In this document: positions 1-64,000 of the stretch, in pieces | Position numbering within the stretch: position 1 is the first letter of the stretch | Layout of the letters: every line of letters starts with the position of its first letter | Assembly (NCBI RefSeq): GCF_014641945.1 | Contig: NZ_BMIJ01000005.1 | Location: forward strand, 222,718-286,717 | From: Marinobacterium zhoushanense | GTDB taxonomy: Bacteria > Pseudomonadota > Gammaproteobacteria > Pseudomonadales > Balneatricaceae | Reading direction: 5' to 3' | Length of the DNA stretch: 64,000 nucleotides | Position numbers and translations under genes: made by a program | The notes under the pieces: generated by a model | Told to the model about the DNA's origin: nothing | The model's database searches: none | The model's input: the letters and a program-made list of their open reading frames with translations, nothing else

Positions 1-591
1 AGCCTGAAGGTGCTGCCCAAACCCTCGGACAGCCGCACCCTGGTATTTGAGGCCGGGGCCGACGAGGCGCTGTCGATCATGAATCGCCGGGCCGCCGAGC
101 CCAAGCCGCTGAGCGGTGCCTGCTGGCTCGACGGCAAACTCTATCTGCGCCTGAGCGGCGCCCACTCGGCGGTGGCGTCGACGGCCGGTTACTGGGGCGG
201 CAAGCCGCTGGAGTACGCCGAAGATTTCTGGCAGCAACTGCGCGATCAGCAACTGCCGTTCTTTAACGCCGCCAGCGAGCAGCCGCTCTGGCGTTTCTCG
301 GTCAATCCTACAGCACGTATACCCAGGCTCGATGGCCGCTGGCTGATCGACTGGGGGGGCGCGCAGCGCTGGTACCTGGGTCAGGAAGGGCAGGGTCCGG
401 CGGATAAGGCTGAGATGGAACGCCTGGCCGCCGCGGCCGGTGGTCAGGTCAGTCTGTTCCGCGGCGGTGACCGTAGCGCCGAGGTGATGCATAGTCAGCC
501 CGAGGCGATGCAGCGGTTGCAACAGCGGCTGAAGCAGGCGTTCGATCCGGACGGCCTGTTCAACCGCGGACGTTTATATAGCTGGATGTAG
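1..591 (+). CDS. glcE: Glycolate oxidase FAD-binding subunit GlcE, C-terminal part (5' end outside window)
   Basis: In-frame ORF from window edge with no start codon; immediately upstream of glcF with a 13-nt gap; C-terminal region reads like GlcE. Confidence 0.65.
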   Translation, partial: SLKVLPKPSDSRTLVFEAGADEALSIMNRRAAEPKPLSGACWLDGKLYLRLSGAHSAVASTAGYWGGKPLEYAEDFWQQLRDQQLPFFNAASEQPLWRFSVNPTARIPRLDGRWLIDWGGAQRWYLGQEGQGPADKAEMERLAAAAGGQVSLFRGGDRSAEVMHSQPEAMQRLQQRLKQAFDPDGLFNRGRLYSWM

Positions 592-604
592 TGGGTGGCC
601 CGAG

Positions 605-1813
605 ATGAAAACTGAAATACTGCAACACTATCAGGCGACACCCGAGGGTCAGGAGGCGGAGGCGATACTGCGTACCTGCGTGCACTGCGGGTTCTGCACC
701 GCCACCTGCCCCACTTATCAGGAACTTAACGATGAGCGTGACGGACCCCGCGGGCGTATCTACCTGATCAAGCAGCTGCTGGAGACCGACCAGGTCAGCG
801 ACAAAACCCGGACCCATCTGGACCGCTGCCTGACCTGCCGCAGCTGTGAGACCACCTGCCCATCGGGGGTGGAGTACGGTCGGCTGGTCGACATCGGCCG
901 CGGCTTGATCGAACAGAAACTGCAGCGGCCGCCGTCGGAACGGCTGATGCGCTGGGGATTGCGCAAGATCCTGCCCTATCCTGCAAGGTTTGGCGCCCTG
1001 CTCAGGGCAGGGCAGACCTTCCGCCCGCTGCTGCCTGACGCGCTGAAGCGAAAGCTGCCGCCCAAGCGACAGGCGTCGCCCTGGCCCCAGCAGCGCCATG
1101 ACCGGGTGATGCTGGCGCTGGCCGGCTGTGCGCAATCCTCGGCGGCGCCCAATACCAATGCTGCTACGGCACGGGTACTCGACCGCCTGGGCATCACCCT
1201 GGTGGAGGCGCCTGAGGCAGGCTGTTGCGGTGCGGTCAGTTACCACCTGTCGGCACATGAGGAGGGGTTGGATTTCATGCGCAGCAATATCGACGCCTGG
1301 TGGCCCGCGGTCGAAGCGGGTTGTGAAGCGATCGTCATGACCGCGTCCGGCTGCGGTGCCATGGTGCAGGAGTATGGCCACCTGCTGTGCCACGATCCCG
1401 CCTATGCTGACAAGGCGGCACGGATCAGCGCGTTGACCAAGGATATCGGCGAGATCCTGCTGGCGGAGGACCTGAGTCGGTTAAAGACCAAGGCCGAGGG
1501 CAAGATTGCCGTACACTGCCCCTGCACCCTGCAACATGCCATGAAACAGGGCGGGGTAGTGGAGCAGGTGCTGAAAAAGGCCGGTTTCGAACTGGCGCAG
1601 ACACGGGATAACCACCTTTGCTGTGGCTCTGCCGGCACCTACTCGATCCTGCAGCCGCAGATGAGCCAGCGTCTGCTGGAGAACAAGCTGAACGCCCTGA
1701 CCGGCGACCATCCGGACCGCATCGTCACCTCCAATATCGGCTGCCAGCTGCATCTGGAGACCCGGGCGGAAGTGCCGGTGCAGCACTGGATCGAGCTGCT
1801 CGATGCACCCTAG
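605..1813 (+). CDS. glcF: Glycolate oxidase iron-sulfur subunit GlcF
   Basis: Two ferredoxin-like Cys clusters (CxxCxxCxxxCP at N-terminus) plus C-terminal CCG-type Cys motifs; 402 aa. Confidence 0.85.
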   Translation: MKTEILQHYQATPEGQEAEAILRTCVHCGFCTATCPTYQELNDERDGPRGRIYLIKQLLETDQVSDKTRTHLDRCLTCRSCETTCPSGVEYGRLVDIGRGLIEQKLQRPPSERLMRWGLRKILPYPARFGALLRAGQTFRPLLPDALKRKLPPKRQASPWPQQRHDRVMLALAGCAQSSAAPNTNAATARVLDRLGITLVEAPEAGCCGAVSYHLSAHEEGLDFMRSNIDAWWPAVEAGCEAIVMTASGCGAMVQEYGHLLCHDPAYADKAARISALTKDIGEILLAEDLSRLKTKAEGKIAVHCPCTLQHAMKQGGVVEQVLKKAGFELAQTRDNHLCCGSAGTYSILQPQMSQRLLENKLNALTGDHPDRIVTSNIGCQLHLETRAEVPVQHWIELLDAP

Positions 1814-1822
1814 TTCAATGGC

Positions 1823-2626
1823 TCAATGGCTATGGGTCGACTCGAAGATCTTGTCGGCGTTACCCTCGATAAAGCCCTGAAACAGCTTGCCGGGTGACTC
1901 CTCGTAGCGCAGTGCGAACTCGTAGAAGCAGCTCGGTACGCGGTGGGTCTCGCCCTCGGCAAAGGTCACCGCGATACGGTCGGCCAGCGTCGACGATTGC
2001 TCCAGCAGCAGCTTGGGCGAGCCCTTGATCTCACCGCCCACGTCGTTGAGCGCGTAGCCCTTCTCCTTCAGCAGGTGGTTGACCGCTTTCAGGTTGGGCA
2101 GCGTCTCCAGGTGATTGACGCTGACCGTGAAATGGTTGGCCCGCAAGCCCAGTACCGACAGCCAGGCCGCGTATTCGCTCTCGTCGCGCAGGGCGCGGTA
2201 GGCTTCGTGGGTGGGCATGGCCCAGAGTCGGCCACGCCAGAAGATATCAGGGCTGGATGCGGCATCACGGGGGATCTGTGCGATATAGGTGTGCAGTATC
2301 GCCTGTACCTTGTCGGAGAGCTTGTCGATCTCCAGTTCGCTGAGGAAAATTTTCGGAGCCGTCTCATCCTGCTCATGCATGTAGGCGCGTGCATGTAACT
2401 TCTTGCTTTCGAAGCGATACTGACCGTAAGCGCGGTAACCGAGCTGTTCCAGCAGCGGTTGTAACCGCTTCAACTCGACCGGGCTGTCGGCCAGGGTGCG
2501 AAACGCCACGTGGTCGTTGATCAGCTGCTCGCCCCGTTCGACGAACAGCTGCTGGATCGCCTCCGCCTGTGGTGTGATATCCACATAGTCGTGCCAGAGC
2601 CGGTCGAAAAACTGGTGATGGTTCAT
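1823..2626 (-). CDS. DUF1338/YdcJ-family protein (HglS-like 2-oxoadipate dioxygenase/decarboxylase family)
   Basis: 267-aa ORF whose sequence resembles the YdcJ/DUF1338 fold family. Confidence 0.5.
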   Translation of the reverse strand: MNHHQFFDRLWHDYVDITPQAEAIQQLFVERGEQLINDHVAFRTLADSPVELKRLQPLLEQLGYRAYGQYRFESKKLHARAYMHEQDETAPKIFLSELEIDKLSDKVQAILHTYIAQIPRDAASSPDIFWRGRLWAMPTHEAYRALRDESEYAAWLSVLGLRANHFTVSVNHLETLPNLKAVNHLLKEKGYALNDVGGEIKGSPKLLLEQSSTLADRIAVTFAEGETHRVPSCFYEFALRYEESPGKLFQGFIEGNADKIFESTHSH

Positions 2627-2940
2627 GCCTCACCTCCTCCCATTGCTACAACACATGCGTACTGTCATGGGAAATTCATCTTTGCCTCTGTGTATGAGCG
2701 TAGAGCGAGTGGGGGAATCTGTCGAAACTGAGGTGCCATTAGGGGGCTACGCACTCTCCGCACAGCATTGCCGTATTTTGCCGGCCGGGGACATTTCTAA
2801 TGTACAGATGCGCTGCCTATTACCATACTGACCCGGATACTGTACGTAATCACCCATCCATGGGGCTGCTCGATCCGGGCGTGCAGGCACCATCGCAGTA
2901 GACAGTACGGGTTCGGCGTCAAGGCCGGGAACCCACACCG

Positions 2941-4617
2941 GTGAGTAGCCTCAAGGAACGGGGTGAACCCTGCATGGACCTTTTTGTGACCTTCTTCGCA
3001 GGCCTTGGCCTGTTTTTCATCGGACTGCGTGGCTTCGCTAACGCATTCAATAACAACAACAGCCGTTTTTTTCACTCGTTGGTCAAGCTCGCGTGTCGTC
3101 GCAAGGAGCTGTCTGCTCTGATCGGTACCGTCGCCGGTGCCATTACCCAAAGCGGTGTTGCTGTCGCCTTTGTTATCGTTTCCATGGCGTCTACCGGGAC
3201 GATTCAGGTGCGTCGTGCTGTGCCATTGATCGGTTGGGCTAACGTGGGGACGACCGGGTTGGTGCTGGTTGCCGCATTCGATATCCATCTATTGATCTAC
3301 CTGATGCTTGGTGTTGTCGGCCTGGGCTACTACCTGAAACTCTACGACAAGGAGCGGTTCCGCTTTCCGCTTGGCGTATTGCTTGGACTGGGCCTGTTGC
3401 TGCTGGGCCTGGCGATCCTGAAAGGGGGCGCGGGTAGGCTCAATGAAGTGGCGTTGGTGAGCGATTTTCTGTCTGACGCGGACACGTCGTTACTGCTGCT
3501 GTTTCTGGCGGCAACCCTATTCGGCACTGTTGCTCAGTCGTCGGCAACTGCGGCTGCCATTGCCGTGACCTGTATCGCGTCCGGTCTGTTTACCATGGAT
3601 CAGGCGCTGGTTGTGGTATTTGGCGCCAATCTGGGAAGCGCATTCTGCGTTTACTTTCTTGGGCGTGGCTTGACCGGTTCCGCCATGCAGATGGTGTTGA
3701 TGCAGGTGTGGTCCAAAGCGTTGTCGGTACTGATTCTTTTGCCGGTACTGGTGTTCGAGTTATACACCGATTATCCGGGAATCAAGGCGTTCACCGCCCT
3801 GTTAGTCGAGGATCCAGGCCTGCAACTGACCTGGGCCTCGCTGTTGATCCAGGTTGTTGGTGCATTGACGCTGAGTTACATGGGTGGGCTCCTGATGGAT
3901 CTCGCCGAGATCGTTGCGCCTCAAGATAGAACCCAGACGATGTCCCGACCCAAGTACCTTTTTGATCAGGCGCTGAACGATCCGGAATCGGCGCTTGGCC
4001 TTGTCGGTAAAGAGCAATCGCGCCTGGTTGGGCGGTTGCCACTCTACTTCGACGGACTACGCGCAGACGCGACTGGTGATGTGCTGGAGGTTAAGCTGCT
4101 GCATCCCGCCAGTATCAGCCTGGCGGCACACTGCCGACGCTTTATCTCTGAGCTGACAGGGCGAACACAATCGGCACCCTTGCTTGAGCGTGTGGCCGCT
4201 ATGCAGTCACGCAACGAGTTGCTGGTGCATATGCTCGAGGGGTGTCGTGAACTGCAAGTGATTCTGGGCTTTGCGTTCAGGGAGACGGCCGCCAAACGGA
4301 TGCGCGATAGCATGACTGAAGGGCTGCATGCGTTACTGCTGACGCTGGAGGACAGTTTGAGCGATTCGGCCGATGACTGTGAGATCCTGCTGTTGATGAG
4401 CAGCGATCGTTCGGGGCTTATGGAGAGGCTTCGCGGTGAGTTGTTGGAGTCAGAGACGTCGTTGAGCATCGAAAGTCGTCGGCAGTTGTTCGCCGCCACG
4501 ACACTGTTTGAACGACTGGTTTGGCAGATTCATAACTTTGCACAGTTACTGGCACGCAGCAGTTTACAAGGGGAGCTGGAGTCAGAGGCGTTGCCGTCAC
4601 TAAACTCCCCAGCCTGA
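2941..4617 (+). CDS. Na/Pi-cotransporter family protein with C-terminal PhoU-like domain (YjbB-like)
   Basis: N-terminal polytopic membrane region with a duplicated Na/Pi-cotransporter motif; hydrophilic C-terminal helical domain; GTG start at 2941, alternative ATG at 2974. Confidence 0.7.
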   Translation: MSSLKERGEPCMDLFVTFFAGLGLFFIGLRGFANAFNNNNSRFFHSLVKLACRRKELSALIGTVAGAITQSGVAVAFVIVSMASTGTIQVRRAVPLIGWANVGTTGLVLVAAFDIHLLIYLMLGVVGLGYYLKLYDKERFRFPLGVLLGLGLLLLGLAILKGGAGRLNEVALVSDFLSDADTSLLLLFLAATLFGTVAQSSATAAAIAVTCIASGLFTMDQALVVVFGANLGSAFCVYFLGRGLTGSAMQMVLMQVWSKALSVLILLPVLVFELYTDYPGIKAFTALLVEDPGLQLTWASLLIQVVGALTLSYMGGLLMDLAEIVAPQDRTQTMSRPKYLFDQALNDPESALGLVGKEQSRLVGRLPLYFDGLRADATGDVLEVKLLHPASISLAAHCRRFISELTGRTQSAPLLERVAAMQSRNELLVHMLEGCRELQVILGFAFRETAAKRMRDSMTEGLHALLLTLEDSLSDSADDCEILLLMSSDRSGLMERLRGELLESETSLSIESRRQLFAATTLFERLVWQIHNFAQLLARSSLQGELESEALPSLNSPA

Positions 4618-4702
4618 CGAAAAACGCCGGTACCGCTAGCATGCTAGTAATTCGGTACCGGCGGGAAGTGCTCGCCCAGCTAAAAGTACGCGGGTGCCCG
4701 AA

Positions 4703-5287
4703 TTACTTCGGCGTAGCTTCCACGTCGATCTGCAGGTTGATCTCGTCACTGATCGCCGGCAGGCCGTAGTTCATGCCGAACTCGCTACGCTTGACCGTAC
4801 CGGTAGCGGTAAAGCCAGCCAGCGGCTGCTTGTTGAACGGATGCGGACCTACCTTGTTGACCACCAGGTCCAGGGTAACCGGCTTGGTCACGCCGAGCAG
4901 GGTCAGGTCGCCCTCGAGCTTGGCAGTGTTGTCACCGGTCTTGGTGATCTTGGTGCTCTCGAAGGTCATCTCCGGAAACTCGGCCGCGTTGAAGAAATCG
5001 GGCGAGGCCAGGTGTTCGTTACGCTTGCCGTGAAAGGTGTTCACAGATTCGGTATCGATACTGATATTCACGCTGGAGTTTTCGATGTTGTCGGCATCGA
5101 ATGACAGGTCGCCTTCGAACTTGTCGAAACGGCCGAACATGTTGGAGAAGCCCAGGTGGTTAACGTTGAATACCACCGCGGAGTGAGCCATGTCCAGTGC
5201 GTAGGGTTCCGGAGCTGCCTGAGCGATTCCGGTGGTAGACAGGCTTGCAGCCAGCAGGCCAGCGCCAAACAGTGCTTTTACATTCAT
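4703..5287 (-). CDS. YceI-family periplasmic polyisoprenoid-binding protein
   Basis: Signal peptide (MNVKALFGAGLLAASLSTTGIAQA) followed by a YceI-like beta-barrel sequence; 194 aa. Confidence 0.8.
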   Translation of the reverse strand: MNVKALFGAGLLAASLSTTGIAQAAPEPYALDMAHSAVVFNVNHLGFSNMFGRFDKFEGDLSFDADNIENSSVNISIDTESVNTFHGKRNEHLASPDFFNAAEFPEMTFESTKITKTGDNTAKLEGDLTLLGVTKPVTLDLVVNKVGPHPFNKQPLAGFTATGTVKRSEFGMNYGLPAISDEINLQIDVEATPK

Positions 5288-5352
5288 CTTCCTATCCTCT
5301 GATTGAGACTGGTCGAAGCCAGTTGGTTTAAAGGGTTAACAGGTTATCGGTA

Positions 5353-6189
5353 TCAGTATCCCGAACCGCTCGGTTCGAGCATCATCCAGGCGGTGCCGAC
5401 CGCTACGGCGCAAATTGCCACGGCGCTGCCGGTGACCAGCACCGCACGCAGAGGCTGGTTCTCCATCTGGCGTCCAATACGGTCCACCAGCAGCAGCGGG
5501 GTCAGCAACAGCAGTGCCCAGCCATTGGCCTTGGTGTAAAACAGCATCTGTGTGCCCAGTGCCAACAGTGCGGTCAGTGCGCTCAACTGCGCGGTGGCAT
5601 TGAGCGGGAAGCGCAGGGTCGGCCAGTTCCACAGCAGGAAGCCGCCGGTCGCCGCCATCAGCGCGAAGCAGGTCTGGGCCATGGAGGCAGAGGCGCCGAT
5701 CAATGCGATTGCACCGGTACCGGCGCTGGCCAACAGCAGCAGGATGCCGCCATCCAGGCTGTCACGTCGGGCCAGGCAGCGGTGCTGCGCCAGCAGTGTC
5801 GCGGCGAACAGCATCGGCAACAGTATCCAGCCGGCAATATCGATACGGTCGAAACGTCCGTAAAGAAGCCAGCCGATGCCGGCAAGCGCCAGCACCGCCA
5901 TGGCAGTTTGCTGCACACGGGCCTTCAGATCGAGGCTGTCGATCAGCAGACCCAGCAGCAGTGCCCCCGCTACCAGATAGGGGAGTTTCTGGGACGAGGA
6001 GCGAGGGGGAAACACCGGCGCCTGGATCAGCGCCTGACAGATCAGGAAACTTACCGCAATGGCCGCCGCGGCCAGACGAGCACCGAATACCGGACCAAGC
6101 ACGAGGCGCAGCAGGCCGGTCAGGCCCAAGCTTAATAACAGTGGCAGTACCGCGCTTTGGATTAGGGGATTATCCAGTATGGATGTCAC
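5353..6189 (-). CDS. Hypothetical polytopic inner-membrane protein
   Basis: 278 aa with about 8 hydrophobic segments; no family recognised; divergent from the ompR-like gene. Confidence 0.45.
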   Translation of the reverse strand: MTSILDNPLIQSAVLPLLLSLGLTGLLRLVLGPVFGARLAAAAIAVSFLICQALIQAPVFPPRSSSQKLPYLVAGALLLGLLIDSLDLKARVQQTAMAVLALAGIGWLLYGRFDRIDIAGWILLPMLFAATLLAQHRCLARRDSLDGGILLLLASAGTGAIALIGASASMAQTCFALMAATGGFLLWNWPTLRFPLNATAQLSALTALLALGTQMLFYTKANGWALLLLTPLLLVDRIGRQMENQPLRAVLVTGSAVAICAVAVGTAWMMLEPSGSGY

Positions 6190-6381
6190 GTTCTCTCCTC
6201 ACCTGATCTGATCCTGGACCTATTAGGCCCGATAAATGTAATAAAAGTTTTTCGAAGTCGGATCATTTTGTCGCAATCTGTATCAAGCCACGCAATGGGC
6301 ATAGATTGATACAATTGACATTCGCACTCCTGCCCGGTGATCGGATAAGCTGATGCAGTAGTACTACCGGTTAGCACGATC

Positions 6382-7095
6382 ATGAACAACACACCCCATA
6401 TTCTCGTTGTCGACGACCACCAGGAGATCCGCGATCTGGTGGCCAACTACCTCGAGCAGTTCGACTTCCGCGTCACCACCGCCCGTGACGGCCAGGAGAT
6501 GAAAAAGATCCTCGAGGTCAGCGCTATCGACCTGATCGTGCTGGACCTGATGATGCCGGGCGAGGATGGTCTGAGCCTCTGCCGTCAGCTGCGCGAATCG
6601 AGCCAGATCCCGATCATCATGGTTACCGCGATGGCGGAGCAGACCGACCGCGTGGTGGGACTGGAGATGGGCGCCGACGACTACCTGACCAAGCCGTTTT
6701 TCCCCCGTGAGCTGCTGGCGCGGATCAAGGCGGTGCTGCGCCGTGCCGAGGCCTTGCCGCGTCAGCGTGATGCGCTGGAGGTGGAAAAACTCAGTTTCGA
6801 CCGCTGGGTCCTGGATGTGGCACGGCGGGAGCTGGTCGGCGAGGATGGTGTCGCAGTGCCGCTGAGCACCGCCGAGTTCAAGCTGCTGTCCACTTTTCTG
6901 GCCCACCCGCACCGGGTGTTGAGCCGGGAACAGCTGCTCGACCTGACCAGCGGGCGGCAGGCGGATGTGTTCGATCGCAGTATCGATAACCAGGTCAGCC
7001 GGTTGCGACGCAAGATCGAACGCGACAGCACCAATCCGGAGTTGATCAAAACCGTGTGGGGCGGCGGCTATATGCTCACCGTGGATGTCCAGTGA
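6382..7095 (+). CDS. OmpR-family response regulator (REC + winged-helix), close to OmpR
   Basis: Receiver motifs (VVDDH, LDLMMPGEDG, KP) and an OmpR/PhoB-type C-terminal domain; aligns with E. coli OmpR along its full length. Confidence 0.85.
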   Translation: MNNTPHILVVDDHQEIRDLVANYLEQFDFRVTTARDGQEMKKILEVSAIDLIVLDLMMPGEDGLSLCRQLRESSQIPIIMVTAMAEQTDRVVGLEMGADDYLTKPFFPRELLARIKAVLRRAEALPRQRDALEVEKLSFDRWVLDVARRELVGEDGVAVPLSTAEFKLLSTFLAHPHRVLSREQLLDLTSGRQADVFDRSIDNQVSRLRRKIERDSTNPELIKTVWGGGYMLTVDVQ

Positions 7096-8468
7096 TGCTG
7101 CGCTATCTGCGCCAGAGCCTGCCGGGACGGGTCATCGGCCTGCTGATCCTGATCCTGGGCATCGTCAACGCCACCACCGTGTATGTCTTTTTCGAGGAGC
7201 GCAGCCGGGCGGTGCGCCTCAGTCAGTTGGAGGATCTGATCTCGCGCAGCGCGGGGATGGACCGCCTGCTCGACGAAACACCGCCGGAGTTGCGTACCGA
7301 GGCGCTTGGGGCGGTCACCAGCGAGCGGTTCCGGTTCGATATCGGTGCAACCGCCACCGCCGACCCCTACAACCGCACCGGTGCCGAGCACCCGCTCTAT
7401 CAGCGTCTGGTAGCGCTGTCCGGTAACGATGCCGCGCATGTGCAGCTGTCGATCAGCCCACGCTACTACTGGTGCTACAGCTGGGTGCAGAATCTGCTCA
7501 AGCCCAACCTGCTGTTCGATCCGGGCGATGCCGCACTGCCGATCGCCAGCCTGTCGATTCAGCGTCCGGACGGCCAGTGGCTGAACGCGACGTTGCGCTC
7601 GCCTAGCAGCCTGCCGACCTGGATCGTGCCATTGCTGGTGGCGTTGGGGCTGTTTGCATTGACCGTTTGTGTCGTGGTGGTGATCGTGCGTCAGGTGTCG
7701 GCGCCACTGGGTTGTCTCAGCCGGGCTGCCGACCGTATCGGCCGCGGTGAGCTGAGCGAGGCAATTCCGGAGCAGGGCTCCGAGGATGTGGTGCGTACCA
7801 CCCGCGCCTTCAACCGCATGCAGGACCGGCTCGAACGCTTTGTTACCGACCGCACGCGGATGATGGCGGCGATCTCCCACGACCTGCGCACACCGTTGAC
7901 CATGCTGCGGTTGCACGCCGAGTTCATTCAGCCCGAGAAAAGCCGCGACAAGATTCTGTGCATTCTCAACCAGATGCAGGAGATGCTTGAGGCGACGCTG
8001 GCCTTTACCCGCGAGGAATCGGTGCAGGAGGAGCGGCGTGCCGTGGATCTGGCAGCGCTGATCGGCAGTATCTGTGAAGACCTGCGTGATCTGGGTCATC
8101 CGATCGACTATGACGAGTCCCAGCGCGTGCCCTACCTGTGCCGCTCCGGCTCCATCCGCCGCGCGCTGACCAACCTGATCGAGAACGCGTGCAAATATGG
8201 CCAGCAGGCGGAGGTCGAGCTCAGCGTCCGCGACGATCGGTTGCTGATCGCGGTGCGCGACCGTGGACCTGGCATCCCGGAGGCGGACCAGCTGCGGGTG
8301 TTCGATCCCTTTGTGCGCCTCGAGACCTCACGCAGCCGGGAGACCGGCGGTATCGGCCTGGGCCTCTCCATCGCCCGCACCATCGCCCACTCCCACGGCG
8401 GAGAGATCCGCCTGGCCAACCGCCCCGAGGGCGGCCTGGAGGTGGTACTGGAGCTGCCCACCCACTGA
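7095..8468 (+). CDS. EnvZ-like sensor histidine kinase
   Basis: ATG overlaps the regulator stop (TGATG); two TM segments, HAMP domain, H-box (AISHDLRTPLT) and N, G1, G2 boxes. Confidence 0.8.
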   Translation: MLRYLRQSLPGRVIGLLILILGIVNATTVYVFFEERSRAVRLSQLEDLISRSAGMDRLLDETPPELRTEALGAVTSERFRFDIGATATADPYNRTGAEHPLYQRLVALSGNDAAHVQLSISPRYYWCYSWVQNLLKPNLLFDPGDAALPIASLSIQRPDGQWLNATLRSPSSLPTWIVPLLVALGLFALTVCVVVVIVRQVSAPLGCLSRAADRIGRGELSEAIPEQGSEDVVRTTRAFNRMQDRLERFVTDRTRMMAAISHDLRTPLTMLRLHAEFIQPEKSRDKILCILNQMQEMLEATLAFTREESVQEERRAVDLAALIGSICEDLRDLGHPIDYDESQRVPYLCRSGSIRRALTNLIENACKYGQQAEVELSVRDDRLLIAVRDRGPGIPEADQLRVFDPFVRLETSRSRETGGIGLGLSIARTIAHSHGGEIRLANRPEGGLEVVLELPTH

Positions 8469-8511
8469 CCCTGCATTCAACGGGAACAGTGGATGGGACC
8501 TGCTGTAGCGC

Positions 8512-8958
8512 TCAGTAACTCTTGTAGGGCAGGAACTTGCCCGACATTACCATATTGACCCGGTCGCCCTTGGGATCGGGCTCGCGCTGGATATCCAGCG
8601 AGAAGTCGATGGCGCTCATGATGCCGTCACCGAACTCCTCGTGGATCAGCTCCTTGATCGAGCCGCCGTAGACGCTGACGATCTCGTACAGGCGGTAGAG
8701 CAGGGGGTCGGTGGGGATGCCGCCGGTGCCTTTGGAGGGTACGATCTGCAGCCAGGCCACCGCTTCGTCGGTGAGCTCGAACATCCGACCGACGATCTCC
8801 GCCTGCTCCTTGTTCAGGGTCATCTGGCCGAGACAGGCGGCGGTGGTCCACTCCTTGGAGAGGCCAACTTCCGTGGCCACATCCTTCCATTTGATCCCCT
8901 TGCTGACCTTGGCGGAGAGGATCATCTGAGTCACTTCATCGCGATTGCTGATCATCAT
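8512..8958 (-). CDS. cynS: Cyanase (cyanate hydratase)
   Basis: 148 aa aligning with E. coli CynS over the whole length, including the C-terminal catalytic region (…IHEEFGDGIMSAIDF…); RBS AAGAAGGA 6 nt upstream; lies 31 nt downstream of the kinase gene. Confidence 0.9.
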   Translation of the reverse strand: MMISNRDEVTQMILSAKVSKGIKWKDVATEVGLSKEWTTAACLGQMTLNKEQAEIVGRMFELTDEAVAWLQIVPSKGTGGIPTDPLLYRLYEIVSVYGGSIKELIHEEFGDGIMSAIDFSLDIQREPDPKGDRVNMVMSGKFLPYKSY

Positions 8959-8989
8959 GTAGTCCTTCTTGGTTCGTTTAGGGTTTGGT

Positions 8990-10720
8990 TCACATTAGCG
9001 GGTTGGCGAGCAGGTAGATCAGCGCGCAGGCCAGCAGGGCTGACACCCCCTGCCAGAACAACACCGGGTTGCGTTCGATCAGCGGCGGCCGGGTCTTGTT
9101 CAGGTACTCCCGGTTGGGATGGCGCAGATCGTAGATAAACTCCGATAGGTCGTCATAGCGCTTCTCCGGGCTTGGATGGGTCGCCCGTTTCAGTGCTTCG
9201 TCCACCCAGGCCGGTATCTCGCGCTCGTCATCCAGTATCGAGTCATACCTGAGTTTCTGCTGCGCCTTGGCGGTACGGCACTTGGCCACCTGGGTGCCAT
9301 AGGGGAAACGGCCGCTGAGCATCTGGTAACAGATCACGCCGAGCGAGAACTGGTCCGAGCGCTCGCTGCCGGGAAAGCCGAGAAAGTACTCCGGTGCCGT
9401 GAACAGTGCGGTACCGAGTACCTGTTCCTGGCGGCTGACCACTGTCGCTTCGGCGATGCCGGCGACCCGGGTGGCACCGAAATCGATGATCTTCACCGTG
9501 CCGTTGCGGTCGATCATGATGTTGTCCGGACGCAGGTCCTGATGCAGCATCTCCATGCGGTGGAAAGCGCGCAGACCGCGGGCGATCTGTTCGACGATCG
9601 ACCGCACGGTCTCGATATCGGGGCGCGGGTTGTCGATCAACCATTGGCGCAGGGTCTGGCCCTCAATGTACTCCATCGCCGTGTACAGGTAGTGGCGATT
9701 GCGGCCGGGCGACTCCGCCTTCAGCACGTGGGCGCTGTTGATGCGCCGCGCTATCCACTCCTCCAGCAGGAAACGCTCCAGGTAGTCCGGGTCGTCGGCC
9801 AGGTCGATGGCCGGGGTTTTCAGCGCCACCGGGTCGCCACTGGCCATATCCACAGCCAGGAACACATGGCTGCGGCTGGTGGCGTGCAGTTCGCGGACGA
9901 TCTCGTAACCATCGAACTGCATGCGCGGTTCCAGCATCGGCGGCAGCGGCAGCTGCTCGATCTGCAACTGCAGCTCGGCGTGTTCCGTCCCGGGCACCTG
10001 GTCGACACGGACGATCTGCAGGGTCAGGTTGTCACCGCTGCCCCGTTCCAGCGCGTGCTTGGCGATCTGTCGGGCGGCGTTGTCGAGGGATGTCGGGTGC
10101 TCACGCAGGGTGTTGAGCAGAAACTGGGTGTCGCTGTGTTCGTAGATGCCGTCGGTGGCGAGGATAAAGGTATCCCCGGGCTTGACCGACAGGGCCTGGT
10201 AGTCGATCTCGAGCTGATCGTCGATACCGAGCGCCCGGCTCAGGTAGCTCTCCTGCTGGGAGACCCAGAGCCGATGATCCTTGGTCAGCTGTTCCAGCGC
10301 ATGCTCGTGTACACGGTAGATGCGCGAGTCGCCGACATGAAAAATGTGCGCGGTGGCGGCTTTGATCACCATTGCGCTGAGAGTACAGACGTAGCCTTTA
10401 TCCTTATCGTAACGGTAGTCGCTGCGCCGGGTCTGGGAGTGCAGCCAGGAGTTGGTGGCCGCTATCACCCGCTCGGCGGCAGTGCGCACGGTCCAGGCTT
10501 CCGAGGTACAGAAGTAATCGTCGAGAAAGGATTTGACCGCGGCGGCGCTGGCGATCTGGCTGACGCTGCTCGAGCTGATGCCATCCGCTATCGCCAGGGC
10601 TGCGCCCTTGAGACTCAGTTGCGGCTCTTTTGGGATCAGCGCACCGTGAAAATCCTGATTCAGCTCTTTTCGGCCCTTGTCCGAATACTGGCCAACGCTG
10701 AGCTTGAGGTGACTGGTCAT
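8990..10720 (-). CDS. PP2C-type phosphatase / Ser-Thr protein kinase fusion with C-terminal TM anchor
   Basis: N-terminal PP2C motifs (ADGISS, ATDG, SGDN); kinase VALK, HQDLRPDN and DFG motifs; C-terminal hydrophobic helix; co-directional between the FNT gene and cynS. Confidence 0.8.
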   Translation of the reverse strand: MTSHLKLSVGQYSDKGRKELNQDFHGALIPKEPQLSLKGAALAIADGISSSSVSQIASAAAVKSFLDDYFCTSEAWTVRTAAERVIAATNSWLHSQTRRSDYRYDKDKGYVCTLSAMVIKAATAHIFHVGDSRIYRVHEHALEQLTKDHRLWVSQQESYLSRALGIDDQLEIDYQALSVKPGDTFILATDGIYEHSDTQFLLNTLREHPTSLDNAARQIAKHALERGSGDNLTLQIVRVDQVPGTEHAELQLQIEQLPLPPMLEPRMQFDGYEIVRELHATSRSHVFLAVDMASGDPVALKTPAIDLADDPDYLERFLLEEWIARRINSAHVLKAESPGRNRHYLYTAMEYIEGQTLRQWLIDNPRPDIETVRSIVEQIARGLRAFHRMEMLHQDLRPDNIMIDRNGTVKIIDFGATRVAGIAEATVVSRQEQVLGTALFTAPEYFLGFPGSERSDQFSLGVICYQMLSGRFPYGTQVAKCRTAKAQQKLRYDSILDDEREIPAWVDEALKRATHPSPEKRYDDLSEFIYDLRHPNREYLNKTRPPLIERNPVLFWQGVSALLACALIYLLANPLM

Positions 10721-10780
10721 ATACTCAGATGCCGAAAAAAGCCCCAGCCACCCGCAGGTGACCAGGGTTTGGAAGGAAGG

Positions 10781-11623
10781 TTATACGGTTGCCGGCTTGG
10801 ACGGAGCGGAGGTCGGAATCTCGCGCTTGGAACCGGTACGCACGTGAGTGGTGTACAGGGTCAGGCCGGTGAACGCCAGGCCGCCGACCAGGTTGCCCAG
10901 AGCGGTCGGGATCTCGTTCCAGATGAAGTAGTCGGCGATGGAGAAGTTACCGCCCATGATCATGCTGAACGGGAACAGGAACATGTTGACCACGGAGTGC
11001 TCGAAGCCCATGAAGAAGAACAGCATGATCGGCATCCACATGGCGATCACCTTGCCGCTGACATGGGTGGAGATCATCGCACCGACTACGCCGAGGGAGA
11101 CCATCCAGTTACACAGCATGCCGCGGATGAAGATGGTGAACCAACCCTCTACGCCATAAGCAGCGTAACCAACCGTACGGGATTCGCCGATCTTGGCGAC
11201 TTTCTCGGCGATGGCGCCGCCGTCGGTGTTGTAACCCATGGTGAAGATGAACGACATCATCACCGCCACGGTGAAGGCTCCGGCGAAGTTACCGACGAAT
11301 ACCAGCCCCCAGTTGCGCAGAATCTGACCCGGGGTGACACCGGGGCGCTTGTCGAGCCAGGCCAGCGGGGTGAGCATAAACACACCGGTCAGCAGGTCGA
11401 AGCCCATCAGGTAAAGCATGCAGAAACCGACCGGGAACAGGATCGCGCCGATCAGGAACACGCCGGTTTGTACTGCGACAGTGACGGCAAACACTGCTGC
11501 CAGAGCCAGGATGGCACCGGCCATATAGCCACGGATCAGGGTGTCGCGGGTGGACATGTAGATCTTGGATTCACCGGCATCCACCATCTTGGTTACAAAT
11601 TCTGCGGGAATTAAGTAAGCCAT
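10781..11623 (-). CDS. Formate/nitrite transporter (FNT) family channel, NirC/FocA-like
   Basis: 280 aa, 6 TM segments, FNT signature regions; RBS GAGG upstream. Confidence 0.85.
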   Translation of the reverse strand: MAYLIPAEFVTKMVDAGESKIYMSTRDTLIRGYMAGAILALAAVFAVTVAVQTGVFLIGAILFPVGFCMLYLMGFDLLTGVFMLTPLAWLDKRPGVTPGQILRNWGLVFVGNFAGAFTVAVMMSFIFTMGYNTDGGAIAEKVAKIGESRTVGYAAYGVEGWFTIFIRGMLCNWMVSLGVVGAMISTHVSGKVIAMWMPIMLFFFMGFEHSVVNMFLFPFSMIMGGNFSIADYFIWNEIPTALGNLVGGLAFTGLTLYTTHVRTGSKREIPTSAPSKPATV

Positions 11624-11691
11624 ATTTTTGCCTCGTTCGACGTTAAGGGATCACACACAAAGGGTTCTAACCGACTGAGAGCAACAAAAAA

Positions 11692-11741
11692 ATGGCGTCC
11701 ACACATGCCCCGCCTTTTGCAGGTGCAGTGATGGACGCCAT
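11692..11741 (-). terminator. Leader hairpin with T-tract (candidate attenuator/terminator) upstream of the FNT operon
   Basis: Perfect 10-bp inverted repeat ATGGCGTCCA…TGGACGCCAT with a ~30-nt loop; on the minus strand it is followed by TTTTTTT. It lies ~60 nt upstream of the FNT start codon and ~230 nt downstream of the preceding gene. Confidence 0.45.
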
Positions 11742-11969
11742 TATCCAAAATTCTCAGCTTGTCAGATTTGAGCCAGCTTCAGCTCAAATACTGAATCGGA
11801 TATAGCAGTCAGCGTGCCAAAACCTGTTTTTTGTGAAAATCCCAAATAAAGTCAAAGTGTTACATTATCATTCTGGTTTTGTTGTCAGTCTGTGCCTAGA
11901 TCAAAAATGGTGCGCAGCCGGTCAGGGCTGCGCAGTTAAGGTTCATTTTATATGGTTATTAAGCGGGCG

Positions 11970-14537
11970 TTACGGCTGGGGCAGGGCGGTTTTGAGGTCA
12001 ACGCCAGGGCCGTGCGCCAGGCGGATAGGTGCTGACATCAATCGCCGCTGCAGCGCAGCCGCCAGCAACCCCAGCGCGATGCCACCGCCGATCGCCAGGC
12101 CGTCGATCAGCGGCGAGTGCCCCTCCAGCCCCAGCATCGGCATCAGCACCTCGGGTACCAGGCGGTGCAACAGATAGATCGCGAAGGCCGCCTGCGCCAG
12201 CCGCATCAGCGGTCGCAGGCTCCAGTCGGGCAGCGGAATGCTCGGTACCAGACAGAGCAGCGCGAGTATGCCGAGCAGGCTCATGTACTTGATCCAGCCG
12301 CCATACCAGTTGCCGCCCAGATATGCGGCCAGCGGCATGATTGCGCAGCCGAGGACGATCACCAGCCAACGCTGGCGGCGCGTCTGCGCCGCACTAATGC
12401 ACCAGCCGAGGGCGAACAGGTAGAGTACCCAGGGCACGGTGAACAGCGCCCGTCCGTTCATCGGCCAGAGCTGCGGAATAGTGATCCGCAGTAGTAGTGC
12501 CAGTGCCAGCAGTCCGAGGCCGAAGGTGAAGGGGGACAGCTTGGCCAGTTGTCGGCGCAGCGGCGGTATCAGGAAGGGCAGGACCACCAGCAGCGTGATC
12601 TGCACATAGGCTTCCACGAACCAGTACAGGAACGGCAGCATCTCATGGGTCGAGGGCTTGGTCAGCGCGAAGTTTCCCATCAGTAGCGCCGATACCCAGG
12701 GGACCTCGCCCCAGGCCAGGCTATAGCCTGCCAGCACGATGTAATAGGGAATGAGTACACCGAGCAGCGGGGCAAAATAGGTCCCCCAGTTGCCGGCGCA
12801 GAGCGCCTTCCAGCGGAACGATGAGACGCTCATCCCCATCAGCATCACCATCGCCGCCGCGCCGCCATATACCGGCCAGTGGGTCTGGTGTGTGACGACC
12901 ACCGCCAGGATTGCCAGTACTCGCGTCACCAGATCGGTAGGCAAGCGGTTGCGCTGACCGGGGCGGGCGTTCTCCAGTTCGGCGATCGGCATCCGTTCCC
13001 AGCCCGTCGGTACGCCGCCGAGCCGTTCCTCCAGGGCCAGAGTCAGCTCCACATGGCACAGGGAGTCTCCGCCGAGGCTGGAAAAGCTGTCGTCGGGACG
13101 CACGGCACGCGGTGCAAAGCTGGCGCGAAAGGCGGTCAGTACACCGCCGCTGGCTGTTTTCTGTCCCTGTTGTGCGCGCAGTGCCGGATAATCGATCTTG
13201 CCGTTGGCGCGCCGGGGCAGTGCGCGGAGCGGATGAACACGCACATGTTGGGCGCCGATTCCGGCCAGTTGCGCTGCCTTAGCTTGGACCTCCTCCGCTG
13301 CCGGGGCCGCACCCGCCATGCCGATATGGATCTGCCGGTCGTCCCCCCAGACCGCGACCTCCGGGGCGAAGTGGGCCAGGGCGCGCTCCAACGCGTCATG
13401 ACCGATGCGCAGGCCCGCGATCTTGGACATGCGCGACAGGCGGCCGGTGATACGGTAGATCCCGGCGCGATCGCGCCGGGCCAGGTCGCCGGTAGCCAGT
13501 TCATCGAGTTCAGCGCCATGGGCCAACTCCCGGTATCCCTCGGCATAGCCCATCATCACATTGGGCCCGCGGTAGATCAGTTCGCCCTCTGCTTCCGCGG
13601 TTTTAATCTCGGTTCCCTGTGCGTCACGCAGAGCCAGCGCGCCACCGGGGATGGCGATGCCGATCGCGTCGGGCTTATCCAATGCCATTTCCGGGGGCAG
13701 CCAGGCGATACGCGCGGTGGCCTCGGTCTGACCATACATGACCACGAAGCGCCCCTCATGACGCGCCATCAGCTTGGCCCAGTGCACCACCTTGGCCGGC
13801 TCCATGGCACCGCCGGCCACGGTCATGAAACGCAGGCTGGCAGGCAGATGATCGGCCAGGCCTGCGCTTTCCAGCAGGGTGAAGTGGTGTGGTACGCCCG
13901 CCAGATTGGTGACGCCACTGCGCGCCAGGGCCTGGTTGAATCCGGCGCTGAGCACCGACTCCCCGTGCAGCCAGAGCGATGCGCCCTGGAGCAGATGAGA
14001 GTGCAGCACCGACAGGCCATAGGAGTAGTGCAGCGGCAGTATCAGCGCGGCGCGGTCATCCGCCTGGATATCGAGGTACTCGGCGATAGATCCGGCATTG
14101 GCCTCCAGCGCCTGACGCGAGAGTCGTACGCCACGCCCCTGGCCGGTACTGCCGGAGGTCTGCAGCAGTAGCGCCAGCTCAGGGTGAGGCTCGGCGGCTT
14201 GCCAGTCGTGCCGCTCCGGCTCCCAGCGACCGTTGCGACGGTAGAAGCTCAGGGCTGGACGAAAGCGTTGGCTGAGCGAGCGCATCGTATCCGGGGTATC
14301 GACCGGCACCGGCATCACGGCATGGCCTGCGGCCAGGGTGCCGACATAGGCGGCAATTGCCTGAGGGTCGGAGGCCGCCTCGATCGCGATCAACTGCGGG
14401 GTATCGTATTGGTCGAGGGAAGCCGCAAAGCGGGCAGCTTGTTCGGCCAGCTCGGCATAGCTGAGCAGGATACCGCTGGCATCCAGTAAACAGGGTTGAG
14501 CCCCGAGAGCTCGGAAACGATCCAGGTCGAACAGCAT
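11970..14537 (-). CDS. Tri-domain protein: AMP-dependent adenylation domain + carrier-protein (phosphopantetheine) domain + C-terminal integral-membrane acyltransferase (Acyltransferase_3/OafA-like)
   Basis: Adenylation motifs (TSGSTG, YGQTE, GELIYRGPNVMMGY, RITGRLSRMSKIAG, NGKIDY), a carrier-protein serine motif (LGGDSL), then ~330 aa with ~10 TM helices opening with an AT3-like R-x-D-x-x-R…H signature. Confidence 0.7.
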   Translation of the reverse strand: MLFDLDRFRALGAQPCLLDASGILLSYAELAEQAARFAASLDQYDTPQLIAIEAASDPQAIAAYVGTLAAGHAVMPVPVDTPDTMRSLSQRFRPALSFYRRNGRWEPERHDWQAAEPHPELALLLQTSGSTGQGRGVRLSRQALEANAGSIAEYLDIQADDRAALILPLHYSYGLSVLHSHLLQGASLWLHGESVLSAGFNQALARSGVTNLAGVPHHFTLLESAGLADHLPASLRFMTVAGGAMEPAKVVHWAKLMARHEGRFVVMYGQTEATARIAWLPPEMALDKPDAIGIAIPGGALALRDAQGTEIKTAEAEGELIYRGPNVMMGYAEGYRELAHGAELDELATGDLARRDRAGIYRITGRLSRMSKIAGLRIGHDALERALAHFAPEVAVWGDDRQIHIGMAGAAPAAEEVQAKAAQLAGIGAQHVRVHPLRALPRRANGKIDYPALRAQQGQKTASGGVLTAFRASFAPRAVRPDDSFSSLGGDSLCHVELTLALEERLGGVPTGWERMPIAELENARPGQRNRLPTDLVTRVLAILAVVVTHQTHWPVYGGAAAMVMLMGMSVSSFRWKALCAGNWGTYFAPLLGVLIPYYIVLAGYSLAWGEVPWVSALLMGNFALTKPSTHEMLPFLYWFVEAYVQITLLVVLPFLIPPLRRQLAKLSPFTFGLGLLALALLLRITIPQLWPMNGRALFTVPWVLYLFALGWCISAAQTRRQRWLVIVLGCAIMPLAAYLGGNWYGGWIKYMSLLGILALLCLVPSIPLPDWSLRPLMRLAQAAFAIYLLHRLVPEVLMPMLGLEGHSPLIDGLAIGGGIALGLLAAALQRRLMSAPIRLAHGPGVDLKTALPQP

Positions 14538-14711
14538 GGTGGATGTACTACAAAAAATGGGTGATTAGAGGTAGATGACAATATTAAGACAAATGAGAAT
14601 TAATCGTGAATAGAAATTTTCAACTTACCCACCGTGCAAGTTGAAAACACTTGGTGTGCACCAAGATGGCGCGCGGTCCTTGTCGATGGCCGGAAATGAA
14701 GCGCAGCTCGA

Positions 14712-16028
14712 CTAGTGCGGCAAGCCGTTGCTCTTGCCCTTCAGCTGCTCGATGTCGGCGATCAGCTTCTGCGCGACCGCTGCCAGCGAGCGGTTTTGCG
14801 CCATTGAGGTTTGCTGCAGCAGCCGGTAGGCCTGCTCTTCGGTCAGCCCGCGGAACTGCATCAGCAGCCCCTTGGCACGTTCCAGCGTCTTGCGATCCGA
14901 CAGCGCCTGTCGGGCGGCCGTGAGTTCGTCGTGCATCTGTTTCAGCCCCTCAGCCTGTTGCCTGACCAGGCCGTAGAGCGAGTGCACCCAGTCGCTGCTG
15001 GTGGCGCCCGAGCTGCCAGCTTCCGTCGGCGCCGGGGCCTGTTCCGGCGCGAGCAGCATGGTCAGCGGCGAGGCACCGGGCTCATGCAGGGAGGCGATCA
15101 GCTCCAGGCTGTCGTGATGTTTTTTCAGCTCCTTGTTCGCCTCGCGCACGCGCTGCTGACTCAATTGCAGCAGGGCATCGGCCAGTTGCCGCTCCAGTTG
15201 TTGCATCCTGTCGATCCGCCGGGTGGCCGCGTCATACCAGACCTCGCTGATCTCGGACGGCAGTCCGGTACCGGGTTGGACACGGGCGATCAGCAGACGC
15301 AAGCGTAGAAACTCCAAGGTCTCTTCGTGGTTTTCCAGTTCACGCCAACCGTCTATTGGAGCGGCTTGCGCAAACTCCTCGAAGGTGTGGAAGCTTTGCT
15401 GCTGGCTGTCGACCAGGTCAGACAACCGGTGCAGCAGCGCTTGATCGAACTCACCCGCGGCGAAGCCGATCACCGCCCAGGCCCGCTCCTGTCCTGCGTA
15501 CTCCTTGCCCTGCATGAAATTGAACATGGCCACCAGCGCGCGGGTGATCTCGGGATCGTCGGAGATGTCGGCGGCTTCGAAGATCACCGACAGCAGGGCG
15601 GTTATCAGGCGATTGAAGGCTTGGGTACTCTCGGTGGCAGTCAGCGCCCGTTGGCCGATCTGCTCACGCAGGGCTTGAAGGCCGTCCAATCCATGCAGCG
15701 CATAGGCGATATTGTTGAACAGGCGTGCACTGCCGACCCGGGTCCAGCTTTCGATATCCAGTTGCTCAAGTCGGCACCTGAAGCCTTGTTCGGCGTGCAG
15801 AGCCGTTGGGATCTGCTGCAGGCGCTGGCGAGCGAAACGCACGCCTTTAGAGGCAAGAAACACGTTGGATAACCCGCGCTCGCGCTGCAGCTCATGGATC
15901 AGGTTGCTGACCTGGGTCACCAGTTCGCAACTGGCCATCAACTGGCGCAGCAGGGCGATCTCCGAGCGCTTGGAGGCGAGGAAGAAGGTTTCGGTTGCCA
16001 GGGCGTTGCCGGTCATCGACTGATCCAT
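14712..16028 (-). CDS. NasR-like nitrate/nitrite-sensing antitermination regulator (NIT domain + C-terminal ANTAR domain)
   Basis: 438 aa; C-terminal ANTAR-like helix region (…LERAKGLLMQFRGLTEEQAYRLLQQTSMAQNRSLAAVAQKLI); N-terminal region matches the NIT sensor domain of NasR. Confidence 0.75.
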   Translation of the reverse strand: MDQSMTGNALATETFFLASKRSEIALLRQLMASCELVTQVSNLIHELQRERGLSNVFLASKGVRFARQRLQQIPTALHAEQGFRCRLEQLDIESWTRVGSARLFNNIAYALHGLDGLQALREQIGQRALTATESTQAFNRLITALLSVIFEAADISDDPEITRALVAMFNFMQGKEYAGQERAWAVIGFAAGEFDQALLHRLSDLVDSQQQSFHTFEEFAQAAPIDGWRELENHEETLEFLRLRLLIARVQPGTGLPSEISEVWYDAATRRIDRMQQLERQLADALLQLSQQRVREANKELKKHHDSLELIASLHEPGASPLTMLLAPEQAPAPTEAGSSGATSSDWVHSLYGLVRQQAEGLKQMHDELTAARQALSDRKTLERAKGLLMQFRGLTEEQAYRLLQQTSMAQNRSLAAVAQKLIADIEQLKGKSNGLPH

Positions 16029-16145
16029 ATAGAGTCACAAGTCCGTTGAGTGCAGCAAATCCTATACCAGTGTTGGTATGGCGCTGGCGAGGCTGCGGCG
16101 GTGGATGTTACTGTGTGGCCCCACCGAGCCTACGGAGAGAGTGCG

Positions 16146-16391
16146 ATGAAAGAGTTTATGTACGCCTTGGCCTTGTGTTTGTTGATGGCGTCGGGTTGGA
16201 GCATCTCCAAAGCACCGAGTGAGCGCGCGATAAAAGCCGCGCCCGATGCGGCCACCGCCGCTCAACTCGAGCAGGAGCGCGGACAGATCCGCGCCATCGC
16301 CGGCGGTGCCCTGGTCTTGGCACTGGTGTGTGGGGTGGTGGGCTGGCGCTCCAAAAGCCGTGAGGATGCAGATAGGAAAAAGCTCGATTGA
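16146..16391 (+). CDS. Small hypothetical protein with signal peptide and C-terminal TM helix
   Basis: ATG at 16146 within ORF 16050..16391; hydrophobic N- and C-terminal segments; no homology recognised. Confidence 0.3.
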   Translation: MKEFMYALALCLLMASGWSISKAPSERAIKAAPDAATAAQLEQERGQIRAIAGGALVLALVCGVVGWRSKSREDADRKKLD

Positions 16392-16461
16392 TCAAATCGG
16401 GCCGCGCTACCTGCAGTAATAGGTACAGGCTTTCTGGCCCGCTTGGTAAAGCATCTGCTCC

Positions 16462-16475
16462 TTGATAAACATCAT
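16462..16475. promoter_or_regulatory. Candidate FNR box upstream of ubiU (TTGAT-N4-ATCAT)
   Basis: One mismatch to TTGAT-N4-ATCAA; ~60 nt upstream of the ubiU start. Confidence 0.4.
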
Positions 16476-16534
16476 GTCGCTGTACTTCCCGAACCGCTAG
16501 GCTGGGCGCACTCGTTTTCGCTCAGGAGGTTGCA

Positions 16535-17527
16535 GTGGAACTGGTGTGTCCCGCCGGGAGTTTTCCCGCCCTGAAGGCGGCCGTGGATAACGGTGCCGAC
16601 GCCGTCTACTTCGGCTTTCGCGATAAAACCAACGCGCGTCAGTTTGCCGGTCTCAACTTCGACCGCCGCAAAGCGGAGAAGGGGATCGACTACGCCCGCA
16701 GCCGAGGCGTCAAGGTGCTCTGTGCTATCAACACCTATCCCCAGCCCGAGGGCTGGTCCAGCTGGCAGGCGGCAGTGGATATGGCCGCCGACCTGGGTGT
16801 CGATGCGCTGATCGCTGCCGATATGGGAGTATTGGGCTATGCCGCCGAACGCCATTCCGCGCTGCGTCTGCACTTGTCGGTACAGGGGTCGGCCACCAAT
16901 TACGAGGCGCTGAACTACTACCGTGACCAGTTCGGCATCCAGCGTGCTGTGCTGCCCCGGGTGCTGTCACTGGCGCAGGTGGAACATCTGGCCGCGCACA
17001 CCCCGGTGGAGCTGGAGGTATTCGCCTTCGGCAGCCTTTGTATCATGGTCGAGGGGCGCTGTTATCTATCCTCCTACCTGACCGACGAATCCCCCAACAC
17101 CTGCGGCGCCTGCTCGCCGGCCAAGGCCGTGCGCTGGCAGGAGACCGCGCGCGGGCTGGAGTCACGCCTGAACGAGGTGCTGATTGACCGCTATGCCGAT
17201 GGCGAAAAGGCCGGTTATCCCACCCTGTGCAAGGGGCGTTTCGAGGTGGAGGGCAACGTCTACCACGCCATGGAAGAACCGACCAGCCTCAACACTCTGG
17301 ACCTGATCCCGGAGCTGAAACGGATCGGTATCCAGGCGGTCAAGATCGAGGGTCGGCAGCGCAGCCCCGCCTACGTGTCCCAGGTCACCCGGATCTGGCG
17401 CGAGGCGCTCGACAACGCCGCAACGCAGGGTGCCTTCAAGGTACAACCGCAGTGGGACCGCGGGCTGGAGGCGCTGTCCGAGGGCAGCACCACCACTATC
17501 GGTGCCTATCATCGCAGCTGGCAGTAG
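16535..17527 (+). CDS. ubiU: UbiU, U32-peptidase-family O2-independent ubiquinone hydroxylase subunit
   Basis: 330 aa; near-collinear match to E. coli UbiU/YhbU including the conserved Cys residues (FGSLCIMVEGRCYLSSY…PNTCGACSP…TLCKGR). Confidence 0.85.
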   Translation: MELVCPAGSFPALKAAVDNGADAVYFGFRDKTNARQFAGLNFDRRKAEKGIDYARSRGVKVLCAINTYPQPEGWSSWQAAVDMAADLGVDALIAADMGVLGYAAERHSALRLHLSVQGSATNYEALNYYRDQFGIQRAVLPRVLSLAQVEHLAAHTPVELEVFAFGSLCIMVEGRCYLSSYLTDESPNTCGACSPAKAVRWQETARGLESRLNEVLIDRYADGEKAGYPTLCKGRFEVEGNVYHAMEEPTSLNTLDLIPELKRIGIQAVKIEGRQRSPAYVSQVTRIWREALDNAATQGAFKVQPQWDRGLEALSEGSTTTIGAYHRSWQ

Positions 17528-17535
17528 GGGGATAG

Positions 17536-18432
17536 ATGGACAAGGCATTGAAACTGACCCTGGGGCCGCTGCTCTACTTCTGGCCCAAGCAGGATGTGTA
17601 TAACTTCTACGCCGAGATGGCGGAGCAACCGCTGGATACCGTCTACCTGGGCGAGACGGTTTGTTCCAAGCGGCGTCAGCTCAAGCTCGACGACTGGATC
17701 GAGATCGGCCGTGACCTGCGCGCCTGCGGCAAGCAGGTGGTGCTCTCCAGCCTGGCGCTGCTGGAGGCAGAGTCGGAACTGAAGATGCTGCGCCGCATCT
17801 GCGCCAACGGCGAATTCCAGGTCGAGGCCAACGATATGGCCGCGGTGCAGTTGCTGAGCAGCCAAGGGGTGGAGTTCGTCACCGGCCCGTCGATCAATAT
17901 CTACAACCTGGGTACGCTCAAGCGACTCTACAACAGCGGCATGCGCCGCTGGGTGATGCCGGTGGAGCTGTCGGCGCAGACGCTGGAGCAGCTGCTGCAG
18001 CAGGTCGCGCAGGATGGCTCTCTGCCCGAGTTGGAGACCGAGGTGTTCGCTTACGGCTGCCTGCCGCTGGCCTATGCCGCCCGCTGCTTCACCGCCCGCT
18101 ACCGCAACCTGCCCAAGGACAACTGCAACTTCTGTTGTATCGAGTACCCGGACGGCATCCCGGTGCGCTCGCAGGAGGGGCGCGAGTTGTTCACGATGAA
18201 CGGCATTCAGACCCTGTCCGGGGAGCACTACAATCTGGAGCACGAGCTGGATGCCATGCAGGTCATGGGCGTGGACAGGGTGCGGTTGAGCCCGCAGCGG
18301 CAGCGGATGGCAGCTGTAATCAAGCGTTTCAGTCAGCGCCTGAAGGGTGAACAGAAAGATACCATCCCACTGCTCAGCGCCGGTCAATGCAACGGCTACT
18401 GGTACGGGTTACCGGGCATGGACAGGGTGTAG
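17536..18432 (+). CDS. ubiV: UbiV, U32-peptidase-family partner of UbiU
   Basis: 298 aa U32 protein directly downstream of ubiU; conserved Cys cluster (CSKRRQ…[13 protein letters not shown]…CNFCC). Confidence 0.85.
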
Positions 18433-18546
18433 CGATCCGACAGGCGACAGGTTTTCCGGCAGTAGATGAAGCCTGCTCCCGATACTGATAAGCTGGCGAC
18501 TTCGCTGGTTTAAACGATCGTTTACCTCTGTTCTGAACGGGAAGAA

Positions 18547-19326
18547 GTGCGCATGACGGTGCGGTGGTCGCTGTTGTATCCCTCGGTAAAGAAGATGCAG
18601 GTACGTGTCATTGGCACGGCTTTTCTGCTGGGTTGCCTGTTTGTCCCCGAGGTGCACAGCGCCCCCCAGGTGGCGGCTGATTCGACAGCGCAGCAGTACC
18701 GGCTTCTGGCCCGTATCGACCGGTTGGAGGCGGAAGAGAAGGGCGATTCGGTGATCGCGTTCCGCTCCGAACTATTGGAGGCGGCATCATCGGATCCGGC
18801 TATCGCGGCGATGCTGGAGGAGACGCGGCATCAATTCGAGACGCGTCGGCAAGCGTTGCAGCAGGTGCAGCAGCAGTTGCGCGACCGGATACAGCAGGCG
18901 GCAGCGGCCATCGACGAGCAGCAGCAACAGCTGAGTAGCAACCGAAATCGGATAGCGCTGATCAGCGACAAGTTAAAAAGTCTGCACGCGGCGATAGAAA
19001 AGGGGCTGATCGGGCAAAACTATGTCGACGCCCTGCGCAGTGAGGTTGAGCAACTGGAAGCGCTCTGCGGTGAAATGGAGGACGGTATCGCGCAGGCCAA
19101 GTGGAGCGTTGCCGAATACCAGCTCGAGCAATCGCGCCTGGAGTTGGACCGGCGCCGAGTGGCGCAGGCCGAATTGGAGGCGCTGACGGCGAAGTTACTG
19201 AAGTCAGCACCGAATCAGATGGCGTCTCCAGACTCCCGAGCAGCGGCTCAGGCAGATGAGACACCAGATTCGAGCGGAAGCTCATCCCTGCAGACGTCGC
19301 AGAGCGTGCAAACCACGCTGGAATAG
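18547..19326 (+). CDS. Secreted coiled-coil protein (hypothetical); likely true start near 18595
   Basis: Signal peptide (…FLLGCLFVPEVHSAP) followed by a Q/E/R/L-rich heptad-like sequence. Confidence 0.45.
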   Translation: MRMTVRWSLLYPSVKKMQVRVIGTAFLLGCLFVPEVHSAPQVAADSTAQQYRLLARIDRLEAEEKGDSVIAFRSELLEAASSDPAIAAMLEETRHQFETRRQALQQVQQQLRDRIQQAAAAIDEQQQQLSSNRNRIALISDKLKSLHAAIEKGLIGQNYVDALRSEVEQLEALCGEMEDGIAQAKWSVAEYQLEQSRLELDRRRVAQAELEALTAKLLKSAPNQMASPDSRAAAQADETPDSSGSSSLQTSQSVQTTLE

Positions 19327-19788
19327 CGGCGGCATCTCGCTCCAGTCCACACTATCCAGAAGATTCTTTACCGCCAGTCCCAGCTCGGTATCGCCCTCGA
19401 TCAGCAGGCGGCGCTGGAAGAACAGAGTGTCCGGATCCTCCTCCAGCGTCGCCAGGCGGAGAAACTCGCCTGAGTCGCCGCGGATCCAGGCATCTGGACT
19501 CTTTTTAGAACCGCTGGCCGGCTCCACCTTTAACTGGCCATCGCGATAGCCAAACGCCAGACGCAGCCCCAGATCCCTAACCTCCAGCCCCAGTTGGCGC
19601 TGCTCCATAAAGTCGAACTCCTCATCCTCCAGCTGCTGCCGGAATAACCGGTTCAATAACCTTTCCAACAGCTGTCGTTTGAGCCGAAACGGGATATGTG
19701 GCTCGGTCCTGCTGAACAGGCTACGCAGATTGGGAGACAGGCTGGGCAACAGGCGAAAGGGAAGCGGGGGGCGGGGGAGAAAGATCAT
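19282..19788 (-). CDS. ubiT: UbiT, SCP2-domain accessory factor for anaerobic ubiquinone biosynthesis
   Basis: Aligns with E. coli UbiT/YhbT (…FRLKRQLLERLLNRLFRQ…DPDTLFFQRRLLIEGDTELGL…). Confidence 0.8.
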   Translation of the reverse strand: MIFLPRPPLPFRLLPSLSPNLRSLFSRTEPHIPFRLKRQLLERLLNRLFRQQLEDEEFDFMEQRQLGLEVRDLGLRLAFGYRDGQLKVEPASGSKKSPDAWIRGDSGEFLRLATLEEDPDTLFFQRRLLIEGDTELGLAVKNLLDSVDWSEMPPLFQRGLHALRRLQG

Positions 19789-19842
19789 ACGGAAGCTCCT
19801 GATACTGTTGCCTGATACTAGGCGAAAATTTTTTTCCGGCCC

Positions 19843-19856
19843 TTGATGTCAGTCAA
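19843..19856. promoter_or_regulatory. Candidate FNR box upstream of nrdD (TTGAT-N4-GTCAA)
   Basis: Near-consensus FNR half-sites ~100 nt upstream of the nrdD ATG (19955). Confidence 0.4.
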
Positions 19857-19933
19857 GGTGTGGGCGCGGCACTGCTGCCGATAATGATCTATATGTTGTG
19901 GTGTAAGAATTAAATAGGCACTACATGTAGTGA

Positions 19934-21682
19934 TTGGCGGATAGCGAGGCGGCAATGGATAGATACGCGAACGTGGAGGTGAGAAGCACAGTCGACGAGT
20001 ACCTGGAGCGCAGCGACTGGCGGGTCAACGCCAACGCCAACCAGGGCTATTCGCTGGGCGGGCTGATCCTGAATGTGTCTGGTAAGGTGATCGCCAACTA
20101 CTGGCTGAACGAGGTCTACACCCCGTTGATCGGCATGGCGCATCGCGAAGGGGACCTGCATATCCACGATCTGGACATGCTATCCGGATACTGCGCCGGC
20201 TGGTCGCTGCGCACCCTGCTGTTCGAGGGACTCAACGGCATTCCGGGGCGGCTGGAGAGCGGTGCGCCCAAGCATCTATCCAGCGCCGTGGGGCAGATCG
20301 TCAACTTCCTCGGCACGCTGCAGAATGAGTGGGCCGGAGCCCAGGCCTTCAGCTCCTTCGATACCTACCTGGCGCCGTTCATCCGCAAGGACAACCTGGC
20401 CTACGAGCAGGTACTGCAGTGCATGCAGGAGCTGATCTACAACCTCAACGTACCCTCGCGTTGGGGCACCCAGACCCCGTTTACCAACCTGACCTTCGAC
20501 TGGCACTGCCCGGACGATCTGAAGCAGCAGATACCGGTCATTGCCGGCGAGGAGATGCCGTTCAGCTACGGCGAACTGCAGGCCGAGATGGACATGATCA
20601 ACCGCGCCTATCTGGAGGTGATGGACGCGGGTGATGCCAAGGGGCGGGTGTTCACCTTCCCGATCCCGACCTACAACATCACCAAGGATTTTGACTGGGA
20701 CAGCGCCAACGCCGAGCTGCTGTTTCGGCTCACGGCCAAGTACGGACTGCCCTATTTCCAGAACTTCATCTGCTCCGACCTGGAGCCGAACATGGTGCGC
20801 TCCATGTGTTGCCGCCTGCAGTTGGACCTGCGCGAGTTGCTCAAACGCGGCAACGGCCTGTTTGGCTCCGCCGAACAGACCGGCTCCATAGGCGTGGTTA
20901 CGATCAACTGCGCGCGGCTGGGCTACCTTTACAACGGCGACTGGCAGGGGCTTTACGAGCACCTGGACCACCTGCTGATACTGGCCAAGGAGTCACTGGA
21001 ACTGAAACGGCGCCGTATCCAGCAGTTGATGGACGAGGGGTTGTTCCCCTACACCAAGCGCTACCTGGGCACCCTGCGCAATCACTTCTCCACCATCGGC
21101 GTGAACGGCATCAACGAGATGCTGCGCAACTTCAGCGATGACCACATCGATATCTCGTGTGACGAGGGGCAGGCGCAAGCGTTGAGGCTGCTGAACCATA
21201 TCAACGAACGCCTGACCCAGTTCCAGGAGCAGACCGGCCACCTGTACAACCTGGAGGCGACACCGGCGGAGGGCACCACCTACCGTTTCGCCCGCGAGGA
21301 TCGCAAGCGCTGGCCCGATATCCTCCAGGCCGGCACCCGCGAGCACCCCTACTACACCAACTCCAGCCAACTGCCGGTGGGGTATACCGACGATCCCTTC
21401 CTGGCGCTGGAGAAGCAGGATGCGCTGCAGACCCGCTATACCGGCGGCACTGTGCTGCACCTGTACATGCGTGAGCGGATCTCCAGCGTGCGCGCCTGCA
21501 AGCAGATGGTGAAGCAGGCATTGAGCAACTTCGCGCTGCCCTATATCACCATCACCCCGACCTTCTCCATCTGTCCACACCACGGCTACCTGGCCGGGGA
21601 GCATGAATACTGTCCGCGCTGCGACGAAGAGCGACTGCAGCAGAAACTCACACAGAATCAACAAGCACCCGCCTGCACCTGA
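19934..21682 (+). CDS. nrdD: Anaerobic ribonucleoside-triphosphate reductase NrdD, catalytic body lacking the C-terminal glycyl-radical domain
   Basis: Class III RNR core sequence; C-terminal metal-site residues (CPHH…CPRC); ORF stops before any RxxGY glycyl-radical motif; probable start ATG 19955. Confidence 0.85.
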   Translation: MADSEAAMDRYANVEVRSTVDEYLERSDWRVNANANQGYSLGGLILNVSGKVIANYWLNEVYTPLIGMAHREGDLHIHDLDMLSGYCAGWSLRTLLFEGLNGIPGRLESGAPKHLSSAVGQIVNFLGTLQNEWAGAQAFSSFDTYLAPFIRKDNLAYEQVLQCMQELIYNLNVPSRWGTQTPFTNLTFDWHCPDDLKQQIPVIAGEEMPFSYGELQAEMDMINRAYLEVMDAGDAKGRVFTFPIPTYNITKDFDWDSANAELLFRLTAKYGLPYFQNFICSDLEPNMVRSMCCRLQLDLRELLKRGNGLFGSAEQTGSIGVVTINCARLGYLYNGDWQGLYEHLDHLLILAKESLELKRRRIQQLMDEGLFPYTKRYLGTLRNHFSTIGVNGINEMLRNFSDDHIDISCDEGQAQALRLLNHINERLTQFQEQTGHLYNLEATPAEGTTYRFAREDRKRWPDILQAGTREHPYYTNSSQLPVGYTDDPFLALEKQDALQTRYTGGTVLHLYMRERISSVRACKQMVKQALSNFALPYITITPTFSICPHHGYLAGEHEYCPRCDEERLQQKLTQNQQAPACT

Positions 21683-21723
21683 CGGGGCGGCACTAAAACC
21701 AAAGCAAAACCAGGTTAAAGCAA

Positions 21724-21787
21724 GGCCAAACCACACTAGGGCCAAACGAAACTAAGGCCAAACCAAATTAAGGCCAAACCAAATTAA
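21724..21787. repeat. 4 x 16-nt tandem direct repeat (GGCCAAACCAAATTAA-like) in the nrdD / mini-ORF spacer
   Basis: Units at 21724-39, 21740-55, 21756-71, 21772-87; the last two identical; A-rich against a GC-rich background; ends at the SD GGAGAG. Confidence 0.8.
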
Positions 21788-21798
21788 GGAGAGTCATC

Positions 21799-21948
21799 AT
21801 GAACGCAGCCAAACTACTGAAACCGGAAGAGCGTCAGCGTTGCGAAGTCTGGACCCGGGTGATGGGTTACCACCGGCCGGTATCCCAGTTCAACGCCGGC
21901 AAACGCTCGGAACACCGGGAGCGTCGCCACTTCGTCGAGAAAGGCTGA
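21799..21948 (+). CDS. Stand-alone 49-aa glycyl-radical domain of class III RNR (NrdD C-terminal module encoded separately)
   Basis: MNAAKLLKPEERQRCEVWTRVMGYHRPVSQFNAGKRSEHRERRHFVEKG carries the NrdD glycyl-radical signature R-V-x-G-Y…FNxGK…R..HF. Own SD (AAGGAGAG, 7 nt spacing); stop overlaps the nrdG start (ATGA). Not in the supplied ORF track because it is under 60 aa. Confidence 0.7.
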   Translation: MNAAKLLKPEERQRCEVWTRVMGYHRPVSQFNAGKRSEHRERRHFVEKG

Positions 21949-22670
21949 TGGCAATGCGGCTGCGCACACCGAAGGAGCTGCGGGTCAGCGGCATGACACC
22001 GCTGACCACAATTGACTTCCCGGACCACCTGGCCTGCGTACTCTATACCCAGGGCTGTCCGCTGCGCTGCCGCTACTGTCACAACCCCCAGCTGATCCCC
22101 TTTGGCGATCAGCTGGCGTCCCTATCCTGGCTGGAAATTGAAGAGTTCCTGCACAGGCGACAGGGTCTGCTCGAAGCCGTCGTGTTCAGCGGTGGAGAGC
22201 CAACCCTGCAGCCCGCCCTGGCCGCGGCGATGGCCGTGGTCAGGGAGCTGGGTTTCAAGGTCGGGCTGCACACTGCCGGGGTCAGCCCCGAGCGCTTGGC
22301 GCAGCTGCTGCCGCTGGCCGACTGGGTCGGCCTCGATGTCAAAGCCCCATTCCACCGTTATCCACAGGTCACCGGTCGCAACCACCAGGCGCAGCAGAAC
22401 CGCAACAGCCTGGCACTGTTGCTGGCGTCGGATGTCCGCTTCGAATGCCGCACCACCGTGGACTGGCGCCTGTTTACGCCGGACGAACTGCACGACCTGG
22501 CCCGCCAGTTGGCCGAGCTTGGCGTACAACGTTACGCGGTGCAGATCAACCAGGCCCGCAACTGCCTCGATCCCGAGCTGGAGCAGACGGTCACTCTATC
22601 GACCGAACAGCTGAGGGTTCTGAAACAGAAGTTGGCTGCGCTGTTCCCGGTATTTGATTGGCGGGAGTAG
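21948..22670 (+). CDS. nrdG: Anaerobic RNR activating enzyme NrdG (radical SAM)
   Basis: CPLRCRYCHNP radical-SAM motif; ~240 aa from ATG 21948. Confidence 0.85.
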   Translation: MAMRLRTPKELRVSGMTPLTTIDFPDHLACVLYTQGCPLRCRYCHNPQLIPFGDQLASLSWLEIEEFLHRRQGLLEAVVFSGGEPTLQPALAAAMAVVRELGFKVGLHTAGVSPERLAQLLPLADWVGLDVKAPFHRYPQVTGRNHQAQQNRNSLALLLASDVRFECRTTVDWRLFTPDELHDLARQLAELGVQRYAVQINQARNCLDPELEQTVTLSTEQLRVLKQKLAALFPVFDWRE

Positions 22671-22812
22671 GGTCGCGCCCTGCGAACTCATTTGGCTGGC
22701 GTGAGCCACCCCAATATCAATCCTGCTCTCCACTACTGACAGAGTCTGACAGTGGCTCCCTCTAGACTTCGTACCTGTGCATATCGCACGGAACATTCGT
22801 AGAGGAACCACT

Positions 22813-23121
22813 ATGAGCAAGTGTATCGAAACCGTAACTTTTAAACTAAATGCAGGGAGTGACCTGTCCGCTTTTATCGACGCAAACGGGAAAGTGAACG
22901 CCTGGGCGCGCGAGCAGCCGGGATTTTTGACCCGTGACCTGTCCCAACTGGAGGATGATACCTGGCTGGATGTTGTCTACTGGGCCACGATGAGCGACGC
23001 TAAGCGGGCCGGTGAGACCTTTATGAGCGCGCTGGGCGATAGCGCATTCATGTCGATGATCGATCCGGCCTCGGTCAAGATGTCCCACGGCGAACTGCGC
23101 GTCGCCATTCAATCGGAATGA
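22813..23121 (+). CDS. Small ABM/Dabb-like (antibiotic-biosynthesis-monooxygenase fold) protein, hypothetical
   Basis: ~100-aa ORF (ATG 22813) with the alternating pattern typical of the ferredoxin-like ABM fold; weak assignment. Confidence 0.4.
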   Translation: MSKCIETVTFKLNAGSDLSAFIDANGKVNAWAREQPGFLTRDLSQLEDDTWLDVVYWATMSDAKRAGETFMSALGDSAFMSMIDPASVKMSHGELRVAIQSE

Positions 23122-23122
23122 T

Positions 23123-23818
23123 ATGAGTAAAGCGGAGCGTCTGTTCAATCTCTATACCCTGCTGCGTGCCCGGCGGACCGCAATAACGGCAGACGCCATT
23201 GCGTCCGCGCTGGAGGTCAGCGTACGCACCGTGTACCGGGATGTGCAGGCGCTCACGCTGTCCGGCGTACCGATCGAGGGCGAGCCGGGCGTCGGCTATC
23301 TTCTGCGCCCAGGCTATGAGCTGCCGCCGTTGATGTTCAACGCCGAGGAGGTGCTTTCGCTGATGGTGGGTATCCGCATGGTGCGCGCGTTTACCGATCC
23401 CGATCTTGCCAGGGCGGCGCAACAGGCGGAACAGAAGATAACCTCAGTGCTGACGGAGCCGCTCAAGGCGCGTGCCGAAAACCAGCCCTACCGTATACCG
23501 GTGCTTGCCCAGGACGATGCGCTCAGAGAGGTGCATCGCACTCTGCGCGTTGCCTGCGAAGCGCAGCGAAAGGTGCATGCGATCTATGTTGATGAGCAGC
23601 AGAAAAGGACGGAACGGATGTTATGGCCGCTGGGGATAATCGGTTGGACAGGTCGCTGGACCCTGCTTGCCTGGTGTGAAACAAGGCGAGATTATCGCAA
23701 CTTCCGTTTCGACCGCTTTGAGGCACTGACGTGTCTGGACGCGCGATTCACACCTACTCCGGATATCAGCATTCGCCATTTCTTCGAGACGGTGATCGGT
23801 GTTCCCGACAAGGGTTGA
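23123..23818 (+). CDS. YafY-family transcriptional regulator (HTH + WYL domain)
   Basis: N-terminal DeoR-like HTH (…LEVSVRTVYRDVQAL…) and a C-terminal WYL-type domain. Confidence 0.75.
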   Translation: MSKAERLFNLYTLLRARRTAITADAIASALEVSVRTVYRDVQALTLSGVPIEGEPGVGYLLRPGYELPPLMFNAEEVLSLMVGIRMVRAFTDPDLARAAQQAEQKITSVLTEPLKARAENQPYRIPVLAQDDALREVHRTLRVACEAQRKVHAIYVDEQQKRTERMLWPLGIIGWTGRWTLLAWCETRRDYRNFRFDRFEALTCLDARFTPTPDISIRHFFETVIGVPDKG

Positions 23819-23905
23819 CGACAGAGTCTCTAACCAAGGCGATCCGGGGAAAAACGGCGGCCTTCGTTGTTACTGATAACCAATGAAGGCCGCTCAATCC
23901 GGAGT

Positions 23906-24601
23906 CTATAAGGCGGCATGTTCAGGCTGAAGCAAGCGGGCAAGCCAGCTGTTCCGGGCCTGCACGAAAGCGATCAGCGCCTGTGGATAATCGGGATCGA
24001 CCGCCTGCCTGACTGACTCTCTCTGCCGCAGCGACTGCCGCCAGTGTTGGACGTTGGGCAGGCCGTCGAAGATCCCGAGATCGGTCCTTGACTCGAACAC
24101 ATCGAAGTAGCGGAAGATCGGCCCATACACCGCATCAACCAGACCGAACGCCGTGCCGGTGAAATAGGGTGCGGCGATGACCGGCTCAAGCCGCAGAAAA
24201 CGCTCCCTCAATGCCTGCCGTGCTGCGTCGAAGTCCACTTCATAACCCGCGTTGTAGAGCCGGGCGATCAGATTCAGGACGGCGGAGCCGAACTCGATCC
24301 AGGCCCTGTGTTGCGCTCGTTGCAGCGGTTCCTCCGGCAATAGCGGCTTCTCGGTGATCTCGTCCAGGTATTCGCAGATCACGGCGGATTCGAACAGCGT
24401 GTGCCGATGGTCGATCTGCAGCAAGGGTACCTTGCCGGTGGGCGACAGCTCCCGGAACCACTCGGGTTTAGCTGCCAGGTCGATATCGGTGCGGGTATAG
24501 GGCACACCCTTCTCGATCAGGGTGATGACCGAGCGCTGCACGTAGGGGCAAAGCTTGTGGCTGACCAGGTGAAGATGGCGGGCGTTTATTTCGATACTCA
24601 T
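23906..24601 (-). CDS. Glutathione S-transferase family protein
   Basis: Thioredoxin-like N-terminal domain with CPY motif and a GST C-terminal domain. Confidence 0.8.
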   Translation of the reverse strand: MSIEINARHLHLVSHKLCPYVQRSVITLIEKGVPYTRTDIDLAAKPEWFRELSPTGKVPLLQIDHRHTLFESAVICEYLDEITEKPLLPEEPLQRAQHRAWIEFGSAVLNLIARLYNAGYEVDFDAARQALRERFLRLEPVIAAPYFTGTAFGLVDAVYGPIFRYFDVFESRTDLGIFDGLPNVQHWRQSLRQRESVRQAVDPDYPQALIAFVQARNSWLARLLQPEHAAL

Positions 24602-24691
24602 GACGATACCTCCTGCTGTTCTGACAGGGGCAGTATTGGTCTTGCGTTAATCATCGTAAATTGCGAATTTATTCAAAGTAAATTTGCATAA

Positions 24692-25585
24692 ATGCAAATT
24701 AAGGACTGGGGGTTGACGGTGGACTGGAATGGGTTGAAGAGTTTTCTGGCGATTGCCGAGTCGGGCTCGCTATCCGGCGCGGCGCGGGATCTGGGGGTTA
24801 ACCACTCCACCATGTTCCGGCGGTTGCAGTCCTACGAGGCCGAGCTGGGTGGGCGTCTGTTCGACAAGATCGATAACCGTTATGTGTTGACGCAGCTGGG
24901 CGAGGAGCTGCTCGACCGTGGCCGGCAGATCGCCTCCCAATTCGAGGAGATCGAGCGTCGTATTGTCGGCAAGGATGTGCTGCCAAGGGGGCGGGTCAGA
25001 ATCACCGCCCCCTACAACATCGCCAACCGTTTTTTGCCACGCGCACTGGCAGCCTTGCGCGCTACCTATCCCCAGATCCTGATCGAGGTGCTGTCCAGTA
25101 ATCTGGAAGTGAACATGAACAGCCGGATCGCCGATATCGCGATACGGGTCACCGCCAACCCGCCGGAGCATCTGATCGGGCGCAAACTGGTCTCCATCCC
25201 CTGGGGCATATTCGCGTCGCCTTCCTATCTGGAGGGTCGGGAAACGCCCTTCTCTCTGGATGCTCTTGCCGAGCATCGGCTGATTGGCGGTACGGGACAG
25301 ATGTTGAATCTGCCTGCATTCAGCTGGCTTGAGCAGCACTACCCGGTGCAGATCGCCACCCGCTGCGATGAGCTGACGGCGATGTCCCATTTTGCCGAGC
25401 AGGGGCAGGGACTGGCGTTTCTGCCGATGGATCAGGCGCGGGAGGGGATCGTCTGTCTGGGCGAATTCCTGCCCGGCAAGAGCAGTGATCTCTGGCTTTT
25501 GACCCATCCGGATCTGCGGCGCACCGAGCGTATCCGCTTGGTCATGGAGCATCTGACCGGTTACTTCCGCCAGATCGCATATTGA
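24692..25585 (+). CDS. LysR-family transcriptional regulator (probable GTG start at 24719)
   Basis: LysR HTH (LKSFLAIAESGSLSGAARDLGVNHSTMFRRL) plus a substrate-binding domain; divergent from the GST gene. Confidence 0.8.
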   Translation: MQIKDWGLTVDWNGLKSFLAIAESGSLSGAARDLGVNHSTMFRRLQSYEAELGGRLFDKIDNRYVLTQLGEELLDRGRQIASQFEEIERRIVGKDVLPRGRVRITAPYNIANRFLPRALAALRATYPQILIEVLSSNLEVNMNSRIADIAIRVTANPPEHLIGRKLVSIPWGIFASPSYLEGRETPFSLDALAEHRLIGGTGQMLNLPAFSWLEQHYPVQIATRCDELTAMSHFAEQGQGLAFLPMDQAREGIVCLGEFLPGKSSDLWLLTHPDLRRTERIRLVMEHLTGYFRQIAY

Positions 25586-25647
25586 GCGGGTTCGGTCGAT
25601 CTCATGCCTTTAAGTCGACTATTGGCTTGGTAGAGGTCGGCAAGGAT

Positions 25648-27399
25648 CTATTTCAACCAGAACGCGATCAGCGTGAACAGCGCGATCATGAACCAGACCA
25701 GCGACATCAACTGCCAGAACAGCAGCGCGTTGGGGTGCTTCTGCTCCGCCTCGCGCGGAACCAGGAACTCCGGGTTGGGCTGGGTCAGGTCCTGCATCAT
25801 CCGGTCGATGCAGTCATAGCGCTGGCTGGGGTCGATGGCCAGCGCCTTCTCCAGCGCGCGGTCGAACCAGACCGGGATGATCGGGTTGTGGCGGTCGGCC
25901 GGGATATAGGCGAGCTTCTGCAGCTGCTGCGGCTTGTCGCAGTTCTCCAGCCCGTTGCCGTAGGGCAGGTGGTGGGTGAACAGCTCGTAGGTGATCGCGG
26001 CCAGTGAGAACATATCGCCGCGGATACCGGTATTCTGGCCCAGACGGAACACCGGGTCGGAGTAGTTCAGCGTGCCCAGCACCCGGTCGCGCTTGAGCGG
26101 GACGAAGATCTCGTTGATCCCGGCCACGAACACCGAGCCGAAATCGACGATTACCGCGCTGTTGTCGGGGCGGACCATGATATTGCTCGGCTTCAGGTCC
26201 TGGTGCAGCGTCTCACGCTGGTGGAACGCCTTCAGGCCATCGGCGATCTGCTTGATCAGCTCGATCGCCAGCGCCGGTTTCGGTATCGGGTTCTGTTTCA
26301 TCCAGCGGTCCAGTGATACCCCCTCCACCGGTTCCATCAGGTAGTAGAGGAAGGTCTTCGGGCGGTGGGCGATATGGATACGCACCACGTGATCGTTGCT
26401 GATGCGGCTACCGACCCACTCCTCCATGATGAAGCGTTCGATATAGGCGGCGTCATCCTCGAAGTTGCGCGACGGCGTCTTCATCACCCAGCGCTCGCCG
26501 CTCTCGATCTCCTGTACCTGGTACAGCTGGCTGCGGCTGCTGGCGTACAGCTCCTCTTCGATCAGGTAGCCGTCGATCTTCATCCCCGGTTCCAGCTCCG
26601 GCGGGAAGGGCAGCGCGGTGAGCTGTTCGGTGAGCTGGTCCAGTGAGGCGTCGTGCAGTTGATCGACGCGGACCAACTGACAGCTCAGGTTATCCCGGCT
26701 ACCGGCCCGGTAGGCGGCGTTGACCAGTGCCTCGCAACAGCTCTTCAGCTCGCCGCTGCTGCTGGCCAGGCGCAGCAGCGTTTCCGGATCCAGCGAGTCA
26801 TGCACGCCATCGGTGGTGAGCAGAAACAGGTCGCCCGGTTCGATCTCCAGCGGCCGGTAGTCGATCTCCAGGTGGGTATCCATGCCCATGGCGCGGGACA
26901 GGCAGCCCTCACGCTTGTTGAGCTGGGTGACATGATCCTCGGTCAGCTGGTCGAGACGACCGTCCCGAATCAGGTAGATACGGCTATCGCCGATATGGAA
27001 CAGGTGCGCGGTGCGCGACTTGATCACCAGCAGCGACAGCGTACAGACGTAGCCGCGGGTGCTGGAGAGGTACTCATGGCTGCGTGAGTAGAGGGTGCGG
27101 TTGATCGAGGTGAGCACCTTCTGCGCGGACTTGCCCACGGTCCAGATATCGGGGGTGTCGAAATAGTCGCTGAGAAACTCGCGCACACAGATTTCCGCCG
27201 CCTCGCCACCCGCTTCGGCGGTGCTGACGCCATCGGCGATCACCGCCACCGCGCCCTTGGTGGTCAGCAGGTTGCCCTCGGGCTGAACGAAGCCGAGGCA
27301 GTCCTCGTTTCGCTCCTTGCGCCCCTTGTCGCTGCACTGTCCGACGGACAGCTGGATCTCATCCCGTAGATACATCGCCTGCAGGTTCAGGTTGCTCAT
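25648..27399 (-). CDS. Second PP2C-phosphatase / Ser-Thr kinase fusion with C-terminal TM anchor (paralog of 8990..10720)
   Basis: PP2C motifs (ADGVS, TTDG, SRDN); kinase VVMK, HQDLKPSN, DFG; C-terminal hydrophobic helix; 80 nt downstream of narK on the same strand. Confidence 0.8.
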   Translation of the reverse strand: MSNLNLQAMYLRDEIQLSVGQCSDKGRKERNEDCLGFVQPEGNLLTTKGAVAVIADGVSTAEAGGEAAEICVREFLSDYFDTPDIWTVGKSAQKVLTSINRTLYSRSHEYLSSTRGYVCTLSLLVIKSRTAHLFHIGDSRIYLIRDGRLDQLTEDHVTQLNKREGCLSRAMGMDTHLEIDYRPLEIEPGDLFLLTTDGVHDSLDPETLLRLASSSGELKSCCEALVNAAYRAGSRDNLSCQLVRVDQLHDASLDQLTEQLTALPFPPELEPGMKIDGYLIEEELYASSRSQLYQVQEIESGERWVMKTPSRNFEDDAAYIERFIMEEWVGSRISNDHVVRIHIAHRPKTFLYYLMEPVEGVSLDRWMKQNPIPKPALAIELIKQIADGLKAFHQRETLHQDLKPSNIMVRPDNSAVIVDFGSVFVAGINEIFVPLKRDRVLGTLNYSDPVFRLGQNTGIRGDMFSLAAITYELFTHHLPYGNGLENCDKPQQLQKLAYIPADRHNPIIPVWFDRALEKALAIDPSQRYDCIDRMMQDLTQPNPEFLVPREAEQKHPNALLFWQLMSLVWFMIALFTLIAFWLK

Positions 27400-27479
27400 C
27401 CGGCCATCCTCCTATTCTCCCCAAACACGACCGGGTGACACCGTTACCGATGCCACCCGGACCCTGCCTGTGTTGAGAC

Positions 27480-28952
27480 CTATTCCACGCTGATCAGCTC
27501 GACCGTACCGTCCGGCAGCACCTCGGCCATCTGGCCGCTGGGCTCGTCCATGAACTGCACCAGCAGGAACACCAGGCCCGCGGAAGCACCGATCACCATG
27601 AAGAAGGTGGAGTAGTCGACGAAGCTCAACACGGTCAGGTAGCACACCGCACCGACATTGCCGTAAGCCCCGGCCATACCGGCAATCTGCCCGGTCATGC
27701 GGCGCTTGATCAGCGGCACCACGGCGAATACCGCACCCTCACCGGCTTGGACGAAGAAGGAGCAGGCCATGGTGGCGACTACTGCCGCGGGGATCCACCA
27801 GCCGCCGTCGATCCGGCTCAGCACGAAGTAGCCTACAGCCAGACCCAGGATCAGTACGCTGAGGGTCTTGCGACGACCGATACGGTCGCTCAGGTGACCG
27901 CCGGTGGGACGGGCGACCAGGTTCATGAAGGCGAAGCCGGAGGCGAGCAGACCCGCCTTGACCGGATCCAGACCCTCGAAGGTCTCCAGGAAGAACAGCG
28001 GCAGCATGGAAACCACCGCCAGCTCGGAGCCGAAGGTAACGAAGTAGGCCACGTCGAGTACCGCCACCTGCTTGAACTTGTAGCGCTGGATCTCCGGCAC
28101 ACCCTCTTTCAGGTGCTCCTCGTTGACGTGGTAGATCGCCCGCAGCTGGAACAGGAACAGCCCGACCAACACGGCATAGATTGCCTTGGTGCCGAACTCA
28201 TCGAGCAGGCCCAGGTTGGTCGGCGACAGTTTCCAGGTCAGCACCGCCAGCGCGGCGTACATCGGCAGGTTCATCAGGATGTAGAAGACGAAGTCGCCCT
28301 TGCTGGTCACCTCCAGGCCGCCATGTTTCTTCGGCTTGAAGTAGGTGGAGCCCTTCGGGGTGTTGCGTGCCACGCGGTAGAACACGAAGCCGTACAGGAT
28401 CGCCATTACACCGGCAGTGGCCAGTGCGTAACGCCAGCCGTTGTCACCGCCGTAGAGCAGCGCGAGGGTGGGCAGGGTCATGGCGCCGGCGGCGGAACCG
28501 AAGTTACCCCAGCCGCCGTATACCCCCTCGGCCACACCGACCTGCTTGGCCGGGAACCACTCGCCGACCAAGCGGATACCGATCACGAACCCGGCGCCGA
28601 TGAAGCCGCTCAGGAAACGCATGATCGCCAGCTGCTCATAGGTCTGCGCCGCCGCAAAACCGAGGCAGATAAAGCCGCCGATCACCAGCAGCATGCTGTA
28701 CACCACCCGCGGGCCGTACTTATCCACCAGCGTACCGATGACGATACGCGCCGGGATCGTTAGCGCCACGTTAAGAATCAACAGCGCCTTGATCTCGGGG
28801 CCGCTCAGATCGAACGCCTCCTTGATATACGCCATCATCGGCGCATGGCTGAACCACACCACAAAGGTGAGGAAAAACGCGAACCAGGTAACGTGGAGGG
28901 TCTTGATCTTGGGATCGCCAAAATCGAGCAACCTCAGATTGTTGGTAGACAT
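27480..28952 (-). CDS. narK: NarK-type MFS nitrate/nitrite transporter
   Basis: 490 aa, 12 TM segments, nitrate/nitrite-porter signature regions; RBS AGGAG. Confidence 0.85.
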
Positions 28953-29116
28953 TTGACTGCTCCTGAACTGTTGGCAGCTTTAAAAAACGGGTCGAGTCAT
29001 GAGTGACACAGCGCCGATGCAAAGACTCCGTCGCCACGGCAGGATCCAGTCAGGTGTGTTCCGGGCTCATGGAGTATGCGTTGAGGCCAAAATAGGCCCT
29101 TCGGGGTAGGCGAATG

Positions 29117-29130
29117 TTGATGCAGGTCAA
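29117..29130. promoter_or_regulatory. Candidate FNR box (TTGAT-N4-GTCAA) upstream of narK
   Basis: ~170 nt upstream of the narK start codon; a degenerate copy of the GGTA-cac-TTAGTGGTA motif lies ~40 nt further upstream (29166-29188). Confidence 0.35.
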
Positions 29131-29292
29131 CTGGGATTTAGGGTGTTTGCGGAGTGAAATGGGCGTCTACCACTTATGAGGTATGGGGTTGGTGTGTGTT
29201 TAATTATTTGATTTTAAATTGGTAATAGGTTGATTGGTGATAAGGGGAACGTGGATAAGTTAGAGGTTGAGGAATAGGGGGTATCTGGTGGG

Positions 29293-29763
29293 GTGAGCGC
29301 GACGGTGGGCCAATTGAGTGCCAGAGTTGCATGCTTAAGTAGACTGGAGAAAGCGGAGGTGCTGTACCAGACTGTTGTAGATCACGCGCAAACGCGCAGT
29401 AGACGTGGTTGGATAGATAAATTCGGCGTTATGACCATGAAACCATCCTGTCCAATTTGCCATAAAAACTTCGGTTTATTCACCGGCCCGCAGTTAGAGT
29501 CTTGGTATCGCAGTCCGCTGACGCACTGCCGATGCCCTTTCTGCCAGGCTCCTCTGCAAATTGAGCGGAGCCAGCGTTTTACCTTCTTTGTCTGGCGACT
29601 GATAGCGTTTCTAAGCCTTGGAGTCATAGGTGCTAAATGGATGCTTTGGAAATACTTTTCATACGAGACTGCATTAGCCTTATTCGGACTGGTGACCGTA
29701 CTGATACTTGGATTCTTCGCTATACGCTTTTCACAGGGGATTAGGTACGTTCCACGGCTTTAG
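29293..29763 (+). CDS. Hypothetical zinc-ribbon membrane protein in a low-GC islet (true start possibly ATG 29425)
   Basis: CPICH…CRCPFC Cys pairs followed by two hydrophobic helices; AT-rich codon usage unlike its neighbours. Confidence 0.35.
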   Translation: MSATVGQLSARVACLSRLEKAEVLYQTVVDHAQTRSRRGWIDKFGVMTMKPSCPICHKNFGLFTGPQLESWYRSPLTHCRCPFCQAPLQIERSQRFTFFVWRLIAFLSLGVIGAKWMLWKYFSYETALALFGLVTVLILGFFAIRFSQGIRYVPRL

Positions 29764-30228
29764 CACCTTGATTAATGCAGTCCGCATGCATAAAGGACAG
29801 CTTGATCAAACCGGATGATATGCAGTCCAAAATCCTCCAGACCCCCGACTTAAATCCTGTATCTCATTCAGCATCTACTTGAGGCTCCCTCAAAGAAGGT
29901 TCCTAACCAATTCGTAGCCGCATCGAAAGTGGCGAAAGCATCAGACCTGTACCAGACTGTATTCTATTCCGTGCCGTAGGGATATGGGTGTGCATATATC
30001 GACAGGGATTCGGGAGTTGGTTGATGTCGCGAAGCTTTCTATCTTCTTCTGCATTTATCTATCTGCTTGTGTGTTTATGCACAGGCATCTATACCCCTAT
30101 GCTGTTGAGTCGATAGGTTTGCTAGGAGTAGGTAGCGTAAATGGGCTTGCAGTATATAAAAGTGTTATACGGCATGTAGCCTAGTAAGTACCTATAAAGC
30201 ATAAGGTATATAAAACTGTTAGGTGTAA

Positions 30229-30516
30229 ATGAGCATGGATGAAATATTCGGAATATTGACTGAATACACGCTGGCATTAAAAGCAGGGCTTGATAGCACG
30301 AGTCAAGCTAATGAGCGGCCATTAATCACGCGCCATCTAGTTGCGGCTGCTGAAATTTATGCATTGCTTCATAGCACGGGGAACTTAGAATCAGTGCAAG
30401 AGCTAGTTAAATCAGAGGTTCGCGCACATGGCTGGTCTTTTATATCGGGTCAGACCGGCGACACAATAGCCAAAAAATGGGTAGAGTTCACAAATGCAGT
30501 CGGTGTGCGGCAATAA
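30229..30516 (+). CDS. Hypothetical 95-aa helical protein (low-GC islet)
   Basis: ORF with a plausible start; no recognisable family. Confidence 0.3.
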   Translation: MSMDEIFGILTEYTLALKAGLDSTSQANERPLITRHLVAAAEIYALLHSTGNLESVQELVKSEVRAHGWSFISGQTGDTIAKKWVEFTNAVGVRQ

Positions 30517-30585
30517 AACACGTAACAAACCTCAGCAATCGCTCCCGTTGGTCGCAGGGACAGCTAAAACGCTTCGCTTATTTGT

Positions 30586-31230
30586 TTGCCCTTGTGCCGG
30601 CGCTATACGGAAATCCGAATGAAGCCACGTGATCTGCTGTTATTGAACGTAGTCGAATATGTTGAGCCTCAACTCGAAACCATTGGATTCAGGTTCTCGT
30701 CTAGGGGTATCGCATTCAAGCGTGCCTCCAGCATAGGTAATCAAGAGATTAGTTTTTCTTTGAGTAAGTGGGACAGTGAAGATGACTGTGATTTCTGGAC
30801 TATGTGGAGTGCCACTTCTTTAAAGTACAAAAAATGGTATCAAAAGGAATGGGGCCGTACCCCGGCTAATATTGCTCTCGGTGGTGATTGCGATTGGAAT
30901 TTGCCTGGGTGGCCACGAGCAGTTGCAGATCATTTTCACTTGTCAAATCACTCTAATGATGAATCAGAAATGGCGATGTTGATGGATGCGATAATTAATA
31001 TTGGGATTCCTTATCTCGATAGTATATCTGATTGGGAAGGAGCCGCTCACCACCTTGTTCAACAGTCATTACTCTTCAGTAAAGCCGCCGACTTTCTTAT
31101 GATTTCAGGAAAAATGGCTGCGGCGGAAGAAGTATTGCTGAGTGGTCTGTCGGTGTATCAGAGCGAGGGAAAAGTAGATCAACTCGGTGAGCTTGCAGAG
31201 ATTCAGATTCGGCTTAAAAGGTATTTTTGA
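30586..31230 (+). CDS. Hypothetical protein (low-GC islet), possibly immunity-protein-like
   Basis: ORF of ~200 aa (probable start 30619) with atypical composition; no confident family call. Confidence 0.35.
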   Translation: MPLCRRYTEIRMKPRDLLLLNVVEYVEPQLETIGFRFSSRGIAFKRASSIGNQEISFSLSKWDSEDDCDFWTMWSATSLKYKKWYQKEWGRTPANIALGGDCDWNLPGWPRAVADHFHLSNHSNDESEMAMLMDAIINIGIPYLDSISDWEGAAHHLVQQSLLFSKAADFLMISGKMAAAEEVLLSGLSVYQSEGKVDQLGELAEIQIRLKRYF

Positions 31231-31421
31231 GTAAAAATACGAATAGCAAGGTGCTCAAAATTGTTCGCTTAATAAATGGAGTCAGAGGGATAAATGGGGT
31301 CAGAGTATATTTTCTAACGGCCCGTCATATCGCGAGTTTTTAGGCGAAGCATTTTAGTTTTGGCATAGCGCGCCAACATTGTTCCTATAGAAATTCACCC
31401 GCCCCCGAAAGGGCAGGTGAA

Positions 31422-32579
31422 CTACTGAGCAGCCTTTACAGGTCCCAGTCTGACCAGATCATTCAGTACCGCATCAAGACCGCCATATACCGAGATCCTG
31501 TCGATACGTGAGGTGACCCGTTCCAGCGCCTCCAGCTCTTTCAGGCGCAGCAGGGTGGGGTTGTTTTCCATCATCTTGGCGGTGTTATGCAGTGATCGCA
31601 TCGCCTGAGTCTCCTCACGGCGTTTGATCAGGTTCGCTTCCGACTCTTTTTGAGCCTCCACGACCTGGTTCAGGATCTGCTTCATATCACCGGGCAGGAT
31701 GATATCTTTCACGCCAATGCTGATCATCTCGATGCCGTATTCGGTCAGCTTGCTGCGAATATCGTCGGAAAGCGCCGCGTTCAGGCTGTCCTTGTCCTCA
31801 AGCAGGGCGTCCAGCGTCTTCGTACCTACCGCTTCTCGCAGACGAAGCTGGAGTTCGCGATAGATGAAGTTGGCGTAGTCGTTCAACTTCAGTGCAACGG
31901 TTTCAGGGTCGGTCACCCTGTAGCTGCCGCTCAGGTTGATGCGCAGACTTACCCTGTCTTTGGTCAGGATCTCCTGGCCGCTCACTTCGATCGCCTGCAG
32001 GCGCAGGTCCAGTAGTTTGACGACAACGGAACGGTTGTACTTCCAGAAGCCGTAGTTGCCGGGCTGGAGCAGCTTTTCCAGCTTGCCGTTTACCGACAGT
32101 AGACCGGTGTGTTCATCCGGTACCTCGACATAGTGCATGGCCGCAACGGCACTGCGGCTTTTGCCCACTTTCATGTTCTGAGCGAGCATGCCGACAAGCT
32201 TGGTGTCTATGGCGAACGCTTCACTGATATCGACGATATCCACCCGCACCTTCTCGACCCCTTTCCAGACCGCCAGGAAAGCGCCGGGCGCCAGAGTATC
32301 GGTCAGATGACCGTCCCGGTAGAACAGGCCCACCTGAGTGTCGCTCAGCTCGAAGTGGTCGACATGGGGCTCCAGTAACTGCGCATGAGTATGGAGCAGG
32401 AATTTGGCTTTGGTGCTCTCGAACACCACATTACTGATGTCATGCGTTTCAACACGCACCTTGCCGGCCATACGCGTCATACGGTGGCGGCCCGGTTCCA
32501 GAACTTTGACCAGTCGGTTGCGGCGAAAAAGCAATGCGCGCTCGTTATCGGCAATATCAACTGTCTTCCATAGGATCAT
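31422..32579 (-). CDS. SPFH/band-7 (stomatin-like) domain protein with an extended, internally repeated N-terminal region
   Basis: C-terminal half carries the SPFH signature (…IEMISIGVKDIILPGDMKQILNQVVEAQKESEANLIKRRE…). Two similar N-terminal segments (ERALLFRRNRLVKVLEPG / HTGLLSVNGKLEKLLQPG). Confidence 0.65.
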   Translation of the reverse strand: MILWKTVDIADNERALLFRRNRLVKVLEPGRHRMTRMAGKVRVETHDISNVVFESTKAKFLLHTHAQLLEPHVDHFELSDTQVGLFYRDGHLTDTLAPGAFLAVWKGVEKVRVDIVDISEAFAIDTKLVGMLAQNMKVGKSRSAVAAMHYVEVPDEHTGLLSVNGKLEKLLQPGNYGFWKYNRSVVVKLLDLRLQAIEVSGQEILTKDRVSLRINLSGSYRVTDPETVALKLNDYANFIYRELQLRLREAVGTKTLDALLEDKDSLNAALSDDIRSKLTEYGIEMISIGVKDIILPGDMKQILNQVVEAQKESEANLIKRREETQAMRSLHNTAKMMENNPTLLRLKELEALERVTSRIDRISVYGGLDAVLNDLVRLGPVKAAQ

Positions 32580-32984
32580 TTCTCATCTCCTTTTTTGTTG
32601 TTTCACCTGTATCCGTCTTCACCTCGAACCCGAGGAAAAGTGGGCGAGGCCCACCCGAAAGGGCAGGGGCTGTCGGCTTGAACAGGGCAGGTTATACAGC
32701 CAGTGGTCCTTCGGCCTTTACCTCGACAAGGTGCGTTACCGCGTCGCTTGTTCCAGGTGTCTGCGTCCGGGCTTGGATGCACAGCATGCGATGTTGCCCA
32801 CTGGCAGCGACTGCACATTCAGCGCTCGGGTCTGCAGCGAAGCTGAGCCTCCATACCGGCAGGCGAGGACTCCGACAGCAAGCCCAAGCCATGGGCCTCT
32901 GATAGATTTCGTACAAGGTTCTTAGCCTTGCGGGGACTCGAACCCCAGGCTCTCGCCTTTCCCAATGAGTCGTTTACACGACGA

Positions 32985-33060
32985 GGTTACTTTGGCAGGA
33001 ATCGAACCTGCGCCCGGCCGATGTTTGATCGGCTGCTCTACCCGACTGAGCTACAAAGCA
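32985..33060 (-). ncRNA. tRNA-like element (tRNA-Phe-like pseudo-tRNA / tRNA mimic) downstream of rtcA
   Basis: On the minus strand: 7-bp acceptor stem, canonical D-arm (TAGCTCAGTCGGGTAGAGCA), T-arm (GCAGGTTCGATTCCTGC) and a 3' ACC tail. The anticodon loop is TCAAACA (C at position 33, AAA at 34-36), so it is not a canonical tRNA. A second isolated T-arm-like hairpin (GGGGTTCGAGTCCCC) lies at ~32925-32950. Confidence 0.5.
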
Positions 33061-33230
33061 GGTGTTCAGGACCTTCACAGATCGGTACACAAGGCGCCAA
33101 CGGCGGTTGTGCCAGGCGGGTGTACGGAACCCGCTCCGCTAATCTGAAAAAAGCACCCCCAAACGCTTTTACGATCGCCCGTACCTGACGGGTGATCTGT
33201 ATCTTTAATTGGTTTGGCATGAGTAGGTTC

Positions 33231-34241
33231 TTAAACACTTATACGCCAAACCCGTTTGCTCTCCTGTTGAGCCGTTACTTTTACGCCCGCCAGCTGTTTG
33301 ATCACCTCGATATTGGTCAGCAGGTGCTGACTGGGCGTCAGGGTTCTGAACTGACCGCCGTTGCCGCAGACCATCGGCAGCAGTAACTGATCCGCCAGAT
33401 ACTCACCGACCGGTACGCCGCTATCCAGGTAGCTTTTCAACCTCTGAATCGCACGGCCCGCGACGCGCTCCGCCGTTACCTGCTTCTCACCCACCACCTC
33501 GACCACTTCGGTCACCTGTTCGCTGGCGACCTGCAGCGACAGGATGTTGCCCGGCCCGGCCGAGTCCACCAGTCGCTGTTGCAGCTCATGGCTCGCCCAG
33601 TAGCACCTCTTCTGCACCTGTCCCAACTCGCGCTCCGTCACGTGTTTTGGGATGTGGGCCGAGGTGGCGACCGCCTGCCGGCTTAGTACCTCGCCACGTT
33701 CGGTCAGCGCCAGTGCTTGCAGCTCCTGTACAGGCTCGACGAGTATCCTCCAGGCGCCGCCGCCCGAGGGGTAAAAGCCGAACCGCTCCAGCGCCACCTC
33801 GGCCTGGTATCCCATCCGTCTGATGGCGGGCAGGAAGCAGCGCTCGATAAAGTCGTAGCTGGGGGCGAAGCCGTTATGGGTACCACCCTCCAGGTACAGC
33901 TCGCTGCTGCGCTCGGCGAAGAACAGCGGCAGCAAAACGGTCTGCAGTACCAGCGTGGTGCTACCCGCCGAGCCGATGGCAAAGCGGTACTCCCCGGCCT
34001 CAACCTTCCCTGGTTTAAATATCACCTCCGTTGAACCCGGTTTAGCGCCTGATACCTCGGCACCACATACTGTCTGTGCGGCTCGCAGGCAGGTCAGGTG
34101 CTGCCTGAGCAGCCCCGGTTTTGCCCGGCCGACGCGGATATTCTTTATCTGCACCGGCTGGCCCAGCTGCATCGCCAGCGTCAGTGAAGTGCGGAAGATC
34201 TGTCCTCCGCCTTCGCCCTGTGATCCATCGACAACAACCAT
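33231..34241 (-). CDS. rtcA: RNA 3'-terminal phosphate cyclase RtcA
   Basis: 336 aa; RtcA sequence throughout; 4-nt gap after rtcB. Confidence 0.9.
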   Translation of the reverse strand: MVVVDGSQGEGGGQIFRTSLTLAMQLGQPVQIKNIRVGRAKPGLLRQHLTCLRAAQTVCGAEVSGAKPGSTEVIFKPGKVEAGEYRFAIGSAGSTTLVLQTVLLPLFFAERSSELYLEGGTHNGFAPSYDFIERCFLPAIRRMGYQAEVALERFGFYPSGGGAWRILVEPVQELQALALTERGEVLSRQAVATSAHIPKHVTERELGQVQKRCYWASHELQQRLVDSAGPGNILSLQVASEQVTEVVEVVGEKQVTAERVAGRAIQRLKSYLDSGVPVGEYLADQLLLPMVCGNGGQFRTLTPSQHLLTNIEVIKQLAGVKVTAQQESKRVWRISV

Positions 34242-34245
34242 TGTT

Positions 34246-35472
34246 CTATCCTTTTACACACACCACCTGTTTCAGGGTGTAGACCACTTCCACCAGGTCC
34301 TTCTGTGCTTCCATCACCTTTTCGATCGGCTTGTAAGCAGAGGGTGTTTCATCGATAACACCTTCATCCTTTCGGCACTCCACGTCGGCGGTTGCCTGGC
34401 GGTGCTCTTCCAGCGATACCAGCTTCTTGGCCTGGGTTCGGGACATCACTCGCCCGGCGCCGTGGCTGCAGCTGCAGAAGCTCTCTTCGTTACCCAGGCC
34501 GCGGACGATGAACGACTTCGCGCCCATGCTTCCCGGGATTATCCCCAGCTCGCCCTCGCGTGCCCGCACCGCGCCCTTACGGGTTACCAGTACATCCTTC
34601 CCGTAGTGGTGCTCTCGGGAGATGTAGTTATGGTGGCAGTTGACCGCTTCCAGCCGTGCTTCGAACTCAAAACCCAGCGCATCCCTTACCGCCTGGATCA
34701 CGCGGGCCATCATCACTTCGCGGTTTACGCGGGCGAAGTGCTGTGCCCACTCCACCGCTTCGACATACTGGTCGAAGTGGTCGGTACCCTCCGGCAGGTA
34801 GGCCAGATCGGTATCCGGCAGATGGATATGCCAGCGTTCCATATCCTTTTTCGCCATCTCGATGAAATGGGTACCGATACGGTTACCCACACCGCGCGAT
34901 CCGCTATGCAGCATCAACCAGACACTTCCATGCTCATCCAGGCACATTTCGATAAAGTGGTTGCCTGTACCAAGCGTACCCAGGTGGTTGATGTTGTTGG
35001 TGTTCTTCAATACCGGGTGCTTATCCTTCAGCAGGTCGAACTGTGCGGACAGCGGCGCCCAGGCGCGCATCACATCATCCGGCAGATCGTACCAGGCGCC
35101 CTTATCGCGACCGCCGCGAGCACGGGCGGAGCGTCCATGCGGCACCGCACGCTCGATAGCCGAGCGCACCGCCGCCAGGTTATCCGGCAGCTGAGCGGCC
35201 GTGATGCTGGTACGCACTGCCATCATTCCGCAGCCGATATCGACACCCACCGCCGCCGGAATCACCGCGCCAAGGGTGGGGACCACACTACCGATGGTTG
35301 CGCCCTTACCGAGGTGGACATCCGGCATCGCTGCCACCCAGCGGTGGATAAACGGCATGCGCGAGATGTTTTTCAGTTGCTCCCTGGCCTCAGCTTCGAA
35401 TGGGACACCGACGGTCCAGGATTTGATCGGAACACCGCCGTCCTGCATCACTTCATATGCTTGCCGAGTCAT
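34246..35472 (-). CDS. rtcB: RNA-splicing ligase RtcB
   Basis: 408 aa RtcB/HSPC117 family; conserved metal-binding His/Cys residues. Confidence 0.9.
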   Translation of the reverse strand: MTRQAYEVMQDGGVPIKSWTVGVPFEAEAREQLKNISRMPFIHRWVAAMPDVHLGKGATIGSVVPTLGAVIPAAVGVDIGCGMMAVRTSITAAQLPDNLAAVRSAIERAVPHGRSARARGGRDKGAWYDLPDDVMRAWAPLSAQFDLLKDKHPVLKNTNNINHLGTLGTGNHFIEMCLDEHGSVWLMLHSGSRGVGNRIGTHFIEMAKKDMERWHIHLPDTDLAYLPEGTDHFDQYVEAVEWAQHFARVNREVMMARVIQAVRDALGFEFEARLEAVNCHHNYISREHHYGKDVLVTRKGAVRAREGELGIIPGSMGAKSFIVRGLGNEESFCSCSHGAGRVMSRTQAKKLVSLEEHRQATADVECRKDEGVIDETPSAYKPIEKVMEAQKDLVEVVYTLKQVVCVKG

Positions 35473-35520
35473 TGTGCTATTCCCTTATTCATTTCGTTGT
35501 TCGTTTGTCGACTTGACTAT

Positions 35521-35536
35521 AGCGAGGAAGGTGCCA
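35521..35536 (-). promoter_or_regulatory. Candidate sigma54 (-24/-12) promoter for rtcBA
   Basis: Minus-strand TGGCAC-cttcc-TCGCT with GG…GC spacing matching TGGCAC-N5-TTGCW; ~50 nt upstream of the rtcB ATG, in the rtcR-rtcB divergent region. Confidence 0.45.
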
Positions 35537-35684
35537 ACTTTTATAAAAGGGCTTGAAATGATTTTCATGTATCGGATTTATAAGGATTTATATATTTGTG
35601 TATCTCTTTTTGGATAGGCTGGGTATTTACTGGGCTGCAAAAAAATCTATCAAAAAAGATAGGTAGATATTATAGTCGATAGCC

Positions 35685-37274
35685 ATGAAGACAGTGGCGA
35701 TCAGCATTCTGGGCACGACCATGGACCGGCGCGGCAAGGGCGACAAGCGCTGGGACAAGTGGCGTCCGACCGTTTCCATGTTCCAGCACGACGATTTGCT
35801 GATCGATCGCCTAGAGCTGCTGTTCGACAACCACTCCCAGGGGCTGGCGAACCAGGTGACCGAGGATATCGCGCGGGTCTCGCCGGAGACTGAGGTGGTC
35901 CACCACCGGGTCAATTTCCAGGATCCCTGGGACTTCGAAACGGTGTATGGCGAGCTGCTCGACTTTGCCCGCGGCTATCCGTTCAAGCGCAGCCGCGAGC
36001 AGTACCTCATCCACATCACCACCGGCACCCACGTTGCCCAGATCTGCCTTTATTTACTGACCGAAGCCGGCTATCTGCCTGGCCGACTGCTACAGACCTC
36101 GCCGGCCCGCAGCGATAGCAACCTGCCGGGCGAATACCAGATCATCGATCTCGACCTATCCAAGTACGACCAGATCGCCTCGCGCTTCCAGAAGGAGCAT
36201 CAGGAGGGCACCACCTATCTGAAGGGCGGCATCGAGACCAACAATCCGGCGTTCAACCGCATGATCGAGCAGCTGGAGAAGGTCTCGATCCGTTCCAGCG
36301 AACCGATCCTGATCACCGGTCCCACCGGTGCCGGCAAGTCGCAGCTGGCGCAGCGGGTGTACGAGCTGCGCAGGCAGCGTGGCAAGCTGGAGGGGCGTCT
36401 GGTCGCCGTGAACTGCGCCACGTTGAGAGGTGAAAATGCCATGTCGGCGCTGTTCGGGCATAAGAAGGGCGCCTTTACCGGCGCCACCTCCGACCGTCCG
36501 GGCCTGTTGATGGAGGCCAACAAAGGACTGCTGTTCCTTGATGAGATCGGCGAGTTGGGTCTGGATGAGCAGGCGATGCTGCTCAGGGCGATCGAGGACA
36601 AGTGCTTTATGCCCTTCGGTTCCGACAAGGAGGTCAGCAGCGACTTCCAGCTGATTGCCGGCACCAACCGCGACCTCGCCCAGCTCGCCCGCGAAGGCGG
36701 CTTTCGTGCCGACCTGATGGCGCGCATCGACCTTTGGACCTATCAGTTGCCCTCGCTGAAGGATCGGATCGAAGACCTGGAGCCCAATATCGACTACGAG
36801 CTGGAGGTGTTCTCCGGCCGTTCCGGATATCTGGTGAACTTCAACAAGGCCGCCCGCGAGCGCTACCTGGCCTTCAGCCGCTCCGCCGACGCCACCTGGT
36901 CGGCCAACTTTCGTGATCTCAATGCCAGCATCACCCGCATGGGTACCCTCGCTGATGGCGGGCGTATCACTGTCGAGGTGGTAGATGAGGAGGTCGGACG
37001 CCTAAAGCGTAAATGGAATGCAACGTCGTCCACCGAGCAGAACGCGGGCGAACTGATCGAGCAGGTGTTGGGGCAGGGCAGTGCGGACAGTATCGATTAC
37101 TATGACCAACTCAAGCTTGCGGCACTGATAGAGGTGTGTCGCCACTCCAGCTCCATGGCGGAGGCAGGTAGGAAACTGTTCAACGTGAGCCGGGAAAGCA
37201 AGAGATCCAGCAACGACTCGCACCGGGTCAAGCAACTGCTGGCGAAGTATGGGATACGGTTCGAGGAGCTTTAG
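35685..37274 (+). CDS. rtcR: RtcR, sigma54-dependent transcriptional activator of rtcBA (N-terminal CARF-like domain, AAA+ domain, C-terminal HTH)
   Basis: AAA+ motifs (GPTGAGKS Walker A, GAFTGA sigma54-contact motif, FLDEIGEL Walker B); divergent to rtcB. Confidence 0.9.
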   Translation: MKTVAISILGTTMDRRGKGDKRWDKWRPTVSMFQHDDLLIDRLELLFDNHSQGLANQVTEDIARVSPETEVVHHRVNFQDPWDFETVYGELLDFARGYPFKRSREQYLIHITTGTHVAQICLYLLTEAGYLPGRLLQTSPARSDSNLPGEYQIIDLDLSKYDQIASRFQKEHQEGTTYLKGGIETNNPAFNRMIEQLEKVSIRSSEPILITGPTGAGKSQLAQRVYELRRQRGKLEGRLVAVNCATLRGENAMSALFGHKKGAFTGATSDRPGLLMEANKGLLFLDEIGELGLDEQAMLLRAIEDKCFMPFGSDKEVSSDFQLIAGTNRDLAQLAREGGFRADLMARIDLWTYQLPSLKDRIEDLEPNIDYELEVFSGRSGYLVNFNKAARERYLAFSRSADATWSANFRDLNASITRMGTLADGGRITVEVVDEEVGRLKRKWNATSSTEQNAGELIEQVLGQGSADSIDYYDQLKLAALIEVCRHSSSMAEAGRKLFNVSRESKRSSNDSHRVKQLLAKYGIRFEEL

Positions 37275-37505
37275 AACTCCTAGGATACTGGCAAAGGCGA
37301 TGGGGCTGTACCAGACTGTTCCCCATTATACGCGGTAGTTTTGCCGCTGCGGCAGCAGTGATCGAGATCAGGGACTGATAGGTGGAAGCTCTCTTTCGGC
37401 GTTATTCAGCCTCTCTGATTCACTTCGTCGTATGGGTTCCGCTGGCACTTGCGGTCGGATGGGTGCGGTTTTTCCACGGATATTGATTTCAAAGGAACTG
37501 AATGT

Positions 37506-38345
37506 ATGCATGCAAAATTAGGTGTGTGGGCACTACTGCTAACGCTTACCCTGACCGGCTGTGCCAATCTGAAAGAGGTCAGAGAGTACGCCGGCGAATC
37601 CGCCAAGTTCTCCGCCTATACCGAGTTGACCGAACGTTTCCGCGATACCTACTACCGCGAACAGCCCTACCTGACCGGTGAAGCAGAGCGGCTGGCGCAG
37701 GTAAACGATATCAAGCGCAAGGCGGCCTATGACGACCTGCTGACGATCCACCAACGGGTGGCGCTGTACATGCAGACCCTCGCCAGGCTGTCGGGTGAAG
37801 ATACCTTCGACCTCTCGGGAAACCTCGATTCTCTCGCCGGTGGTATCAAGGAGCACCCTGATCTGGGGATCGACAAGCAGCAGGTCGATGCCATCGCCGA
37901 TCTTGCCAATGTGGTGACGAGATGGGCGACCGCCTCGCAACAGCAGCGCGCGGTGCGCGAGATGATCAAAGCGGGCGATGCGCCGTTGCAGACAACCTTG
38001 CAGGGTATGAAGAGGCTTGTGCGTTATTACCGGGCAAGCCATGAAAACGAGAAGAGAACGGTGTTGGGTTTCTTTGAGGTAGAACTGCCCTACGTCGAAG
38101 ACCCGGAACACCGGCTCCTGGCCACCCTGGCGCGTGCGCACCTGCAGGCGAAAGAGGCCGAGTACCAGGCCGTTCAGCCCCAGTACGAGGCGGCGGCACA
38201 GGGTATCGAACGCATCGCCGAGGGGCACCGGAAACTGCTGGAGAATATCGACGATCTGACGAGTCAGGCGGTGAGAGACAGCATCAAGCGGTTCGCCAAG
38301 GATATCAAAGCGATCAGAAAGGATATCCAATCCATTGAAGGCTGA
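37506..38345 (+). CDS. Hypothetical lipoprotein
   Basis: Lipobox LTLTGC after a signal peptide (ATG 37506); helical, charged mature protein; unknown family. Confidence 0.5.
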   Translation: MHAKLGVWALLLTLTLTGCANLKEVREYAGESAKFSAYTELTERFRDTYYREQPYLTGEAERLAQVNDIKRKAAYDDLLTIHQRVALYMQTLARLSGEDTFDLSGNLDSLAGGIKEHPDLGIDKQQVDAIADLANVVTRWATASQQQRAVREMIKAGDAPLQTTLQGMKRLVRYYRASHENEKRTVLGFFEVELPYVEDPEHRLLATLARAHLQAKEAEYQAVQPQYEAAAQGIERIAEGHRKLLENIDDLTSQAVRDSIKRFAKDIKAIRKDIQSIEG

Positions 38346-38371
38346 GACTGGTAACGAAAGGAGGCAACAGG

Positions 38372-38788
38372 ATGGCGCTGGCAAATGAAATGGAAGTTGA
38401 GGCTTTTGCCCAATGTCTGACCGAATGTGCCGATGCAATTCATGAGCGTATCAAGGCGGCGATAAAAAACCGCGAGATTGAACGGGATCAAGCGCAGTCG
38501 ATGTTTCAGGAGGAGAGCCTGCTGCGTCAGCGCGCCAACGGGTTATACATCGACGCCGCCAATTCTGTCGTGGCGGGGCTGACAGAGCCGCAAGACGCTC
38601 TGCTCGCTGCAATCGATAACGCCAACGACCGGATTCAGCAGATAAAAGAGATCGCCGGTTTTATCGACCTGGTGACCGATCTTGCGGTATTGGCAGCAGC
38701 GGTCAGCGCGGCAAAACCCGCGCCGATACTGGCGGCACTGAAGGAAGTGAAAGAAGACGTCGACGCCGTGAACAGTCAGCATTCCTGA
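38372..38788 (+). CDS. Hypothetical 138-aa helical protein co-transcribed with the lipoprotein
   Basis: 26-nt gap from the lipoprotein gene; no family recognised. Confidence 0.4.
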   Translation: MALANEMEVEAFAQCLTECADAIHERIKAAIKNREIERDQAQSMFQEESLLRQRANGLYIDAANSVVAGLTEPQDALLAAIDNANDRIQQIKEIAGFIDLVTDLAVLAAAVSAAKPAPILAALKEVKEDVDAVNSQHS

Positions 38789-38845
38789 TCCTCCGCTGTG
38801 GTGTTTCACCAGAAGCCCAGCGCTGGGCAATAGGAGGTAACCGGT

Positions 38846-39427
38846 ATGAATGCCAAGGTTGAAGCGTTTTTGAGTAAAGCCGACAAATGGCAGCAGGAGC
38901 TCGAGAGGCTCAGAGCCATTGTGCTCGATTGCCGGCTGGATGAAGGACTCAAATGGGGTAAACCCTGCTATTCGGTTGAGGACAGGAACGTCGTCTTGAT
39001 CCATGGGTTCAAGGATTACTGTGCGTTGCTGTTTATGAAAGGCGCCTTGCTGAAGGATGCCGAGGGGCTGCTGGTGGCGCAGACAGAGAATGTGCAGTCG
39101 GCACGTCAGATCCGCTTCACCAGCGTTGCAGAAATAGAGGCGATGGCACCCACCTTGAAGCGCTATATCGATGAAGCGATTGAGGTGGAAAGGTCCGGAC
39201 GGAAGGTGGCGTTCAAGCAGACTGACGAGTTCGATGTTCCGGAGGAGTTGCAGGAGAGGTTTGACCGAGACCCCGCCTTCAAGTCGGCGTTTGAAGCCTT
39301 AACACCGGGACGGCAGAGGGGCTATCTGCTCTATTTTTCCACCGCCAAGCAGTCGAAAACACGCGAGATGCGGATCGAGAGGTCCAGGCAGAAGATTATC
39401 GAGGGCAAGGGCCCGAGCGATCGCTGA
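38846..39427 (+). CDS. DUF1801 / YdeI-like (bacteriocin-protection, OmpD-associated family) protein
   Basis: 193 aa with the DUF1801 N-terminal region and a YdeI-like C-terminal region (…GRQRGYLLYFSTAKQSKTR…). Confidence 0.55.
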   Translation: MNAKVEAFLSKADKWQQELERLRAIVLDCRLDEGLKWGKPCYSVEDRNVVLIHGFKDYCALLFMKGALLKDAEGLLVAQTENVQSARQIRFTSVAEIEAMAPTLKRYIDEAIEVERSGRKVAFKQTDEFDVPEELQERFDRDPAFKSAFEALTPGRQRGYLLYFSTAKQSKTREMRIERSRQKIIEGKGPSDR

Positions 39428-39471
39428 TCAAGCCGCATTCTGGACGGCACGGGTGTGGTGTGACTGAGGTG

Positions 39472-40131
39472 TTATCCCAGCCCCTCCTGCACCGCCCAGA
39501 CCGCCACCTCGACTCGCGACTTCAACCCCAGCTTCTTCAGCAGGTGTTTCACGTGCACCTTCACCGTACCCTCGGTGATGCTCAGTTTGCGGGCGATGAT
39601 CTTGTTCGACATGCCGCCGGCGATCAGCTTGATGATCTGCTTCTCGCGCGGGGTCAGGGTGTCGATATCCGGGCCCTTGCGGCTACGGTTGTTCTGCAGT
39701 GCCTGGGCCAGCAGGGTGGTGAGACGGTCGCTGATCACCATTTTGCCGAGCGCGGCCTGGTTCAGGTTGGCGAGCAGATCTTCCGGCTCCATATCCTTGA
39801 GCAGGTAGCCGTCGGCACCGGCCTTCAGCGCGGCGACCACATCCTCTTCGTTGTCGGACACGGTGAACACCACCACCCGCGATCCGACACCGGCTTCACG
39901 CAGCATCTTCAGGCACTCGATGCCGTTGATCTCCGGCATGTTCAGGTCCAGCAGGATCAGGTCCGGCTCCAGAGCGTCGGCCTTGGCGACCCCCTCCTCG
40001 GCGCTACTGGCCTCACCGACCACCTCCAGTTCGTCGTCAAGGGCGATCAGCTGCTTGACCCCGGTGCGCAGCAGGGGATGGTCGTCGATCAGCAGGATGG
40101 AGGCGGGGGCGGTGTTGCTCATCTCGGTCAT
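39472..40131 (-). CDS. narL: Nitrate/nitrite response regulator NarL
   Basis: Near-collinear match to E. coli NarL ([18 protein letters not shown]…[16 protein letters not shown]…SRVEVAVW). Confidence 0.9.
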
Positions 40132-40162
40132 GGGGCTGCTCGCTTCTTGGTTTGCAACAAAG

Positions 40163-41983
40163 TTAAGACTGCTTGGGTTTAAATGTCATCAAAACACAGG
40201 TACCGCTGGGCTCACGGTTATCCACACTCAGATCGCCGCTCAGGGTATGGGTACGGTCGCGCATAATCAGCAGGCCGTAGTGACCCTGGTTCTCCAGCGA
40301 GGGCGGCAGACCGACGCCGTTATCCTCCACCCGCACCTCTACCCGTTCGCCGGACTGAGTAACCTGAACCGTTACCTCGCTGGCCTGGCTGTGCTTGACC
40401 ACGTTGGCCAGGGCCTCGCGCACCAGTTGCAGCACGTGGATCTCCTCGTTGGCGGTCAGGCTCTGATGGTGCAGGCTGTATTTCAGCGGGATGTCGAAAC
40501 CGAGGCGGTCGGAGAACTCCTTGACCGTGGACTCCAGCGCCGGTTGCAGGCCGGGTTGGTCCAGGGTCAGGCGGAAGGTGGTGAGCAGCTCGCGCAACTG
40601 GCGGTAGGCGTTGTTCAGCCCCTCCTTGAGCTCGGCGACCACATCGTCAATCTGCTCTTCGTCACGTTTCTGTTTGCGCAGGATCTGCAGGCGACCCACC
40701 TGCATCTTCAGGTAGGAGAGCGACTGTGCCAGGGAGTCGTGCAGTTCGCGGGCGATCACAGCGCGTTCCTCCATCAGCGACATGTGCTGCTCCTGGCTGG
40801 CCTTCAACTCCAGCGACAGCACGATGGCCAGGTTTTCCACCAGTGTGCGGAGCAACGCTGTCTGCTCCTGACCCAAGGGTTGCGTGGGCAGGAAGTTGAC
40901 TTTGAACTCGCCGAAATAGGCTTCCCGGGTTTGGATCGGCAGTGTGATCGAGTCGTGTAGACGGTTATCCGGCTCCGGCACTATGCAGTCGTTGCAGTCG
41001 GAGTTTTTGCAGTCGGCCGGCCGCTCCAGCAGTTGGGTAGTCAACTGACGATAGCTCAGGCGGTGGTGCGGATCGCACAGCGTGACCTCGATCGGCCCGA
41101 CGGCCAGAACATCCTCCAGCTCCTTCATGATCGGCATCAGGCGGCGGCAGATATCCTCGTTGCGGTTGAAACGTCGGGTGGCGTTGTAGAGCAGTTGCAG
41201 ACTCTTGTTGGATTCGCGCAGCTCGGCGGTTTTTCTCTGCACCCGGTTTTCCAGGTCGGCGTAGATCTTCGACAACTCCTCGGCCATATGGTTGAAGGTG
41301 GTGCCCAGCAGGCCCAGTTCGTCGTCGCTACGGTAGTGCACACGGGTGTCGAGCTTACCCTGGCCGGCATCGCGGGCCACGTTGAGCAGCTGGGCCAGGG
41401 GCTCGACCACGTTGGACTTGATGTCGTACATGGCGATGAAGATGATCATCACGGTCATGAACAGGCTGATCCCCTGGATCAGGCTGAGCAGCTTGATCTT
41501 CGATTCGGTGCTCTCCTCAAGCAGATGCACCATCTGGTCGATGCGGGGGACGAAATTCTCCAGTTGGCGCAGATAGGCCGAGTGGTCGGGGCTGTCGGTG
41601 AGGATCGCCGCCTTCAGCGCGGGCTGGAAGTTGTCGCGCCATTCGTCGACCAGCGTGGTGTAGGCCAGTCGCAACTGTTGCTGGTCATCCTTGGGCAGCA
41701 CATTGGTCAGGATCGGGTCGTTGATACGGCGGTCGAACTCGCCAATAGAGGTGAGCACCTTGTCGCGGCTGGTCTCGCTGCCCTCGCTGGCGTGCTGCTG
41801 GGTCTCGGCGATGATGCGGTAGGACATCATGCGCAGCGAGCCGGCCAGGTTGATTCCGGCGGCATCGCCCTGAGTGCTTTCCGCCACGATGACCGAGCTG
41901 ATCATACTGATCAGCGCCATCAGGCTGATGGCGAACATCGCCGTGCCCAGTCGGGTAATGATCGATTGCCTGAGGATCTTCAT
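40163..41983 (-). CDS. narX: Nitrate/nitrite sensor histidine kinase NarX
   Basis: Two TM segments flanking a periplasmic P-box-like region; HAMP; H-box ([11 protein letters not shown]) and HATPase domain; directly upstream of narL. Confidence 0.9.
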
Positions 41984-42107
41984 CGTTGCACTCCGTCGAG
42001 CCGCGCGGGGTTACTCACAAAGAATCGCGTAACGGCTAGCGTTTTTTCCACACCTTGCGTCAGACGTGGAAAATATAAGTTAAAACAGTCTGTTACAAAG
42101 AAAAGAA

Positions 42108-42130
42108 GTGGTACCACCTTAGTGGTATGG
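42108..42130. promoter_or_regulatory. Conserved promoter motif GTGGTACCACCTTAGTGGTATGG (candidate NarL site), ~35 nt upstream of an FNR box
   Basis: 18/20 identical to the motif upstream of narG (46748-46767); contains the palindrome GTGGTACCAC and TACCAC-type heptamers. Confidence 0.45.
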
Positions 42131-42164
42131 GCTGAAATGGTTAACTTTTTCAGCCAGTTATACG

Positions 42165-42178
42165 TTGATGCGCGTCAA
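42165..42178. promoter_or_regulatory. Candidate FNR box (TTGAT-N4-GTCAA) upstream of narK1
   Basis: ~62 nt upstream of the narK1 start. Confidence 0.45.
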
Positions 42179-42239
42179 TATCCGGGGATCGGTCCGGGTT
42201 TAGGTTTGGCTCAAATCGTCAGACCCGAATCGTATCACG

Positions 42240-43526
42240 ATGACCCAGACTACTCAGAAACAGATCTCCGCATTGGTCATGAGCACCCTGGTGTTCGCGG
42301 CCTGCTTTGCGACCTGGACGCTGATCTCGGTTATCGGTCTGCAAATAAAACATGAATTGCAGCTCAGTGAAACCGAGTTTGGTGTACTGGTGGCGACGCC
42401 GATCCTCAGCGGTGCCTTGGCGCGCCTTCCACTGGGTTTGCTGGCCGAGCGGCTGGGCGGTCATGCGTTGCTGGCCGTGCTAGTGCTGCTGGTCAGCGTG
42501 CCGCTCTACCTGTTTTCCCAGGCGCACAGCTACTGGCAGTATCTGGCACTGGGGTTATGCATCGGTCTGGTGGGTGGCAGTTTCGCCATCGGTATCCACT
42601 ATGTTTCCTCCTGGGCCTCGCGCGACAACCAGGGGCTGGCGATGGGGATCTTCGGTGCCGGCAACCTGGGCGCGGCGCTGACCAACCTGATCGCGCCGCT
42701 GATCATCATCGCCTACGGCTGGCGCATGGCCCCAATCGCCTACGCTTTCGTGCTGGTGCTGCTGGCGCTGCTGTTCTGGCTGCTGACCCAGGATGATCCG
42801 ATGCATCAGTCCCGCAGTCGCCGCGCGGAGCCCTCACTGACCGAGATGCTGATGCCGTTACTGGACCCACGGGTGTGGCGCTTCGGTCTGTACTACTTCT
42901 TCGTGTTCGGCGGCTACGTGGCGCTGGCGCTCTGGCTGCCTGACTACTACGTCCACCATTACGGTCTGGACCTGAAAAACGCCTCTTTCCTGACCCTGCT
43001 GTTTACCGTACCCGGCGCCCTGACCCGGGTGATCGGCGGCTGGTGCGCCGACCGCCTTGGTGCGCGGCGGGTCAACTGGAGCGTGTTCTGGGTCTGCCTG
43101 GTCTGTCTTTTCTTCCTCTCCTACCCACCCACCACCATGACCATTCATGGCATCGACGGCGACATCACGTTCCTGCTCGAGATGCCGGTCTGGCTGTTTA
43201 CTGTGCTGATCATGGTGATGGGTGTGGCGATGGGGTTCGGAAAAGCCGGGGTGTTCCGCACCGTCTACGACTACTACCCGGATCGCATGGGTACGGTCGG
43301 CGGCGCTGTGGGGTTGCTCGGTGCGATCGGCGGATTCGTACTGCCGATCAGTTTTGGTCTGGTAACGGACCTGTTCGGCGTACGCAGCTCCTGTTTCATG
43401 CTGCTCTACGGCCTGTTGGCGCTGTGCATGATCACCATGTACTACGGCATCTCGGTCCAGGAGAAGCAGAACCGGTTGCAGGAGGCGATACGCACCAACT
43501 TTTTGAAGGAGAACCTGGATGCCTGA
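42240..43526 (+). CDS. narK: NarK1-type MFS nitrate/nitrite transporter
   Basis: 428 aa, 12 TM MFS with NarK signature. Confidence 0.85.
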   Translation: MTQTTQKQISALVMSTLVFAACFATWTLISVIGLQIKHELQLSETEFGVLVATPILSGALARLPLGLLAERLGGHALLAVLVLLVSVPLYLFSQAHSYWQYLALGLCIGLVGGSFAIGIHYVSSWASRDNQGLAMGIFGAGNLGAALTNLIAPLIIIAYGWRMAPIAYAFVLVLLALLFWLLTQDDPMHQSRSRRAEPSLTEMLMPLLDPRVWRFGLYYFFVFGGYVALALWLPDYYVHHYGLDLKNASFLTLLFTVPGALTRVIGGWCADRLGARRVNWSVFWVCLVCLFFLSYPPTTMTIHGIDGDITFLLEMPVWLFTVLIMVMGVAMGFGKAGVFRTVYDYYPDRMGTVGGAVGLLGAIGGFVLPISFGLVTDLFGVRSSCFMLLYGLLALCMITMYYGISVQEKQNRLQEAIRTNFLKENLDA

Positions 43527-43640
43527 CCAGAGCGGCAACCGTCCGCTTCCCCGACCGGCCGATACGCGGCTTCGGGGCGGGTTCGACGTCAAGATCAGTC
43601 GGGCGTCAGGCGCCCGCTGCTTCAGCCTGGAGTGTGAGTC

Positions 43641-45245
43641 ATGTCCGATATAGTGAATTGGGATGTCGAGAACACCAAGTTCTGGGAGGACGAAGGCAAA
43701 AAAGTGGCGAACCGCAACCTGTGGATCTCGATCCCCAGCCTGTTGTGCGGCTTCGCTGTCTGGTTGTACTGGGGCATCATCACCGTGCAGATGTTGAACC
43801 TGGGCTTCCCCTTCGCCAAAGCAGAACTCTTTACCCTGGCCGGCATCGCCGGTTTGACGGGGGCAACGCTGCGTATTCCGAGCAGCTTTTTTATCCGCAT
43901 TGCCGGCGGACGCAATACCATCTTCTTCACCACGGCGCTGCTGATGGTGCCCGCCATCGGCACCGGTATGGCGCTGCAGGACAAGGACACGCCGTTGTGG
44001 ATCTTCCAGCTGCTGGCGTTCCTGTCCGGTATCGGCGGCGGTAACTTCGCCTCCTCCATGTCCAACATCAGCTTCTTCTTCCCGAAACGCCAGCAGGGGC
44101 TGGCGCTGGGTCTGAACGCGGGGCTGGGCAACGCCGGGGTGACCACCATGCAGATCCTGGTGCCGCTGGTGATGACCTTCGGTATCTTCGGCGGCACGCC
44201 GATGATCCTGGAGAACACCTCCGGCACGCTGATCGGCAAGATTCCGGCAGGCTCCGAAACCTATATCCACAACGCCGGTTACGTCTGGCTGCTGATCCTG
44301 GTGCCGCTGGCGGTGATGAGCTGGTTCGGCATGAACAACATCAAGACCGACGCCGTGTCGCCCGATGTGGGCAGTGCCACCGGCGCCATGGGCAAGGTGG
44401 CGGGGCTGCTGCTGATCGGCTTCTGCACCGCCGCCGCCGGTCTCTACATCATCCTGCCGGCGCCGACCGGCCTGGGCGCGCCGGACTGGGCCAAGTGGCC
44501 GGTGATCGCCGGTATCCTGTTCATGACCGTGGTGCTGATGAAGATGGTGCCGGGCGATATCAAGCCCAACCTGCAGCGCCAGTTCAAGATCTTCAGCAAC
44601 AAACACACCTGGATCATGAGCGTGATCTACACCATGACCTTCGGTAGCTTCATCGGCTACTCCGCCGGTTTCGCACTGGCGATCAAGGTGGTGTTCGGCT
44701 ATCAGCACCTGATGGTCGATGGCGTGCTGACCCACAACACGGTTAACGCCGCCGGTCCGTCGGCACTGATGTACGCCTGGATGGGGCCGTTCATCGGCGC
44801 CCTGATTCGCCCGGTAGGTGGTTGGATCGCCGATAAGGTGGGCGGTGCCAAGGTGACCCAGATCGTCGCCGTCATCATGATCGCGAGCGCCCTGGGGGTG
44901 GCCTACTTCCTCAAGCAGGCCTATCAGTCCGCCACGCCGGAGGAGTTCTTCCTGCCCTTCCTGATCCTGTTCCTGGTGCTGTTCGCCGCCACCGGTATCG
45001 GTAACGGCTCCACCTTCCGCACCATCGCCATGGTGTTCGACAAGGAGCAGGCCGGTCCTGCTCTGGGCTGGACCTCGGCGGTGGCCGCCTACGGCGCCTT
45101 CGTCATCCCACAGGTGTTCGGCGAGCAGATCAAGCTGGCGACACCAGAGAACGCCCTGTACGGCTTTGCCGTCTTCTATCTGGTCTGCCTGGTGCTGAAC
45201 TGGTGGTACTACCTGGGGCCGAAGGCGGAGTACAAGAATCCGTAA
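43641..45245 (+). CDS. narK: NarK2-type MFS nitrate/nitrite transporter (long form)
   Basis: 534 aa MFS, second NarK paralog in a narK1-narK2 tandem as in Pseudomonas. Confidence 0.85.
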   Translation: MSDIVNWDVENTKFWEDEGKKVANRNLWISIPSLLCGFAVWLYWGIITVQMLNLGFPFAKAELFTLAGIAGLTGATLRIPSSFFIRIAGGRNTIFFTTALLMVPAIGTGMALQDKDTPLWIFQLLAFLSGIGGGNFASSMSNISFFFPKRQQGLALGLNAGLGNAGVTTMQILVPLVMTFGIFGGTPMILENTSGTLIGKIPAGSETYIHNAGYVWLLILVPLAVMSWFGMNNIKTDAVSPDVGSATGAMGKVAGLLLIGFCTAAAGLYIILPAPTGLGAPDWAKWPVIAGILFMTVVLMKMVPGDIKPNLQRQFKIFSNKHTWIMSVIYTMTFGSFIGYSAGFALAIKVVFGYQHLMVDGVLTHNTVNAAGPSALMYAWMGPFIGALIRPVGGWIADKVGGAKVTQIVAVIMIASALGVAYFLKQAYQSATPEEFFLPFLILFLVLFAATGIGNGSTFRTIAMVFDKEQAGPALGWTSAVAAYGAFVIPQVFGEQIKLATPENALYGFAVFYLVCLVLNWWYYLGPKAEYKNP

Positions 45246-45274
45246 TCGATGTGACTCGAGTTACTGAGCAGATT

Positions 45275-45299
45275 GCGGGGCCAGACGCCCCGCTTTTTT
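45275..45299 (+). terminator. Rho-independent terminator after narK2
   Basis: GCGGGGC-cagac-GCCCCGC hairpin followed by TTTTTT. Confidence 0.6.
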
Positions 45300-45371
45300 G
45301 TACAGGGATGTACTTATCCCGCGAGCGCATGGATGCGCAAGAGCGGGATTTGCAGGATGCGTAAGATGTAG

Positions 45372-46514
45372 TTATCTAACGGGCTGATACCGGCAACCGT
45401 TAAACGCCGCGAACTCGCTGATCGCCTCATCCAGCCGCGGGGCGAAGTCCACCTTATCCACAGTCGGGTCCTCGATATGCAGGCTCAGCACCTCAAACCG
45501 CTGCTCGGCGCGGTGCGCCTTGCAGTCGATACGGCCGACAAAGCGGTCTCCCATCAGGATCGGCAGGCAGAAATAGCCGTATACCCGCTTGGCCGCCGGC
45601 AGGTAGCACTCCAGTCGGTAGTCGAAGCCGAACAGTCCGCTCAGGCGTTCACGATGGATCAGCGCATTGTCGAACGGCGACAGCAGCTTTACACGGTCGG
45701 TCTTCGGGGCCGCGGAGGTGGTGTCCAGAGCTCCGGCGTCGACATAGCAGTCGGGTAGCGCGGGATCTTCAACCTTGACGAGTGTGCCGCTTTCGATGCG
45801 CTCGGTCAGTACGTCACGCATTGCGGCCTTCAAAGGCTTGCCGGTCTTCAGGTGCAGCAGCTGTTTCCAGGTAACCAGACCGTGGGCGCGCACTGTGCTC
45901 TCCAGCAGATAGGACGCGTACTCATGCGGTGTGGGCTCACGCAGATCCAGGTCGGCAGGCAGGATACGTTCGGCCAGGTCATAGATCTTCTCCATGCCGT
46001 TGCGCTCGCGCACCATCAAATCGCCCTGCATGAACAGCTTGTCCAGTGCCCGCCGCCCCGGCCCCCAGTTCCACCAACTGCCCTGCTTGCTGCGGCCGGT
46101 GTCGACAGAGCGTACGCTCAGTGGACCTTCCTCACGCACTCGGTCGAGGATCTCCCGCATCATCCGGGTATCGATATTCGTGAAATAGGGGTGCTCGCCG
46201 GTGCGGATCGCATTCATCCGCGGCAGCGCAAAACGGTAGTCACGCATCGGCAGGTAGGAGGCGGCGTGAAACCAGTATTCGAAGATCTGCCGCTCGGCGA
46301 GCAGTCGGTTCAAGTGACTCGGCTGGTAATCCGGTACCCGGGCCCAGAGGGTGTGGTGATGCGCGCGCTCCACCACCGACAGGGCATCGATCTGCACATA
46401 GCCCAGGTGTTCGATCGCCTGGCGGGTCCCATGCAGGCCGCTACCAAAGGGTTGTGCCTGGGTGAGTCCTTGTCTGGTCAGCGCTAATTGTCGCCAATGC
46501 AGATGAGCCATCAT
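45372..46514 (-). CDS. Winged-helix DNA-binding domain protein, YcaQ/AlkZ-like (crosslink-repair DNA glycosylase family)
   Basis: 380-aa ORF resembling the YcaQ family along its length. Confidence 0.6.
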   Translation of the reverse strand: MMAHLHWRQLALTRQGLTQAQPFGSGLHGTRQAIEHLGYVQIDALSVVERAHHHTLWARVPDYQPSHLNRLLAERQIFEYWFHAASYLPMRDYRFALPRMNAIRTGEHPYFTNIDTRMMREILDRVREEGPLSVRSVDTGRSKQGSWWNWGPGRRALDKLFMQGDLMVRERNGMEKIYDLAERILPADLDLREPTPHEYASYLLESTVRAHGLVTWKQLLHLKTGKPLKAAMRDVLTERIESGTLVKVEDPALPDCYVDAGALDTTSAAPKTDRVKLLSPFDNALIHRERLSGLFGFDYRLECYLPAAKRVYGYFCLPILMGDRFVGRIDCKAHRAEQRFEVLSLHIEDPTVDKVDFAPRLDEAISEFAAFNGCRYQPVR

Positions 46515-46747
46515 CTTGGTCCTTAACCTGAGCGGTTCATGGTAGAAGATCGGGCTGTTCCCGAACAGCTTCGTGACTGATAGTCCTCATGCCTGAGCAG
46601 CCCAAGCAGGGGGAGTGGAGGGCATTCAGAAGTGTGTATTGATCGGGATACCTATAAAGACCTGCAGGGTAAAAATCGAATCCCTCTTCACCTTATCTGT
46701 CACATATAAACACTTTAAAAAACATATCATTAGATGTGATTCGGGTT

Positions 46748-46767
46748 GGTATCACTTTAGTGGTATA
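46748..46767. promoter_or_regulatory. Conserved promoter motif TGGTATCACTTTAGTGGTAT (candidate NarL site) upstream of narG
   Basis: Shares GGTA(T/C)CAC(T/C)TTAGTGGTAT with the narK1 promoter; 36 nt upstream of an FNR box; a TACCTAT heptamer also at 46649-46655. Confidence 0.45.
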
Positions 46768-46802
46768 TGCCATTTTGCACGCCTAGCGCCCCTTTTCCAG
46801 CG

Positions 46803-46816
46803 TTGACCCAGATCAA
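46803..46816. promoter_or_regulatory. Candidate FNR box (TTGAC-N4-ATCAA) upstream of narG
   Basis: One mismatch to consensus; ~200 nt upstream of the narG ATG. Confidence 0.5.
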
Positions 46817-47013
46817 CATCGGTTGGCCGCCGCTGCCGTACTTTCACTCCCACACAGTAAACCGCAGGACGCACTGCAACGAGGTAGTGCGCCCCCGCGA
46901 GCAGACCAGCAAAGGCCGGTTAGCGCCGGGGTTACCCGACAGGCCGGAAAATCCAGAGGGATACATCGCCGTGATGAATCCTGTCCTGAGCAAGAGGTTT
47001 CAGGAGACCTAAT

Positions 47014-50000
47014 ATGAGCCATTTGCTTGATCGACTCAGATATCTGAAGAAGAAGCCGCAGAGCTTCGCCGGCAACCACGGCCAGACCACGGACGAGAAC
47101 CGTGACTGGGAGGATGGTTACCGCCAGCGCTGGCAGCACGACAAGATCGTGCGTTCCACCCACGGTGTGAACTGCACCGGTTCCTGCAGCTGGAAGATCT
47201 ACGTCAAGAACGGTCTGATCACCTGGGAGACCCAGCAGACCGACTACCCGCGTACCCGGCCCGACCTGCCCAACCACGAGCCGCGCGGCTGCCCCCGTGG
47301 TGCCAGCTACTCCTGGTATATCTACAGCGCCAACCGGCTGAAGTACCCGACCATCCGCAAGCGCCTGCTGCAGCTGTGGCGCGAAGCGCGGCTGACACAC
47401 CAGGACCCGGTGGAAGCCTGGGCCTGCATCGTTGAGAATCCGGACAAGGCCAGATCCTACAAGTCGGTACGCGGCCAGGGCGGTTTCGTGCGTTCGAACT
47501 GGGACGAGGTCAACGAGATCATCGCCGCGTCCAACACTTACACCATCAAGCAGTACGGCCCCGACCGTGTGATCGGCTTCTCGCCGATCCCGGCCATGTC
47601 GATGGTCTCCTATGCCGCCGGCGCCCGTTACCTGTCGCTGATCGGCGGTGCCTGCCTGAGCTTCTACGACTGGTACTGCGACCTGCCGCCGGCGTCGCCG
47701 ATGACCTGGGGCGAGCAGACCGACGTGCCGGAATCGGCCGACTGGTACAACTCCAACTACATCATCGCCTGGGGCTCCAACGTACCCCAGACCCGTACCC
47801 CGGATGCCCACTTCTTCACCGAGGTGCGCTACAAGGGCACCAAGACTGTGGCGGTAACGCCGGACTACTCCGAGGTCGCCAAGCTGTGCGACCAGTGGCT
47901 GAATCCGAAGCAGGGCACCGACGCGGCGATGGCGATGGCGATGGGCCACGTGATCCTGAAGGAGTTCTACGTCGACAAGCCCAGCGCCTACTTCAACGAC
48001 TACGCGCGCAAGTACAGCGACATGCCGTTCCTGGTGCAGCTGGACAAGCGTGACGACGGCTCCTATGCCGCCGGTCGCTTTATCCGCGCCGCCGACTTCG
48101 ATGCCAACCTGGGCCAGGACAACAACCCGGACTGGAAAACCGTCGCCTTCGACACCAGCAGCAATCAGTTTGTGGTGCCCAACGGCTCCATCGGCTTCCG
48201 CTGGGGCGAGCAGGGCAAGTGGAACATCGAGGAGAAGGAGGGCGGCGAGGGTCGTGGCACCCAGCTGGCGCTGAGCCTGATCGACAACCACGACGAGGTG
48301 GTATCGGTGGGCTTCCCTTACTTCGGTGGGGTGGAGAACGAGTACTTCACCAACAACGTGTTCAGCGATGTGATTCATCACAACCTGCCGGCCAAGCGGG
48401 TCAAACTGGCCGATGGCAGCGAGTCGCTGCTGGTCACCGTGGGTGACCTGATGCTGGCCAACTACGGTGTCGACCGCGGCCTGGGCGGCGATTTCGTGGC
48501 CAAGAGCTTCGATGACAACGCGCCTTACACCCCGGCCTGGCAGGAGCAGATCACCGGTGTCGACCGCAACGTGGTGATCAACATCGCCCGCGAGTTCGCC
48601 GATACCGCGGACAAGACCAAGGGTCGCTCTATGATCATCGTCGGTGCCGGTATGAACCACTGGTACCACATGGACATGAACTATCGTGGCCTGATCAACC
48701 TGCTGGTGATGTGCGGCTGCATCGGCCAGACCGGTGGCGGCTGGGCGCACTATGTGGGGCAGGAGAAGCTGCGTCCGCAGTGCGGCTGGTTGCCGCTGGC
48801 GTTCGGTCTCGACTGGCAGCGTCCACCGCGGCACATGAACGGCACCTCCTTCTTCTATAACCACTCCAACCAGTGGCGCTACGAGAAGCTTGAGGTGAGT
48901 GAGATCCTCTCCCCGCTGGCCGACAGGTCCAAGTACAGCGGTAGCCTGATCGACTTCAACGTGCGCTCCGAGCGCATGGGCTGGCTGCCGTCGGCACCGC
49001 AACTGAACACCAACCCGCTGCATCTGACCAAGGCGGCGCAGGCCGCCGGCAAGACGCCGCAGGAGTATGCGGTCGAGCAGCTTAAGAGCGGCAAGCTTGG
49101 CTTCGCGGCCGAGGATCCGGACAACCCGCAGAACTTCCCGCGCAACATGTTCATCTGGCGCTCCAACCTGCTCGGCTCCTCCGGCAAGGGCCATGAGTAC
49201 ATGCTCAAGTACCTGCTCGGCACCAACCACTCGGTGCTGGGCAAGGACCTGGGTGAAGAGGGCGGTCACAAGCCGGAAGAGGTGAAGTGGCACGATCAGG
49301 GCGCCGAAGGCAAGGTCGACCTGCTGGTGACACTGGACTTCCGCATGTCCACCACCTGCCTCTACTCCGACATCGTGTTGCCCACCGCCACCTGGTACGA
49401 GAAGGACGACCTCAACACCTCGGATATGCACCCGTTCATCCACCCGCTCTCCGCGGCCACCGACCCGGCCTGGGAAGCGCGTTCCGACTGGGATATCTAC
49501 AAGGGGATCGCACAGAAGTTCTCCGAGGTCTGCGTCGGTCACCTGGGCGTGGAGCAGGATCTGGTCACCGTGCCGCTGCTGCACGACACCGCCGGCGAGC
49601 TGGCCCAGCCCTATGATGTGAAAGACTGGAAAAAAGGCGAGTGCGACCCGGTACCGGGCAAGACCATGCCGAACCTGGCCCTGGTCGAGCGTGACTACCC
49701 CAACACCTATGCCCGCTTCACCTCGGTCGGTCCGCTGCTGGAATCCGCCGGTAACGGCGGCAAGGGGATCAACTGGGACACCAAGAAAGAGGTTGAGCTG
49801 CTCAAGCAACTGAACTGGACCCACACCCAACCGGGTGCCAGCGAGGGCCGCGCCAAGCTGGAGACCGCCATCGATGCTGCCGAGATGATCCTGGCGCTGG
49901 CGCCGGAGACCAACGGTCAGGTGGCGGTGAAGGCCTGGGAAGCGCTGGGCAAGGCCACCGGCCTCGACCACACCCACCTGGCGCTGCCGAAGGAGGAGGA

Positions 50001-50778
50001 GAAGATCCGCTTCCGCGACGTGCAGGCGCAGCCGCGCAAGATCATCTCCTCGCCGACCTGGTCTGGCCTGGAAGATGAGCACGTCTCCTACAATGCCGGC
50101 TACACCAACGTGCATGAGCTGATCCCCTGGCGCACCCTGACCGGTCGTCAGCAGTACTACCAGGATCACCAGTGGATGCGTGACTTCGGCGAGAGCCTAC
50201 TGGTGTACCGGCCGCCGATCAACACCAAGTCGGTCAAACCGATGCTGAACCACAAGTCCAACGGCAACCCGGAGATCGCGCTGAACTGGATCACCCCGCA
50301 CCAGAAGTGGGGCATCCACTCCACCTACAGCGACAACCTGATCATGCTGACGCTGTCGCGCGGCGGTCCGATCATCTGGATGTCCGAGGTGGATGCGGCC
50401 AAGGTCGGCATCGAGGACAACGACTGGGTTGAGATCTTCAACACCAACGGCGCCATCGCTGCCCGTGTCGTGGTCTCCCAGCGGGTCAACGAGGGGATGA
50501 CGCTGATGTACCACGCCCAGGAGCGCATCGTGAACGTACCGGGCGCGGAAACCTCCGGCACCCGCGGCGGTATTCACAACTCGGTGACCCGCGCCTGCCC
50601 GAAACCGACCCACATGATCGGTGGCTACGCGCAGCAGTCCTACGGCTTTAACTACTACGGCACCGTCGGTTCCAACCGTGACGAGTTCGTCATCGTACGC
50701 AAGATGAAGAACATCGACTGGCTGGATGGCGAGAACAACGACTATGTACAGGATCCTGTTCAGGAGGCCGCACAATGA
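47014..50778 (+). CDS. narG: Respiratory nitrate reductase alpha subunit NarG
   Basis: 1254 aa; N-terminal HxxxCxxxC FeS motif and molybdopterin oxidoreductase domains. Confidence 0.95.
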   Translation: MSHLLDRLRYLKKKPQSFAGNHGQTTDENRDWEDGYRQRWQHDKIVRSTHGVNCTGSCSWKIYVKNGLITWETQQTDYPRTRPDLPNHEPRGCPRGASYSWYIYSANRLKYPTIRKRLLQLWREARLTHQDPVEAWACIVENPDKARSYKSVRGQGGFVRSNWDEVNEIIAASNTYTIKQYGPDRVIGFSPIPAMSMVSYAAGARYLSLIGGACLSFYDWYCDLPPASPMTWGEQTDVPESADWYNSNYIIAWGSNVPQTRTPDAHFFTEVRYKGTKTVAVTPDYSEVAKLCDQWLNPKQGTDAAMAMAMGHVILKEFYVDKPSAYFNDYARKYSDMPFLVQLDKRDDGSYAAGRFIRAADFDANLGQDNNPDWKTVAFDTSSNQFVVPNGSIGFRWGEQGKWNIEEKEGGEGRGTQLALSLIDNHDEVVSVGFPYFGGVENEYFTNNVFSDVIHHNLPAKRVKLADGSESLLVTVGDLMLANYGVDRGLGGDFVAKSFDDNAPYTPAWQEQITGVDRNVVINIAREFADTADKTKGRSMIIVGAGMNHWYHMDMNYRGLINLLVMCGCIGQTGGGWAHYVGQEKLRPQCGWLPLAFGLDWQRPPRHMNGTSFFYNHSNQWRYEKLEVSEILSPLADRSKYSGSLIDFNVRSERMGWLPSAPQLNTNPLHLTKAAQAAGKTPQEYAVEQLKSGKLGFAAEDPDNPQNFPRNMFIWRSNLLGSSGKGHEYMLKYLLGTNHSVLGKDLGEEGGHKPEEVKWHDQGAEGKVDLLVTLDFRMSTTCLYSDIVLPTATWYEKDDLNTSDMHPFIHPLSAATDPAWEARSDWDIYKGIAQKFSEVCVGHLGVEQDLVTVPLLHDTAGELAQPYDVKDWKKGECDPVPGKTMPNLALVERDYPNTYARFTSVGPLLESAGNGGKGINWDTKKEVELLKQLNWTHTQPGASEGRAKLETAIDAAEMILALAPETNGQVAVKAWEALGKATGLDHTHLALPKEEEKIRFRDVQAQPRKIISSPTWSGLEDEHVSYNAGYTNVHELIPWRTLTGRQQYYQDHQWMRDFGESLLVYRPPINTKSVKPMLNHKSNGNPEIALNWITPHQKWGIHSTYSDNLIMLTLSRGGPIIWMSEVDAAKVGIEDNDWVEIFNTNGAIAARVVVSQRVNEGMTLMYHAQERIVNVPGAETSGTRGGIHNSVTRACPKPTHMIGGYAQQSYGFNYYGTVGSNRDEFVIVRKMKNIDWLDGENNDYVQDPVQEAAQ

Positions 50779-52352
50779 AAATCCGTTCTCAAGTCGGCAT
50801 GGTGTTGAACCTCGACAAGTGTATCGGCTGCCACACCTGCTCGATCACCTGCAAGAACGTCTGGACCTCCCGCGAGGGGATGGAGTACGCCTGGTTCAAC
50901 AACGTCGAGACCAAGCCCGGTATCGGCTACCCGAAAGAGTGGGAGAACCAGGACAAGTGGAACGGCGGCTGGCGTCGCAAGGCCGACGGCAGCATCGAAC
51001 CGCGCATCGGCGGCAAGTGGCGGGTACTGGCGAACATCTTCGCCAACCCGGACCTGCCGGAGATCGACGACTACTACGAGCCGTTCGACTTTGACTACCA
51101 GCACCTGCACAACGCTCCCGAGGGCAAGCACCAGCCGGTGGCGCGGCCACGTTCGCTGATCACCGGCCAGCGCATGAAGAAGATCGAGTGGGGCCCGAAC
51201 TGGGAGGAGATCCTCGGTACCGAGTTCAAGAAACGCTCGAAAGACCGGAACTTCGACAACGTACAGAAGGATATCTACGGCCAGTTCGAGAACACCTTCA
51301 TGATGTACCTGCCGCGCCTGTGCGAGCACTGCCTGAACCCGGCCTGTGTCGCCAGTTGCCCCTCCGGCGCGATCTACAAGCGCGACGAGGATGGCATCGT
51401 GCTGATCGACCAGGACAAGTGCCGCGGCTGGCGCATGTGCGTGTCCGGCTGCCCGTACAAGAAGATCTACTACAACTGGAAGACCGGTAAATCCGAGAAG
51501 TGCATCTTCTGCTACCCGCGTATCGAGTCCGGCATGCCCACCGTCTGCTCTGAGACCTGCGTCGGCCGTATCCGCTACCTCGGCGTGATGCTCTACGATG
51601 CCGACCGCATCGCCGAAGTGGCCGCCTCCGGCAACGAGCAGGACCTGTACCAGAAGCAGTTGGAGATCTTCCTTGACCCGCATGACCCGGCGGTGATCGA
51701 GCAGGCCCGTCGCGACGGTGTTACCGACAGCGTGATCAAGGCGGCGCAGAACTCACCGGTGTACAAGCTGGCGATGGACTGGAAGCTGGCACTGCCGCTG
51801 CACCCGGAATACCGCACCCTGCCGATGGTCTGGTACGTGCCGCCGCTGAGCCCGATCCAGTCCGCCGCCGACGCCGGCAAGATCGGCATGAATGGCGCGA
51901 TTCCGGATGTGGACAGCCTGAGGATCCCGGTCAAGTACTTGGCCAACCTGCTCACCGCCGGTGACGAGAAGCCGGTGGTCGCCGCGCTGAAGAAGCTGCT
52001 GGCGATGCGCGCCTACAAGCGTGACGAACAGGTCGAAGGCAAGATCAACCTGCAGGTACTGGAAGACGCCGGTCTCACCGAGCATCAGGCCAAGGAGATG
52101 TACCGCTACTTGGCGATCGCCAACTACGAGGACCGCTTCGTCATTCCGACCAGCCACCGCGAGCTGGCCAAGGAAGCCTTCCCCGAACGCAACGGTTGCG
52201 GATTCAGTTTCGGCAACGGCTGCGCCGGTGGCGAGAGCGAGTTCAACCTGTTCGGCGCCAAGAAGCAGAACGTCACCATGGTCGAGAAGATCGGCAGCGT
52301 GCAGCAGGTGGATCCGAAGCTGCTGCGCGATACGGAGGTGGAAGATGCGTAG
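50775..52352 (+). CDS. narH: Respiratory nitrate reductase beta subunit NarH
   Basis: 525 aa with four FeS Cys clusters; start overlaps the narG stop (ATGA). Confidence 0.95.
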   Translation: MKIRSQVGMVLNLDKCIGCHTCSITCKNVWTSREGMEYAWFNNVETKPGIGYPKEWENQDKWNGGWRRKADGSIEPRIGGKWRVLANIFANPDLPEIDDYYEPFDFDYQHLHNAPEGKHQPVARPRSLITGQRMKKIEWGPNWEEILGTEFKKRSKDRNFDNVQKDIYGQFENTFMMYLPRLCEHCLNPACVASCPSGAIYKRDEDGIVLIDQDKCRGWRMCVSGCPYKKIYYNWKTGKSEKCIFCYPRIESGMPTVCSETCVGRIRYLGVMLYDADRIAEVAASGNEQDLYQKQLEIFLDPHDPAVIEQARRDGVTDSVIKAAQNSPVYKLAMDWKLALPLHPEYRTLPMVWYVPPLSPIQSAADAGKIGMNGAIPDVDSLRIPVKYLANLLTAGDEKPVVAALKKLLAMRAYKRDEQVEGKINLQVLEDAGLTEHQAKEMYRYLAIANYEDRFVIPTSHRELAKEAFPERNGCGFSFGNGCAGGESEFNLFGAKKQNVTMVEKIGSVQQVDPKLLRDTEVEDA

Positions 52353-53082
52353 CCTGAATGTGATCTCGGCCCTGCTGGGCTATCCGGAGCGCGAGCTGGT
52401 CGAGGCCCGCGTGGCGCTGATCGACGCGGTGCGTGCCGACACGCACCTGCCGCAACCGCTGTACGACAAGCTGGTGCGGTTCATCGACCGGCTGAGCAAA
52501 ACCGATCTGCTCGACGCCCAGGAGAACTATGTGGCGCTGTTCGATCGTGGCCGTTCGCTGTCGCTGCTGCTGTTCGAGCACGTGCACGGCGAGAGCCGCG
52601 ACCGCGGCCAGGCGATGGTGGACCTGATGGCGATCTACGAGCGCGAAGGGTTCCAGATCAACGTCCGTGAGCTACCGGACTACCTGCCGCTGTTCCTCGA
52701 GTTCCTGGCCCAACGGCCGGAATCCGAGGCACGCAAGTGGCTGGCCGACGTGGCGCATATTCTGGTGCTGCTGGAGGAGCGGCTGCGCCAGCGCGACAGC
52801 GACTACGCGGTGCTGTTCGAGTCCCTGTTGGGGCTGGCCGGCATCGAAATCGAACAGGAGCGTGAGGAGCTGCGCGACAAGGTGGCCGCCGAGGCACGCG
52901 ACGATACGCCCGAGGCGCTGGATCAGGTGTGGGAGGAGGAAATGGTGCGCTTCACCGAGAACAGTGCCCAGGAGTGCGGCGACGGCGTGATCGCCCAGCG
53001 CCGCCGGGAGCTGGACCAGGTGCGACCGCTGCATCTTCAGGGTGCCCAGCCGGTCTGTAGCGAAACTGCGGGTTCATTCTGA
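52345..53082 (+). CDS. narJ: Nitrate reductase assembly chaperone NarJ
   Basis: Start (MRSLNVISALLGYPERE…) overlaps the narH end; ~245 aa NarJ/TorD-like. Confidence 0.85.
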   Translation: MRSLNVISALLGYPERELVEARVALIDAVRADTHLPQPLYDKLVRFIDRLSKTDLLDAQENYVALFDRGRSLSLLLFEHVHGESRDRGQAMVDLMAIYEREGFQINVRELPDYLPLFLEFLAQRPESEARKWLADVAHILVLLEERLRQRDSDYAVLFESLLGLAGIEIEQEREELRDKVAAEARDDTPEALDQVWEEEMVRFTENSAQECGDGVIAQRRRELDQVRPLHLQGAQPVCSETAGSF

Positions 53083-53100
53083 GTCCGGGGAGAAGAGAAA

Positions 53101-53775
53101 ATGTCTTATCTGAACGATCTGTTATTTGGCGTTTACCCTTACATCGCCGGCGCGATCTTCCTGATCGCCAGCTGGATCCGCTACGACCGCGAGCAGTACA
53201 CCTGGCGCGCAAGCTCCAGCCAGATGCTGAACTCGAAAGGGTTCCGCCGCGCCAGCAACCTGTTCCATGTCGGCGTGCTGGTGATCTTCTTCGGTCATCT
53301 GGTCGGCCTGCTGACGCCGCATGCCCTGTATGCGCCGTTCATCTCCGCCGGCAACAAGCAGCTGATGGCGATCATCGTCGGCGGTTTGGCGGGGATCTCC
53401 TGCTGGATCGGTGCCCTGTTGCTGCTCAAGCGTCGTCTGACCGATCCGCGTGTGCGTGCCACCGGCACCAAGGCGGACCTGTTCATCATTGCGCTGCTGT
53501 TCGTCCAGGTCAGTCTCGGCCTGCTGACCATCCCGTTCGCGATGCAGCATCTGGATGGCGGCGTGATGATCGATCTGGCGCACTGGGCTCAGGGGCTGGT
53601 TACCTTCCAGGCCGATGCCGCGAGCCATCTGGCCGAGGTGGGGCTGGTGTACAAACTGCACATCTTTATCGGCCTGACCATGTTCGTGGTGTTCCCCTTC
53701 ACCCGCATGGTGCATATCTGGAGCGTACCGGTGAAGTACTTCGCCCGTAACTATCAGATTGTGCGCCAGCGCTAA
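53101..53775 (+). CDS. narI: Respiratory nitrate reductase gamma subunit NarI
   Basis: 224 aa, 5 TM segments, haem-ligand His residues. Confidence 0.9.
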   Translation: MSYLNDLLFGVYPYIAGAIFLIASWIRYDREQYTWRASSSQMLNSKGFRRASNLFHVGVLVIFFGHLVGLLTPHALYAPFISAGNKQLMAIIVGGLAGISCWIGALLLLKRRLTDPRVRATGTKADLFIIALLFVQVSLGLLTIPFAMQHLDGGVMIDLAHWAQGLVTFQADAASHLAEVGLVYKLHIFIGLTMFVVFPFTRMVHIWSVPVKYFARNYQIVRQR

Positions 53776-53871
53776 GCCGGTTTACCCGAACGTTGGACCC
53801 TTCCCGAGACGTTTGGGTAAGGGGGGCGTAAGCCCCCCGATCTAACCCCAGCAGAATATGAGGTACCCGCT

Positions 53872-54696
53872 ATGCAGATGATCGAGCTGACCATGGTGAA
53901 CGAGGATCGGCCCGAGTTCGATGCGGTGATCGTCAACGGCAAAAGCCTGGACGAGCAGCGTATCGCGCAGGAGATTCAGTACTACCCGGCGGAGTCGCTG
54001 CAAGCCTCCCGGGCCCAGGCGGTGCAGGCGCTGGTGATCCGCGAGCTGCTGATGCAGCGGGCGGAGGCGCTGGGGCTGGAGGTGGCGAAGACGGAAGATG
54101 GCGACCTTGATGAAGAGGCGTTGATCCTGCAGTTGATCGAGCGGGAGGTCGATCTGCCTCAGGCCACCGACGAGGTGTGTTACCACTACTTTGAAGCTAA
54201 TCGCGACAAATTCTGTACCCAGCCGCTGGTGGCGGTATCCCATATCCTGCTGGCGGCGGCGCCGGACGATCTGGAGCAACGCGCCAAGCGCAAGGTGCAG
54301 GCGGAGGTGCTGATCGAAGCGTTGCAGCGCGATCCCGAGCTGTTTGCCGAGATCGCCCGCCAGCACTCCGACTGCCCGTCGAAGGAGCTCGGTGGCGAAC
54401 TGGGCCAGATCGACAAGGGCCAGACCGTGGACGAGTTCGAGCGCCAGATCTTTACCCTGCCGGAGGGGCTGGCGGCGAGGCCGCTGGAGAGCCGTTACGG
54501 ATTTCATGTCACCCGCATCGACAAGCGTGTCGAGGGTGAGCCGTTGCCCTACGAGGCGGTGGAACGCCGCATCCGTGCCTACCTGATCGAGCGCAACTAC
54601 CGCCGGGCCGTAAACCAGTATATCCAGCTGCTGGTTGCCGATGCCGAGATCGAGGGGATAGCCGTGCAGGGGGCCGACTCCCTGCTGGTGCAGTAG
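53872..54696 (+). CDS. Parvulin/PpiC-type peptidyl-prolyl cis-trans isomerase, nar-associated
   Basis: C-terminal PpiC domain (…HILLAAAPDD…HSDCPSKELGGELGQIDKGQTVDEFE…); same position as the PPIase gene after narI in Pseudomonas nar loci. Confidence 0.7.
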   Translation: MQMIELTMVNEDRPEFDAVIVNGKSLDEQRIAQEIQYYPAESLQASRAQAVQALVIRELLMQRAEALGLEVAKTEDGDLDEEALILQLIEREVDLPQATDEVCYHYFEANRDKFCTQPLVAVSHILLAAAPDDLEQRAKRKVQAEVLIEALQRDPELFAEIARQHSDCPSKELGGELGQIDKGQTVDEFERQIFTLPEGLAARPLESRYGFHVTRIDKRVEGEPLPYEAVERRIRAYLIERNYRRAVNQYIQLLVADAEIEGIAVQGADSLLVQ

Positions 54697-54717
54697 AACA
54701 AAGCGGAGGAGGTCGCG

Positions 54718-55359
54718 ATGTTGACCGACCTGTTAGGCAACAATCGGGACTGGGCTGCACGCATCGAGCGGGAGCAGCCCGGTTTCTTCAAGCAGTTGGC
54801 GGCGCAGCAGAGTCCGGAGTACCTGTGGATCGGTTGCTCCGACAGCCGGGTGCCGGCCAATGAGATCGTCGGCATGCTGCCGGGCGAGCTGTTCGTGCAC
54901 CGCAATGTCGCCAACCTGGTGCTGCATACCGATCTGAACTGCCTGTCGGTGATCCAGTTCGCCGTACAGATACTGAAGGTGAAGCACATCATTGTCTGCG
55001 GTCATTACGGCTGCGGCGGCGTGCGCGCCGCGCTGAGCAACCAGGATTACGGCCTGATCGGCAACTGGCTGCGCCATATTAAAGATATAGGGTTTCACTG
55101 CCGCGAGATACTCGATGCCGAACCGGACGAGGAGCGCCGGATCAACCGACTGTGCGAGCTGAACGTGCTGCAGCAGGTGGAGAACGTCTGCCACACCAGC
55201 ATCGTGCAGAAGGCCTGGCGTCGCGGTCAGCCGCTGGCGGTACACGGCTGGATCTACAGCATCGAAGACGGCCTGATCAAGGACCTGAAAGTGGATATCG
55301 ACTGTGTCGCCAATATGCCGGCGATCTACTCGCTGCAACGGGAAGCATTGAGCATCTGA
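54718..55359 (+). CDS. Beta-class carbonic anhydrase
   Basis: CSDSR…HxxCGG zinc-ligand motifs of beta-CA; 213 aa. Confidence 0.85.
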   Translation: MLTDLLGNNRDWAARIEREQPGFFKQLAAQQSPEYLWIGCSDSRVPANEIVGMLPGELFVHRNVANLVLHTDLNCLSVIQFAVQILKVKHIIVCGHYGCGGVRAALSNQDYGLIGNWLRHIKDIGFHCREILDAEPDEERRINRLCELNVLQQVENVCHTSIVQKAWRRGQPLAVHGWIYSIEDGLIKDLKVDIDCVANMPAIYSLQREALSI

Positions 55360-55489
55360 CGCACACCGCCCTCTTCTTGCGCCAGATCAATTAATCACTC
55401 CATAGCGGCCCGAACTACCTCCATAGAGGAATAGGTGGGCCTGAGCCGGGTAGCAATAATTTTCCTACCTGTAGCGGAGGAACAGAGCG

Positions 55490-56491
55490 ATGACTGAAGC
55501 AGACAGCGGCCTGATCGATGGCCTGGGTAGAAAGATCGACTACATCCGCCTGTCGGTAACCGACCGCTGCGACTTCCGCTGTGTCTACTGCATGGCCGAG
55601 GATGTGCAGTTTCTACCCCGTGCCCGCATCCTGTCGCTGGAAGAGCTGGAGACCCTGGCCCGCTCCTTCGTCGAGATGGGGGTCAGGCGGATCCGCCTGA
55701 CCGGCGGTGAGCCGCTGATGCGCCGGGGGATTGTCGACCTGGTGGCGCGCCTGGCATCGCTGCCGGGACTGGACGAGGTGGTGATGACCACCAACGGCTC
55801 GCAACTCTATCGCCTGGCCAGGCCACTGAAGGAAGCGGGCCTGAAGCGACTCAATATCAGCCTGGACAGCCTGAAACCGGAGCGCTTCGCGGCGATGACC
55901 CGGCGCAGCAAACTGTGCCAGGTGCTCGCCGGTATCGACGCGGCCGTGGCCGCCGGTTTCGAGCGCATCAAGTTGAACAGCGTCATCATGCAGGGCCACA
56001 ACGATGACGAGATCCATCCGCTGTTGGCCTTTGCCCAGTCACGCGGCATCGATATCAGTTATATCGAAGAGATGCCGCTGGGCCGGGTCTACAGCCACGA
56101 CCGCCGTCAGGCCTACTGCTCCAGCGATGATGTGAAACGGGAGATTGAAACCCGCTATCAACTGATGCCCTGCACCGACCGCACCGGTGGTCCCTCCCGC
56201 TATTACCGTATTGCCGGGTTGCCGGGCAGGGTCGGCTTCATCTCTCCACACAGCCATAACTTCTGCGACAGCTGCAACCGCCTGCGGGTGACTGCCGAGG
56301 GACGCCTGCTGCTCTGCCTGGGACAGGAACACTCGGTGGACCTGCGCGACATTCTGCGCCGTTATCCCGGCGAGAAAAATCGGATCGAGAAGAGGGTGCG
56401 AGAGGCGATACGCCACAAACCATCAGGACACAGCTTTGCCGATCGCGATGCGCCCCAGGTATTGCGTTTCATGAACATGACAGGTGGATAG
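55490..56491 (+). CDS. moaA: GTP 3',8-cyclase MoaA
   Basis: Radical-SAM CxxxCxxC (CDFRCVYC) plus a C-terminal Cys cluster; 333 aa. Confidence 0.9.
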
Positions 56492-56495
56492 AGCC

Positions 56496-57203
56496 ATGGG
56501 ATGGAGAGCGACTCATGTTGAGCTTCAAACGCACTGGACCAAGCAGGTGCGACAGCACCTACTGCTGTCGGCGCTGGACGAGCGCCAGTTCAGCGAGCTG
56601 ATGGCATCAGCCCGGCTGATCGACCTGCAACCACGGGAGAGCCTGTTTCAGCAGGGCGATGCCGCCGAGCGGGTGTTCATCGTACTGACGGGACGTATCA
56701 AGTTCTTCCGTATCTCCGCCAGCGGACGGGAGATCGTGATCAGTGTACTGGGGCGAAACGATCCGGTGGCCGAAGCGGCCATGTTCATGTCTGAGCAGCA
56801 CTACCCGGCCAATGCCAGTGCCATTGAGGCGAGCTGCCTGCTGGCCCTTAATGCTCATGTCTATCAGCACCTGCTGCGGCAGTCGGTGGACAGCTGTTTC
56901 GGCGTCATGGCCGCGATGGCCGCACGCCTGCAGCGCAGCATGGCGGAGATCGAAACGCTGACCCAGCAGGACGCGGCGCACCGCGTGGCCCGCTTTATCC
57001 TCGACCTGGTGGATAAGGGGGAGAGCGGACGGGTGGTGGTTGAGCTGCCGGTCTCCAAGCAACTGATCGCGGCACGGCTGGCGATGCAGCCGGAAACCTT
57101 CTCGCGGGTGATCGCGGCACTGAAACACAAGGGCCTGCTGCAGGTGAATGGCGGCATGCTGACCATACCCAGCGTGGCTGGCTTAAGGCAGTGGGCGGTA
57201 TGA
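56496..57203 (+). CDS. dnr: Dnr/NNR-type Crp-Fnr family transcriptional regulator (no N-terminal Cys cluster)
   Basis: cNMP-binding-like domain plus a C-terminal HTH; strong similarity to P. aeruginosa Dnr (…ETLTQQDAAHRVARFILDL…VELPVSKQLIAARLAMQPETFSRV…). Confidence 0.75.
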   Translation: MGWRATHVELQTHWTKQVRQHLLLSALDERQFSELMASARLIDLQPRESLFQQGDAAERVFIVLTGRIKFFRISASGREIVISVLGRNDPVAEAAMFMSEQHYPANASAIEASCLLALNAHVYQHLLRQSVDSCFGVMAAMAARLQRSMAEIETLTQQDAAHRVARFILDLVDKGESGRVVVELPVSKQLIAARLAMQPETFSRVIAALKHKGLLQVNGGMLTIPSVAGLRQWAV

Positions 57204-57583
57204 CGAAGCGTCGGGATCTGCCGCTGGTCTACGCCTGCTCCGGCTGCTCCGATGTGGCGCAGTTGGCCAACGATGTGGCCGTACGGCTGGATCATCAGGG
57301 TAAGGCGGAGATGTCCTGCATCTCCGGCGTCGGCGGCGGGGTGCAGGCGCTGGTCCGGGTCGCCCGCTCGGGTCGGCCGATCATCGCCATCGACGGATGC
57401 CCGCTGCATTGTACGGCTGCCTGTCTGGCCAACTGTGAGATCGAGCCGGATGAGCATGTGCGCTTGTACGAGCAGGGCTACAAGAAACGTATTGGGCGTA
57501 AAGCCGACGCCGACGAGGTAGCGAAGGTCGCTGCCCATGTTGAAGCTCTGATCGAGATCCTGAATCTGGATCAGTACTGCTGA
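57200..57583 (+). CDS. DGC-domain (putative metal-binding) protein
   Basis: 128 aa with conserved Cys residues (YACSGCS…DGCPLHC); family assignment tentative. Confidence 0.4.
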   Translation: MTKRRDLPLVYACSGCSDVAQLANDVAVRLDHQGKAEMSCISGVGGGVQALVRVARSGRPIIAIDGCPLHCTAACLANCEIEPDEHVRLYEQGYKKRIGRKADADEVAKVAAHVEALIEILNLDQYC

Positions 57584-57606
57584 ATAGATTTTTGAGGATA
57601 GCAGTG

Positions 57607-58155
57607 ATGGGACATGCAAAAGAGAACGCGGTGTTCGTGCCGCTCAATATCGCGGTACTGACGGTGTCGGACACCCGCACCCGGGACACCGACAGCTCGG
57701 GTGATACCCTGCACGCGGCGCTGGAGGAGACCGGACATCGCCTGGCCGATCGCCAGATCCGGCCCGACGATATCTACCAGCTGCGGGCGCAGGTGTCGCA
57801 GTGGATCGCCGATGCCGCTGTCCAGGTGATCCTGGTTACCGGCGGCACCGGCTTCACGCCGCGTGACAATACACCGGAAGCGCTGTTGCCGCTGTTCGAT
57901 AAACAGATCGAGGGCTACGGAGAGCTGTTCCGTCAGCTCTCCTACGAGGAGATCGGCACCTCCACCATCCAGTCCCGCGCCGTAGCCGGGGTGGCCAATC
58001 GCACGGTGATCTTCGCCATGCCCGGCTCGCCCAAGGCCTGCCGTACCGCCTGGGAGCGGGTGATCCGCGAACAGCTCGATGCGCGTCACCGTCCCTGCAA
58101 CTTCGTCGAGATGGTGCTGCCCGATGCGGTTAGCGCCTGCGGGCCGCGATCATGA
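57607..58155 (+). CDS. moaB: Molybdenum cofactor biosynthesis protein MoaB
   Basis: Collinear with E. coli MoaB (…ILVTGGTGFTPRDNTPEALLPLFDKQIEGYGELFR…GSPKACRTAWE…). Confidence 0.85.
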   Translation: MGHAKENAVFVPLNIAVLTVSDTRTRDTDSSGDTLHAALEETGHRLADRQIRPDDIYQLRAQVSQWIADAAVQVILVTGGTGFTPRDNTPEALLPLFDKQIEGYGELFRQLSYEEIGTSTIQSRAVAGVANRTVIFAMPGSPKACRTAWERVIREQLDARHRPCNFVEMVLPDAVSACGPRS

Positions 58156-59381
58156 GCGGTTGCGGCTGCGATAGCGGCGAGCTGATGCCGCTGAGCCAGG
58201 CGCTCGAACGCCTGCTGGCCGATGTCCGGCCGCTGGTCGAGACCGAGTCGGTTGGCGTTGAACAGGCGCGGTGCCGGGTACTGGCGCAGGATCTGCTGTC
58301 CTCCATTGCCGTGCCACCGGCGGACAACAGCGCCATGGACGGATATGCCGTCAACACCGCGGGCCTGCCGGAGGATCTGCGGCTGCCAGTCAGCCAGCGT
58401 ATACCCGCCGGTGCCCAGGGGCAGCCGCTGCAGCCCGGTACGGCGGCGCGCATCTTCACCGGCTCGGAGATTCCGCCCGGTGCCGATGCGGTGATCATGC
58501 AGGAGCAGTGCGAACAGCAGGGTGAATATGTGCAGCTCAACCGCCGGCCTCAGACCGGCGATCATATCCGCCCTGCCGGCCAGGATATCCGTCCCGGCCA
58601 GTGTGCGGTGCCGGCCGGGACGCGGCTCGATGCCCGTCATCTGGGGGTAATCGCGTCGGTGGGTATCGATCGTGTGCCGGTATACCGTCGCCTCAGGGTG
58701 GCGGTGCTGAACACAGGTGACGAACTGCTGATGCCGGGGCAGCCGAACCAGCCGGGTAAGATCTACAACTCCAATTACTTCACCCTCAAGGGCCTGCTGG
58801 AGCCGCTCGGCGTCGACGTGATCTTCTCCGGTGTGGTCGAAGACAGCTTGGCGACCACCCGCGATGCGCTGGCGCTGGCGGCACAGCAGAGCGACCTGAT
58901 CCTGAGCAGTGGCGGCGTCTCGGTGGGCGAGGAGGACCACGTCAAGGCGGCGGTGCAGAGTTTGGGCGAGCTTGGCCTTTGGCGCATGGCAATCAAACCC
59001 GGCAAGCCGCTGGCCTATGGTCGCGTCGGTACGACGCCGTTCATCGGTCTGCCCGGTAATCCGGCGGCGGTGCTGGTCACCTTCCTGATGCTGGCCCGGC
59101 CCTATTTGCTGAAAATGCAGGGCTGCACGGCACTGCAACCGAGCTGCTTCCAGCTGCCGGCCGGATTTGGCCGCGAACGGGCCATTCCACGCGACGAGTT
59201 TATCCGCGCCCGGCTGGTGCAGGGCGAGGCGGGGCTGCAGGCGGCACCGCTGGATAACCAGAGCTCCGGCGTACTCAGCTCGGCGATTCGGGCCGGGGGG
59301 CTGCTGCTGATCCCCGCCGGCGAGCGTGTGGCGCCGGGGCAGCTGTTGAACTTCTATCCCTTCCACGGCGTACTGGACTGA
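58152..59381 (+). CDS. moeA: Molybdopterin molybdotransferase MoeA
   Basis: 409 aa MoeA family (…SSGGVSVGEEDHVK…); start overlaps the moaB stop. Confidence 0.9.
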   Translation: MSGCGCDSGELMPLSQALERLLADVRPLVETESVGVEQARCRVLAQDLLSSIAVPPADNSAMDGYAVNTAGLPEDLRLPVSQRIPAGAQGQPLQPGTAARIFTGSEIPPGADAVIMQEQCEQQGEYVQLNRRPQTGDHIRPAGQDIRPGQCAVPAGTRLDARHLGVIASVGIDRVPVYRRLRVAVLNTGDELLMPGQPNQPGKIYNSNYFTLKGLLEPLGVDVIFSGVVEDSLATTRDALALAAQQSDLILSSGGVSVGEEDHVKAAVQSLGELGLWRMAIKPGKPLAYGRVGTTPFIGLPGNPAAVLVTFLMLARPYLLKMQGCTALQPSCFQLPAGFGRERAIPRDEFIRARLVQGEAGLQAAPLDNQSSGVLSSAIRAGGLLLIPAGERVAPGQLLNFYPFHGVLD

Positions 59382-59385
59382 CAGG

Positions 59386-59988
59386 ATGAGCGGAGTAAGT
59401 GAAACCGGTATGACGGCGCTTGCCGCGGTGATCCTGGCCGGCGGGCAGGGGCGGCGCATGGGCGGATGTGACAAGGGGCTGGTGCCGTTTCGCCAGGTGC
59501 CGATGGTGAGCTGGAGCCTGGTGGCGGCACAGGCGGAGGTGACGCAGGTGCTGATCAGCTGCAACCGCAACCCGCTGGAGTACGCCCGCCTCGGGGTGCC
59601 GCTGGTACAGGATCGCCAGGCCGGCTTCAATGGACCGCTAAGCGGTATTCAGGCGGCGATGGCGGCTCTGGAACCGGAGATCGGTCATCTGCTGGTGCTG
59701 CCCTGCGATACGCCGCTGATCAGCGGCGATCTGGTGCGTAGCCTGATCGACGTCGCCCGACGCAACCCCGCGCATATCGTGCATCTGCGGAGCGAGGGGC
59801 AACCGCACTACCTGCACGCGGTGATCCCCTGCCGCTATCGCGACAGCCTGGATCTCTGGCTCGAATCAGGGCAACAGGCGGTGGGGCGCTGGTATGCCCA
59901 GCACCCGGTCATGCGGCTGGCGGTGGATGAGCAGGCCCATCGCCTGCTCAATCTGAACAGCCCGGAGCAGCTCCGGGCCAGTGCTTAA
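59386..59988 (+). CDS. mobA: Molybdenum cofactor guanylyltransferase MobA
   Basis: LAGGQGRRMGG…DKGL motif; ~200 aa. Confidence 0.85.
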   Translation: MSGVSETGMTALAAVILAGGQGRRMGGCDKGLVPFRQVPMVSWSLVAAQAEVTQVLISCNRNPLEYARLGVPLVQDRQAGFNGPLSGIQAAMAALEPEIGHLLVLPCDTPLISGDLVRSLIDVARRNPAHIVHLRSEGQPHYLHAVIPCRYRDSLDLWLESGQQAVGRWYAQHPVMRLAVDEQAHRLLNLNSPEQLRASA

Positions 59989-60008
59989 GATAGGCGAGGG
60001 ACCGGGTT

Positions 60009-60431
60009 TTACCCCTGACGCTCGATAAACATCGCGGTGACGCTGTCCATGGTGTTGATATGGTTGATAAACCAGGGTACGACGCTGTCGGCCAGGTAAT
60101 TCTGCAAGGACGCTGCCGGCATACCCTCTCGCCACTCTTCGATCACCGCGTTGAACTCCTCCAGTACACGCTCATGCTCGCCCTTGTGCACCGGGTAGGC
60201 GGGAAATCCGGTACGCTCCATCTCCGCCTGCTCATGCGCGAAATGGTCGCGGTTATGCTCATAGAACTGATCCAGTAGCGCAGTGACTGCTGTACGGTCC
60301 TGGCTGGCACCGCTGGCCAGTTGATCGAGCGCTGCATTGAGAAGGTTGATCAGTGCGCCGGCCTCGGCATGATCCTCGTTCATAAAATCGAGTTCGACCT
60401 GGGGCAGGGTATCGGTGGAGAGAAGCGTCAT
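60009..60431 (-). CDS. Hemerythrin-like (bacteriohemerythrin) domain protein
   Basis: H…HF…E…H…H metal-ligand pattern (…DHAEAGAL…HFAHEQAEME…HKGEHERVL…); convergent with mobA. Confidence 0.65.
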   Translation of the reverse strand: MTLLSTDTLPQVELDFMNEDHAEAGALINLLNAALDQLASGASQDRTAVTALLDQFYEHNRDHFAHEQAEMERTGFPAYPVHKGEHERVLEEFNAVIEEWREGMPAASLQNYLADSVVPWFINHINTMDSVTAMFIERQG

Positions 60432-60698
60432 TCGGGTACCTGCAGATTGGCTTGGGTGAGTGTACCCGAACTCTAGCCGATCGTTTCGCCACGCTGATTG
60501 ACCGATATCAAGTGCCATCCTGTTCCGCGACCGGTGCGCGCCGCGGCGCCTCTGCGCGCGAAAACTTAACCTGGATCAATAATTGGATCGGTCGGGCCTA
60601 GCTGTACCACTTCCGAGATATGGTCGCCCTGTAGGTGCTGTGGGAATGTGAACTCAGCCCTATGGGGCCGACCTTTCCACAACAAGAGGATCGATACC

Positions 60699-61205
60699 AT
60701 GGCTATACCCAAGTCTCTCGTTGCAGCCGATATCATGTCCCGCGATCTGCTTACCGCAAAGGCTCACTGGTCGTTGCAGACGCTGATCGAGTTCTTTATC
60801 AAACATAAGATCACCGGCGCTCCGGTACTGTCCGATAAACAGGAGCTGATCGGTGTGGTCAGCTTGTCCGATCTGCTCAAGTTCGATGCCATCACCGCAC
60901 ACACACCCAGCGAAAATCCGATGGCGCAGTACTACTACTCGTCTCTGGACGGGGCCAGCATCGATGAACTCGGTATCAAGGAGTCGAACCCGCACCTGAG
61001 CCATCTGGTCAGTGAGATCATGACACCTGCGATCATCTCGACGCCCTCCTCGACGCCAGTCACCGAACTGGCCGCGATCCTGTGCGATAAGGCGATCCAC
61101 CGCATCTTCATCACCGACGGCAAGAGGCTGTGCGGTGTGGTGTCCACGCTGGATATTCTCAAGCATTTGAGCGAGCTGACGCAGCCAGAGTGTGAGCTGT
61201 GCTGA
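60699..61205 (+). CDS. CBS-pair domain protein (paralog 1)
   Basis: Two CBS motifs; ~70% identical to the ORF at 61583..62119. Confidence 0.7.
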   Translation: MAIPKSLVAADIMSRDLLTAKAHWSLQTLIEFFIKHKITGAPVLSDKQELIGVVSLSDLLKFDAITAHTPSENPMAQYYYSSLDGASIDELGIKESNPHLSHLVSEIMTPAIISTPSSTPVTELAAILCDKAIHRIFITDGKRLCGVVSTLDILKHLSELTQPECELC

Positions 61206-61453
61206 TACTGAAGTACTTTGCCAGCCTGCGCGAGCAGCTGGCCCGGGATGAGGAGCATATTGCGCTGCCGGCCCAAGTCACCACGCTGGCCGAGCTGATC
61301 GAGCATCTGGGCACAGAGCGCGATGAGTGCTGGTTGAGGGCTCTAACCGCGACGCCGGTAGTCACTGCGGTCAATCAGGAGGTGTGTGGCCCTGAGCAGA
61401 GGATCTGCGACGGTGATGAGATCGCATTCTTTCCGCCGGTAACCGGGGGGTAG
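61199..61453 (+). CDS. moaD: Molybdopterin synthase sulfur-carrier subunit MoaD
   Basis: 84 aa ThiS/MoaD fold ending in Gly-Gly; GTG start overlaps the CBS gene stop. Confidence 0.8.
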   Translation: MLILKYFASLREQLARDEEHIALPAQVTTLAELIEHLGTERDECWLRALTATPVVTAVNQEVCGPEQRICDGDEIAFFPPVTGG

Positions 61454-61582
61454 CGGAAAAGTCAGCGCAAAACAGCTGGAGCCGCAGTTTTGTGCCAGAC
61501 TGACTAGCGAAGTGCTAACCCCCTGGCCGGGATCACGCTATCGGGAGGTCGCCCGGTCTGAAACAGTATGAGGAGCCAGATC

Positions 61583-62119
61583 ATGAGTTCCCATTCACAG
61601 CTAGTCGCTACCGATATCATGTCCCGCGACCTGCTCACGGCGGAGGAGCATTGGTCGTTGCAGACGCTGATCGATTTCTTTATCCGTTACCGTATTACCG
61701 GTGCCCCGGTGCTGTGCGACAACAAGGAGCTGGTCGGCGTGGTCAGCCTGACCGATATCCTGACCTTCGATGGCAAGTCTGAACACAGTCCCGGTGAGAA
61801 TCCGATGTCGGATTACTACTACAGTGCGCTGGAGGGAACCAGTGTCGATGACCTGGGGCTCAAGGAGGGCAACCCGCATCTGAGCCATAGGGTCAGCGAG
61901 ATCATGACCCCGTCGATTATCTCCGCACCGACGTCGACACCGGTGATGAAACTGGCGGAAATCCTGTGTGAAAAGGGGATTCACCGTATCTTCATTACCG
62001 AGGGTAAAAGCCTGTGCGGTGTCGTGACCACGCTCGATATCCTCAGGTACCTGACCGAGCTGGCGGCCCAGGTGCAACCGGCGCCGATGCTGTCCGGGAG
62101 CCGCTCTGACGCCTCCTGA
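61583..62119 (+). CDS. CBS-pair domain protein (paralog 2)
   Basis: As paralog 1. Confidence 0.7.
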   Translation: MSSHSQLVATDIMSRDLLTAEEHWSLQTLIDFFIRYRITGAPVLCDNKELVGVVSLTDILTFDGKSEHSPGENPMSDYYYSALEGTSVDDLGLKEGNPHLSHRVSEIMTPSIISAPTSTPVMKLAEILCEKGIHRIFITEGKSLCGVVTTLDILRYLTELAAQVQPAPMLSGSRSDAS

Positions 62120-62207
62120 GAAAATTGTCGGGGTGTAACAACTTTTTTCTGATTGCGGGCTAAAGTTGTTGTATTGGTCGTCAAACCAAGGGAACAGGGA
62201 GCACAGG

Positions 62208-63761
62208 ATGCGCATCAATAAGCCGGTTACCGCACAGGAACGACGTTTTGAACCCGAACAGAAACTGATCTCGACCACCGATGCCAAGGGCGTGATCGTG
62301 CACTGCAATCAGGCGTTTATCGAGGTCAGCGGCTTTTCCAGGGAGGAGCTGATCGGTAAGCCGCATAATCTGGTGCGCCACCCGGATATGCCGCCGCAGG
62401 CGTTCAGCATCATGTGGGAACATCTGAAGGCGGGCAAGCCCTGGATGGGGCTGGTGAAAAACCGCTGCAAGAACGGTGACTACTACTGGGTGAACGCCTA
62501 TGTCACGCCGATCACCGAGCGTGGCAAGATCGTTGGCTACGAATCGGTGCGGGTGTGTCCGCAGCGGGCCGACGTAGAGCGGGCACAGCGAGTCTACGAC
62601 CGCCTGAACCGGGGTAAGGCCGCGCTGTCGTTCAGGCTGCCCATGCCACATTGGTTGATTCTGGGCGCAGCGCTGCTGGCGGCAATGATTCTTGCGCTCA
62701 ATACACTCTATCTTCCCGCGCTTGTCCTGATGGCGCTCGGTGCAGTCGCAGCGCTGGGGCTTCAGCAGCTGTCGATTACACGCGCACTGGCCGGCACCCT
62801 GGCGCTGGTTGCGAAATCCTTCCGCCACCCGGTTGCGGTGGCGACCTATACCGACAACCAGGGGGGAATAGGCGAGCTCCAGGTGGCGATACTCAGTGAG
62901 CTGGCCCACCTGGAAACGGCGCTGACCAGAATCGAGGACGCCGCCAAAAGCGTGGCGCAGGAGGCACGGTCCGCCCAGGCGCTGTCGCAGTCTTCGTATG
63001 AAGCGCTTGGCCGCCAGCAGGACGACACCGAGCAGGTCGCCGCCGCGGTGCATCAGATGACCGCCACGATCAATGAGGTGTCCGGTCATGTGCAGGAGAC
63101 CGCACACCAGGCAGAGAGTGCCAACCAGGTGGCGCGCTCGGGCAACGACTTTGCACTGACGGCGAGGGCGTCGATCGACCAGCTGCGCCGCACCGTGGAT
63201 GATATCGCCCAAGCGATTGGTGACCTGGTTCAGCAGACGCACCTGATCGCCAATGCGGCCGGCATCATCGAACAGATTGCCGAGCAGACCAATCTGCTGG
63301 CGCTGAATGCGGCGATCGAAGCCGCCCGCGCCGGGGAGCATGGCCGGGGGTTCGCCGTAGTTGCCGACGAAGTGCGGCAGTTGGCGCAGCGTACCCAGAA
63401 CTCCACCTCCGAGATCCACCAGATCCTGTCGACGCTGCGCAGAAGCGTCGACAGCTCCGTAGCGGTGGCCAGCGAAGGGCAGAGCCGGGCCCAGGAGGGG
63501 CTGAGTAATGTCGAGGAGACGACGCAGATCCTCACCCAGATCTCGGGGATGATGGCCAATATCGCCAATATGTCGCTGCAGATGGCGACGGCGGTAGAGG
63601 AGCAGGCCCATGTGTCCGAAGAGATCGGCCGGCAGATCACCAGCATCGCCGATATCTCGGCGCACAGCCTGCAGGAGACCTCGGAGTCATCCAGCATGAT
63701 GAAGAAACTGCGCGGTGTAGCGGGTCAGATGAATGAGCTGGTGGTCGGCTTCAGACATTAA
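62208..63761 (+). CDS. aer: Aer-like aerotaxis receptor (N-terminal PAS-FAD domain, membrane hairpin, MCP signalling domain)
   Basis: Collinear with E. coli Aer (…[13 protein letters not shown]…[24 protein letters not shown]… and the highly conserved MCP region …[34 protein letters not shown]…). Confidence 0.85.
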
Positions 63762-63788
63762 CGCGAGGCTGAAACCAAGTAACACAAA

Positions 63789-63820
63789 CCCCGTTATGGA
63801 CGGCCATAACGGGGTTTTTT
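63789..63820 (+). terminator. Rho-independent terminator after aer
   Basis: CCCCGTTATGG-acgg-CCATAACGGGG hairpin followed by TTTTTT. Confidence 0.7.
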
Positions 63821-63835
63821 AGCGGTGTAGGCTTA

Positions 63836-64000
63836 GCTGTTTGTCCATCCATCCAGGTTGTAGTCGCTCATGCACCGGATCGACAGCTTGCGCATTTTCG
63901 CCATCTCGCCGGTGGCGCGGGCGGCGCCCAGGCACTGAACGCGGATCGCGTCGGCGGCGCCGGCATAGTTCAACTCGTACAGGTGGTGACGGCCACCGAA
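63836..64000 (-). CDS. 3' end of an unidentified minus-strand CDS running off the window
   Basis: Open frame (…MAKMRKLSIRCMSDYNLDGWTNS*) with GC3-rich codon usage; too short to identify. Confidence 0.25.

Follow-up and report, generated by a model that had tools for sequence, protein, structure and literature searches.

The cyn operon of E. coli is cynTSX, with the regulator CynR. In Synechococcus elongatus (cynABDS) and Pseudomonas pseudoalcaligenes (cynFABDS, with a sigma54 promoter), cynS stands after the transporter genes within a single nitrogen-regulated unit. CynABD is of an ABC transporter type common to nitrate/nitrite uptake and carries nitrite besides cyanate (PMC6627978). In Nitrososphaera gargensis and Nitrospira, an FNT gene adjoining cynS was already proposed to encode a cyanate transporter of low affinity (PMC10753782). 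The nasFEDCBA operon of Klebsiella oxytoca has a sigma54-type promoter, a NIT+ANTAR regulator gene (NasR) and a leader whose hexaloop hairpin (A1, G4) forms in competition with an intrinsic terminator. The FNT nitrite transporters NitM of marine cyanobacteria, NAR1.1 of Chlamydomonas, NirC of enterobacteria and NasH of Paracoccus have the FNT fold with a central His and Thr, are linked to assimilatory nitrite reductase and show nitrogen-regulated expression.

The window, which is the whole 64-kb stretch analysed, comes from a Marinobacterium zhoushanense-like genome. Genes for an FNT channel, a PP2C/Ser-Thr-kinase fusion and cyanase were found head to tail on its minus strand, with the ORF positions given in the initial annotation.

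8512..8958 (-): cyanase, cynS (147-148 aa; both cyanase domains; equivalog models above their cutoffs)
8990..10720 (-): bifunctional PP2C phosphatase / Hanks-type Ser-Thr kinase, tail-anchored (576 aa; Pfam domains)
10733..10767 (-): intergenic hairpin and U-run between FNT and kinase (terminator scan; possible partial terminator or transcript-stabilising element)
10781..11623 (-): FNT channel, NirC-alpha type (280 aa; PF01226 E 6e-65 across the entire profile)
11686..11741 (-): leader terminator, AUGGCGUCCA...UGGACGCCAU then U7 (leader fold z = -6.5)
11732..11747 (-): leader hairpin P2, UGGAU-AAUGGC-GUCCA (A1 and G4 in the hexaloop, the signature of ANTAR targets)
11767..11788 (-): tentative leader hairpin P1, UUUGAGC(U)-GAAGCU-(G)GCUCAAA (present in the leader fold)
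11805..11819 (-): sigma54-type (-24/-12) promoter-like element, TGGCACGCTGACTGC (sequence match; putative function)
14712..16028 (-): NasR-type regulator with NIT nitrate/nitrite-sensing domain (Pfam E 3e-52) and ANTAR RNA-binding domain (E 6e-19)
25648..28952 (-): paralogous pair, a NarK-family nitrate/nitrite MFS transporter (28952-27480; TIGR00886 315.6 against cutoff 311.7), then a second PP2C-kinase fusion (27399-25648)

The regulator gene, promoter type and leader are alike in the Klebsiella nas operon and the window, and a leader of the window type precedes FNT-kinase-nirBD-nasC-cobA in relatives. However, the first gene of the window operon encodes an FNT channel instead of an ABC transporter and is followed by the kinase/phosphatase, the enzyme is cyanase with no nitrite or nitrate reductase in the operon, and an unrelated gene of 855 aa stands between operon and regulator gene. 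The arrangement of transporter, then cynS, in a nitrogen-regulated unit is that of cynABDS, but a channel replaces the ATP-driven high-affinity ABC importer, a kinase/phosphatase is added, and the regulator is a nitrate/nitrite-type antiterminator, not the cyanate-responsive CynF. As in cynTSX, one operon encodes a membrane protein and a cyanase that retains the catalytic residues, while carbonic anhydrase, CynX-type MFS and adjacent LysR-type CynR are absent and the control logic differs. The nitrifier proposal drew the same conclusion from the same adjacency; the present hosts are instead heterotrophic Proteobacteria and Campylobacterota, and the channel has a conserved kinase/phosphatase and a nas-type leader. 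New in comparison are the quantified linkage and the alternation with nirBD. With NitM, NAR1.1, NirC and NasH the channel shares the FNT fold and its central His and Thr, a tie to assimilatory nitrite reductase in relatives and, probably, nitrogen-regulated expression.

Operon structure and control region

The initial annotation described the three genes as co-operonic, with short gaps and their own ribosome-binding sites. Strand, order and short gaps (FNT-kinase 60 nt, kinase-cynS 31 nt) held, and Shine-Dalgarno-like sequences precede FNT (GAGG, 7 nt before ATG) and cynS (AAGGA, 4 nt before ATG), but the kinase ATG is preceded by merely a weak GAG. The same trio (280, 575-576 and 147 aa) is annotated independently by NCBI in two sister species, and both possess the window's order of NasR, AMP-binding gene, FNT, kinase and cynS. 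A caveat on the operon claim is the FNT-kinase gap, where the terminator scan identified an 11-pair hairpin of terminator type (10767-10742) with CUUUUUU behind it; its MFE fold reached a z of -1.4 only. In orthologous loci, GC-rich hairpins commonly come straight after the FNT stop codon, and 17/80 loci passed a strict terminator-like test. Read-through from FNT into kinase and cynS is plausible.

Most related leaders carry an element of the form TGGCA-N7-8-TTG[CT] about 55-65 nt 5' of the conserved hairpin, and no sigma70-like site was found in 8300-12100. The P2 motif occurs as a single copy within the window. In related loci (2 x 1.45 Mb) it gave 32 matches, 24 of them at most 320 nt 5' of FNT and 3 lying 5' of nrtA, nirB or cobA, so 27/32 matches belong to nas leaders. 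Both the A1/G4 rule for ANTAR targets and the nas-control rule have been described (PMC10783516). The P2 core is invariant in 23 aligned leaders. The 5' arm of the terminator consists of the loop and 3' half of P2, and 23/23 leaders retain the base of the terminator stem, where three pairs show compensatory changes. As a result of this overlap, P2 and the terminator are mutually exclusive, and we infer antiterminator/terminator switching at the window leader. P1 remains tentative because a hairpin was found in 20 of 25 leaders against 17.7 expected, which is not above chance; in the closest leaders (L004, L014 and L067) a hairpin at the P1 position lies immediately 5' of a conserved ACAAT, with loops GCUGCC, AGGGCA and AGUGCC.

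The presumed partner of the leader is the NIT-ANTAR protein, whose gene lies about 3 kb upstream of the operon. In 19/80 species a NasR-type homologue is encoded within 10 kb of FNT, in most cases divergently and just upstream of it. FNR-type boxes mark the anaerobic genes of the window and are absent from the FNT-kinase-cynS operon. Judged from promoter, leader and regulator gene, control of the operon is probably of the nitrate/nitrite type, without a cyanate-type regulator. Transcription would begin at the sigma54-type promoter, implying nitrogen limitation via NtrC, and would stop at the leader terminator unless the NasR-type protein binds P2, a scheme known from the nasF operon of Klebsiella.

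Channel, kinase/phosphatase and cyanase

The FNT channel belongs to a NirC-alpha-type orthologous group which is strongly conserved (75-90% identity across four bacterial classes). Its pore signature (F63/F67/L77/L78/T79/G80/V81/N172/V175/F202/H209/V212/N213) is invariant at all 13 positions in 81 orthologues and matches the published NirC-alpha pattern (PMC5525234). It scored below the equivalog cutoffs for FocA and enterobacterial NirC (NCBIfam NirC, 52 against cutoff 293). On the FNT tree the cynS-linked members of the group were scattered and formed no clade. cynS-linked and nirBD-linked channels agree at each of the 13 pore positions compared, giving no sequence pointer to cyanate. No residue discriminated the two sets of FNTs; the largest frequency difference was 0.49, not at a pore position. 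The N-terminal segment is highly conserved and the C-terminal tail is not, whereas alpha-cyanobacterial NitM carries an autoinhibitory C-terminal tail; the window group has a separate kinase/phosphatase. FNT termini lie in the cytoplasm (PMC5572259).

The fusion protein comprises PP2C_2 (residues 17-199) and Pkinase (281-522) domains. Its two catalytic centres are intact: at least 98% of 76 homologues keep the metal-binding motifs of PP2C and, in the kinase, K300, D394...N400, D413-F-G and A-P-E. In 71/76 there is one hydrophobic helix at the C terminus. The fusion lies directly 3' of FNT in 72/80 species, a built-in partner of the channel; the initial annotation had called it a built-in regulator. 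Public names for the fusion are generic only, and no description of the FNT-kinase pairing was found in the literature. The second fusion in the window is 41% identical to the first over the full length, and an FNR-type box lies near the NarK-kinase pair (29117-29130). This pair recurs in L026, L028 and L047. The kinase family therefore partners with N-oxyanion transporters.

The cyanase scored above the cutoffs of TIGR00673 (165 against 113) and NF002773 (212 against 150). Sixteen cyanases from FNT modules all have R89, E92 and S115, the counterparts of R96/E99/S122 in the catalytic site of the E. coli enzyme. At least two deep cynS lineages occur in these modules. Among 39 evaluable loci of related cyanases, CynABD-like ABC systems were the commonest transporter partner (20/39) and FNT was second (6/39, mostly with the kinase). 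At 11/39 there is no adjacent ABC or FNT transporter; an unrelated MFS gene adjoins cynS in one of those sampled.

Linkage across species and the question of cyanate

A conserved FNT-cynS linkage, the comparative check proposed in the initial annotation, was found in 23/80 species of Gamma-, Beta- and Alphaproteobacteria and Campylobacterota, where cynS is at most 3 kb from the orthologous FNT. Random placement gives P ~1e-44 even assuming one cynS per genome, so the linkage is far beyond chance. The module orders were FNT-kinase-cynS (12), FNT-cynS-kinase (7), cynS-FNT (3) and divergent (1). Among Pfam-confirmed neighbours, nirB/D is present within 10 kb of FNT in 44/80 species and any nas gene in 52/80. 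The orthologous group is thus primarily one of nitrite/nitrate assimilation, and from the family and the nirBD linkage in relatives we infer nitrite transport by the window FNT. nirBD accompanies FNT in 3/23 species with cynS against 41/57 without (Fisher p = 2.6e-6) and within 10 kb in 0/12 FNT-kinase-cynS loci; cynS and nirBD are mutually exclusive alternative neighbours of FNT-kinase.

The reading considered best, at a probability of about 0.5, is a regulated nitrite channel which lets in cyanate as well, with cyanase drawn into the operon as its consumer, the kinase as channel regulator and control of nas type. FNT-kinase-cynS would then be a nitrogen-scavenging operon within the nas regulon. 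The channel would import nitrite as anion plus proton. The kinase/phosphatase would be membrane-anchored with its catalytic domains facing the cytoplasm, like the channel termini, and may set the phosphorylation state and hence the activity of the channel, perhaps at its highly conserved N-terminal segment, so that uptake would be matched to nitrogen status and toxic nitrite build-up avoided. Over-expression of NitM on nitrite is lethal and an unknown regulator has been postulated (PMC4390861), which implies the need for a post-translational brake. Cyanase would have been recruited repeatedly into the place of nirBD in relatives, as the narrow pore would also admit cyanate, which is a monovalent anion of three atoms and resembles nitrite in the pKa of its conjugate acid. 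This putative permeation is the key step of the proposal. Once the channel is expressed, cyanate would enter and be converted to ammonium and CO2, with nitrogen gained and a toxin removed. Overlap between the two kinds of substrate has been reported in other transporters: cynBD mutants of P. pseudoalcaligenes take up cyanate when nitrate is present, and cyanate is carried by a nitrate permease in Azotobacter (PMC6627978).

Several observations count against this reading. The hairpin and U-run 3' of FNT could split its transcript from kinase-cynS, only one hexaloop hairpin is clearly present where the canonical ANTAR target has two, and no nirBD turned up in the 64-kb window, which leaves nitrite without a local sink. 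The regulator type senses nitrate/nitrite, unlike the cyanate sensors CynR and CynF. NitM is the only FNT of this broad lineage tried with cyanate, and a 10-fold excess left its nitrite uptake unaffected (PMC4390861). A homologue from cyanobacteria that bears the annotation of nitrite transporter but is distinct from NitM (40% identical) differs at 2/12 pore positions, with V for L78 and N for the group's invariant V81, so the NitM result may not transfer either way.

The same NitM result, the identical pores and the primary association of FNT with nirBD and nas genes behind a NasR/ANTAR-type control region would also be expected if the FNT-kinase pair served nitrite only and cynS were a passenger needing the same nitrogen-limitation signal, with cyanase acting on internal cyanate from carbamoyl phosphate or urea or on cyanate from another entry route. 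Co-regulation alone could account for cynS landing in nas operons: it lies within or beside full nas clusters including nirB in L022, L026 and L038, and the related cyanases lacking an adjacent ABC or FNT transporter suggest that the enzyme can work alone. This explanation is possible but stays well short of even odds, as it does not predict the exclusivity of cynS and nirBD beside FNT-kinase, the position of cynS always inside the FNT-kinase unit, in three orders, rather than elsewhere in nas clusters, or the fact that the other neighbour recurring beside these cyanases belongs to a transporter type known for cyanate and occupies the same upstream position. A cyanate-specific FNT forming with the kinase a cyn operon like cynTSX or cynABDS, as the initial annotation had proposed, is quite unlikely. 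FNT is the only transporter of the operon, nirBD is absent within 10 kb of the FNT-kinase-cynS loci, and the idea has its nitrifier precedent, but no cynS-specific clade or discriminating residue was found, the invariant pore is that of nirBD-linked orthologues, and the nas-type leader and regulator also front FNT-kinase-nirBD operons. Moreover L004, the nearest species-level relative in the scan, has an FNT 90% identical and FNT-kinase without cynS.

Very unlikely is a channel which supplies bicarbonate, the co-substrate of cyanase, in place of CynT, the carbonic anhydrase of the E. coli operon. The closest solved structure by sequence is indeed Chlamydomonas LCIA (NAR1.2, PDB 9v2a; 101 bits, compared with 60 to FocA and 38 to NirC), a chloroplast-envelope FNT which shares the central His and Thr and carries bicarbonate and nitrite (PMC4620153). 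No carbonic anhydrase adjoins cynS here; the beta-carbonic anhydrase at 54718-55359 noted in the initial annotation is real (Pro_CA E 1e-55) but belongs to a respiratory narGHJI-ppiC-CA-moaA cluster 43 kb away, not to cynS. LCIA, which is eukaryotic and acts in a carbon-concentrating context, differs at four pore-signature positions (FocA positions 79, 90, 93 and 212 are L, F, N, A against F, L, V, V in the window FNT), bicarbonate supply leaves both nirBD linkage and nas-type control unexplained, and seawater bicarbonate is millimolar while cells make CO2 themselves. Just as unlikely is a valve releasing nitrite or cyanate for detoxification, a role that has been considered for NirC and FocA of enterobacteria. 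In principle FNTs conduct in both directions according to the FocA literature, and the window is rich in nitrite-generating respiratory nitrate-reduction genes, but the promoter and leader are of nitrogen-limitation/assimilation type and lack the FNR-type boxes of the respiratory genes, the enzymes that accompany FNT in relatives (NirBD, NasC, CobA, cyanase) use up their substrate in the cytoplasm for assimilation, and the NarK-kinase pair already covers respiratory nitrate/nitrite exchange.

The recurrence of the trio in many bacteria makes the channel a credible candidate entry route for cyanate as well as nitrite.

Organization and predicted regulation of the FNT-kinase-cynS locus

Three consecutive genes on the minus strand, encoding an FNT channel, a phosphatase/kinase fusion and cyanase, were found where the initial annotation had placed them.

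Genes of the locus
11623-10781, minus: FNT channel of 280 aa (PF01226, E 6e-65, profile positions 1-239 of 240)
10720-8990, minus: PP2C phosphatase and Hanks-type kinase fusion of 576 aa (PP2C at residues about 14-239, kinase at about 271-537)
8958-8512, minus: cyanase, cynS (CYNS_N and Cyanate_lyase domains; TIGR00673 165.1 against a cutoff of 113.3)

The gaps, described earlier as short, measure 60 nt between FNT and kinase and 31 nt between kinase and cynS. Each gene had also been credited with its own ribosome-binding site; good Shine-Dalgarno sequences precede FNT and cynS, while that of the kinase is weak. Genes and boundaries are identical in two sister species with independent NCBI gene calls, and a protein of Marinobacterium zhoushanense matches the full-length window kinase with 100% identity. 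The FNT-kinase gap contains an 11-pair hairpin followed by CUUUUUU, so that co-transcription of the three genes is predicted as no more than likely. A terminator in this gap was rejected as a finding and is kept as a caveat, as terminator-like sites are as frequent as in shuffled sequences (2 found, 2.3 expected) and the hairpin has a fold z of only -1.4. In the 80 orthologous FNT loci of the species census described below (L004-L083), GC-rich hairpins are common directly 3' of the FNT stop codon (stop + 90 nt). The strict terminator-like test was passed in 17 of the 80 and many more possess a hairpin without a U-run, an arrangement which would suit one promoter driving strong expression of the channel and weak expression of the kinase. 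An 812-aa plus-strand ORF (9176-11614) antisense to FNT and kinase has no family support and was discarded as an artefact of high G+C.

The window cyanase is an equivalog above cutoff with both domains present. Its residues R89, E92 and S115 are invariant and correspond to the catalytic R96, E99 and S122 of the E. coli enzyme. Neither known cyn arrangement describes the locus. The canonical cynTSX operon with CynR was rejected because cynT, CynX and CynR are not adjacent to the window cynS, which is surrounded by FNT, the kinase and a convergent EnvZ/OmpR-like pair. The cynABDS operon was rejected because its NrtABC-like ABC transporter is absent from the window operon. In the proposed reading, the ABC importer of cynABDS is exchanged for a gated channel, and compared with a nasF-type assimilation operon the enzyme is exchanged for cyanase. 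The beta-carbonic anhydrase gene pointed out by the initial annotation is present at 54718-55359 and is the sole one found, but it belongs to a narGHJI-ppiC-CA-moaA cluster.

Folding of the 200 nt that precede FNT is much more stable than that of shuffled sequences (z = -6.5). The regulatory features of the leader and its surroundings are as follows.

Putative regulatory features upstream of FNT
11819-11805, minus: sigma54-type element TGGCACGCTGACTGC, by sequence match
11747-11732, minus: hairpin P2, UGGAU-AAUGGC-GUCCA, with an A1/G4 hexaloop
11741-11686, minus: leader terminator AUGGCGUCCA...UGGACGCCAU-U7, its 5' arm formed by the loop and 3' half of P2
14712-16028, minus: NIT+ANTAR regulator of NasR type (NIT E 3e-52, ANTAR E 6e-19)

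A1 and G4 of the hexaloop are a recognised feature of ANTAR targets, and nas (nitrate/nitrite assimilation) operons combine NtrC/sigma54 control with ANTAR antitermination (PMC10783516). Two parts of a putative nasF-type NasR/ANTAR system, in which read-through would depend on nitrate or nitrite, are present here, namely a NIT+ANTAR regulator and an A1/G4 hexaloop hairpin overlapping an intrinsic terminator. P2 has a single match in the window. Both strands of related loci, 2.9 Mb in all, gave 32 matches, of which 24 are a short way upstream of FNT and 3 precede nrtA, nirB or cobA. An alignment of 23 leaders shows no variation in the P2 core, and all of them retain the base of the terminator, with compensatory changes. 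The window leader and its closest relatives also possess a hairpin P1 with the loop GAAGCU, which has G4 but not A1; across 25 leaders a second canonical ANTAR hexaloop at P1 was not above shuffled expectation, and P1 is only tentatively regarded as a leader element. An Rfam search of 8300-16500 with an E-value threshold matched no family, so that no curated RNA family accounts for the leader, and a sigma70 promoter scan of 8300-12100 returned none.

FNR/ANR-type boxes (TTGAY-N4-RTCAA) number five in the window against 0.19 expected (19843, 29117, 42165, 46803 and 60498). The genes nrdD, narK, narG and a narX-like sensor gene (40163-41983) are preceded by such boxes; the FNT-kinase-cynS operon is not. 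From the nas-type leader, the NIT+ANTAR gene and the FNR boxes elsewhere we infer that the operon would belong to a nitrogen-limitation plus nitrate/nitrite regulon.

The NasR-type gene is separated from the FNT leader by a minus-strand gene (11970-14537) whose 855-aa product fuses an AMP-binding (adenylating) domain to a membrane acyltransferase-3 domain; its G+C is 0.66 against 0.57 in its surroundings. Marinobacterium sp. D7 and M. lacunae (loci L164 and L165) have this gene in the same position. In M. aestuariivivens (L014) NasR is upstream of FNT, about 385 nt away and without an intervening gene. Most of the window is an island of anaerobic nitrate respiration, with narGHJI at 47014-53775. 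In 16535-18432 and 19934-22670, a pair of U32-peptidase-family genes adjoins nrdD and nrdG of the anaerobic ribonucleotide reductase; the pair resembles UbiU/UbiV of oxygen-independent ubiquinone synthesis and is consistent with the anaerobic character of the region. The stretch 30000-32000, adjoining an SPFH/Band-7 gene, has low G+C (0.475 against about 0.60) and ORFs without Pfam matches, and may be foreign DNA.

Genomic neighbours of FNT and cynS

FNT neighbourhoods, with 10 kb on either side, were surveyed in one genome from each of 80 species, representing the 80 closest of at least 595 matches. Genes were detected by tblastn with family representatives and family identities were checked by Pfam. 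The PP2C-kinase gene directly follows FNT in 72 of 80 species. At least one nas gene (nirBD, nasC, nrtAB, cobA or nasR) is near FNT in 52/80, and a NIT+ANTAR regulator of NasR type lies within the flanks in 19/80. Typical orders are nirB-nirD-FNT-kinase in pseudomonads and NasR<->FNT-kinase-nirB-nirD-nasC-cobA in Alteromonas. In Parathalassolituus penaei (L003, 6875-12631), two FNT paralogues flank a NIT+ANTAR gene and the kinase follows only the downstream one.

The FNT-cynS linkage noticed in the window proved to be conserved. In 23 of the 80 species cynS is inside the module, in the window order FNT-kinase-cynS (12 loci), as FNT-cynS-kinase (7), as cynS-FNT (3) or divergently (1), whereas random placement would give about 0.1 cases (P about 1e-44). 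The nitrite reductase genes nirBD accompany 3 of 23 cynS-positive but 41 of 57 cynS-negative loci (Fisher p = 2.6e-6), and are within 10 kb in none of the 12 FNT-kinase-cynS loci. Thus cynS and nirBD are alternative neighbours of FNT. The cynS-linked channels are dispersed over the FNT tree, the recruited cyanases represent two or more deep lineages, and none of the alternative gene orders is confined to one lineage, indicating several independent recruitments of cynS. Three FNT loci carry a homologue of the beta-carbonic anhydrase between kinase and nirB, and one carries it beside cynS (L021, L053, L063, L074), which may hint at a bicarbonate/CO2 link to FNT modules.

A reciprocal view was obtained from 80 metagenome loci of one cyanase clade, 66-79% identical to the window cyanase; their contigs are uneven in length, and the 39 with enough flanking DNA were evaluated. 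An NrtABC/CynABD-like ABC transporter is immediately upstream of cynS in 20/39 and FNT is beside cynS in 6/39, mostly with the kinase, making FNT the second recurrent transporter partner of this clade. Other nas genes are present in 2/39, and the remaining 11 have miscellaneous contexts with none of ABC, FNT or nas genes. Beside cynS, FNT holds the same upstream slot as the known cyanate transporter.

Pore signature and candidate substrates

The channel matches PF01226 over the whole profile and possesses the central pore histidine and omega-loop threonine of the family (H209 and T79, aligned to FocA H209 and T91), both invariant in 81 orthologues. By family membership it would form a homopentamer of six-helix protomers. 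The NirC-alpha subfamily is characterized by an F-F-H-V central constriction with Val replacing FocA A212, by a cytoplasmic slit with Phe at FocA L79, an aliphatic residue at F90 and Val at T93, by genetic linkage to nitrite reductase and by nitrite transport (Mukherjee et al. 2017, PMC5525234). The window protein carries this constriction (F63, F202, H209, V212) and this slit (F67, L78, V81 at FocA positions 79, 90, 93), each residue in 81/81. All 13 pore positions examined are invariant in the window protein and 80 orthologues. Of the 80 species with an orthologous FNT, 37 have nirB/D no further than 3 kb from it and 44 no further than 10 kb; a NirB-sized gene was not found among the window ORFs scanned.

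Other FNT types were rejected. Enterobacterial NirC (NirC-beta, NF008595) scored 52.3 bits against a cutoff of 293. The FocA formate channel models TIGR04060 and NF008069 gave 127.7 against 290.1 and 64.4 against 440, and the FocA pore has Leu79 and Ala212 where the window protein carries F67 and V212. Among relatives of solved structure Chlamydomonas LCIA/NAR1.2 is best (101 bits), followed by FocA (60), HSC (55) and Salmonella NirC (4fc4, 38). The pore lining nevertheless differs from that of LCIA-type bicarbonate channels, as LCIA has L, F, N and A at the positions of F67, L78, V81 and V212; a literature search on the LCIA structure gave nothing usable on selectivity.

The FNT group is 75-90% identical across Gamma-, Beta- and Alphaproteobacteria and Campylobacterota, with 117 of 280 positions invariant. 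Beyond it, full-length relatives fall sharply to at most 47% identity in a library clustered at 50%. The N-terminal cytoplasmic segment is near-invariant and contains five Ser/Thr residues, while the C-tail is not conserved. The kinases beside these channels (L004-L083, four bacterial classes) are only 37-68% identical to that of the window, a contrast which may reflect either extreme constraint on the channel or its horizontal transfer.

The reading preferred here, with a probability of about 0.5, is that the channel would be bispecific for nitrite and cyanate. It rests on the repeated and independent recruitment of cynS to a specific position, on the alternation of cynS with nirBD and with CynABD, and on the resemblance of cyanate to nitrite in size and acid strength. 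Cyanate flux is opposed by the identity of cynS-linked and nirBD-linked pores, by the nitrate/nitrite-type regulator and by the behaviour of NitM, whose nitrite uptake is unaffected by a 10-fold excess of cyanate (PMC4390861). The NitM result may not transfer, since in a cyanobacterial homologue annotated as a nitrite transporter, distinct from NitM, Asn replaces the invariant Val81 and Val replaces Leu78. A channel for nitrite only, with cyanase as its passenger, is a possible though less probable alternative to bispecificity.

The cyanate channel of the initial annotation, if understood as dedicated to cyanate, did not survive the comparison. The cynS-linked channels have no clade of their own and no residue separates them from the nirBD-linked ones, leaving such specialization very improbable. 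A bicarbonate channel supplying cyanase would agree with LCIA as the nearest solved structure, but the four differing pore-signature positions weaken it to a slim chance, and an export valve is equally hard to credit.

The kinase/phosphatase and possible meaning of the module

The catalytic Lys, HxD...N, DFG and APE motifs of the kinase and the metal-binding Asp motifs of PP2C are conserved in at least 98% of 76 homologues. A glycine-rich loop was not recognisable on reading the window kinase sequence, and kinase activity of the fusion is therefore kept as a likely prediction. One C-terminal hydrophobic helix is present in 71 of the 76, by which the kinase and phosphatase domains should face the cytoplasm, as do FNT termini (PMC5572259). 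The window encodes a second such kinase, 15 kb away and 41% identical to the first:

25648-28952, minus: NarK-family nitrate/nitrite MFS transporter (TIGR00886 above cutoff), followed by the second PP2C-kinase

An FNR-type box, TTGATGCAGGTCAA, is situated at 29117-29130 upstream of this pair, and an extra NarK-kinase pair recurs in three other FNT loci (L026, L028, L047). Public names of the kinase are only generic. The literature searched gave no functional study of the kinase, PA1782 being mentioned merely as a predicted kinase; we take PA1782 to lie beside nasA and nirB.

Unrestrained nitrite uptake through FNT is lethal, and Maeda et al. (2015, PMC4390861) postulated an unidentified post-translational regulator, explicitly leaving open how the uptake is restrained. 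The kinase/phosphatase could gate the FNT channel by phosphorylation, as suggested by its intact catalytic centres, cytoplasmic orientation, the NarK-linked paralogue, the conserved channel N-terminus and the regulator of Maeda et al. Extended to a tail-anchored PP2C/kinase as dedicated phospho-switch of nitrogen-oxyanion transporters, FNT and NarK each with its own paralogue, acting on a channel bispecific for nitrite and cyanate, the proposal is speculative and less likely than not.

An FNT protein beside cynS has been proposed before as a cyanate importer in the nitrifier literature, where it is still a proposal (PMC10753782). New are the extent of the FNT-cynS linkage among heterotrophs with its statistics, the alternation of cynS with nirBD, and the conserved kinase/phosphatase partner with a nas-type leader. 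No functional description of the FNT-kinase unit was found in the literature; the unit occurs in hundreds of genomes, given at least 595 channel matches and an adjacent kinase in 90% of the 80 sampled.

In sea and soil cyanate is a nitrogen source of low abundance but wide use. Many cyanase carriers without CynABD or CynX have no assigned entry route, for which FNT offers a concrete candidate protein, and one very conserved channel type is a recurrent alternative partner of cyanase in at least four bacterial classes. If the channel takes nitrite only, the locus would be an ordinary nas operon with a co-regulated cyanase. If the kinase/phosphatase gates it, this would explain how heterotrophs restrain nitrite uptake. 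Should the phospho-switch hold for both transporters, it would be the post-translational control so far missing for the uptake of nitrite and nitrate by heterotrophs, and FNT-kinase would be a portable 'gated anion entry' unit taking either nitrite reductase or cyanase.

Follow-up and report, generated by a model that had tools for sequence, protein, structure and literature searches.

The window, a stretch of 64,000 nucleotides from Marinobacterium zhoushanense, encodes two paralogous proteins, STK1 and STK2, in which a PP2C phosphatase and a Hanks-type kinase are fused on one polypeptide and each of which is encoded directly after a transporter gene; across genomes, this pairing is far beyond chance. 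The fusions are probably dedicated on/off regulators of nitrogen-anion transport, a candidate role that two separately regulated modules would share.

Architecture and genomic pairing of the fusions

In STK1 and STK2 alike, the N-terminal half corresponds to Pfam PP2C_2 and the C-terminal half to Pkinase, each protein ending in a single hydrophobic helix (Table 1). This architecture and the two open reading frames had been proposed in the original prediction and are confirmed by the Pfam matches and by an alignment of the two proteins over their full length (41% identity, E = 2e-153). STK1 is 100% identical to a RefSeq protein of M. zhoushanense, and STK2 is 92% identical to a Marinobacterium RefSeq protein. 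The AlphaFold2 (AF2) model of STK2 (pLDDT 87, pTM 0.72) has one C-terminal helix, residues 556-582, by which, as sequence and model indicate, the fusions are tail-anchored in the inner membrane. From an invariant Trp onwards the chain runs for only 18-26 more residues, which should leave both catalytic domains on the cytoplasmic side and no room for a periplasmic sensor domain. The transmembrane (TM) segment is weakly conserved except for an interfacial Trp, and domain search, sequence and AF2 model identified neither a regulatory domain nor a ligand site.

Table 1. Features of the two modules and their control elements in the window (all on the minus strand).
Feature	Position	Strand	Basis
STK1, 576-aa PP2C and Hanks-type kinase fusion, tail-anchored	8990..10720	-	Pfam PP2C_2, Pkinase
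STK1 PP2C, ~aa 8-240	10001-10699	-	
STK1 kinase, ~aa 270-535	9116-9913	-	
STK1 TM anchor, ~aa 553-574	8999-9064	-	
STK2, 583-aa fusion, paralog of STK1	25648..27399	-	Pfam; AF2 boundaries
STK2 PP2C, aa 16-247	26659-27354	-	AF2 model
STK2 kinase, aa 278-540	25780-26568	-	AF2 model
STK2 predicted tail-anchor helix, aa 556-582	25654-25734	-	AF2 model
cynS cyanase, third gene of operon, own RBS	8512..8958	-	Pfam and NCBIfam cyanase above cut-off
NasH-type FNT nitrite channel (predicted), 280 aa, first gene of operon	10781..11623	-	PF01226, 219 bits
Terminator-like hairpin and T-run, FNT-STK1 spacer	10742..10767	-	consensus scan
Putative NasR/ANTAR antitermination leader RNA	11686..11788	-	RNA fold
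Leader hexaloop hairpin	11767-11788	-	
Leader long terminator hairpin, then U-run	11692-11741	-	
Sigma-54-type promoter element TGGCACgctgaCTGCT, 196 nt 5' of FNT start codon	11804..11819	-	sequence read
NIT-ANTAR (NasR-like) nitrate/nitrite-responsive antiterminator	14712..16028	-	Pfam NIT 178.6 bits, ANTAR 68 bits
NarK490, 490-aa NNP/NarK-family MFS	27480..28952	-	TIGR00886, 315.6 bits (cut-off 311.7)
FNR/ANR/DNR-type box TTGACctgcATCAA, 178 nt 5' of NarK490 start codon	29117..29130	-	sequence read

As had been predicted, each fusion gene comes shortly after a transporter gene read in the same direction, and the transporter family differs, FNT for STK1 and a NarK-family MFS for STK2; hundreds of bacterial species show such a pairing. 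Among the 168 loci fetched for the counts, 65 of 76 STK1-type fusions stand directly behind an FNT and 9 more are separated from it by cynS, while 77 of 79 STK2-type fusions stand directly behind the 490-aa NarK subtype (NarK490). A third clade is found downstream of a NasA-type MFS gene and upstream of nirB, an order seen in Methylocaldum, and a fourth downstream of an APC permease gene. The transporter comes first and the fusion second, a median of 73-93 nt apart, in Alpha-, Beta- and Gammaproteobacteria, with four transporter families and on mobilizable plasmids; several genomes have two or more paralogs, every one of them next to a different transporter (the window itself, and Methylocaldum L084, L077, L155 and L167). 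This near-obligatory, clade-specific synteny supports the functional link that the original prediction had drawn from the window.

A 17-kb mobilizable Psychrobacter plasmid carries the FNT-STK-cynS unit as its cargo, as do Acinetobacter plasmids; the unit thus appears to be self-contained. The 3' neighbours of the fusion vary (cynS, nirB, GGDEF, MCP), and the transporter is its only constant partner. A fusion is almost never found without a transporter, whereas about half of the plasmid-borne NasH-type FNTs lack a fusion (27 vs 24), an asymmetry that an accessory regulator would be expected to show. Distances among the fusions correlate with those among the transporters (Mantel r = 0.65 and 0.50), which, with no control gene, indicates co-inheritance only.

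Two modules with separate control

The FNT scores under both equivalog cut-offs for FocA and NirC. With Paracoccus FNTs it shares 63-69% identity, and one of these sits in a nasTS-ABG-FNT-C cluster; the solved structure nearest to it is LCIA/NAR1.2; on these affinities it is a NasH-type assimilatory nitrite channel. NasH has been described as a bidirectional channel, without which nitrite builds up to toxic levels (PMC5217062). A spacer of 60 nt separates the FNT gene from STK1, and 31 nt separate the STK1 stop codon from cynS; roughly one in four related loci have cynS within the module. The hairpin in the FNT-STK1 spacer may be an attenuator setting the transporter:regulator ratio; the consensus scan found 2 terminator-like hairpins against 2.3 expected, so that this one is not significant alone.

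Upstream of the FNT, the 177-nt leader region (11624-11800) has a minimum free energy of -66.6 kcal/mol (z = -4.8), with 0 of 200 shuffles as stable; compared with Rfam, the leader matched no family. Its regulator is likely the NIT-ANTAR protein encoded in the window. Sigma-54-type motifs precede 24 of 69 FNT-STK1 modules but only 1 of 77 NarK490 modules, and conversely 52 of the 77 NarK490-STK2 modules, but none of the 69 FNT modules, have TTGAY-N4-RTCAA in front of them. The modules belong to separate regulons, one with sigma-54 and an antitermination leader (FNT-STK1-cynS), the other with an FNR/ANR box (NarK-STK2). Both fusions had been assigned to nar loci; this fits STK2 with its FNR/ANR box, but not FNT-STK1-cynS, which by its upstream elements is an assimilatory unit under sigma-54 and an ANTAR-type leader.

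Candidate role and its alternatives

We see about an even chance that each fusion serves as an accessory regulator dedicated to the transporter whose gene immediately precedes its own. Kinase and phosphatase would then set the phosphorylation of cytoplasmic Ser/Thr residues on the transporter or its bound partner; within seconds, the NasH-type FNT would be opened or closed to nitrite by STK1, and NarK490 to nitrate/nitrite by STK2. Such phospho-gating would be added to slower transcriptional control, by NtrC/sigma-54 and NasR antitermination for FNT-STK1-cynS and by FNR/ANR for NarK490-STK2. Against this role, a kinase and a phosphatase on one polypeptide would cycle futilely without reciprocal regulation; candidate signals for tipping the balance are intracellular nitrogen status, redox state and the conformational state of the transporter.

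Candidate acceptor sites are offered by NarK490, which is 18-26% identical to NarK1, NarK2, NasA-type and Bradyrhizobium NarK proteins and has a central insertion of ~100 aa; this includes a conserved segment (17 protein letters) that is Ser/Thr-rich, subfamily-specific and highly conserved in the 75 orthologs measured. Post-translational modification of NarK-like proteins has been suggested as one possible switch of transport mode (PMC5217062). For the FNT, the result speaks against direct phosphorylation: comparison of kinase-linked proteins with 10 kinase-less NasH-type FNTs yielded no kinase-specific acceptor Ser/Thr, since almost all cytoplasmic Ser/Thr conserved in the linked proteins are conserved equally in the kinase-less ones. 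Only positions 7, 11 and 19 are enriched with linkage, modestly so, and the window's FNT has Ala at 7. Linked and unlinked FNTs can be told apart only at 169 (M/V), 181 (G/A) and 184 (I/M), all three of them membrane-embedded.

These FNT results would also suit an arrangement akin to a trigger transporter, in which the transporter is a co-sensor: the fusion would read the conformation or flux of its neighbour and, instead of modifying it, phosphorylate or dephosphorylate something else in the cytoplasm, for instance assimilation enzymes or proteins of nitrogen regulation. The three membrane-embedded differences would suit a surface on which the tail anchor docks, not a phosphosite; the fusion has no periplasmic or recognisable ligand-binding domain of its own; and obligatory synteny supports this reading just as well. 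However, the TM segment that would dock is poorly conserved save its Trp, and the modules have no second conserved partner gene, the downstream genes being variable; their movement between hosts on small plasmids favours a module-encoded substrate, although a universal host protein could also serve. We judge a co-sensing transporter to be a serious but somewhat unlikely explanation.

By their sequences the PP2C and the non-RD (HQD) kinase both retain every catalytic residue. Across 122 sequences from three clades (27-92% identity), all metal-binding motifs of the phosphatase are invariant, as are the beta-3 Lys, alpha-C Glu, catalytic Asp, Asn and DFG Asp of the kinase (K307, E326, D401, N406 and D419 in STK2) and the Arg of subdomain XI. 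The predicted HQDL(R/K)P loop, catalytic Asp and DFG were read in both proteins (HQDLRP / HQDLKP); of the predicted beta-3 motif VA(L/M)K the Lys is present, but STK2 reads WVMK. HQD is clade-specific, occurring in 81 of 82 STK1/STK2-type sequences against HRD in 40 of 40 of the third clade. The STK1 and STK2 clades also lack glycines in the glycine-rich loop, having A-[ST]-S-R-S with invariant Arg-Ser instead of GxGxxG, so that ATP binding would not be guaranteed, and STK2 has SDP at the usual APE site. These departures could mean that the kinase domain is non-catalytic or atypical (for instance a pseudokinase scaffold or a nucleotide sensor), with either the PP2C alone enzymatically relevant or the kinase catalysing another reaction. 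We consider this improbable: pseudokinases normally lose such an invariant catalytic set, the loop positions hold small residues and retain the PknB-type Ser at the third Gly position, and non-RD kinases are commonly active. As far as sequence tells, the original prediction of a kinase rather than a pseudokinase holds. Because the kinase is non-RD and the STK2 activation loop has no acceptor beyond the Ser directly after DFG, the PP2C would more likely reverse what the kinase does to a substrate common to both than reset the kinase itself.

Very unlikely, finally, is operon hitch-hiking or shared regulation of a general nitrogen or anaerobiosis signalling protein: each module does share its transporter's regulon (sigma-54/ANTAR or FNR), so that co-expression could keep the genes together, and about half of the plasmid-borne NasH-type FNTs work unaided, but other genes of the same regulons (nirBD, nasC, narGHJI, nrtABC) are not the fixed neighbour, which only the transporter is, order and gap are kept across classes, transporter families and plasmids, and clade-specific pairing inside single genomes argues for specificity.

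Relatives and precedents

The fusions had been thought to lie outside standard annotation. PGAP, however, routinely names the family 'bifunctional protein-serine/threonine kinase/phosphatase', and the 2013 genome paper of Pseudomonas sp. UW4 already noted a Ser/Thr kinase gene, ppkB, directly 3' of nasA and drew the plant/yeast analogy (PMC3596284); of the original interpretation as a whole, the functional link and catalytic competence stand, whereas this point and the nar setting of both loci do not. ppkB (nasST-nasA-ppkB-nasDEC-cobA) resembles the fusions in architecture, annotation name and position, and PA1782 of P. aeruginosa, listed only as a predicted kinase, probably belongs to the same PGAP-named family; the best 120 matches in the third-clade search were all from Methylococcaceae, so that sequence did not confirm ppkB or PA1782 as members. 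The literature searched held no description of the FNT-linked clade, the NarK490-linked clade or the two-regulon split, no experimental study of the family, and no phosphorylation, interaction or phenotype data on any member.

The closest sequences and folds to the fusion halves are the Stk1/PknB and Stp1/PstP pairs of Gram-positives and mycobacteria. PknB/Stk1 corresponds to the kinase half (E = 1e-31; TM-score 0.79-0.84); for the PP2C half the counterparts are tPphA, PppA, Stp and PstP (TM-score 0.81-0.88), and the folds nearest to the STK2 model are PknB and tPphA; NCBIfam scores are far under the equivalog cut-offs (174 and 114 vs 450; 107 and 125 vs 230). As in the fusions, opposing kinase and phosphatase are encoded together, but each enzyme is a protein of its own. 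Their kinase is a receptor that carries PASTA domains outside the cell, has an RD catalytic loop, is switched on when its loop is phosphorylated and acts on many substrates, whereas the fusions are tail-anchored without an extracellular domain, belong in two clades to the non-RD type and go with one transporter gene each.

In cyanobacteria, nitrate and nitrite uptake is under PII/PphA control, and PphA, a PP2C, has a part in the rapid, ammonium-responsive post-translational control of nitrate uptake. In structure, tPphA ranks with the best matches to the fusions' N-terminal half, a similarity at fold level only; the cyanobacterial phosphatase is free-standing, has soluble PII as its substrate and is not encoded beside the transporter. 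Nitrate transporters are under phospho-control in Arabidopsis (NRT1.1 at Thr101 by CIPK23/CBL, with a PP2C counterpart, and NRT2.1) and in Hansenula (Ynt1/Npr1). The logic proposed here would by analogy be the same, reversible Ser/Thr phosphorylation switching activity, but these kinases and transporters are unrelated to the bacterial ones (NRT1.1 is an NPF/POT protein), and the eukaryotic kinases are soluble, calcium-regulated and have many targets. The analogy has been applied to bacteria before (PMC3596284; PMC5217062). In AceK and HPrK/P, too, one protein adds the phosphate to a dedicated target and also removes it, and metabolites determine which reaction prevails; these are soluble proteins of unrelated fold with a single active site, whereas the fusions have two separate catalytic domains of eukaryotic type.

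Transporter-fusion modules in the window and in other genomes

The window encodes two paralogous proteins, STK1 and STK2, each a PP2C phosphatase fused to a Hanks-type kinase (in the following, the fusion). They align over their full length with 41% identity (E = 2e-153), and each gene stands behind a transporter gene: an FNT channel gene for STK1, and for STK2 the gene of a 490-aa NarK-family MFS protein, here NarK490. The original prediction of two paralogous fusions beside transporter genes is thus confirmed by the open reading frames, the Pfam domains, the identity between the paralogs and the co-directional order. Its remark that a fused phosphatase-kinase is not standard annotation was mistaken: PGAP already names the family 'bifunctional protein-serine/threonine kinase/phosphatase', a name borne by the 92-93% matches from Marinobacterium sp. 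D7, and the Pseudomonas sp. UW4 genome paper (2013, PMC3596284) noted the adjacency of nasA and ppkB, in the order nasST-nasA-ppkB-nasDEC-cobA, and already drew the analogy to plants and yeast. STK1 and STK2 belong to the named family, combining an N-terminal PP2C with a C-terminal Hanks kinase in a chain of ~575 aa and showing high identity to named members; to RefSeq Marinobacterium proteins they are 100% (STK1, matching M. zhoushanense) and 92% (STK2) identical. Since cynS follows STK1 at such a short distance (Table), the first unit is FNT-STK1-cynS.

Table. Coordinates of the two transporter-fusion modules and their regulatory elements in the window
Feature	Position	Strand	Description
STK1	8990-10720	-	576 aa; PP2C in the N-terminal half, protein kinase in the C-terminal half (Pfam PP2C_2, Pkinase)
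STK2	25648-27399	-	583 aa; PP2C in the N-terminal half, protein kinase in the C-terminal half (Pfam PP2C_2, Pkinase)
FNT	10781-11623	-	co-directional, directly upstream of STK1; PF01226, 219 bits
NarK490 (NarK-family MFS)	27480-28952	-	co-directional, directly upstream of STK2; TIGR00886, 315.6 bits (cut-off 311.7)
cynS	8512-8958	-	31 nt after STK1
Sigma-54-type element	11804-11819	-	upstream of FNT; sequence read
FNT leader RNA	11686-11788, downstream of the sigma-54 element	-	hexaloop hairpin, then long terminator hairpin and U-run; z = -4.8
NIT-ANTAR (NasR-like) gene	14712-16028	-	Pfam NIT and ANTAR domains; 3 kb from the FNT leader
FNR/ANR box	29117-29130	-	near-consensus; upstream of NarK490

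Pairing in other genomes was followed at 80 loci of species-representative genomes, collected with an STK2-type profile, and at 80 metagenome loci, collected with an STK1-type profile, the directly upstream gene being classified by tblastn; several further loci were read with Pfam-annotated genes. STK2-type fusions have the same 490-aa NarK subtype directly upstream in 77 of 79 cases, and STK1-type fusions an FNT in 65 of 76; in a further 9 of the 76 the upstream gene is cynS, with the FNT just beyond it wherever there is enough sequence (7/7). In a third clade (STK3, from Methylocaldum), a NasA-type MFS gene lies directly upstream and nirB downstream in two of three loci, and the fusion of a fourth clade (about 40% identity) stands behind an APC permease gene, within a glutamate-synthase-like cluster of a plasmid of Burkholderia sp. 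PAMC 26561. FNT-fusion pairs are present in Marinobacter, Methylocaldum, Polaromonas, Bradyrhizobium, Azospirillum, Cupriavidus and Acinetobacter. The genes downstream of the fusion vary, leaving the transporter as its only constant neighbour. The pairing exceeds chance, and these counts show it to be obligatory and clade-specific; the functional link proposed in the original prediction is strongly supported by this synteny across several clades. The converse fails: of the plasmid-borne FNTs with 60% identity or more to that of the window, 24 have an adjacent fusion and 27 have none (in Moraxella, Paracoccus, Leisingera, Rhizobium, Ciceribacter and Burkholderia, one of the Moraxella genes in the arrangement cynS<>FNT-nirBD), so that the fusion behaves as an optional accessory of the transporter. 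A Mantel (mirror-tree) test of fusion against transporter distances is significant and, having no control gene, is taken as a sign of co-inheritance only. Single-chain fusions of transporter and kinase are absent among the homolog lengths listed (about 530-660 aa).

At some loci two pairs are neighbours: one (L077) has divergent NarK490-STK2 duplicates, another (L155) an STK3-type fusion adjoining FNT-STK1, a third (L167) NarK490-fusion beside FNT-STK1, and Methylocaldum (L084) has nrtABC-FNT-STK1-cynS and MFS-STK3-nirB within 10 kb. A rare exception is found on a plasmid of Skermanella sp. TT6 (L169), where a 'glycosyl transferase family protein' gene and no transporter precedes the fusion, which nonetheless adjoins a divergent narK-nasC-nirB cluster.

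Upstream of the transporter, an FNR-type box occurs in 52 of the 77 NarK490 modules and in 0 of the 69 FNT modules, a sigma-54 motif in 1 and 24, respectively. The two modules thus fall into separate regulons, a split that places STK1 in nitrogen assimilation and STK2 in anaerobic nitrate metabolism. The NIT-ANTAR gene and the FNT leader, with its hairpin and terminator, make up a putative NasR-type antitermination set whose hexaloop reads GAAGCU; it lacks the A typical of position 1 in ANTAR targets. An Rfam search of 8000-30000 for known leaders and riboswitches returned a single chance match, to CRISPR-DR (E = 0.66). Both transporter-fusion spacers contain GC-rich hairpins on the minus strand, at 10742-10767 (between FNT and STK1, followed by a T-run) and at about 27430-27465, which might keep the fusion at a lower expression level than the transporter; as a significant terminator-like feature the former was discarded, the scan yielding no more sites than in shuffled sequence.

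Architecture of the fusions and their transporters

In an alignment of 122 sequences from three clades (27-92% identity; STK2 numbering), the PP2C metal-binding motifs D33, D56-G57, D197-G198 and D236-N237 are invariant, and so are K307 (β3 Lys), E326 (αC Glu), D401 and N406 (catalytic), D419 (DFG Asp) and R527 (subdomain XI Arg) of the kinase; the alignment thus shows both predicted catalytic centres to be conserved. On the phosphatase side, all metal-coordinating Asp motifs of the PPM/PP2C family (xED, DGxxG, TDG, DN) are present. On the kinase side, the GxGxxG loop of Hanks-type kinases is replaced in the STK1 and STK2 clades by A-[ST]-S-R-S-[HQ], which has no glycines and an invariant Arg-Ser, and in the third clade by S-x-G-R-Y-S; the only loop residue kept is the Ser matching the third position of PknB. 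HQD stands in place of HRD in 81 of 82 STK1/STK2-type sequences, setting them outside the RD kinases, and the third clade retains HRD, together with DLG. In the activation loop of STK2 the residue at DFG+1 is the sole Ser/Thr, which makes phosphorylation of this loop an unlikely control point and suggests that the PP2C domain would counteract the kinase on a substrate common to both instead of resetting it.

In the confident AlphaFold2 model of STK2 (pLDDT 87, pTM 0.72), residues 16-247 form the PP2C domain and 278-540 the kinase, joined by a flexible linker, and a single helix spans 556-582. The solved structures most similar to it are PknB-type kinases and PP2Cs of the tPphA/PppA/Stp type (TM-score 0.87 for tPphA), and no fused PP2C-kinase protein is among the top structural matches. 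An interfacial Phe-Trp precedes the C-terminal end, its W562 invariant in all 122 sequences; as only 18-26 residues follow it (109 in one STK3 outlier), the helix forms a tail anchor without a periplasmic domain. Neither sequence nor model has an extracellular region (such as PASTA repeats); both show the fusion as tethered to the membrane, facing the cytoplasm and lacking a sensor domain. Scores stay below the cut-offs of the PASTA kinase equivalog (NF033483; 174.5 and 114.4 bits against 450) and of the Stp1/IreP phosphatase equivalog (NF033484; 107.4 and 124.8 bits against 230). A reading as anti-phage defence kinases, from partial NCBIfam matches to MAD6 and PglW, was rejected, as these matches score well under their cut-offs (117 against 460 and 65 against 990) and extend over no more than the kinase core.

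NarK490 falls into the NarK/NNP family, with the glycine-rich nitrate-signature motifs GGWGNFG and GAYGNVG visible; it is 18-26% identical to NarK1, NarK2, NasA-type proteins and Bradyrhizobium NarK, and represents a divergent NNP subfamily. A central insertion of ~100 aa (residues 195-295) contains a strongly conserved segment of 17 residues and two additional hydrophobic stretches, possibly giving a topology of 14 helices, unusual for NNP transporters. T198, S202, T203, T216 and S217 are candidate phosphosites, and T483 is a further one. The C-terminal tail is conserved as DEPSGQ.AEV..DGT.V.

The FNT of the window resembles LCIA, an algal channel of the NAR1 type (E = 5e-28), far more closely than it does FocA or NirC. 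By the NCBIfam cut-offs it is an equivalog of neither of these two, and it is 63-69% identical to Paracoccus FNTs. One of these, in P. ferrooxidans, is kinase-less and lies in the cluster nasT-nasS-nasA-nasB-nirD-FNT-nasC; this position, within nasTS-ABG-FNT-C, identifies the subfamily as NasH. Fold, similarity to Paracoccus, and the context of sigma-54 element and ANTAR-type leader agree in making the window FNT a predicted NasH-type nitrite channel. NasH has been described as a bidirectional nitrite transporter, in whose absence nitrite builds up to toxic levels (PMC5217062).

Proposed control of transport by the fusion

We give an even chance to the fusion being a dedicated regulator of its transporter. 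It would set the phosphorylation state of this transporter, or that of a molecule bound to the transporter, and this state would gate the flux of nitrite or nitrate faster than transcription allows. Nitrite is toxic and NasH-type channels are bidirectional; fast gating would therefore be valuable to the cell. If the FNT itself were the substrate, linked FNTs (those with a neighbouring fusion gene) should have extra cytoplasmic Ser/Thr residues. A comparison of 66 of them with 10 kinase-less NasH-type FNTs gave no clean signal for kinase-specific acceptors, only the N-terminal positions 7, 11 and 19 being modestly enriched. Candidate sites at the two ends of the FNT are T11, S19, S24, T25, T28, T259 and T263. 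The sharp differences are all at membrane-embedded positions, 169 (M/V), 181 (G/A) and 184 (I/M; window FNT numbering), which could be a lineage effect or a docking surface for the tail anchor.

This largely negative outcome keeps alive a second reading, in which the transporter signals its own state and the fusion, in response, acts on other targets; the linked FNTs, with no clear acceptor specific to them, fit it, and we consider it unlikely, though it is the strongest of the alternatives. That the kinase is atypical or inactive, as its loop and HQD motif might indicate, is improbable beside the invariant catalytic residues. Mere co-regulation of neighbouring genes is more improbable still.

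As a dedicated regulator, the fusion differs from the Stk1/Stp1 pairs, from the plant NRT1.1-CIPK23 switch and from cyanobacterial PII/PphA alike in being a single chain, tail-anchored, without a sensor domain and tied to one transporter; the family is a distinct variant relative to these characterised systems. Searches of the open-access literature turned up no experimental study of any member. PA1782 of P. aeruginosa is listed as a predicted kinase only. No sequence link from the third clade to PA1782/ppkB was found: its best 120 homologs are all from Methylococcaceae, none from Pseudomonas, so that this connection comes only from gene order and the literature.

That ammonium and oxygen rapidly shut off the transport of nitrate and nitrite is classical physiology, for which we know of no mechanistic explanation in Proteobacteria. 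Nitrate/nitrite control in bacteria is understood almost wholly as transcription and RNA (NtrBC, NasR/NasST, NarXL, FNR), and to our knowledge there is no post-translational regulator of the transport itself in Proteobacteria. Tentatively, and with less confidence than for regulation of the transporter as such, we propose that the fusions make up a widespread, functionally uncharacterised class of kinase-phosphatase switches, each tail-anchored and dedicated to a transporter. This class would have diversified along with four or more transporter families (NasH-type FNT, NasA-type NNP, 490-aa NarK and APC permease), and could be the missing mechanism of the post-translational shut-off, by ammonium in the assimilatory and by oxygen in the FNR-controlled modules. 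For the switch of transport mode in NarK-like proteins, Goddard et al. name post-translational modification as one possible route (PMC5217062). The family is a concrete and genetically tractable candidate, one gene adjoining its presumed target in hundreds of species and also on small plasmids, with culturable hosts in Marinobacterium, Marinobacter, Methylocaldum, Azospirillum, Acinetobacter and probably Pseudomonas; it thus makes the post-translational control of nitrate/nitrite transport in bacteria directly accessible to experiment. If the proposal is true, it adds a new design to bacterial Ser/Thr signalling, with opposing enzymes in one chain, no sensor domain and one membrane partner, and affects how the uptake of nitrogen, the excretion of nitrite and the production of N2O/NO by marine and soil bacteria are modelled.

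Gene surroundings and mobile contexts

The window as a whole is a nitrogen/anaerobiosis neighbourhood, with the NIT-ANTAR regulator, narXL, narK1K2, narGHJI, nrdDG and ubiTUV-like genes. A set resembling ubiU, ubiV and ubiT of oxygen-independent ubiquinone synthesis spans 16535-19788: two U32-peptidase genes (16535-17527 and 17536-18432) and, convergent to them on the minus strand, an SCP2-domain gene (19282-19788). It adjoins nrdD and nrdG (19934-22670), the genes for anaerobic ribonucleotide reductase; with the NarK490-STK2 pair and its FNR box, all these genes make up an 'anaerobic island'. The FNT operon is separated from the NasR-like gene by the gene of an 855-aa protein that fuses an AMP-binding (adenylate-forming) domain to an acyltransferase_3 membrane domain (11970-14537, minus strand) and is followed by a terminator-like hairpin at 11911-11934. 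The stretch 33231-37274, between the NarK490 module and narXL, contains the RNA repair operon rtcA-rtcB and, divergent from it, the gene of its sigma-54 activator, rtcR. Three plus-strand frames of 156-298 aa (29293-29763, 30586-31230, 37449-38345) have no Pfam match. The GC content is 0.475 at 30-32 kb, compared to about 0.60, and this segment may be horizontally acquired.

Elsewhere, the distant clade found in Burkholderia (L170) and on an Acidithiobacillus caldus megaplasmid (L172) follows an APC-family permease or lies beside glnT-glxBCD-like genes (type III glutamine synthetase and glutamate-synthase-like subunits), surroundings that look like a methylamine/N-methylglutamate pathway cluster. 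The FNT-fusion pair is cargo of the 17-kb mobilizable Psychrobacter plasmid pA17P2 (L176), and on this and another small mobilizable plasmid, Acinetobacter junii pA (L171), FNT-fusion-cynS or cynS<>FNT-fusion is flanked by IS elements, which suggests that a module for nitrite/cyanate uptake has spread horizontally. In Thalassotalea ganghwensis, the signature of a Tn7-like CRISPR-associated transposon (TniB, TniQ, Csy2, Csy3, Csy4/Cas6f; L002:12359-17731) lies downstream of the NarK490-STK2 module, at a distance of about 2.6 kb.

Follow-up and report, generated by a model that had tools for sequence, protein, structure and literature searches.

On the minus strand of the window (the whole 64-kb stretch of DNA analysed here) lies an operon of three genes, encoding an FNT-family anion channel, a PP2C phosphatase fused to a Ser/Thr kinase, and a cyanase (Table 1). 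The channel matches only the general Pfam FNT family, and scores below the NCBIfam equivalog cut-offs for both NirC (52.3 bits; cut-off 293) and FocA (127.7 bits; cut-off 290.1). Its nearest solved relative is LCIA, of the NAR1 family, and homologues 75-98% identical to it are located in nas-type clusters; it is probably a nitrite importer. The second gene carries the NCBI product name 'bifunctional protein-serine/threonine kinase/phosphatase', and the third encodes both cyanase domains and exceeds the cut-offs of NF002773 (211.8 bits; cut-off 150) and TIGR00673 (165.1 bits; cut-off 113.3). The hairpin between the channel and kinase genes, which recurs at the equivalent position in 5/6 relatives, is possibly an internal attenuator. 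Upstream of the operon are an AMP-binding gene, whose transcript ends in a hairpin that shields the FNT promoter from transcription coming from upstream, and a nasR-like gene.

Table 1. Genes and RNA or DNA elements at the FNT-kinase-cynS locus (positions in the window).
Feature	Position	Strand	Description	Basis
cynS (cyanase)	8512..8958	-	Third operon gene	Pfam Cyanate_lyase and CYNS_N; NCBIfam
PP2C phosphatase and Ser/Thr kinase fusion	8990..10720	-	Second operon gene	Pfam PP2C_2 and Pkinase
Terminator-like hairpin and U-run	10742..10767	-	Between FNT and kinase genes	Terminator scan
FNT-family anion channel	10781..11623	-	First operon gene	Pfam Form_Nir_trans, E = 6e-65
Leader intrinsic terminator	11686..11741	-	Stem 11741-11692 and U-run	Sequence and fold
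Hairpin P2	11733..11746	-	GGAU-(AAUGGC)-GUCC, GGAUAAUGGCGUCC; 4 bp; putative second ANTAR-binding stem-loop (A1, G4)	Sequence
Hairpin P1	11767..11788	-	UUUGAGCU-(GAAGCU)-GGCUCAAA; 8 bp; putative first ANTAR-binding stem-loop	MFE fold
Sigma-54-type promoter	11819-11804	-	TGGCAC-N5-CTGCT (-24 GG, -12 GC), TGGCACgctgaCTGCT / TGGCACGCTGACTGCT	Exact pattern match
Terminator-like hairpin	11911..11934	-	Ends AMP-binding gene transcript	Terminator scan and sequence
AMP-binding and acyltransferase-3 fusion gene	11970..14537	-	Between nasR and leader	Pfam
nasR-like gene	14712..16028	-	NIT sensor and ANTAR RNA-binding domain	Pfam

The first-pass annotation had read the 438-aa product of the nasR-like gene as a NIT-ANTAR protein, and Pfam bears this out, placing a NIT domain (E = 3.4e-52, 178.6 bits) and an ANTAR domain (E = 6e-19, 68 bits) in one polypeptide. 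The protein aligns over its full length and both domains with Klebsiella oxytoca NasR (4AKK; E = 2.7e-47). Translation probably begins at Met5 (16016), and for the M. ramblicola orthologue the annotated length is 434 aa; an exact-sequence look-up of the window protein returned no record. The nitrate-pocket residues R50, E175/R176 and R236 of the K. oxytoca protein are retained as R51, E181/R182 and R244, and the RNA-binding residues R340, K341 and K347 as R379, K380 and K386 (for their roles see PMC7496416 and PMC9581486). The position equivalent to K. oxytoca R100 is occupied by N.

Between the AMP-binding and FNT genes, the 187-nt leader folds with a minimum free energy of -67.4 kcal/mol, as compared with -48.3 +/- 3.7 for its shuffles (z = -5.2; 0/200 shuffles as good). 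The first-pass annotation had noted here a perfect 10-bp inverted repeat followed by seven T, about 60 nt upstream of the FNT start. The arms are as described (5' ATGGCGTCCA, 11741-11732; 3' TGGACGCCAT, 11701-11692), and 62 nt separate the U-run from the ATG at 11623; the seven T (11692-11686) are reached only by counting the last base of the arm, six lying beyond the stem. A second hairpin, TTTGAGC...GCTCAAA, is also present, at 11788-11767 rather than 11767-11789, and corresponds to P1. The sigma-54-type promoter, hairpin P2 and the AMP-binding gene's terminator had gone unnoticed.

In the ANTAR dual-hairpin motif, as defined previously (PMC3369931; PMC7496416; Ramesh et al. 2012), the hexaloops have A as their first base and G as their fourth. 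P1 and P2 are two consecutive stem-loops of at least 3 bp each, and P2 overlaps, and is mutually exclusive with, the intrinsic terminator, its loop and 3' strand being the terminator 5' arm. The P2 loop has both A1 and G4; the P1 loop has G4, with G rather than A at position 1, and is closed by a U-G pair. In competing folds of the leader, the terminator form reached -49.2 kcal/mol and the form with P2 forced -32.5 kcal/mol; folding also indicated that P2 forms in the nascent RNA ahead of synthesis of the terminator 3' arm. A dual hairpin in competition with the terminator, which the first-pass annotation had suggested looking for, is in this way recovered from both sequence and folding. A second P2-like site (GGATAACGGCGTCG, 40325-40312) falls inside a narX-like kinase gene, where it encodes the DNGVG ATP-binding motif, and has neither a U-run nor a P1; it therefore appears to be a coding coincidence.

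The promoter pattern (-24 GG and -12 GC elements with TGGCAC-N5-TTGCW spacing) was found twice in the window as against 0.25 expected matches, the other occurrence (51787-51802) lying inside a narH-like gene and being taken as chance. GG-N10-GC is kept in 7/7 aligned leaders and was seen in many metagenome leaders as well. Transcription is predicted from the sequence to start near 11793, 3-5 nt ahead of P1. By eye, no clear TGCACC-N5-GGTGCA-like repeat of the kind bound by NtrC-type enhancer-binding proteins was present in 11820-11960.

At Rfam gathering thresholds the leader had no match. At relaxed settings it was aligned to RF00625 ('Pseudomonas sRNA P11', NalA) with 22.7 bits (E = 0.0049 in a 401-nt search), well short of the gathering score of 70, so that it lies outside this family as curated, though related to it; the model places its own promoter segment on the sigma-54-type promoter described above. 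Comparison of 49 related leaders revealed compensatory change: all 7/7 modelled pairs of P1 carry it, with 92% of cells paired and 0/500 shuffles reaching the observed score, as do 7/13 pairs of the terminator (91% paired). P2 is paired in 100% of cases, with a C-G/U-G change in its closing pair. The family loop consensus is AAYGGC, closed by C:G; in the P1 loop, G4 occurs in 42/43 leaders and position 1 is A in 34/40 and G, as in the window, in 4/40.

A covariance model trained on FNT leaders alone (R1) had a single match in the 64-kb window, at 96 bits, the runner-up scoring 9.6 bits (E about 1). The same model matched just 3' of nasR in 38/79 NasR loci (E <= 3e-4), 36 of them adjacent to the gene and 2 past an inserted gene. 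Of the 38 leaders, 32 precede a gene of NrtA or NirB type, and the remaining six belong to the FNT loci L001-L006. The window leader and those of canonical nasR-nrtABC-nirBD loci are, on this comparison, members of one RNA family. These canonical clusters (Nitrincola, Marinospirillum, Vreelandella, Polaromonas, Variovorax and M. sediminicola; L007-L079, L160) carry the leader in the same place, just past nasR, but the operon under its control opens with a gene for an NrtA-type binding protein or with nirB rather than with FNT, and their NasRs, 41-48% identical to that of the window, fall in a different clade.

In the window, nasR lies 2.9 kb from the leader, separated from it by the unrelated AMP-binding gene with its own terminator. 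This gene occupies the same place in L001 and L004 and is absent from L002, L003, L005 and L006, four relatives in which nasR directly abuts the FNT leader. Judged from this distribution, the 2.6-kb gene is a lineage-specific insertion and no part of the switch; the element comprising P1, P2 and the terminator is kept where it is missing.

The best-characterized counterpart is the NasR/nasF leader of K. oxytoca M5al (Chai & Stewart 1998/1999; Ramesh et al. 2012; Goodson et al. 2020). Its experimentally defined, NasR-bound P2 (GGAUAAAGGCGUCC; Ramesh et al. 2012 Fig. S1) matches the window P2 in 13/14 bases, a single loop base being different. Both systems combine a one-component NIT-ANTAR regulator with a sigma-54-type promoter and with P1, P2 and an overlapping intrinsic terminator, and both have G4 in the two loops and A1 in P2. 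They differ in the first position of the P1 loop, which is G in the window and A in Klebsiella, where A1 is important; in the inserted gene that parts nasR from its leader; and in NasR itself, which in a neighbour-joining tree falls into a separate clade from Klebsiella NasR. The operons differ as well, being FNT, PP2C/kinase and cynS in the window and nasFEDCBA in Klebsiella. NalA, the nirBD leader, likewise has a sigma-54 promoter, dual hexaloop hairpins and a GGAYAAAGGCGUCC/terminator core, and mediates nitrate-responsive antitermination of nitrogen-oxyanion assimilation genes, as proposed here for the window leader; unlike the NIT-ANTAR fusion, its regulator is the two-protein NasS/NasT, and the downstream genes are also different.

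Taken together, these data suggest, with a probability of roughly 80%, that the leader is a NasR/nasF-type transcription antitermination switch in front of the FNT, PP2C/kinase and cyanase operon. The first-pass annotation had proposed this operon as the target of the ANTAR regulator, and the proposal gains support from the near-identity of P2 to that of nasF, the shared RNA family and the adjacency of nasR and leader in four relatives. By analogy with nasF, transcription would be driven by nitrogen limitation from the sigma-54-type promoter, and the nascent RNA, as its folding shows, first forms P1 and P2, each with a hexaloop. Without inducer, the far more stable terminator (-34.7 kcal/mol by itself, versus -4.4) would capture the P2 loop and 3' strand once its own 3' arm is transcribed, and RNA polymerase would halt at the U-run, leaving a terminated leader transcript some 105 nt long. 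Once nitrate or nitrite occupies its NIT domain, NasR would, as in K. oxytoca, bind both loops and keep P2 closed, preventing the terminator and allowing read-through into FNT, kinase/phosphatase and cynS. This mechanism is already known; what would be new is its placement before a putative nitrite-channel/kinase/cyanase operon rather than before nitrate-assimilation genes.

The absence of nas assimilation genes, stated in the first-pass annotation, holds only for the 64-kb window, which has no genes for a nas reductase or ABC transporter and in which tblastn with NrtA, NirB, NirD and the ~885-aa assimilatory reductase gave no match. The PP2C/kinase gene follows FNT in 62/80 metagenome loci, the pair is contiguous with nirBD in 18/80, and FNT and PP2C/kinase, with or without cynS, are a frequent module of nas clusters elsewhere. 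Within the genus, a canonical nasR-nirBD-nasA-nrtABC cluster occurs in a different species. Among the best 120 of about 8000 matches to NirB, homologues occurred in M. sediminicola and Marinobacterium sp. BA1, and none could be assigned to M. ramblicola, M. lacunae or the window organism. A literature search for the FNT-kinase-cynS module, PA1782 and Marinobacterium nitrogen genes returned nothing specific.

Cyanobacteria offer a parallel in gene content: in cynABDS, in the ABC cyanate/nitrite transporter and in the FNT protein NitM, cyanase is linked genetically with nitrite/nitrate uptake, as in the window, and an FNT channel serves assimilatory nitrite uptake, the role we infer for the window channel. 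Unlike the window operon, these systems have no PP2C/kinase partner, and the cyanobacterial cyanase and nitrite genes are controlled by DNA-binding transcription factors, not by an RNA antiterminator.

The RNA alone does not name the ANTAR protein that acts on it, because the P2 motif is common to NasT-dependent (NalA/P11) leaders. A genuine ANTAR switch could thus be worked by a regulator encoded outside the window, either a NasS/NasT pair or a second, nasF-class NasR, with the neighbouring NasR irrelevant or a co-regulator only. At least two classes of NasR do occur in the genus, M. sediminicola carrying beside nirBD, with a related leader, a NasR that is 42% identical to that of the window, and 17/24 metagenome FNT leaders have no NasR in the available flank. 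Nevertheless we consider this unlikely, given the direct adjacency of nasR and leader in four relatives, their divergent arrangement in seven metagenome loci, the finding of no second ANTAR gene in the 64 kb, and the grouping of FNT-linked NasRs into clades of their own that travel with the FNT operon.

The R100-equivalent arginine is missing from all NasRs of the FNT-adjacent clades and kept in 61/63 nasF-linked NasRs. In a joint reading that strikes us as quite unlikely, the distinct clade lacking it has, in this Marinobacterium lineage, been retuned or narrowed to another anion (cyanate or nitrite only) and acts mainly or solely on a scavenging operon that stands alone, in which FNT imports cyanate and nitrite, the PP2C/kinase gates the channel by phosphorylation, and CynS releases ammonium. 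If true, no earlier ANTAR riboregulatory system would have been linked to cyanate, and bacteria would offer a case of nitrogen-oxyanion channels gated by a kinase. It is very unlikely that the switch operates as described but with a NIT domain sensing another anion (cyanate, or nitrite only), FNT importing cyanate for CynS in what would be a cyanate-utilisation operon. The pocket residues that experiments have implicated (R50, R176 and R236) do not vary, the same NasR clade adjoins FNT-kinase-nirBD-nasA in L089-L091, and NitM, the assimilatory FNT characterized in cyanobacteria, is specific for nitrite and not inhibited by cyanate. On the other side stand the loss of the arginine, the inclusion of cynS in the operon and the failure of the window FNT to reach the equivalog cut-off of either NirC or FocA. 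Beside FNT-kinase, cynS and nirBD are almost mutually exclusive (29 versus 18 loci, 1 with both), which would also favour a cyanate operon, but FNT sequences do not divide by cynS or nirB context, and the cynS-linked FNTs form no clade of their own.

It is barely credible that the hairpin, although intergenic, 3' of another gene and strong, is a mere constitutive terminator or insulator between two transcription units with no regulated read-through, since the AMP-binding gene has its own terminator (11934-11911) with the sigma-54-type promoter in between, the whole element persists in loci without the upstream gene, P1 covaries, and constitutive termination only 62 nt short of the FNT start codon would shut off an operon that is highly conserved.

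Under the antitermination reading, the NasR regulon, experimentally comprising only nasFEDCBA of Klebsiella, would extend to a widespread marine FNT and PP2C/kinase module, with cyanase as an optional member, whose genes now carry only generic annotation. It also predicts that cyanase expression in such bacteria needs both nitrogen limitation and nitrate or nitrite, which bears on cyanate use by marine heterotrophs. The leader model can be used for finding NasR/NasT-type leaders that Rfam P11 misses at its threshold.

The pairing of a transporter with a kinase/phosphatase lends itself to testing whether nitrite/nitrate transport is controlled post-translationally. A second such pair, NarK with a PP2C/kinase, is encoded in the window and gives a hint in the direction of the unlikely kinase-gated reading above; the region ahead of it (28953-29300) yielded no leader of this kind and contains an FNR-box-like site instead.

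The leader in front of the FNT-PP2C/kinase-cynS operon carries a sigma-54-type promoter followed by two hairpins, P1 and P2, and a terminator hairpin (see table). Matches to the sigma-54 pattern numbered 2 in the window vs 0.25 expected, the other lying within a nar gene. The first-pass annotation had described a 10-bp inverted repeat with a run of seven T, located ~60 nt before the FNT start. Both the repeat and its position were borne out (62 nt from the U-run to the start codon), and seven T are indeed present, although one of them belongs to the terminator arm. P2 had been overlooked; when the proposed fold check was run, the P1 + P2 dual hairpin was found, in competition with the terminator.

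The predicted fold of the leader is far more stable than those of shuffled controls (z = -5.2). Because the 5' arm of the terminator consists of the loop and 3' strand of P2, these two structures are mutually exclusive. In a nascent RNA cut just before the terminator 3' arm, the minimum-energy fold comprises P1 and P2, whereas with this arm present the terminator form is favoured by ~17 kcal/mol (-49.2 vs -32.5); P2 on its own contributes only -4.4 kcal/mol. Such predicted energetics are as expected for a default-terminating switch, in which the leader would terminate unless a bound protein kept P2 closed. An ACAA-containing linker motif (CUGACAAGCU, window ~11763-11755; columns ~64-72 of alignment A3) lies between P1 and P2; it recurs in many FNT-type leaders and does not occur in the published K. 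oxytoca sequence.

Positions of the leader elements and of the genes discussed in the window
Feature	Position	Strand	Remark
Cyanase (cynS)	8512-8958	minus	3' of leader
PP2C-phosphatase/Ser-Thr-kinase fusion	8990-10720	minus	3' of leader
FNT-kinase intergenic hairpin	10742-10767	minus	GC-rich, with U-run
FNT-family channel	10781-11623	minus	3' of leader; start codon 11623
T-run of leader terminator	11692-11686	minus	includes last base of arm
Leader terminator arms	11741-11732, 11701-11692	minus	10-bp inverted repeat
Hairpin P2	11746-11733	minus	GGAU-[AAUGGC]-GUCC
Hairpin P1	11788-11767	minus	UUUGAGCU-[GAAGCU]-GGCUCAAA
Sigma-54-type promoter	11819-11804	minus	TGGCACgctgaCTGCT
AMP-binding/acyltransferase-3 fusion (855 aa)	11970-14537	minus	ends at 11970; own terminator-like hairpin 11934-11911
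nasR ORF	14712-16028	minus	NIT + ANTAR domains
NasR N106 codon	near 15711-15713		R100 equivalent
Kinase paralogue	25648-27399	minus	after NarK-family gene
NarK-family MFS transporter	27480-28952	minus	first of second transporter-kinase pair
FNR-box-like site	29130-29117	minus	TTGACCTGCATCAA; 5' of NarK-kinase pair
Respiratory nitrate cluster	39472-54000		
narL	39472-40131	minus	respiratory nitrate cluster
narX-like sensor	40163-41983	minus	respiratory nitrate cluster
Two NarK-type transporters	42240-45245	plus	respiratory nitrate cluster
narG	47014-50778		respiratory nitrate cluster
narH	50775-52352		respiratory nitrate cluster

Four independent lines of evidence identify the leader as NasR-type. 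The K. oxytoca nasF leader has P1 GCGCGCC-AAUGGC-GGCGCG and P2 GGAU-AAAGGC-GUCC (Ramesh et al. 2012, Fig. S1), the latter differing from the window P2 at one loop base. A covariance model built solely from ten FNT leaders matched the window once (96 bits; runner-up 9.6 bits, E about 1), and found a same-strand match just 3' of nasR in 38 of 79 NasR loci (E <= 3e-4), with weaker matches similarly placed in about a dozen others. In 32 of these 38, the next genes encode an NrtA-type binding protein, NirB/NirD and an ~885-aa reductase; the remaining six are the FNT loci of relatives. Among 49 aligned leaders, P1 showed compensatory changes at 7/7 pairs with 92% of cells paired (covariation score reached by 0/500 shuffles; slid controls 26-50% paired), and P2 was 100% paired, its closing pair alternating C-G/U-G, counts that lean towards the P1/P2 model because the alignment was fitted to it. 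The terminator, whose pairs were left out of that model, was 91% paired, with compensatory changes at 7/13 pairs.

In a relaxed Rfam scan the leader also matched RF00625 ('P11') at 22.7 bits, below the gathering score of 70, the promoter being aligned as well as the P2/terminator core. This family is NalA, a leader that precedes the P. aeruginosa nirBD operon and is controlled by NasT. The RNA motif cannot discriminate NasR from a NasT-type regulator encoded elsewhere and acting on this leader; within the 64-kb window, no second ANTAR protein was found. We assign a probability of about 0.8 to a sigma-54-initiated leader under NasR-mediated, nitrate/nitrite-dependent antitermination. The architecture with its P2/terminator exclusivity, the conservation, covariation, nasF-type family relationship and nasR linkage are all observed here. 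We infer the transcription start, the dependence on nitrogen limitation, the ligand and the binding of NasR to the leader. Against NasR-mediated control, the window P1 loop has G at position 1 in place of the functionally important A, a G common to 4/40 natural leaders.

Additional model matches occurred on the strand opposite nasR at three canonical loci. Two of them (L008, 9549-9638, and L009, 9545-9653, both minus) lie just 5' of nasR and point at a divergent ~885-aa reductase gene, suggesting that a canonical regulon may contain more than one leader; the third (L015, 5076-5187, minus) is at the downstream end of the reductase gene, away from nasR. Within the window, GGATAACGGCGTCG (40312-40325, minus) has a single mismatch to the P2 consensus and was rejected as an ANTAR site, since it lies within the narX-like histidine kinase gene and encodes the DNGVG motif of its ATPase domain; it would be a false positive for any motif-only scan.

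The assignment of NIT and ANTAR domains to the 14712-16028 product held: both were found, and the whole protein aligned with the K. oxytoca NasR of known crystal structure (4AKK; E = 2.7e-47). The residues experimentally implicated in nitrate sensing in K. oxytoca (R50, E175/R176, R236) are invariant across 77 aligned NasRs, including that of the window, and the RNA-binding residues R340, K341 and K347 are kept, with arginine at the K345 position. As judged from its sequence, the window NasR is intact. The ORF as listed begins at 16028 (MDQSM...); the true start is probably 16016, because the M. ramblicola orthologue (434 aa) is annotated from a Met matching residue 5.

A neighbour-joining tree places FNT-adjacent NasRs outside the clade of Klebsiella and nasF-linked proteins. 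At the position of K. oxytoca R100, 61/63 nasF-linked NasRs have arginine, and every member of the FNT-adjacent clades (L001-L006, L012, L088-L091, L105, L112) has N, S, T or D; this position could be a specificity determinant or a mere clade marker. Marinobacterium has both classes, since M. sediminicola (CP092123.1; 8475-12858 of locus L160) carries a nasF-class NasR with 42% identity to the window's. There, only a related leader separates nasR from the nirBD genes directly 3' of it, and molybdenum-cofactor genes, a NasA-type reductase and nrtABC are nearby; a further locus (L161) shares these neighbours and the canonical order of nasR, leader, nirB and nirD.

Among reference-genome relatives, the window NasR is 88% identical to that of M. 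ramblicola, and the window was placed in Marinobacterium. M. ramblicola and M. lacunae have the gene order of the window (nasR, AMP-binding gene, leader, FNT, kinase, cynS), and the AMP-binding fusion was seen in these three only. Marinobacterium sp. YM272, a Marinobacterium MAG, another MAG and Oceanobacter mangrovi are without it, nasR ending 300-400 bp 5' of the FNT start with the leader between. The separation of nasR and leader in the window is thus a secondary insertion, and the ancestral arrangement, as read from gene order, is the classical one, with the target leader directly after its regulator gene.

Among 80 metagenome loci selected by FNT similarity (75-91% identity), a PP2C/kinase gene follows FNT in 62, cynS is adjacent (before, between or after) in 29 and nirBD is contiguous in 18; cynS and nirBD almost never occur together within the flanks (1/80). 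A leader precedes FNT in 24, of which seven have NasR within the available flank, and FNT genes internal to a nirBD operon have no leader of their own. FNT sequences and phylogeny show no split by cynS or nirB context. The closest solved relative of the window FNT is LCIA, a NAR1-family protein, and NitM, a cyanobacterial FNT with an assimilatory role, imports nitrite specifically. The window FNT is most economically read as a putative assimilatory nitrite channel, with cynS as a frequent accessory gene; cyanate transport by this FNT is conceivable but unsupported. The FNT-kinase intergenic hairpin, found at the same place in 5/6 relatives (L001, L002, L004, L005, L006), may be an internal partial terminator setting the FNT : kinase/cynS expression ratio.

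The mechanism and both components are of known kinds, and in 2012 ANTAR motifs had already been described 5' of 'nitrate and nitrite transporters' in general. We found no published description of this module in the literature; the novelty lies in the cargo (FNT, PP2C/kinase and cyanase), in a NasR clade separate from that of Klebsiella, and in a module common in marine metagenomes yet unannotated as such.

The first-pass annotation had also reported no nas genes in the window. This is borne out, as tblastn with canonical-locus NrtA, NirB, NirD and assimilatory nitrate reductase gave no match in 64 kb, but does not serve as evidence of a reductase-less regulon. Nitrite from the respiratory nitrate cluster could physiologically induce the NasR-FNT module or serve as its substrate. 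A second transporter and PP2C/Ser-Thr-kinase fusion pair lies within 25648-29130 (minus), its kinase 41.5% identical to that of the operon, and no ANTAR leader was found upstream of it. The recurrence of such a pair suggests that the kinase/phosphatase is generally paired with nitrogen-oxyanion transporters.
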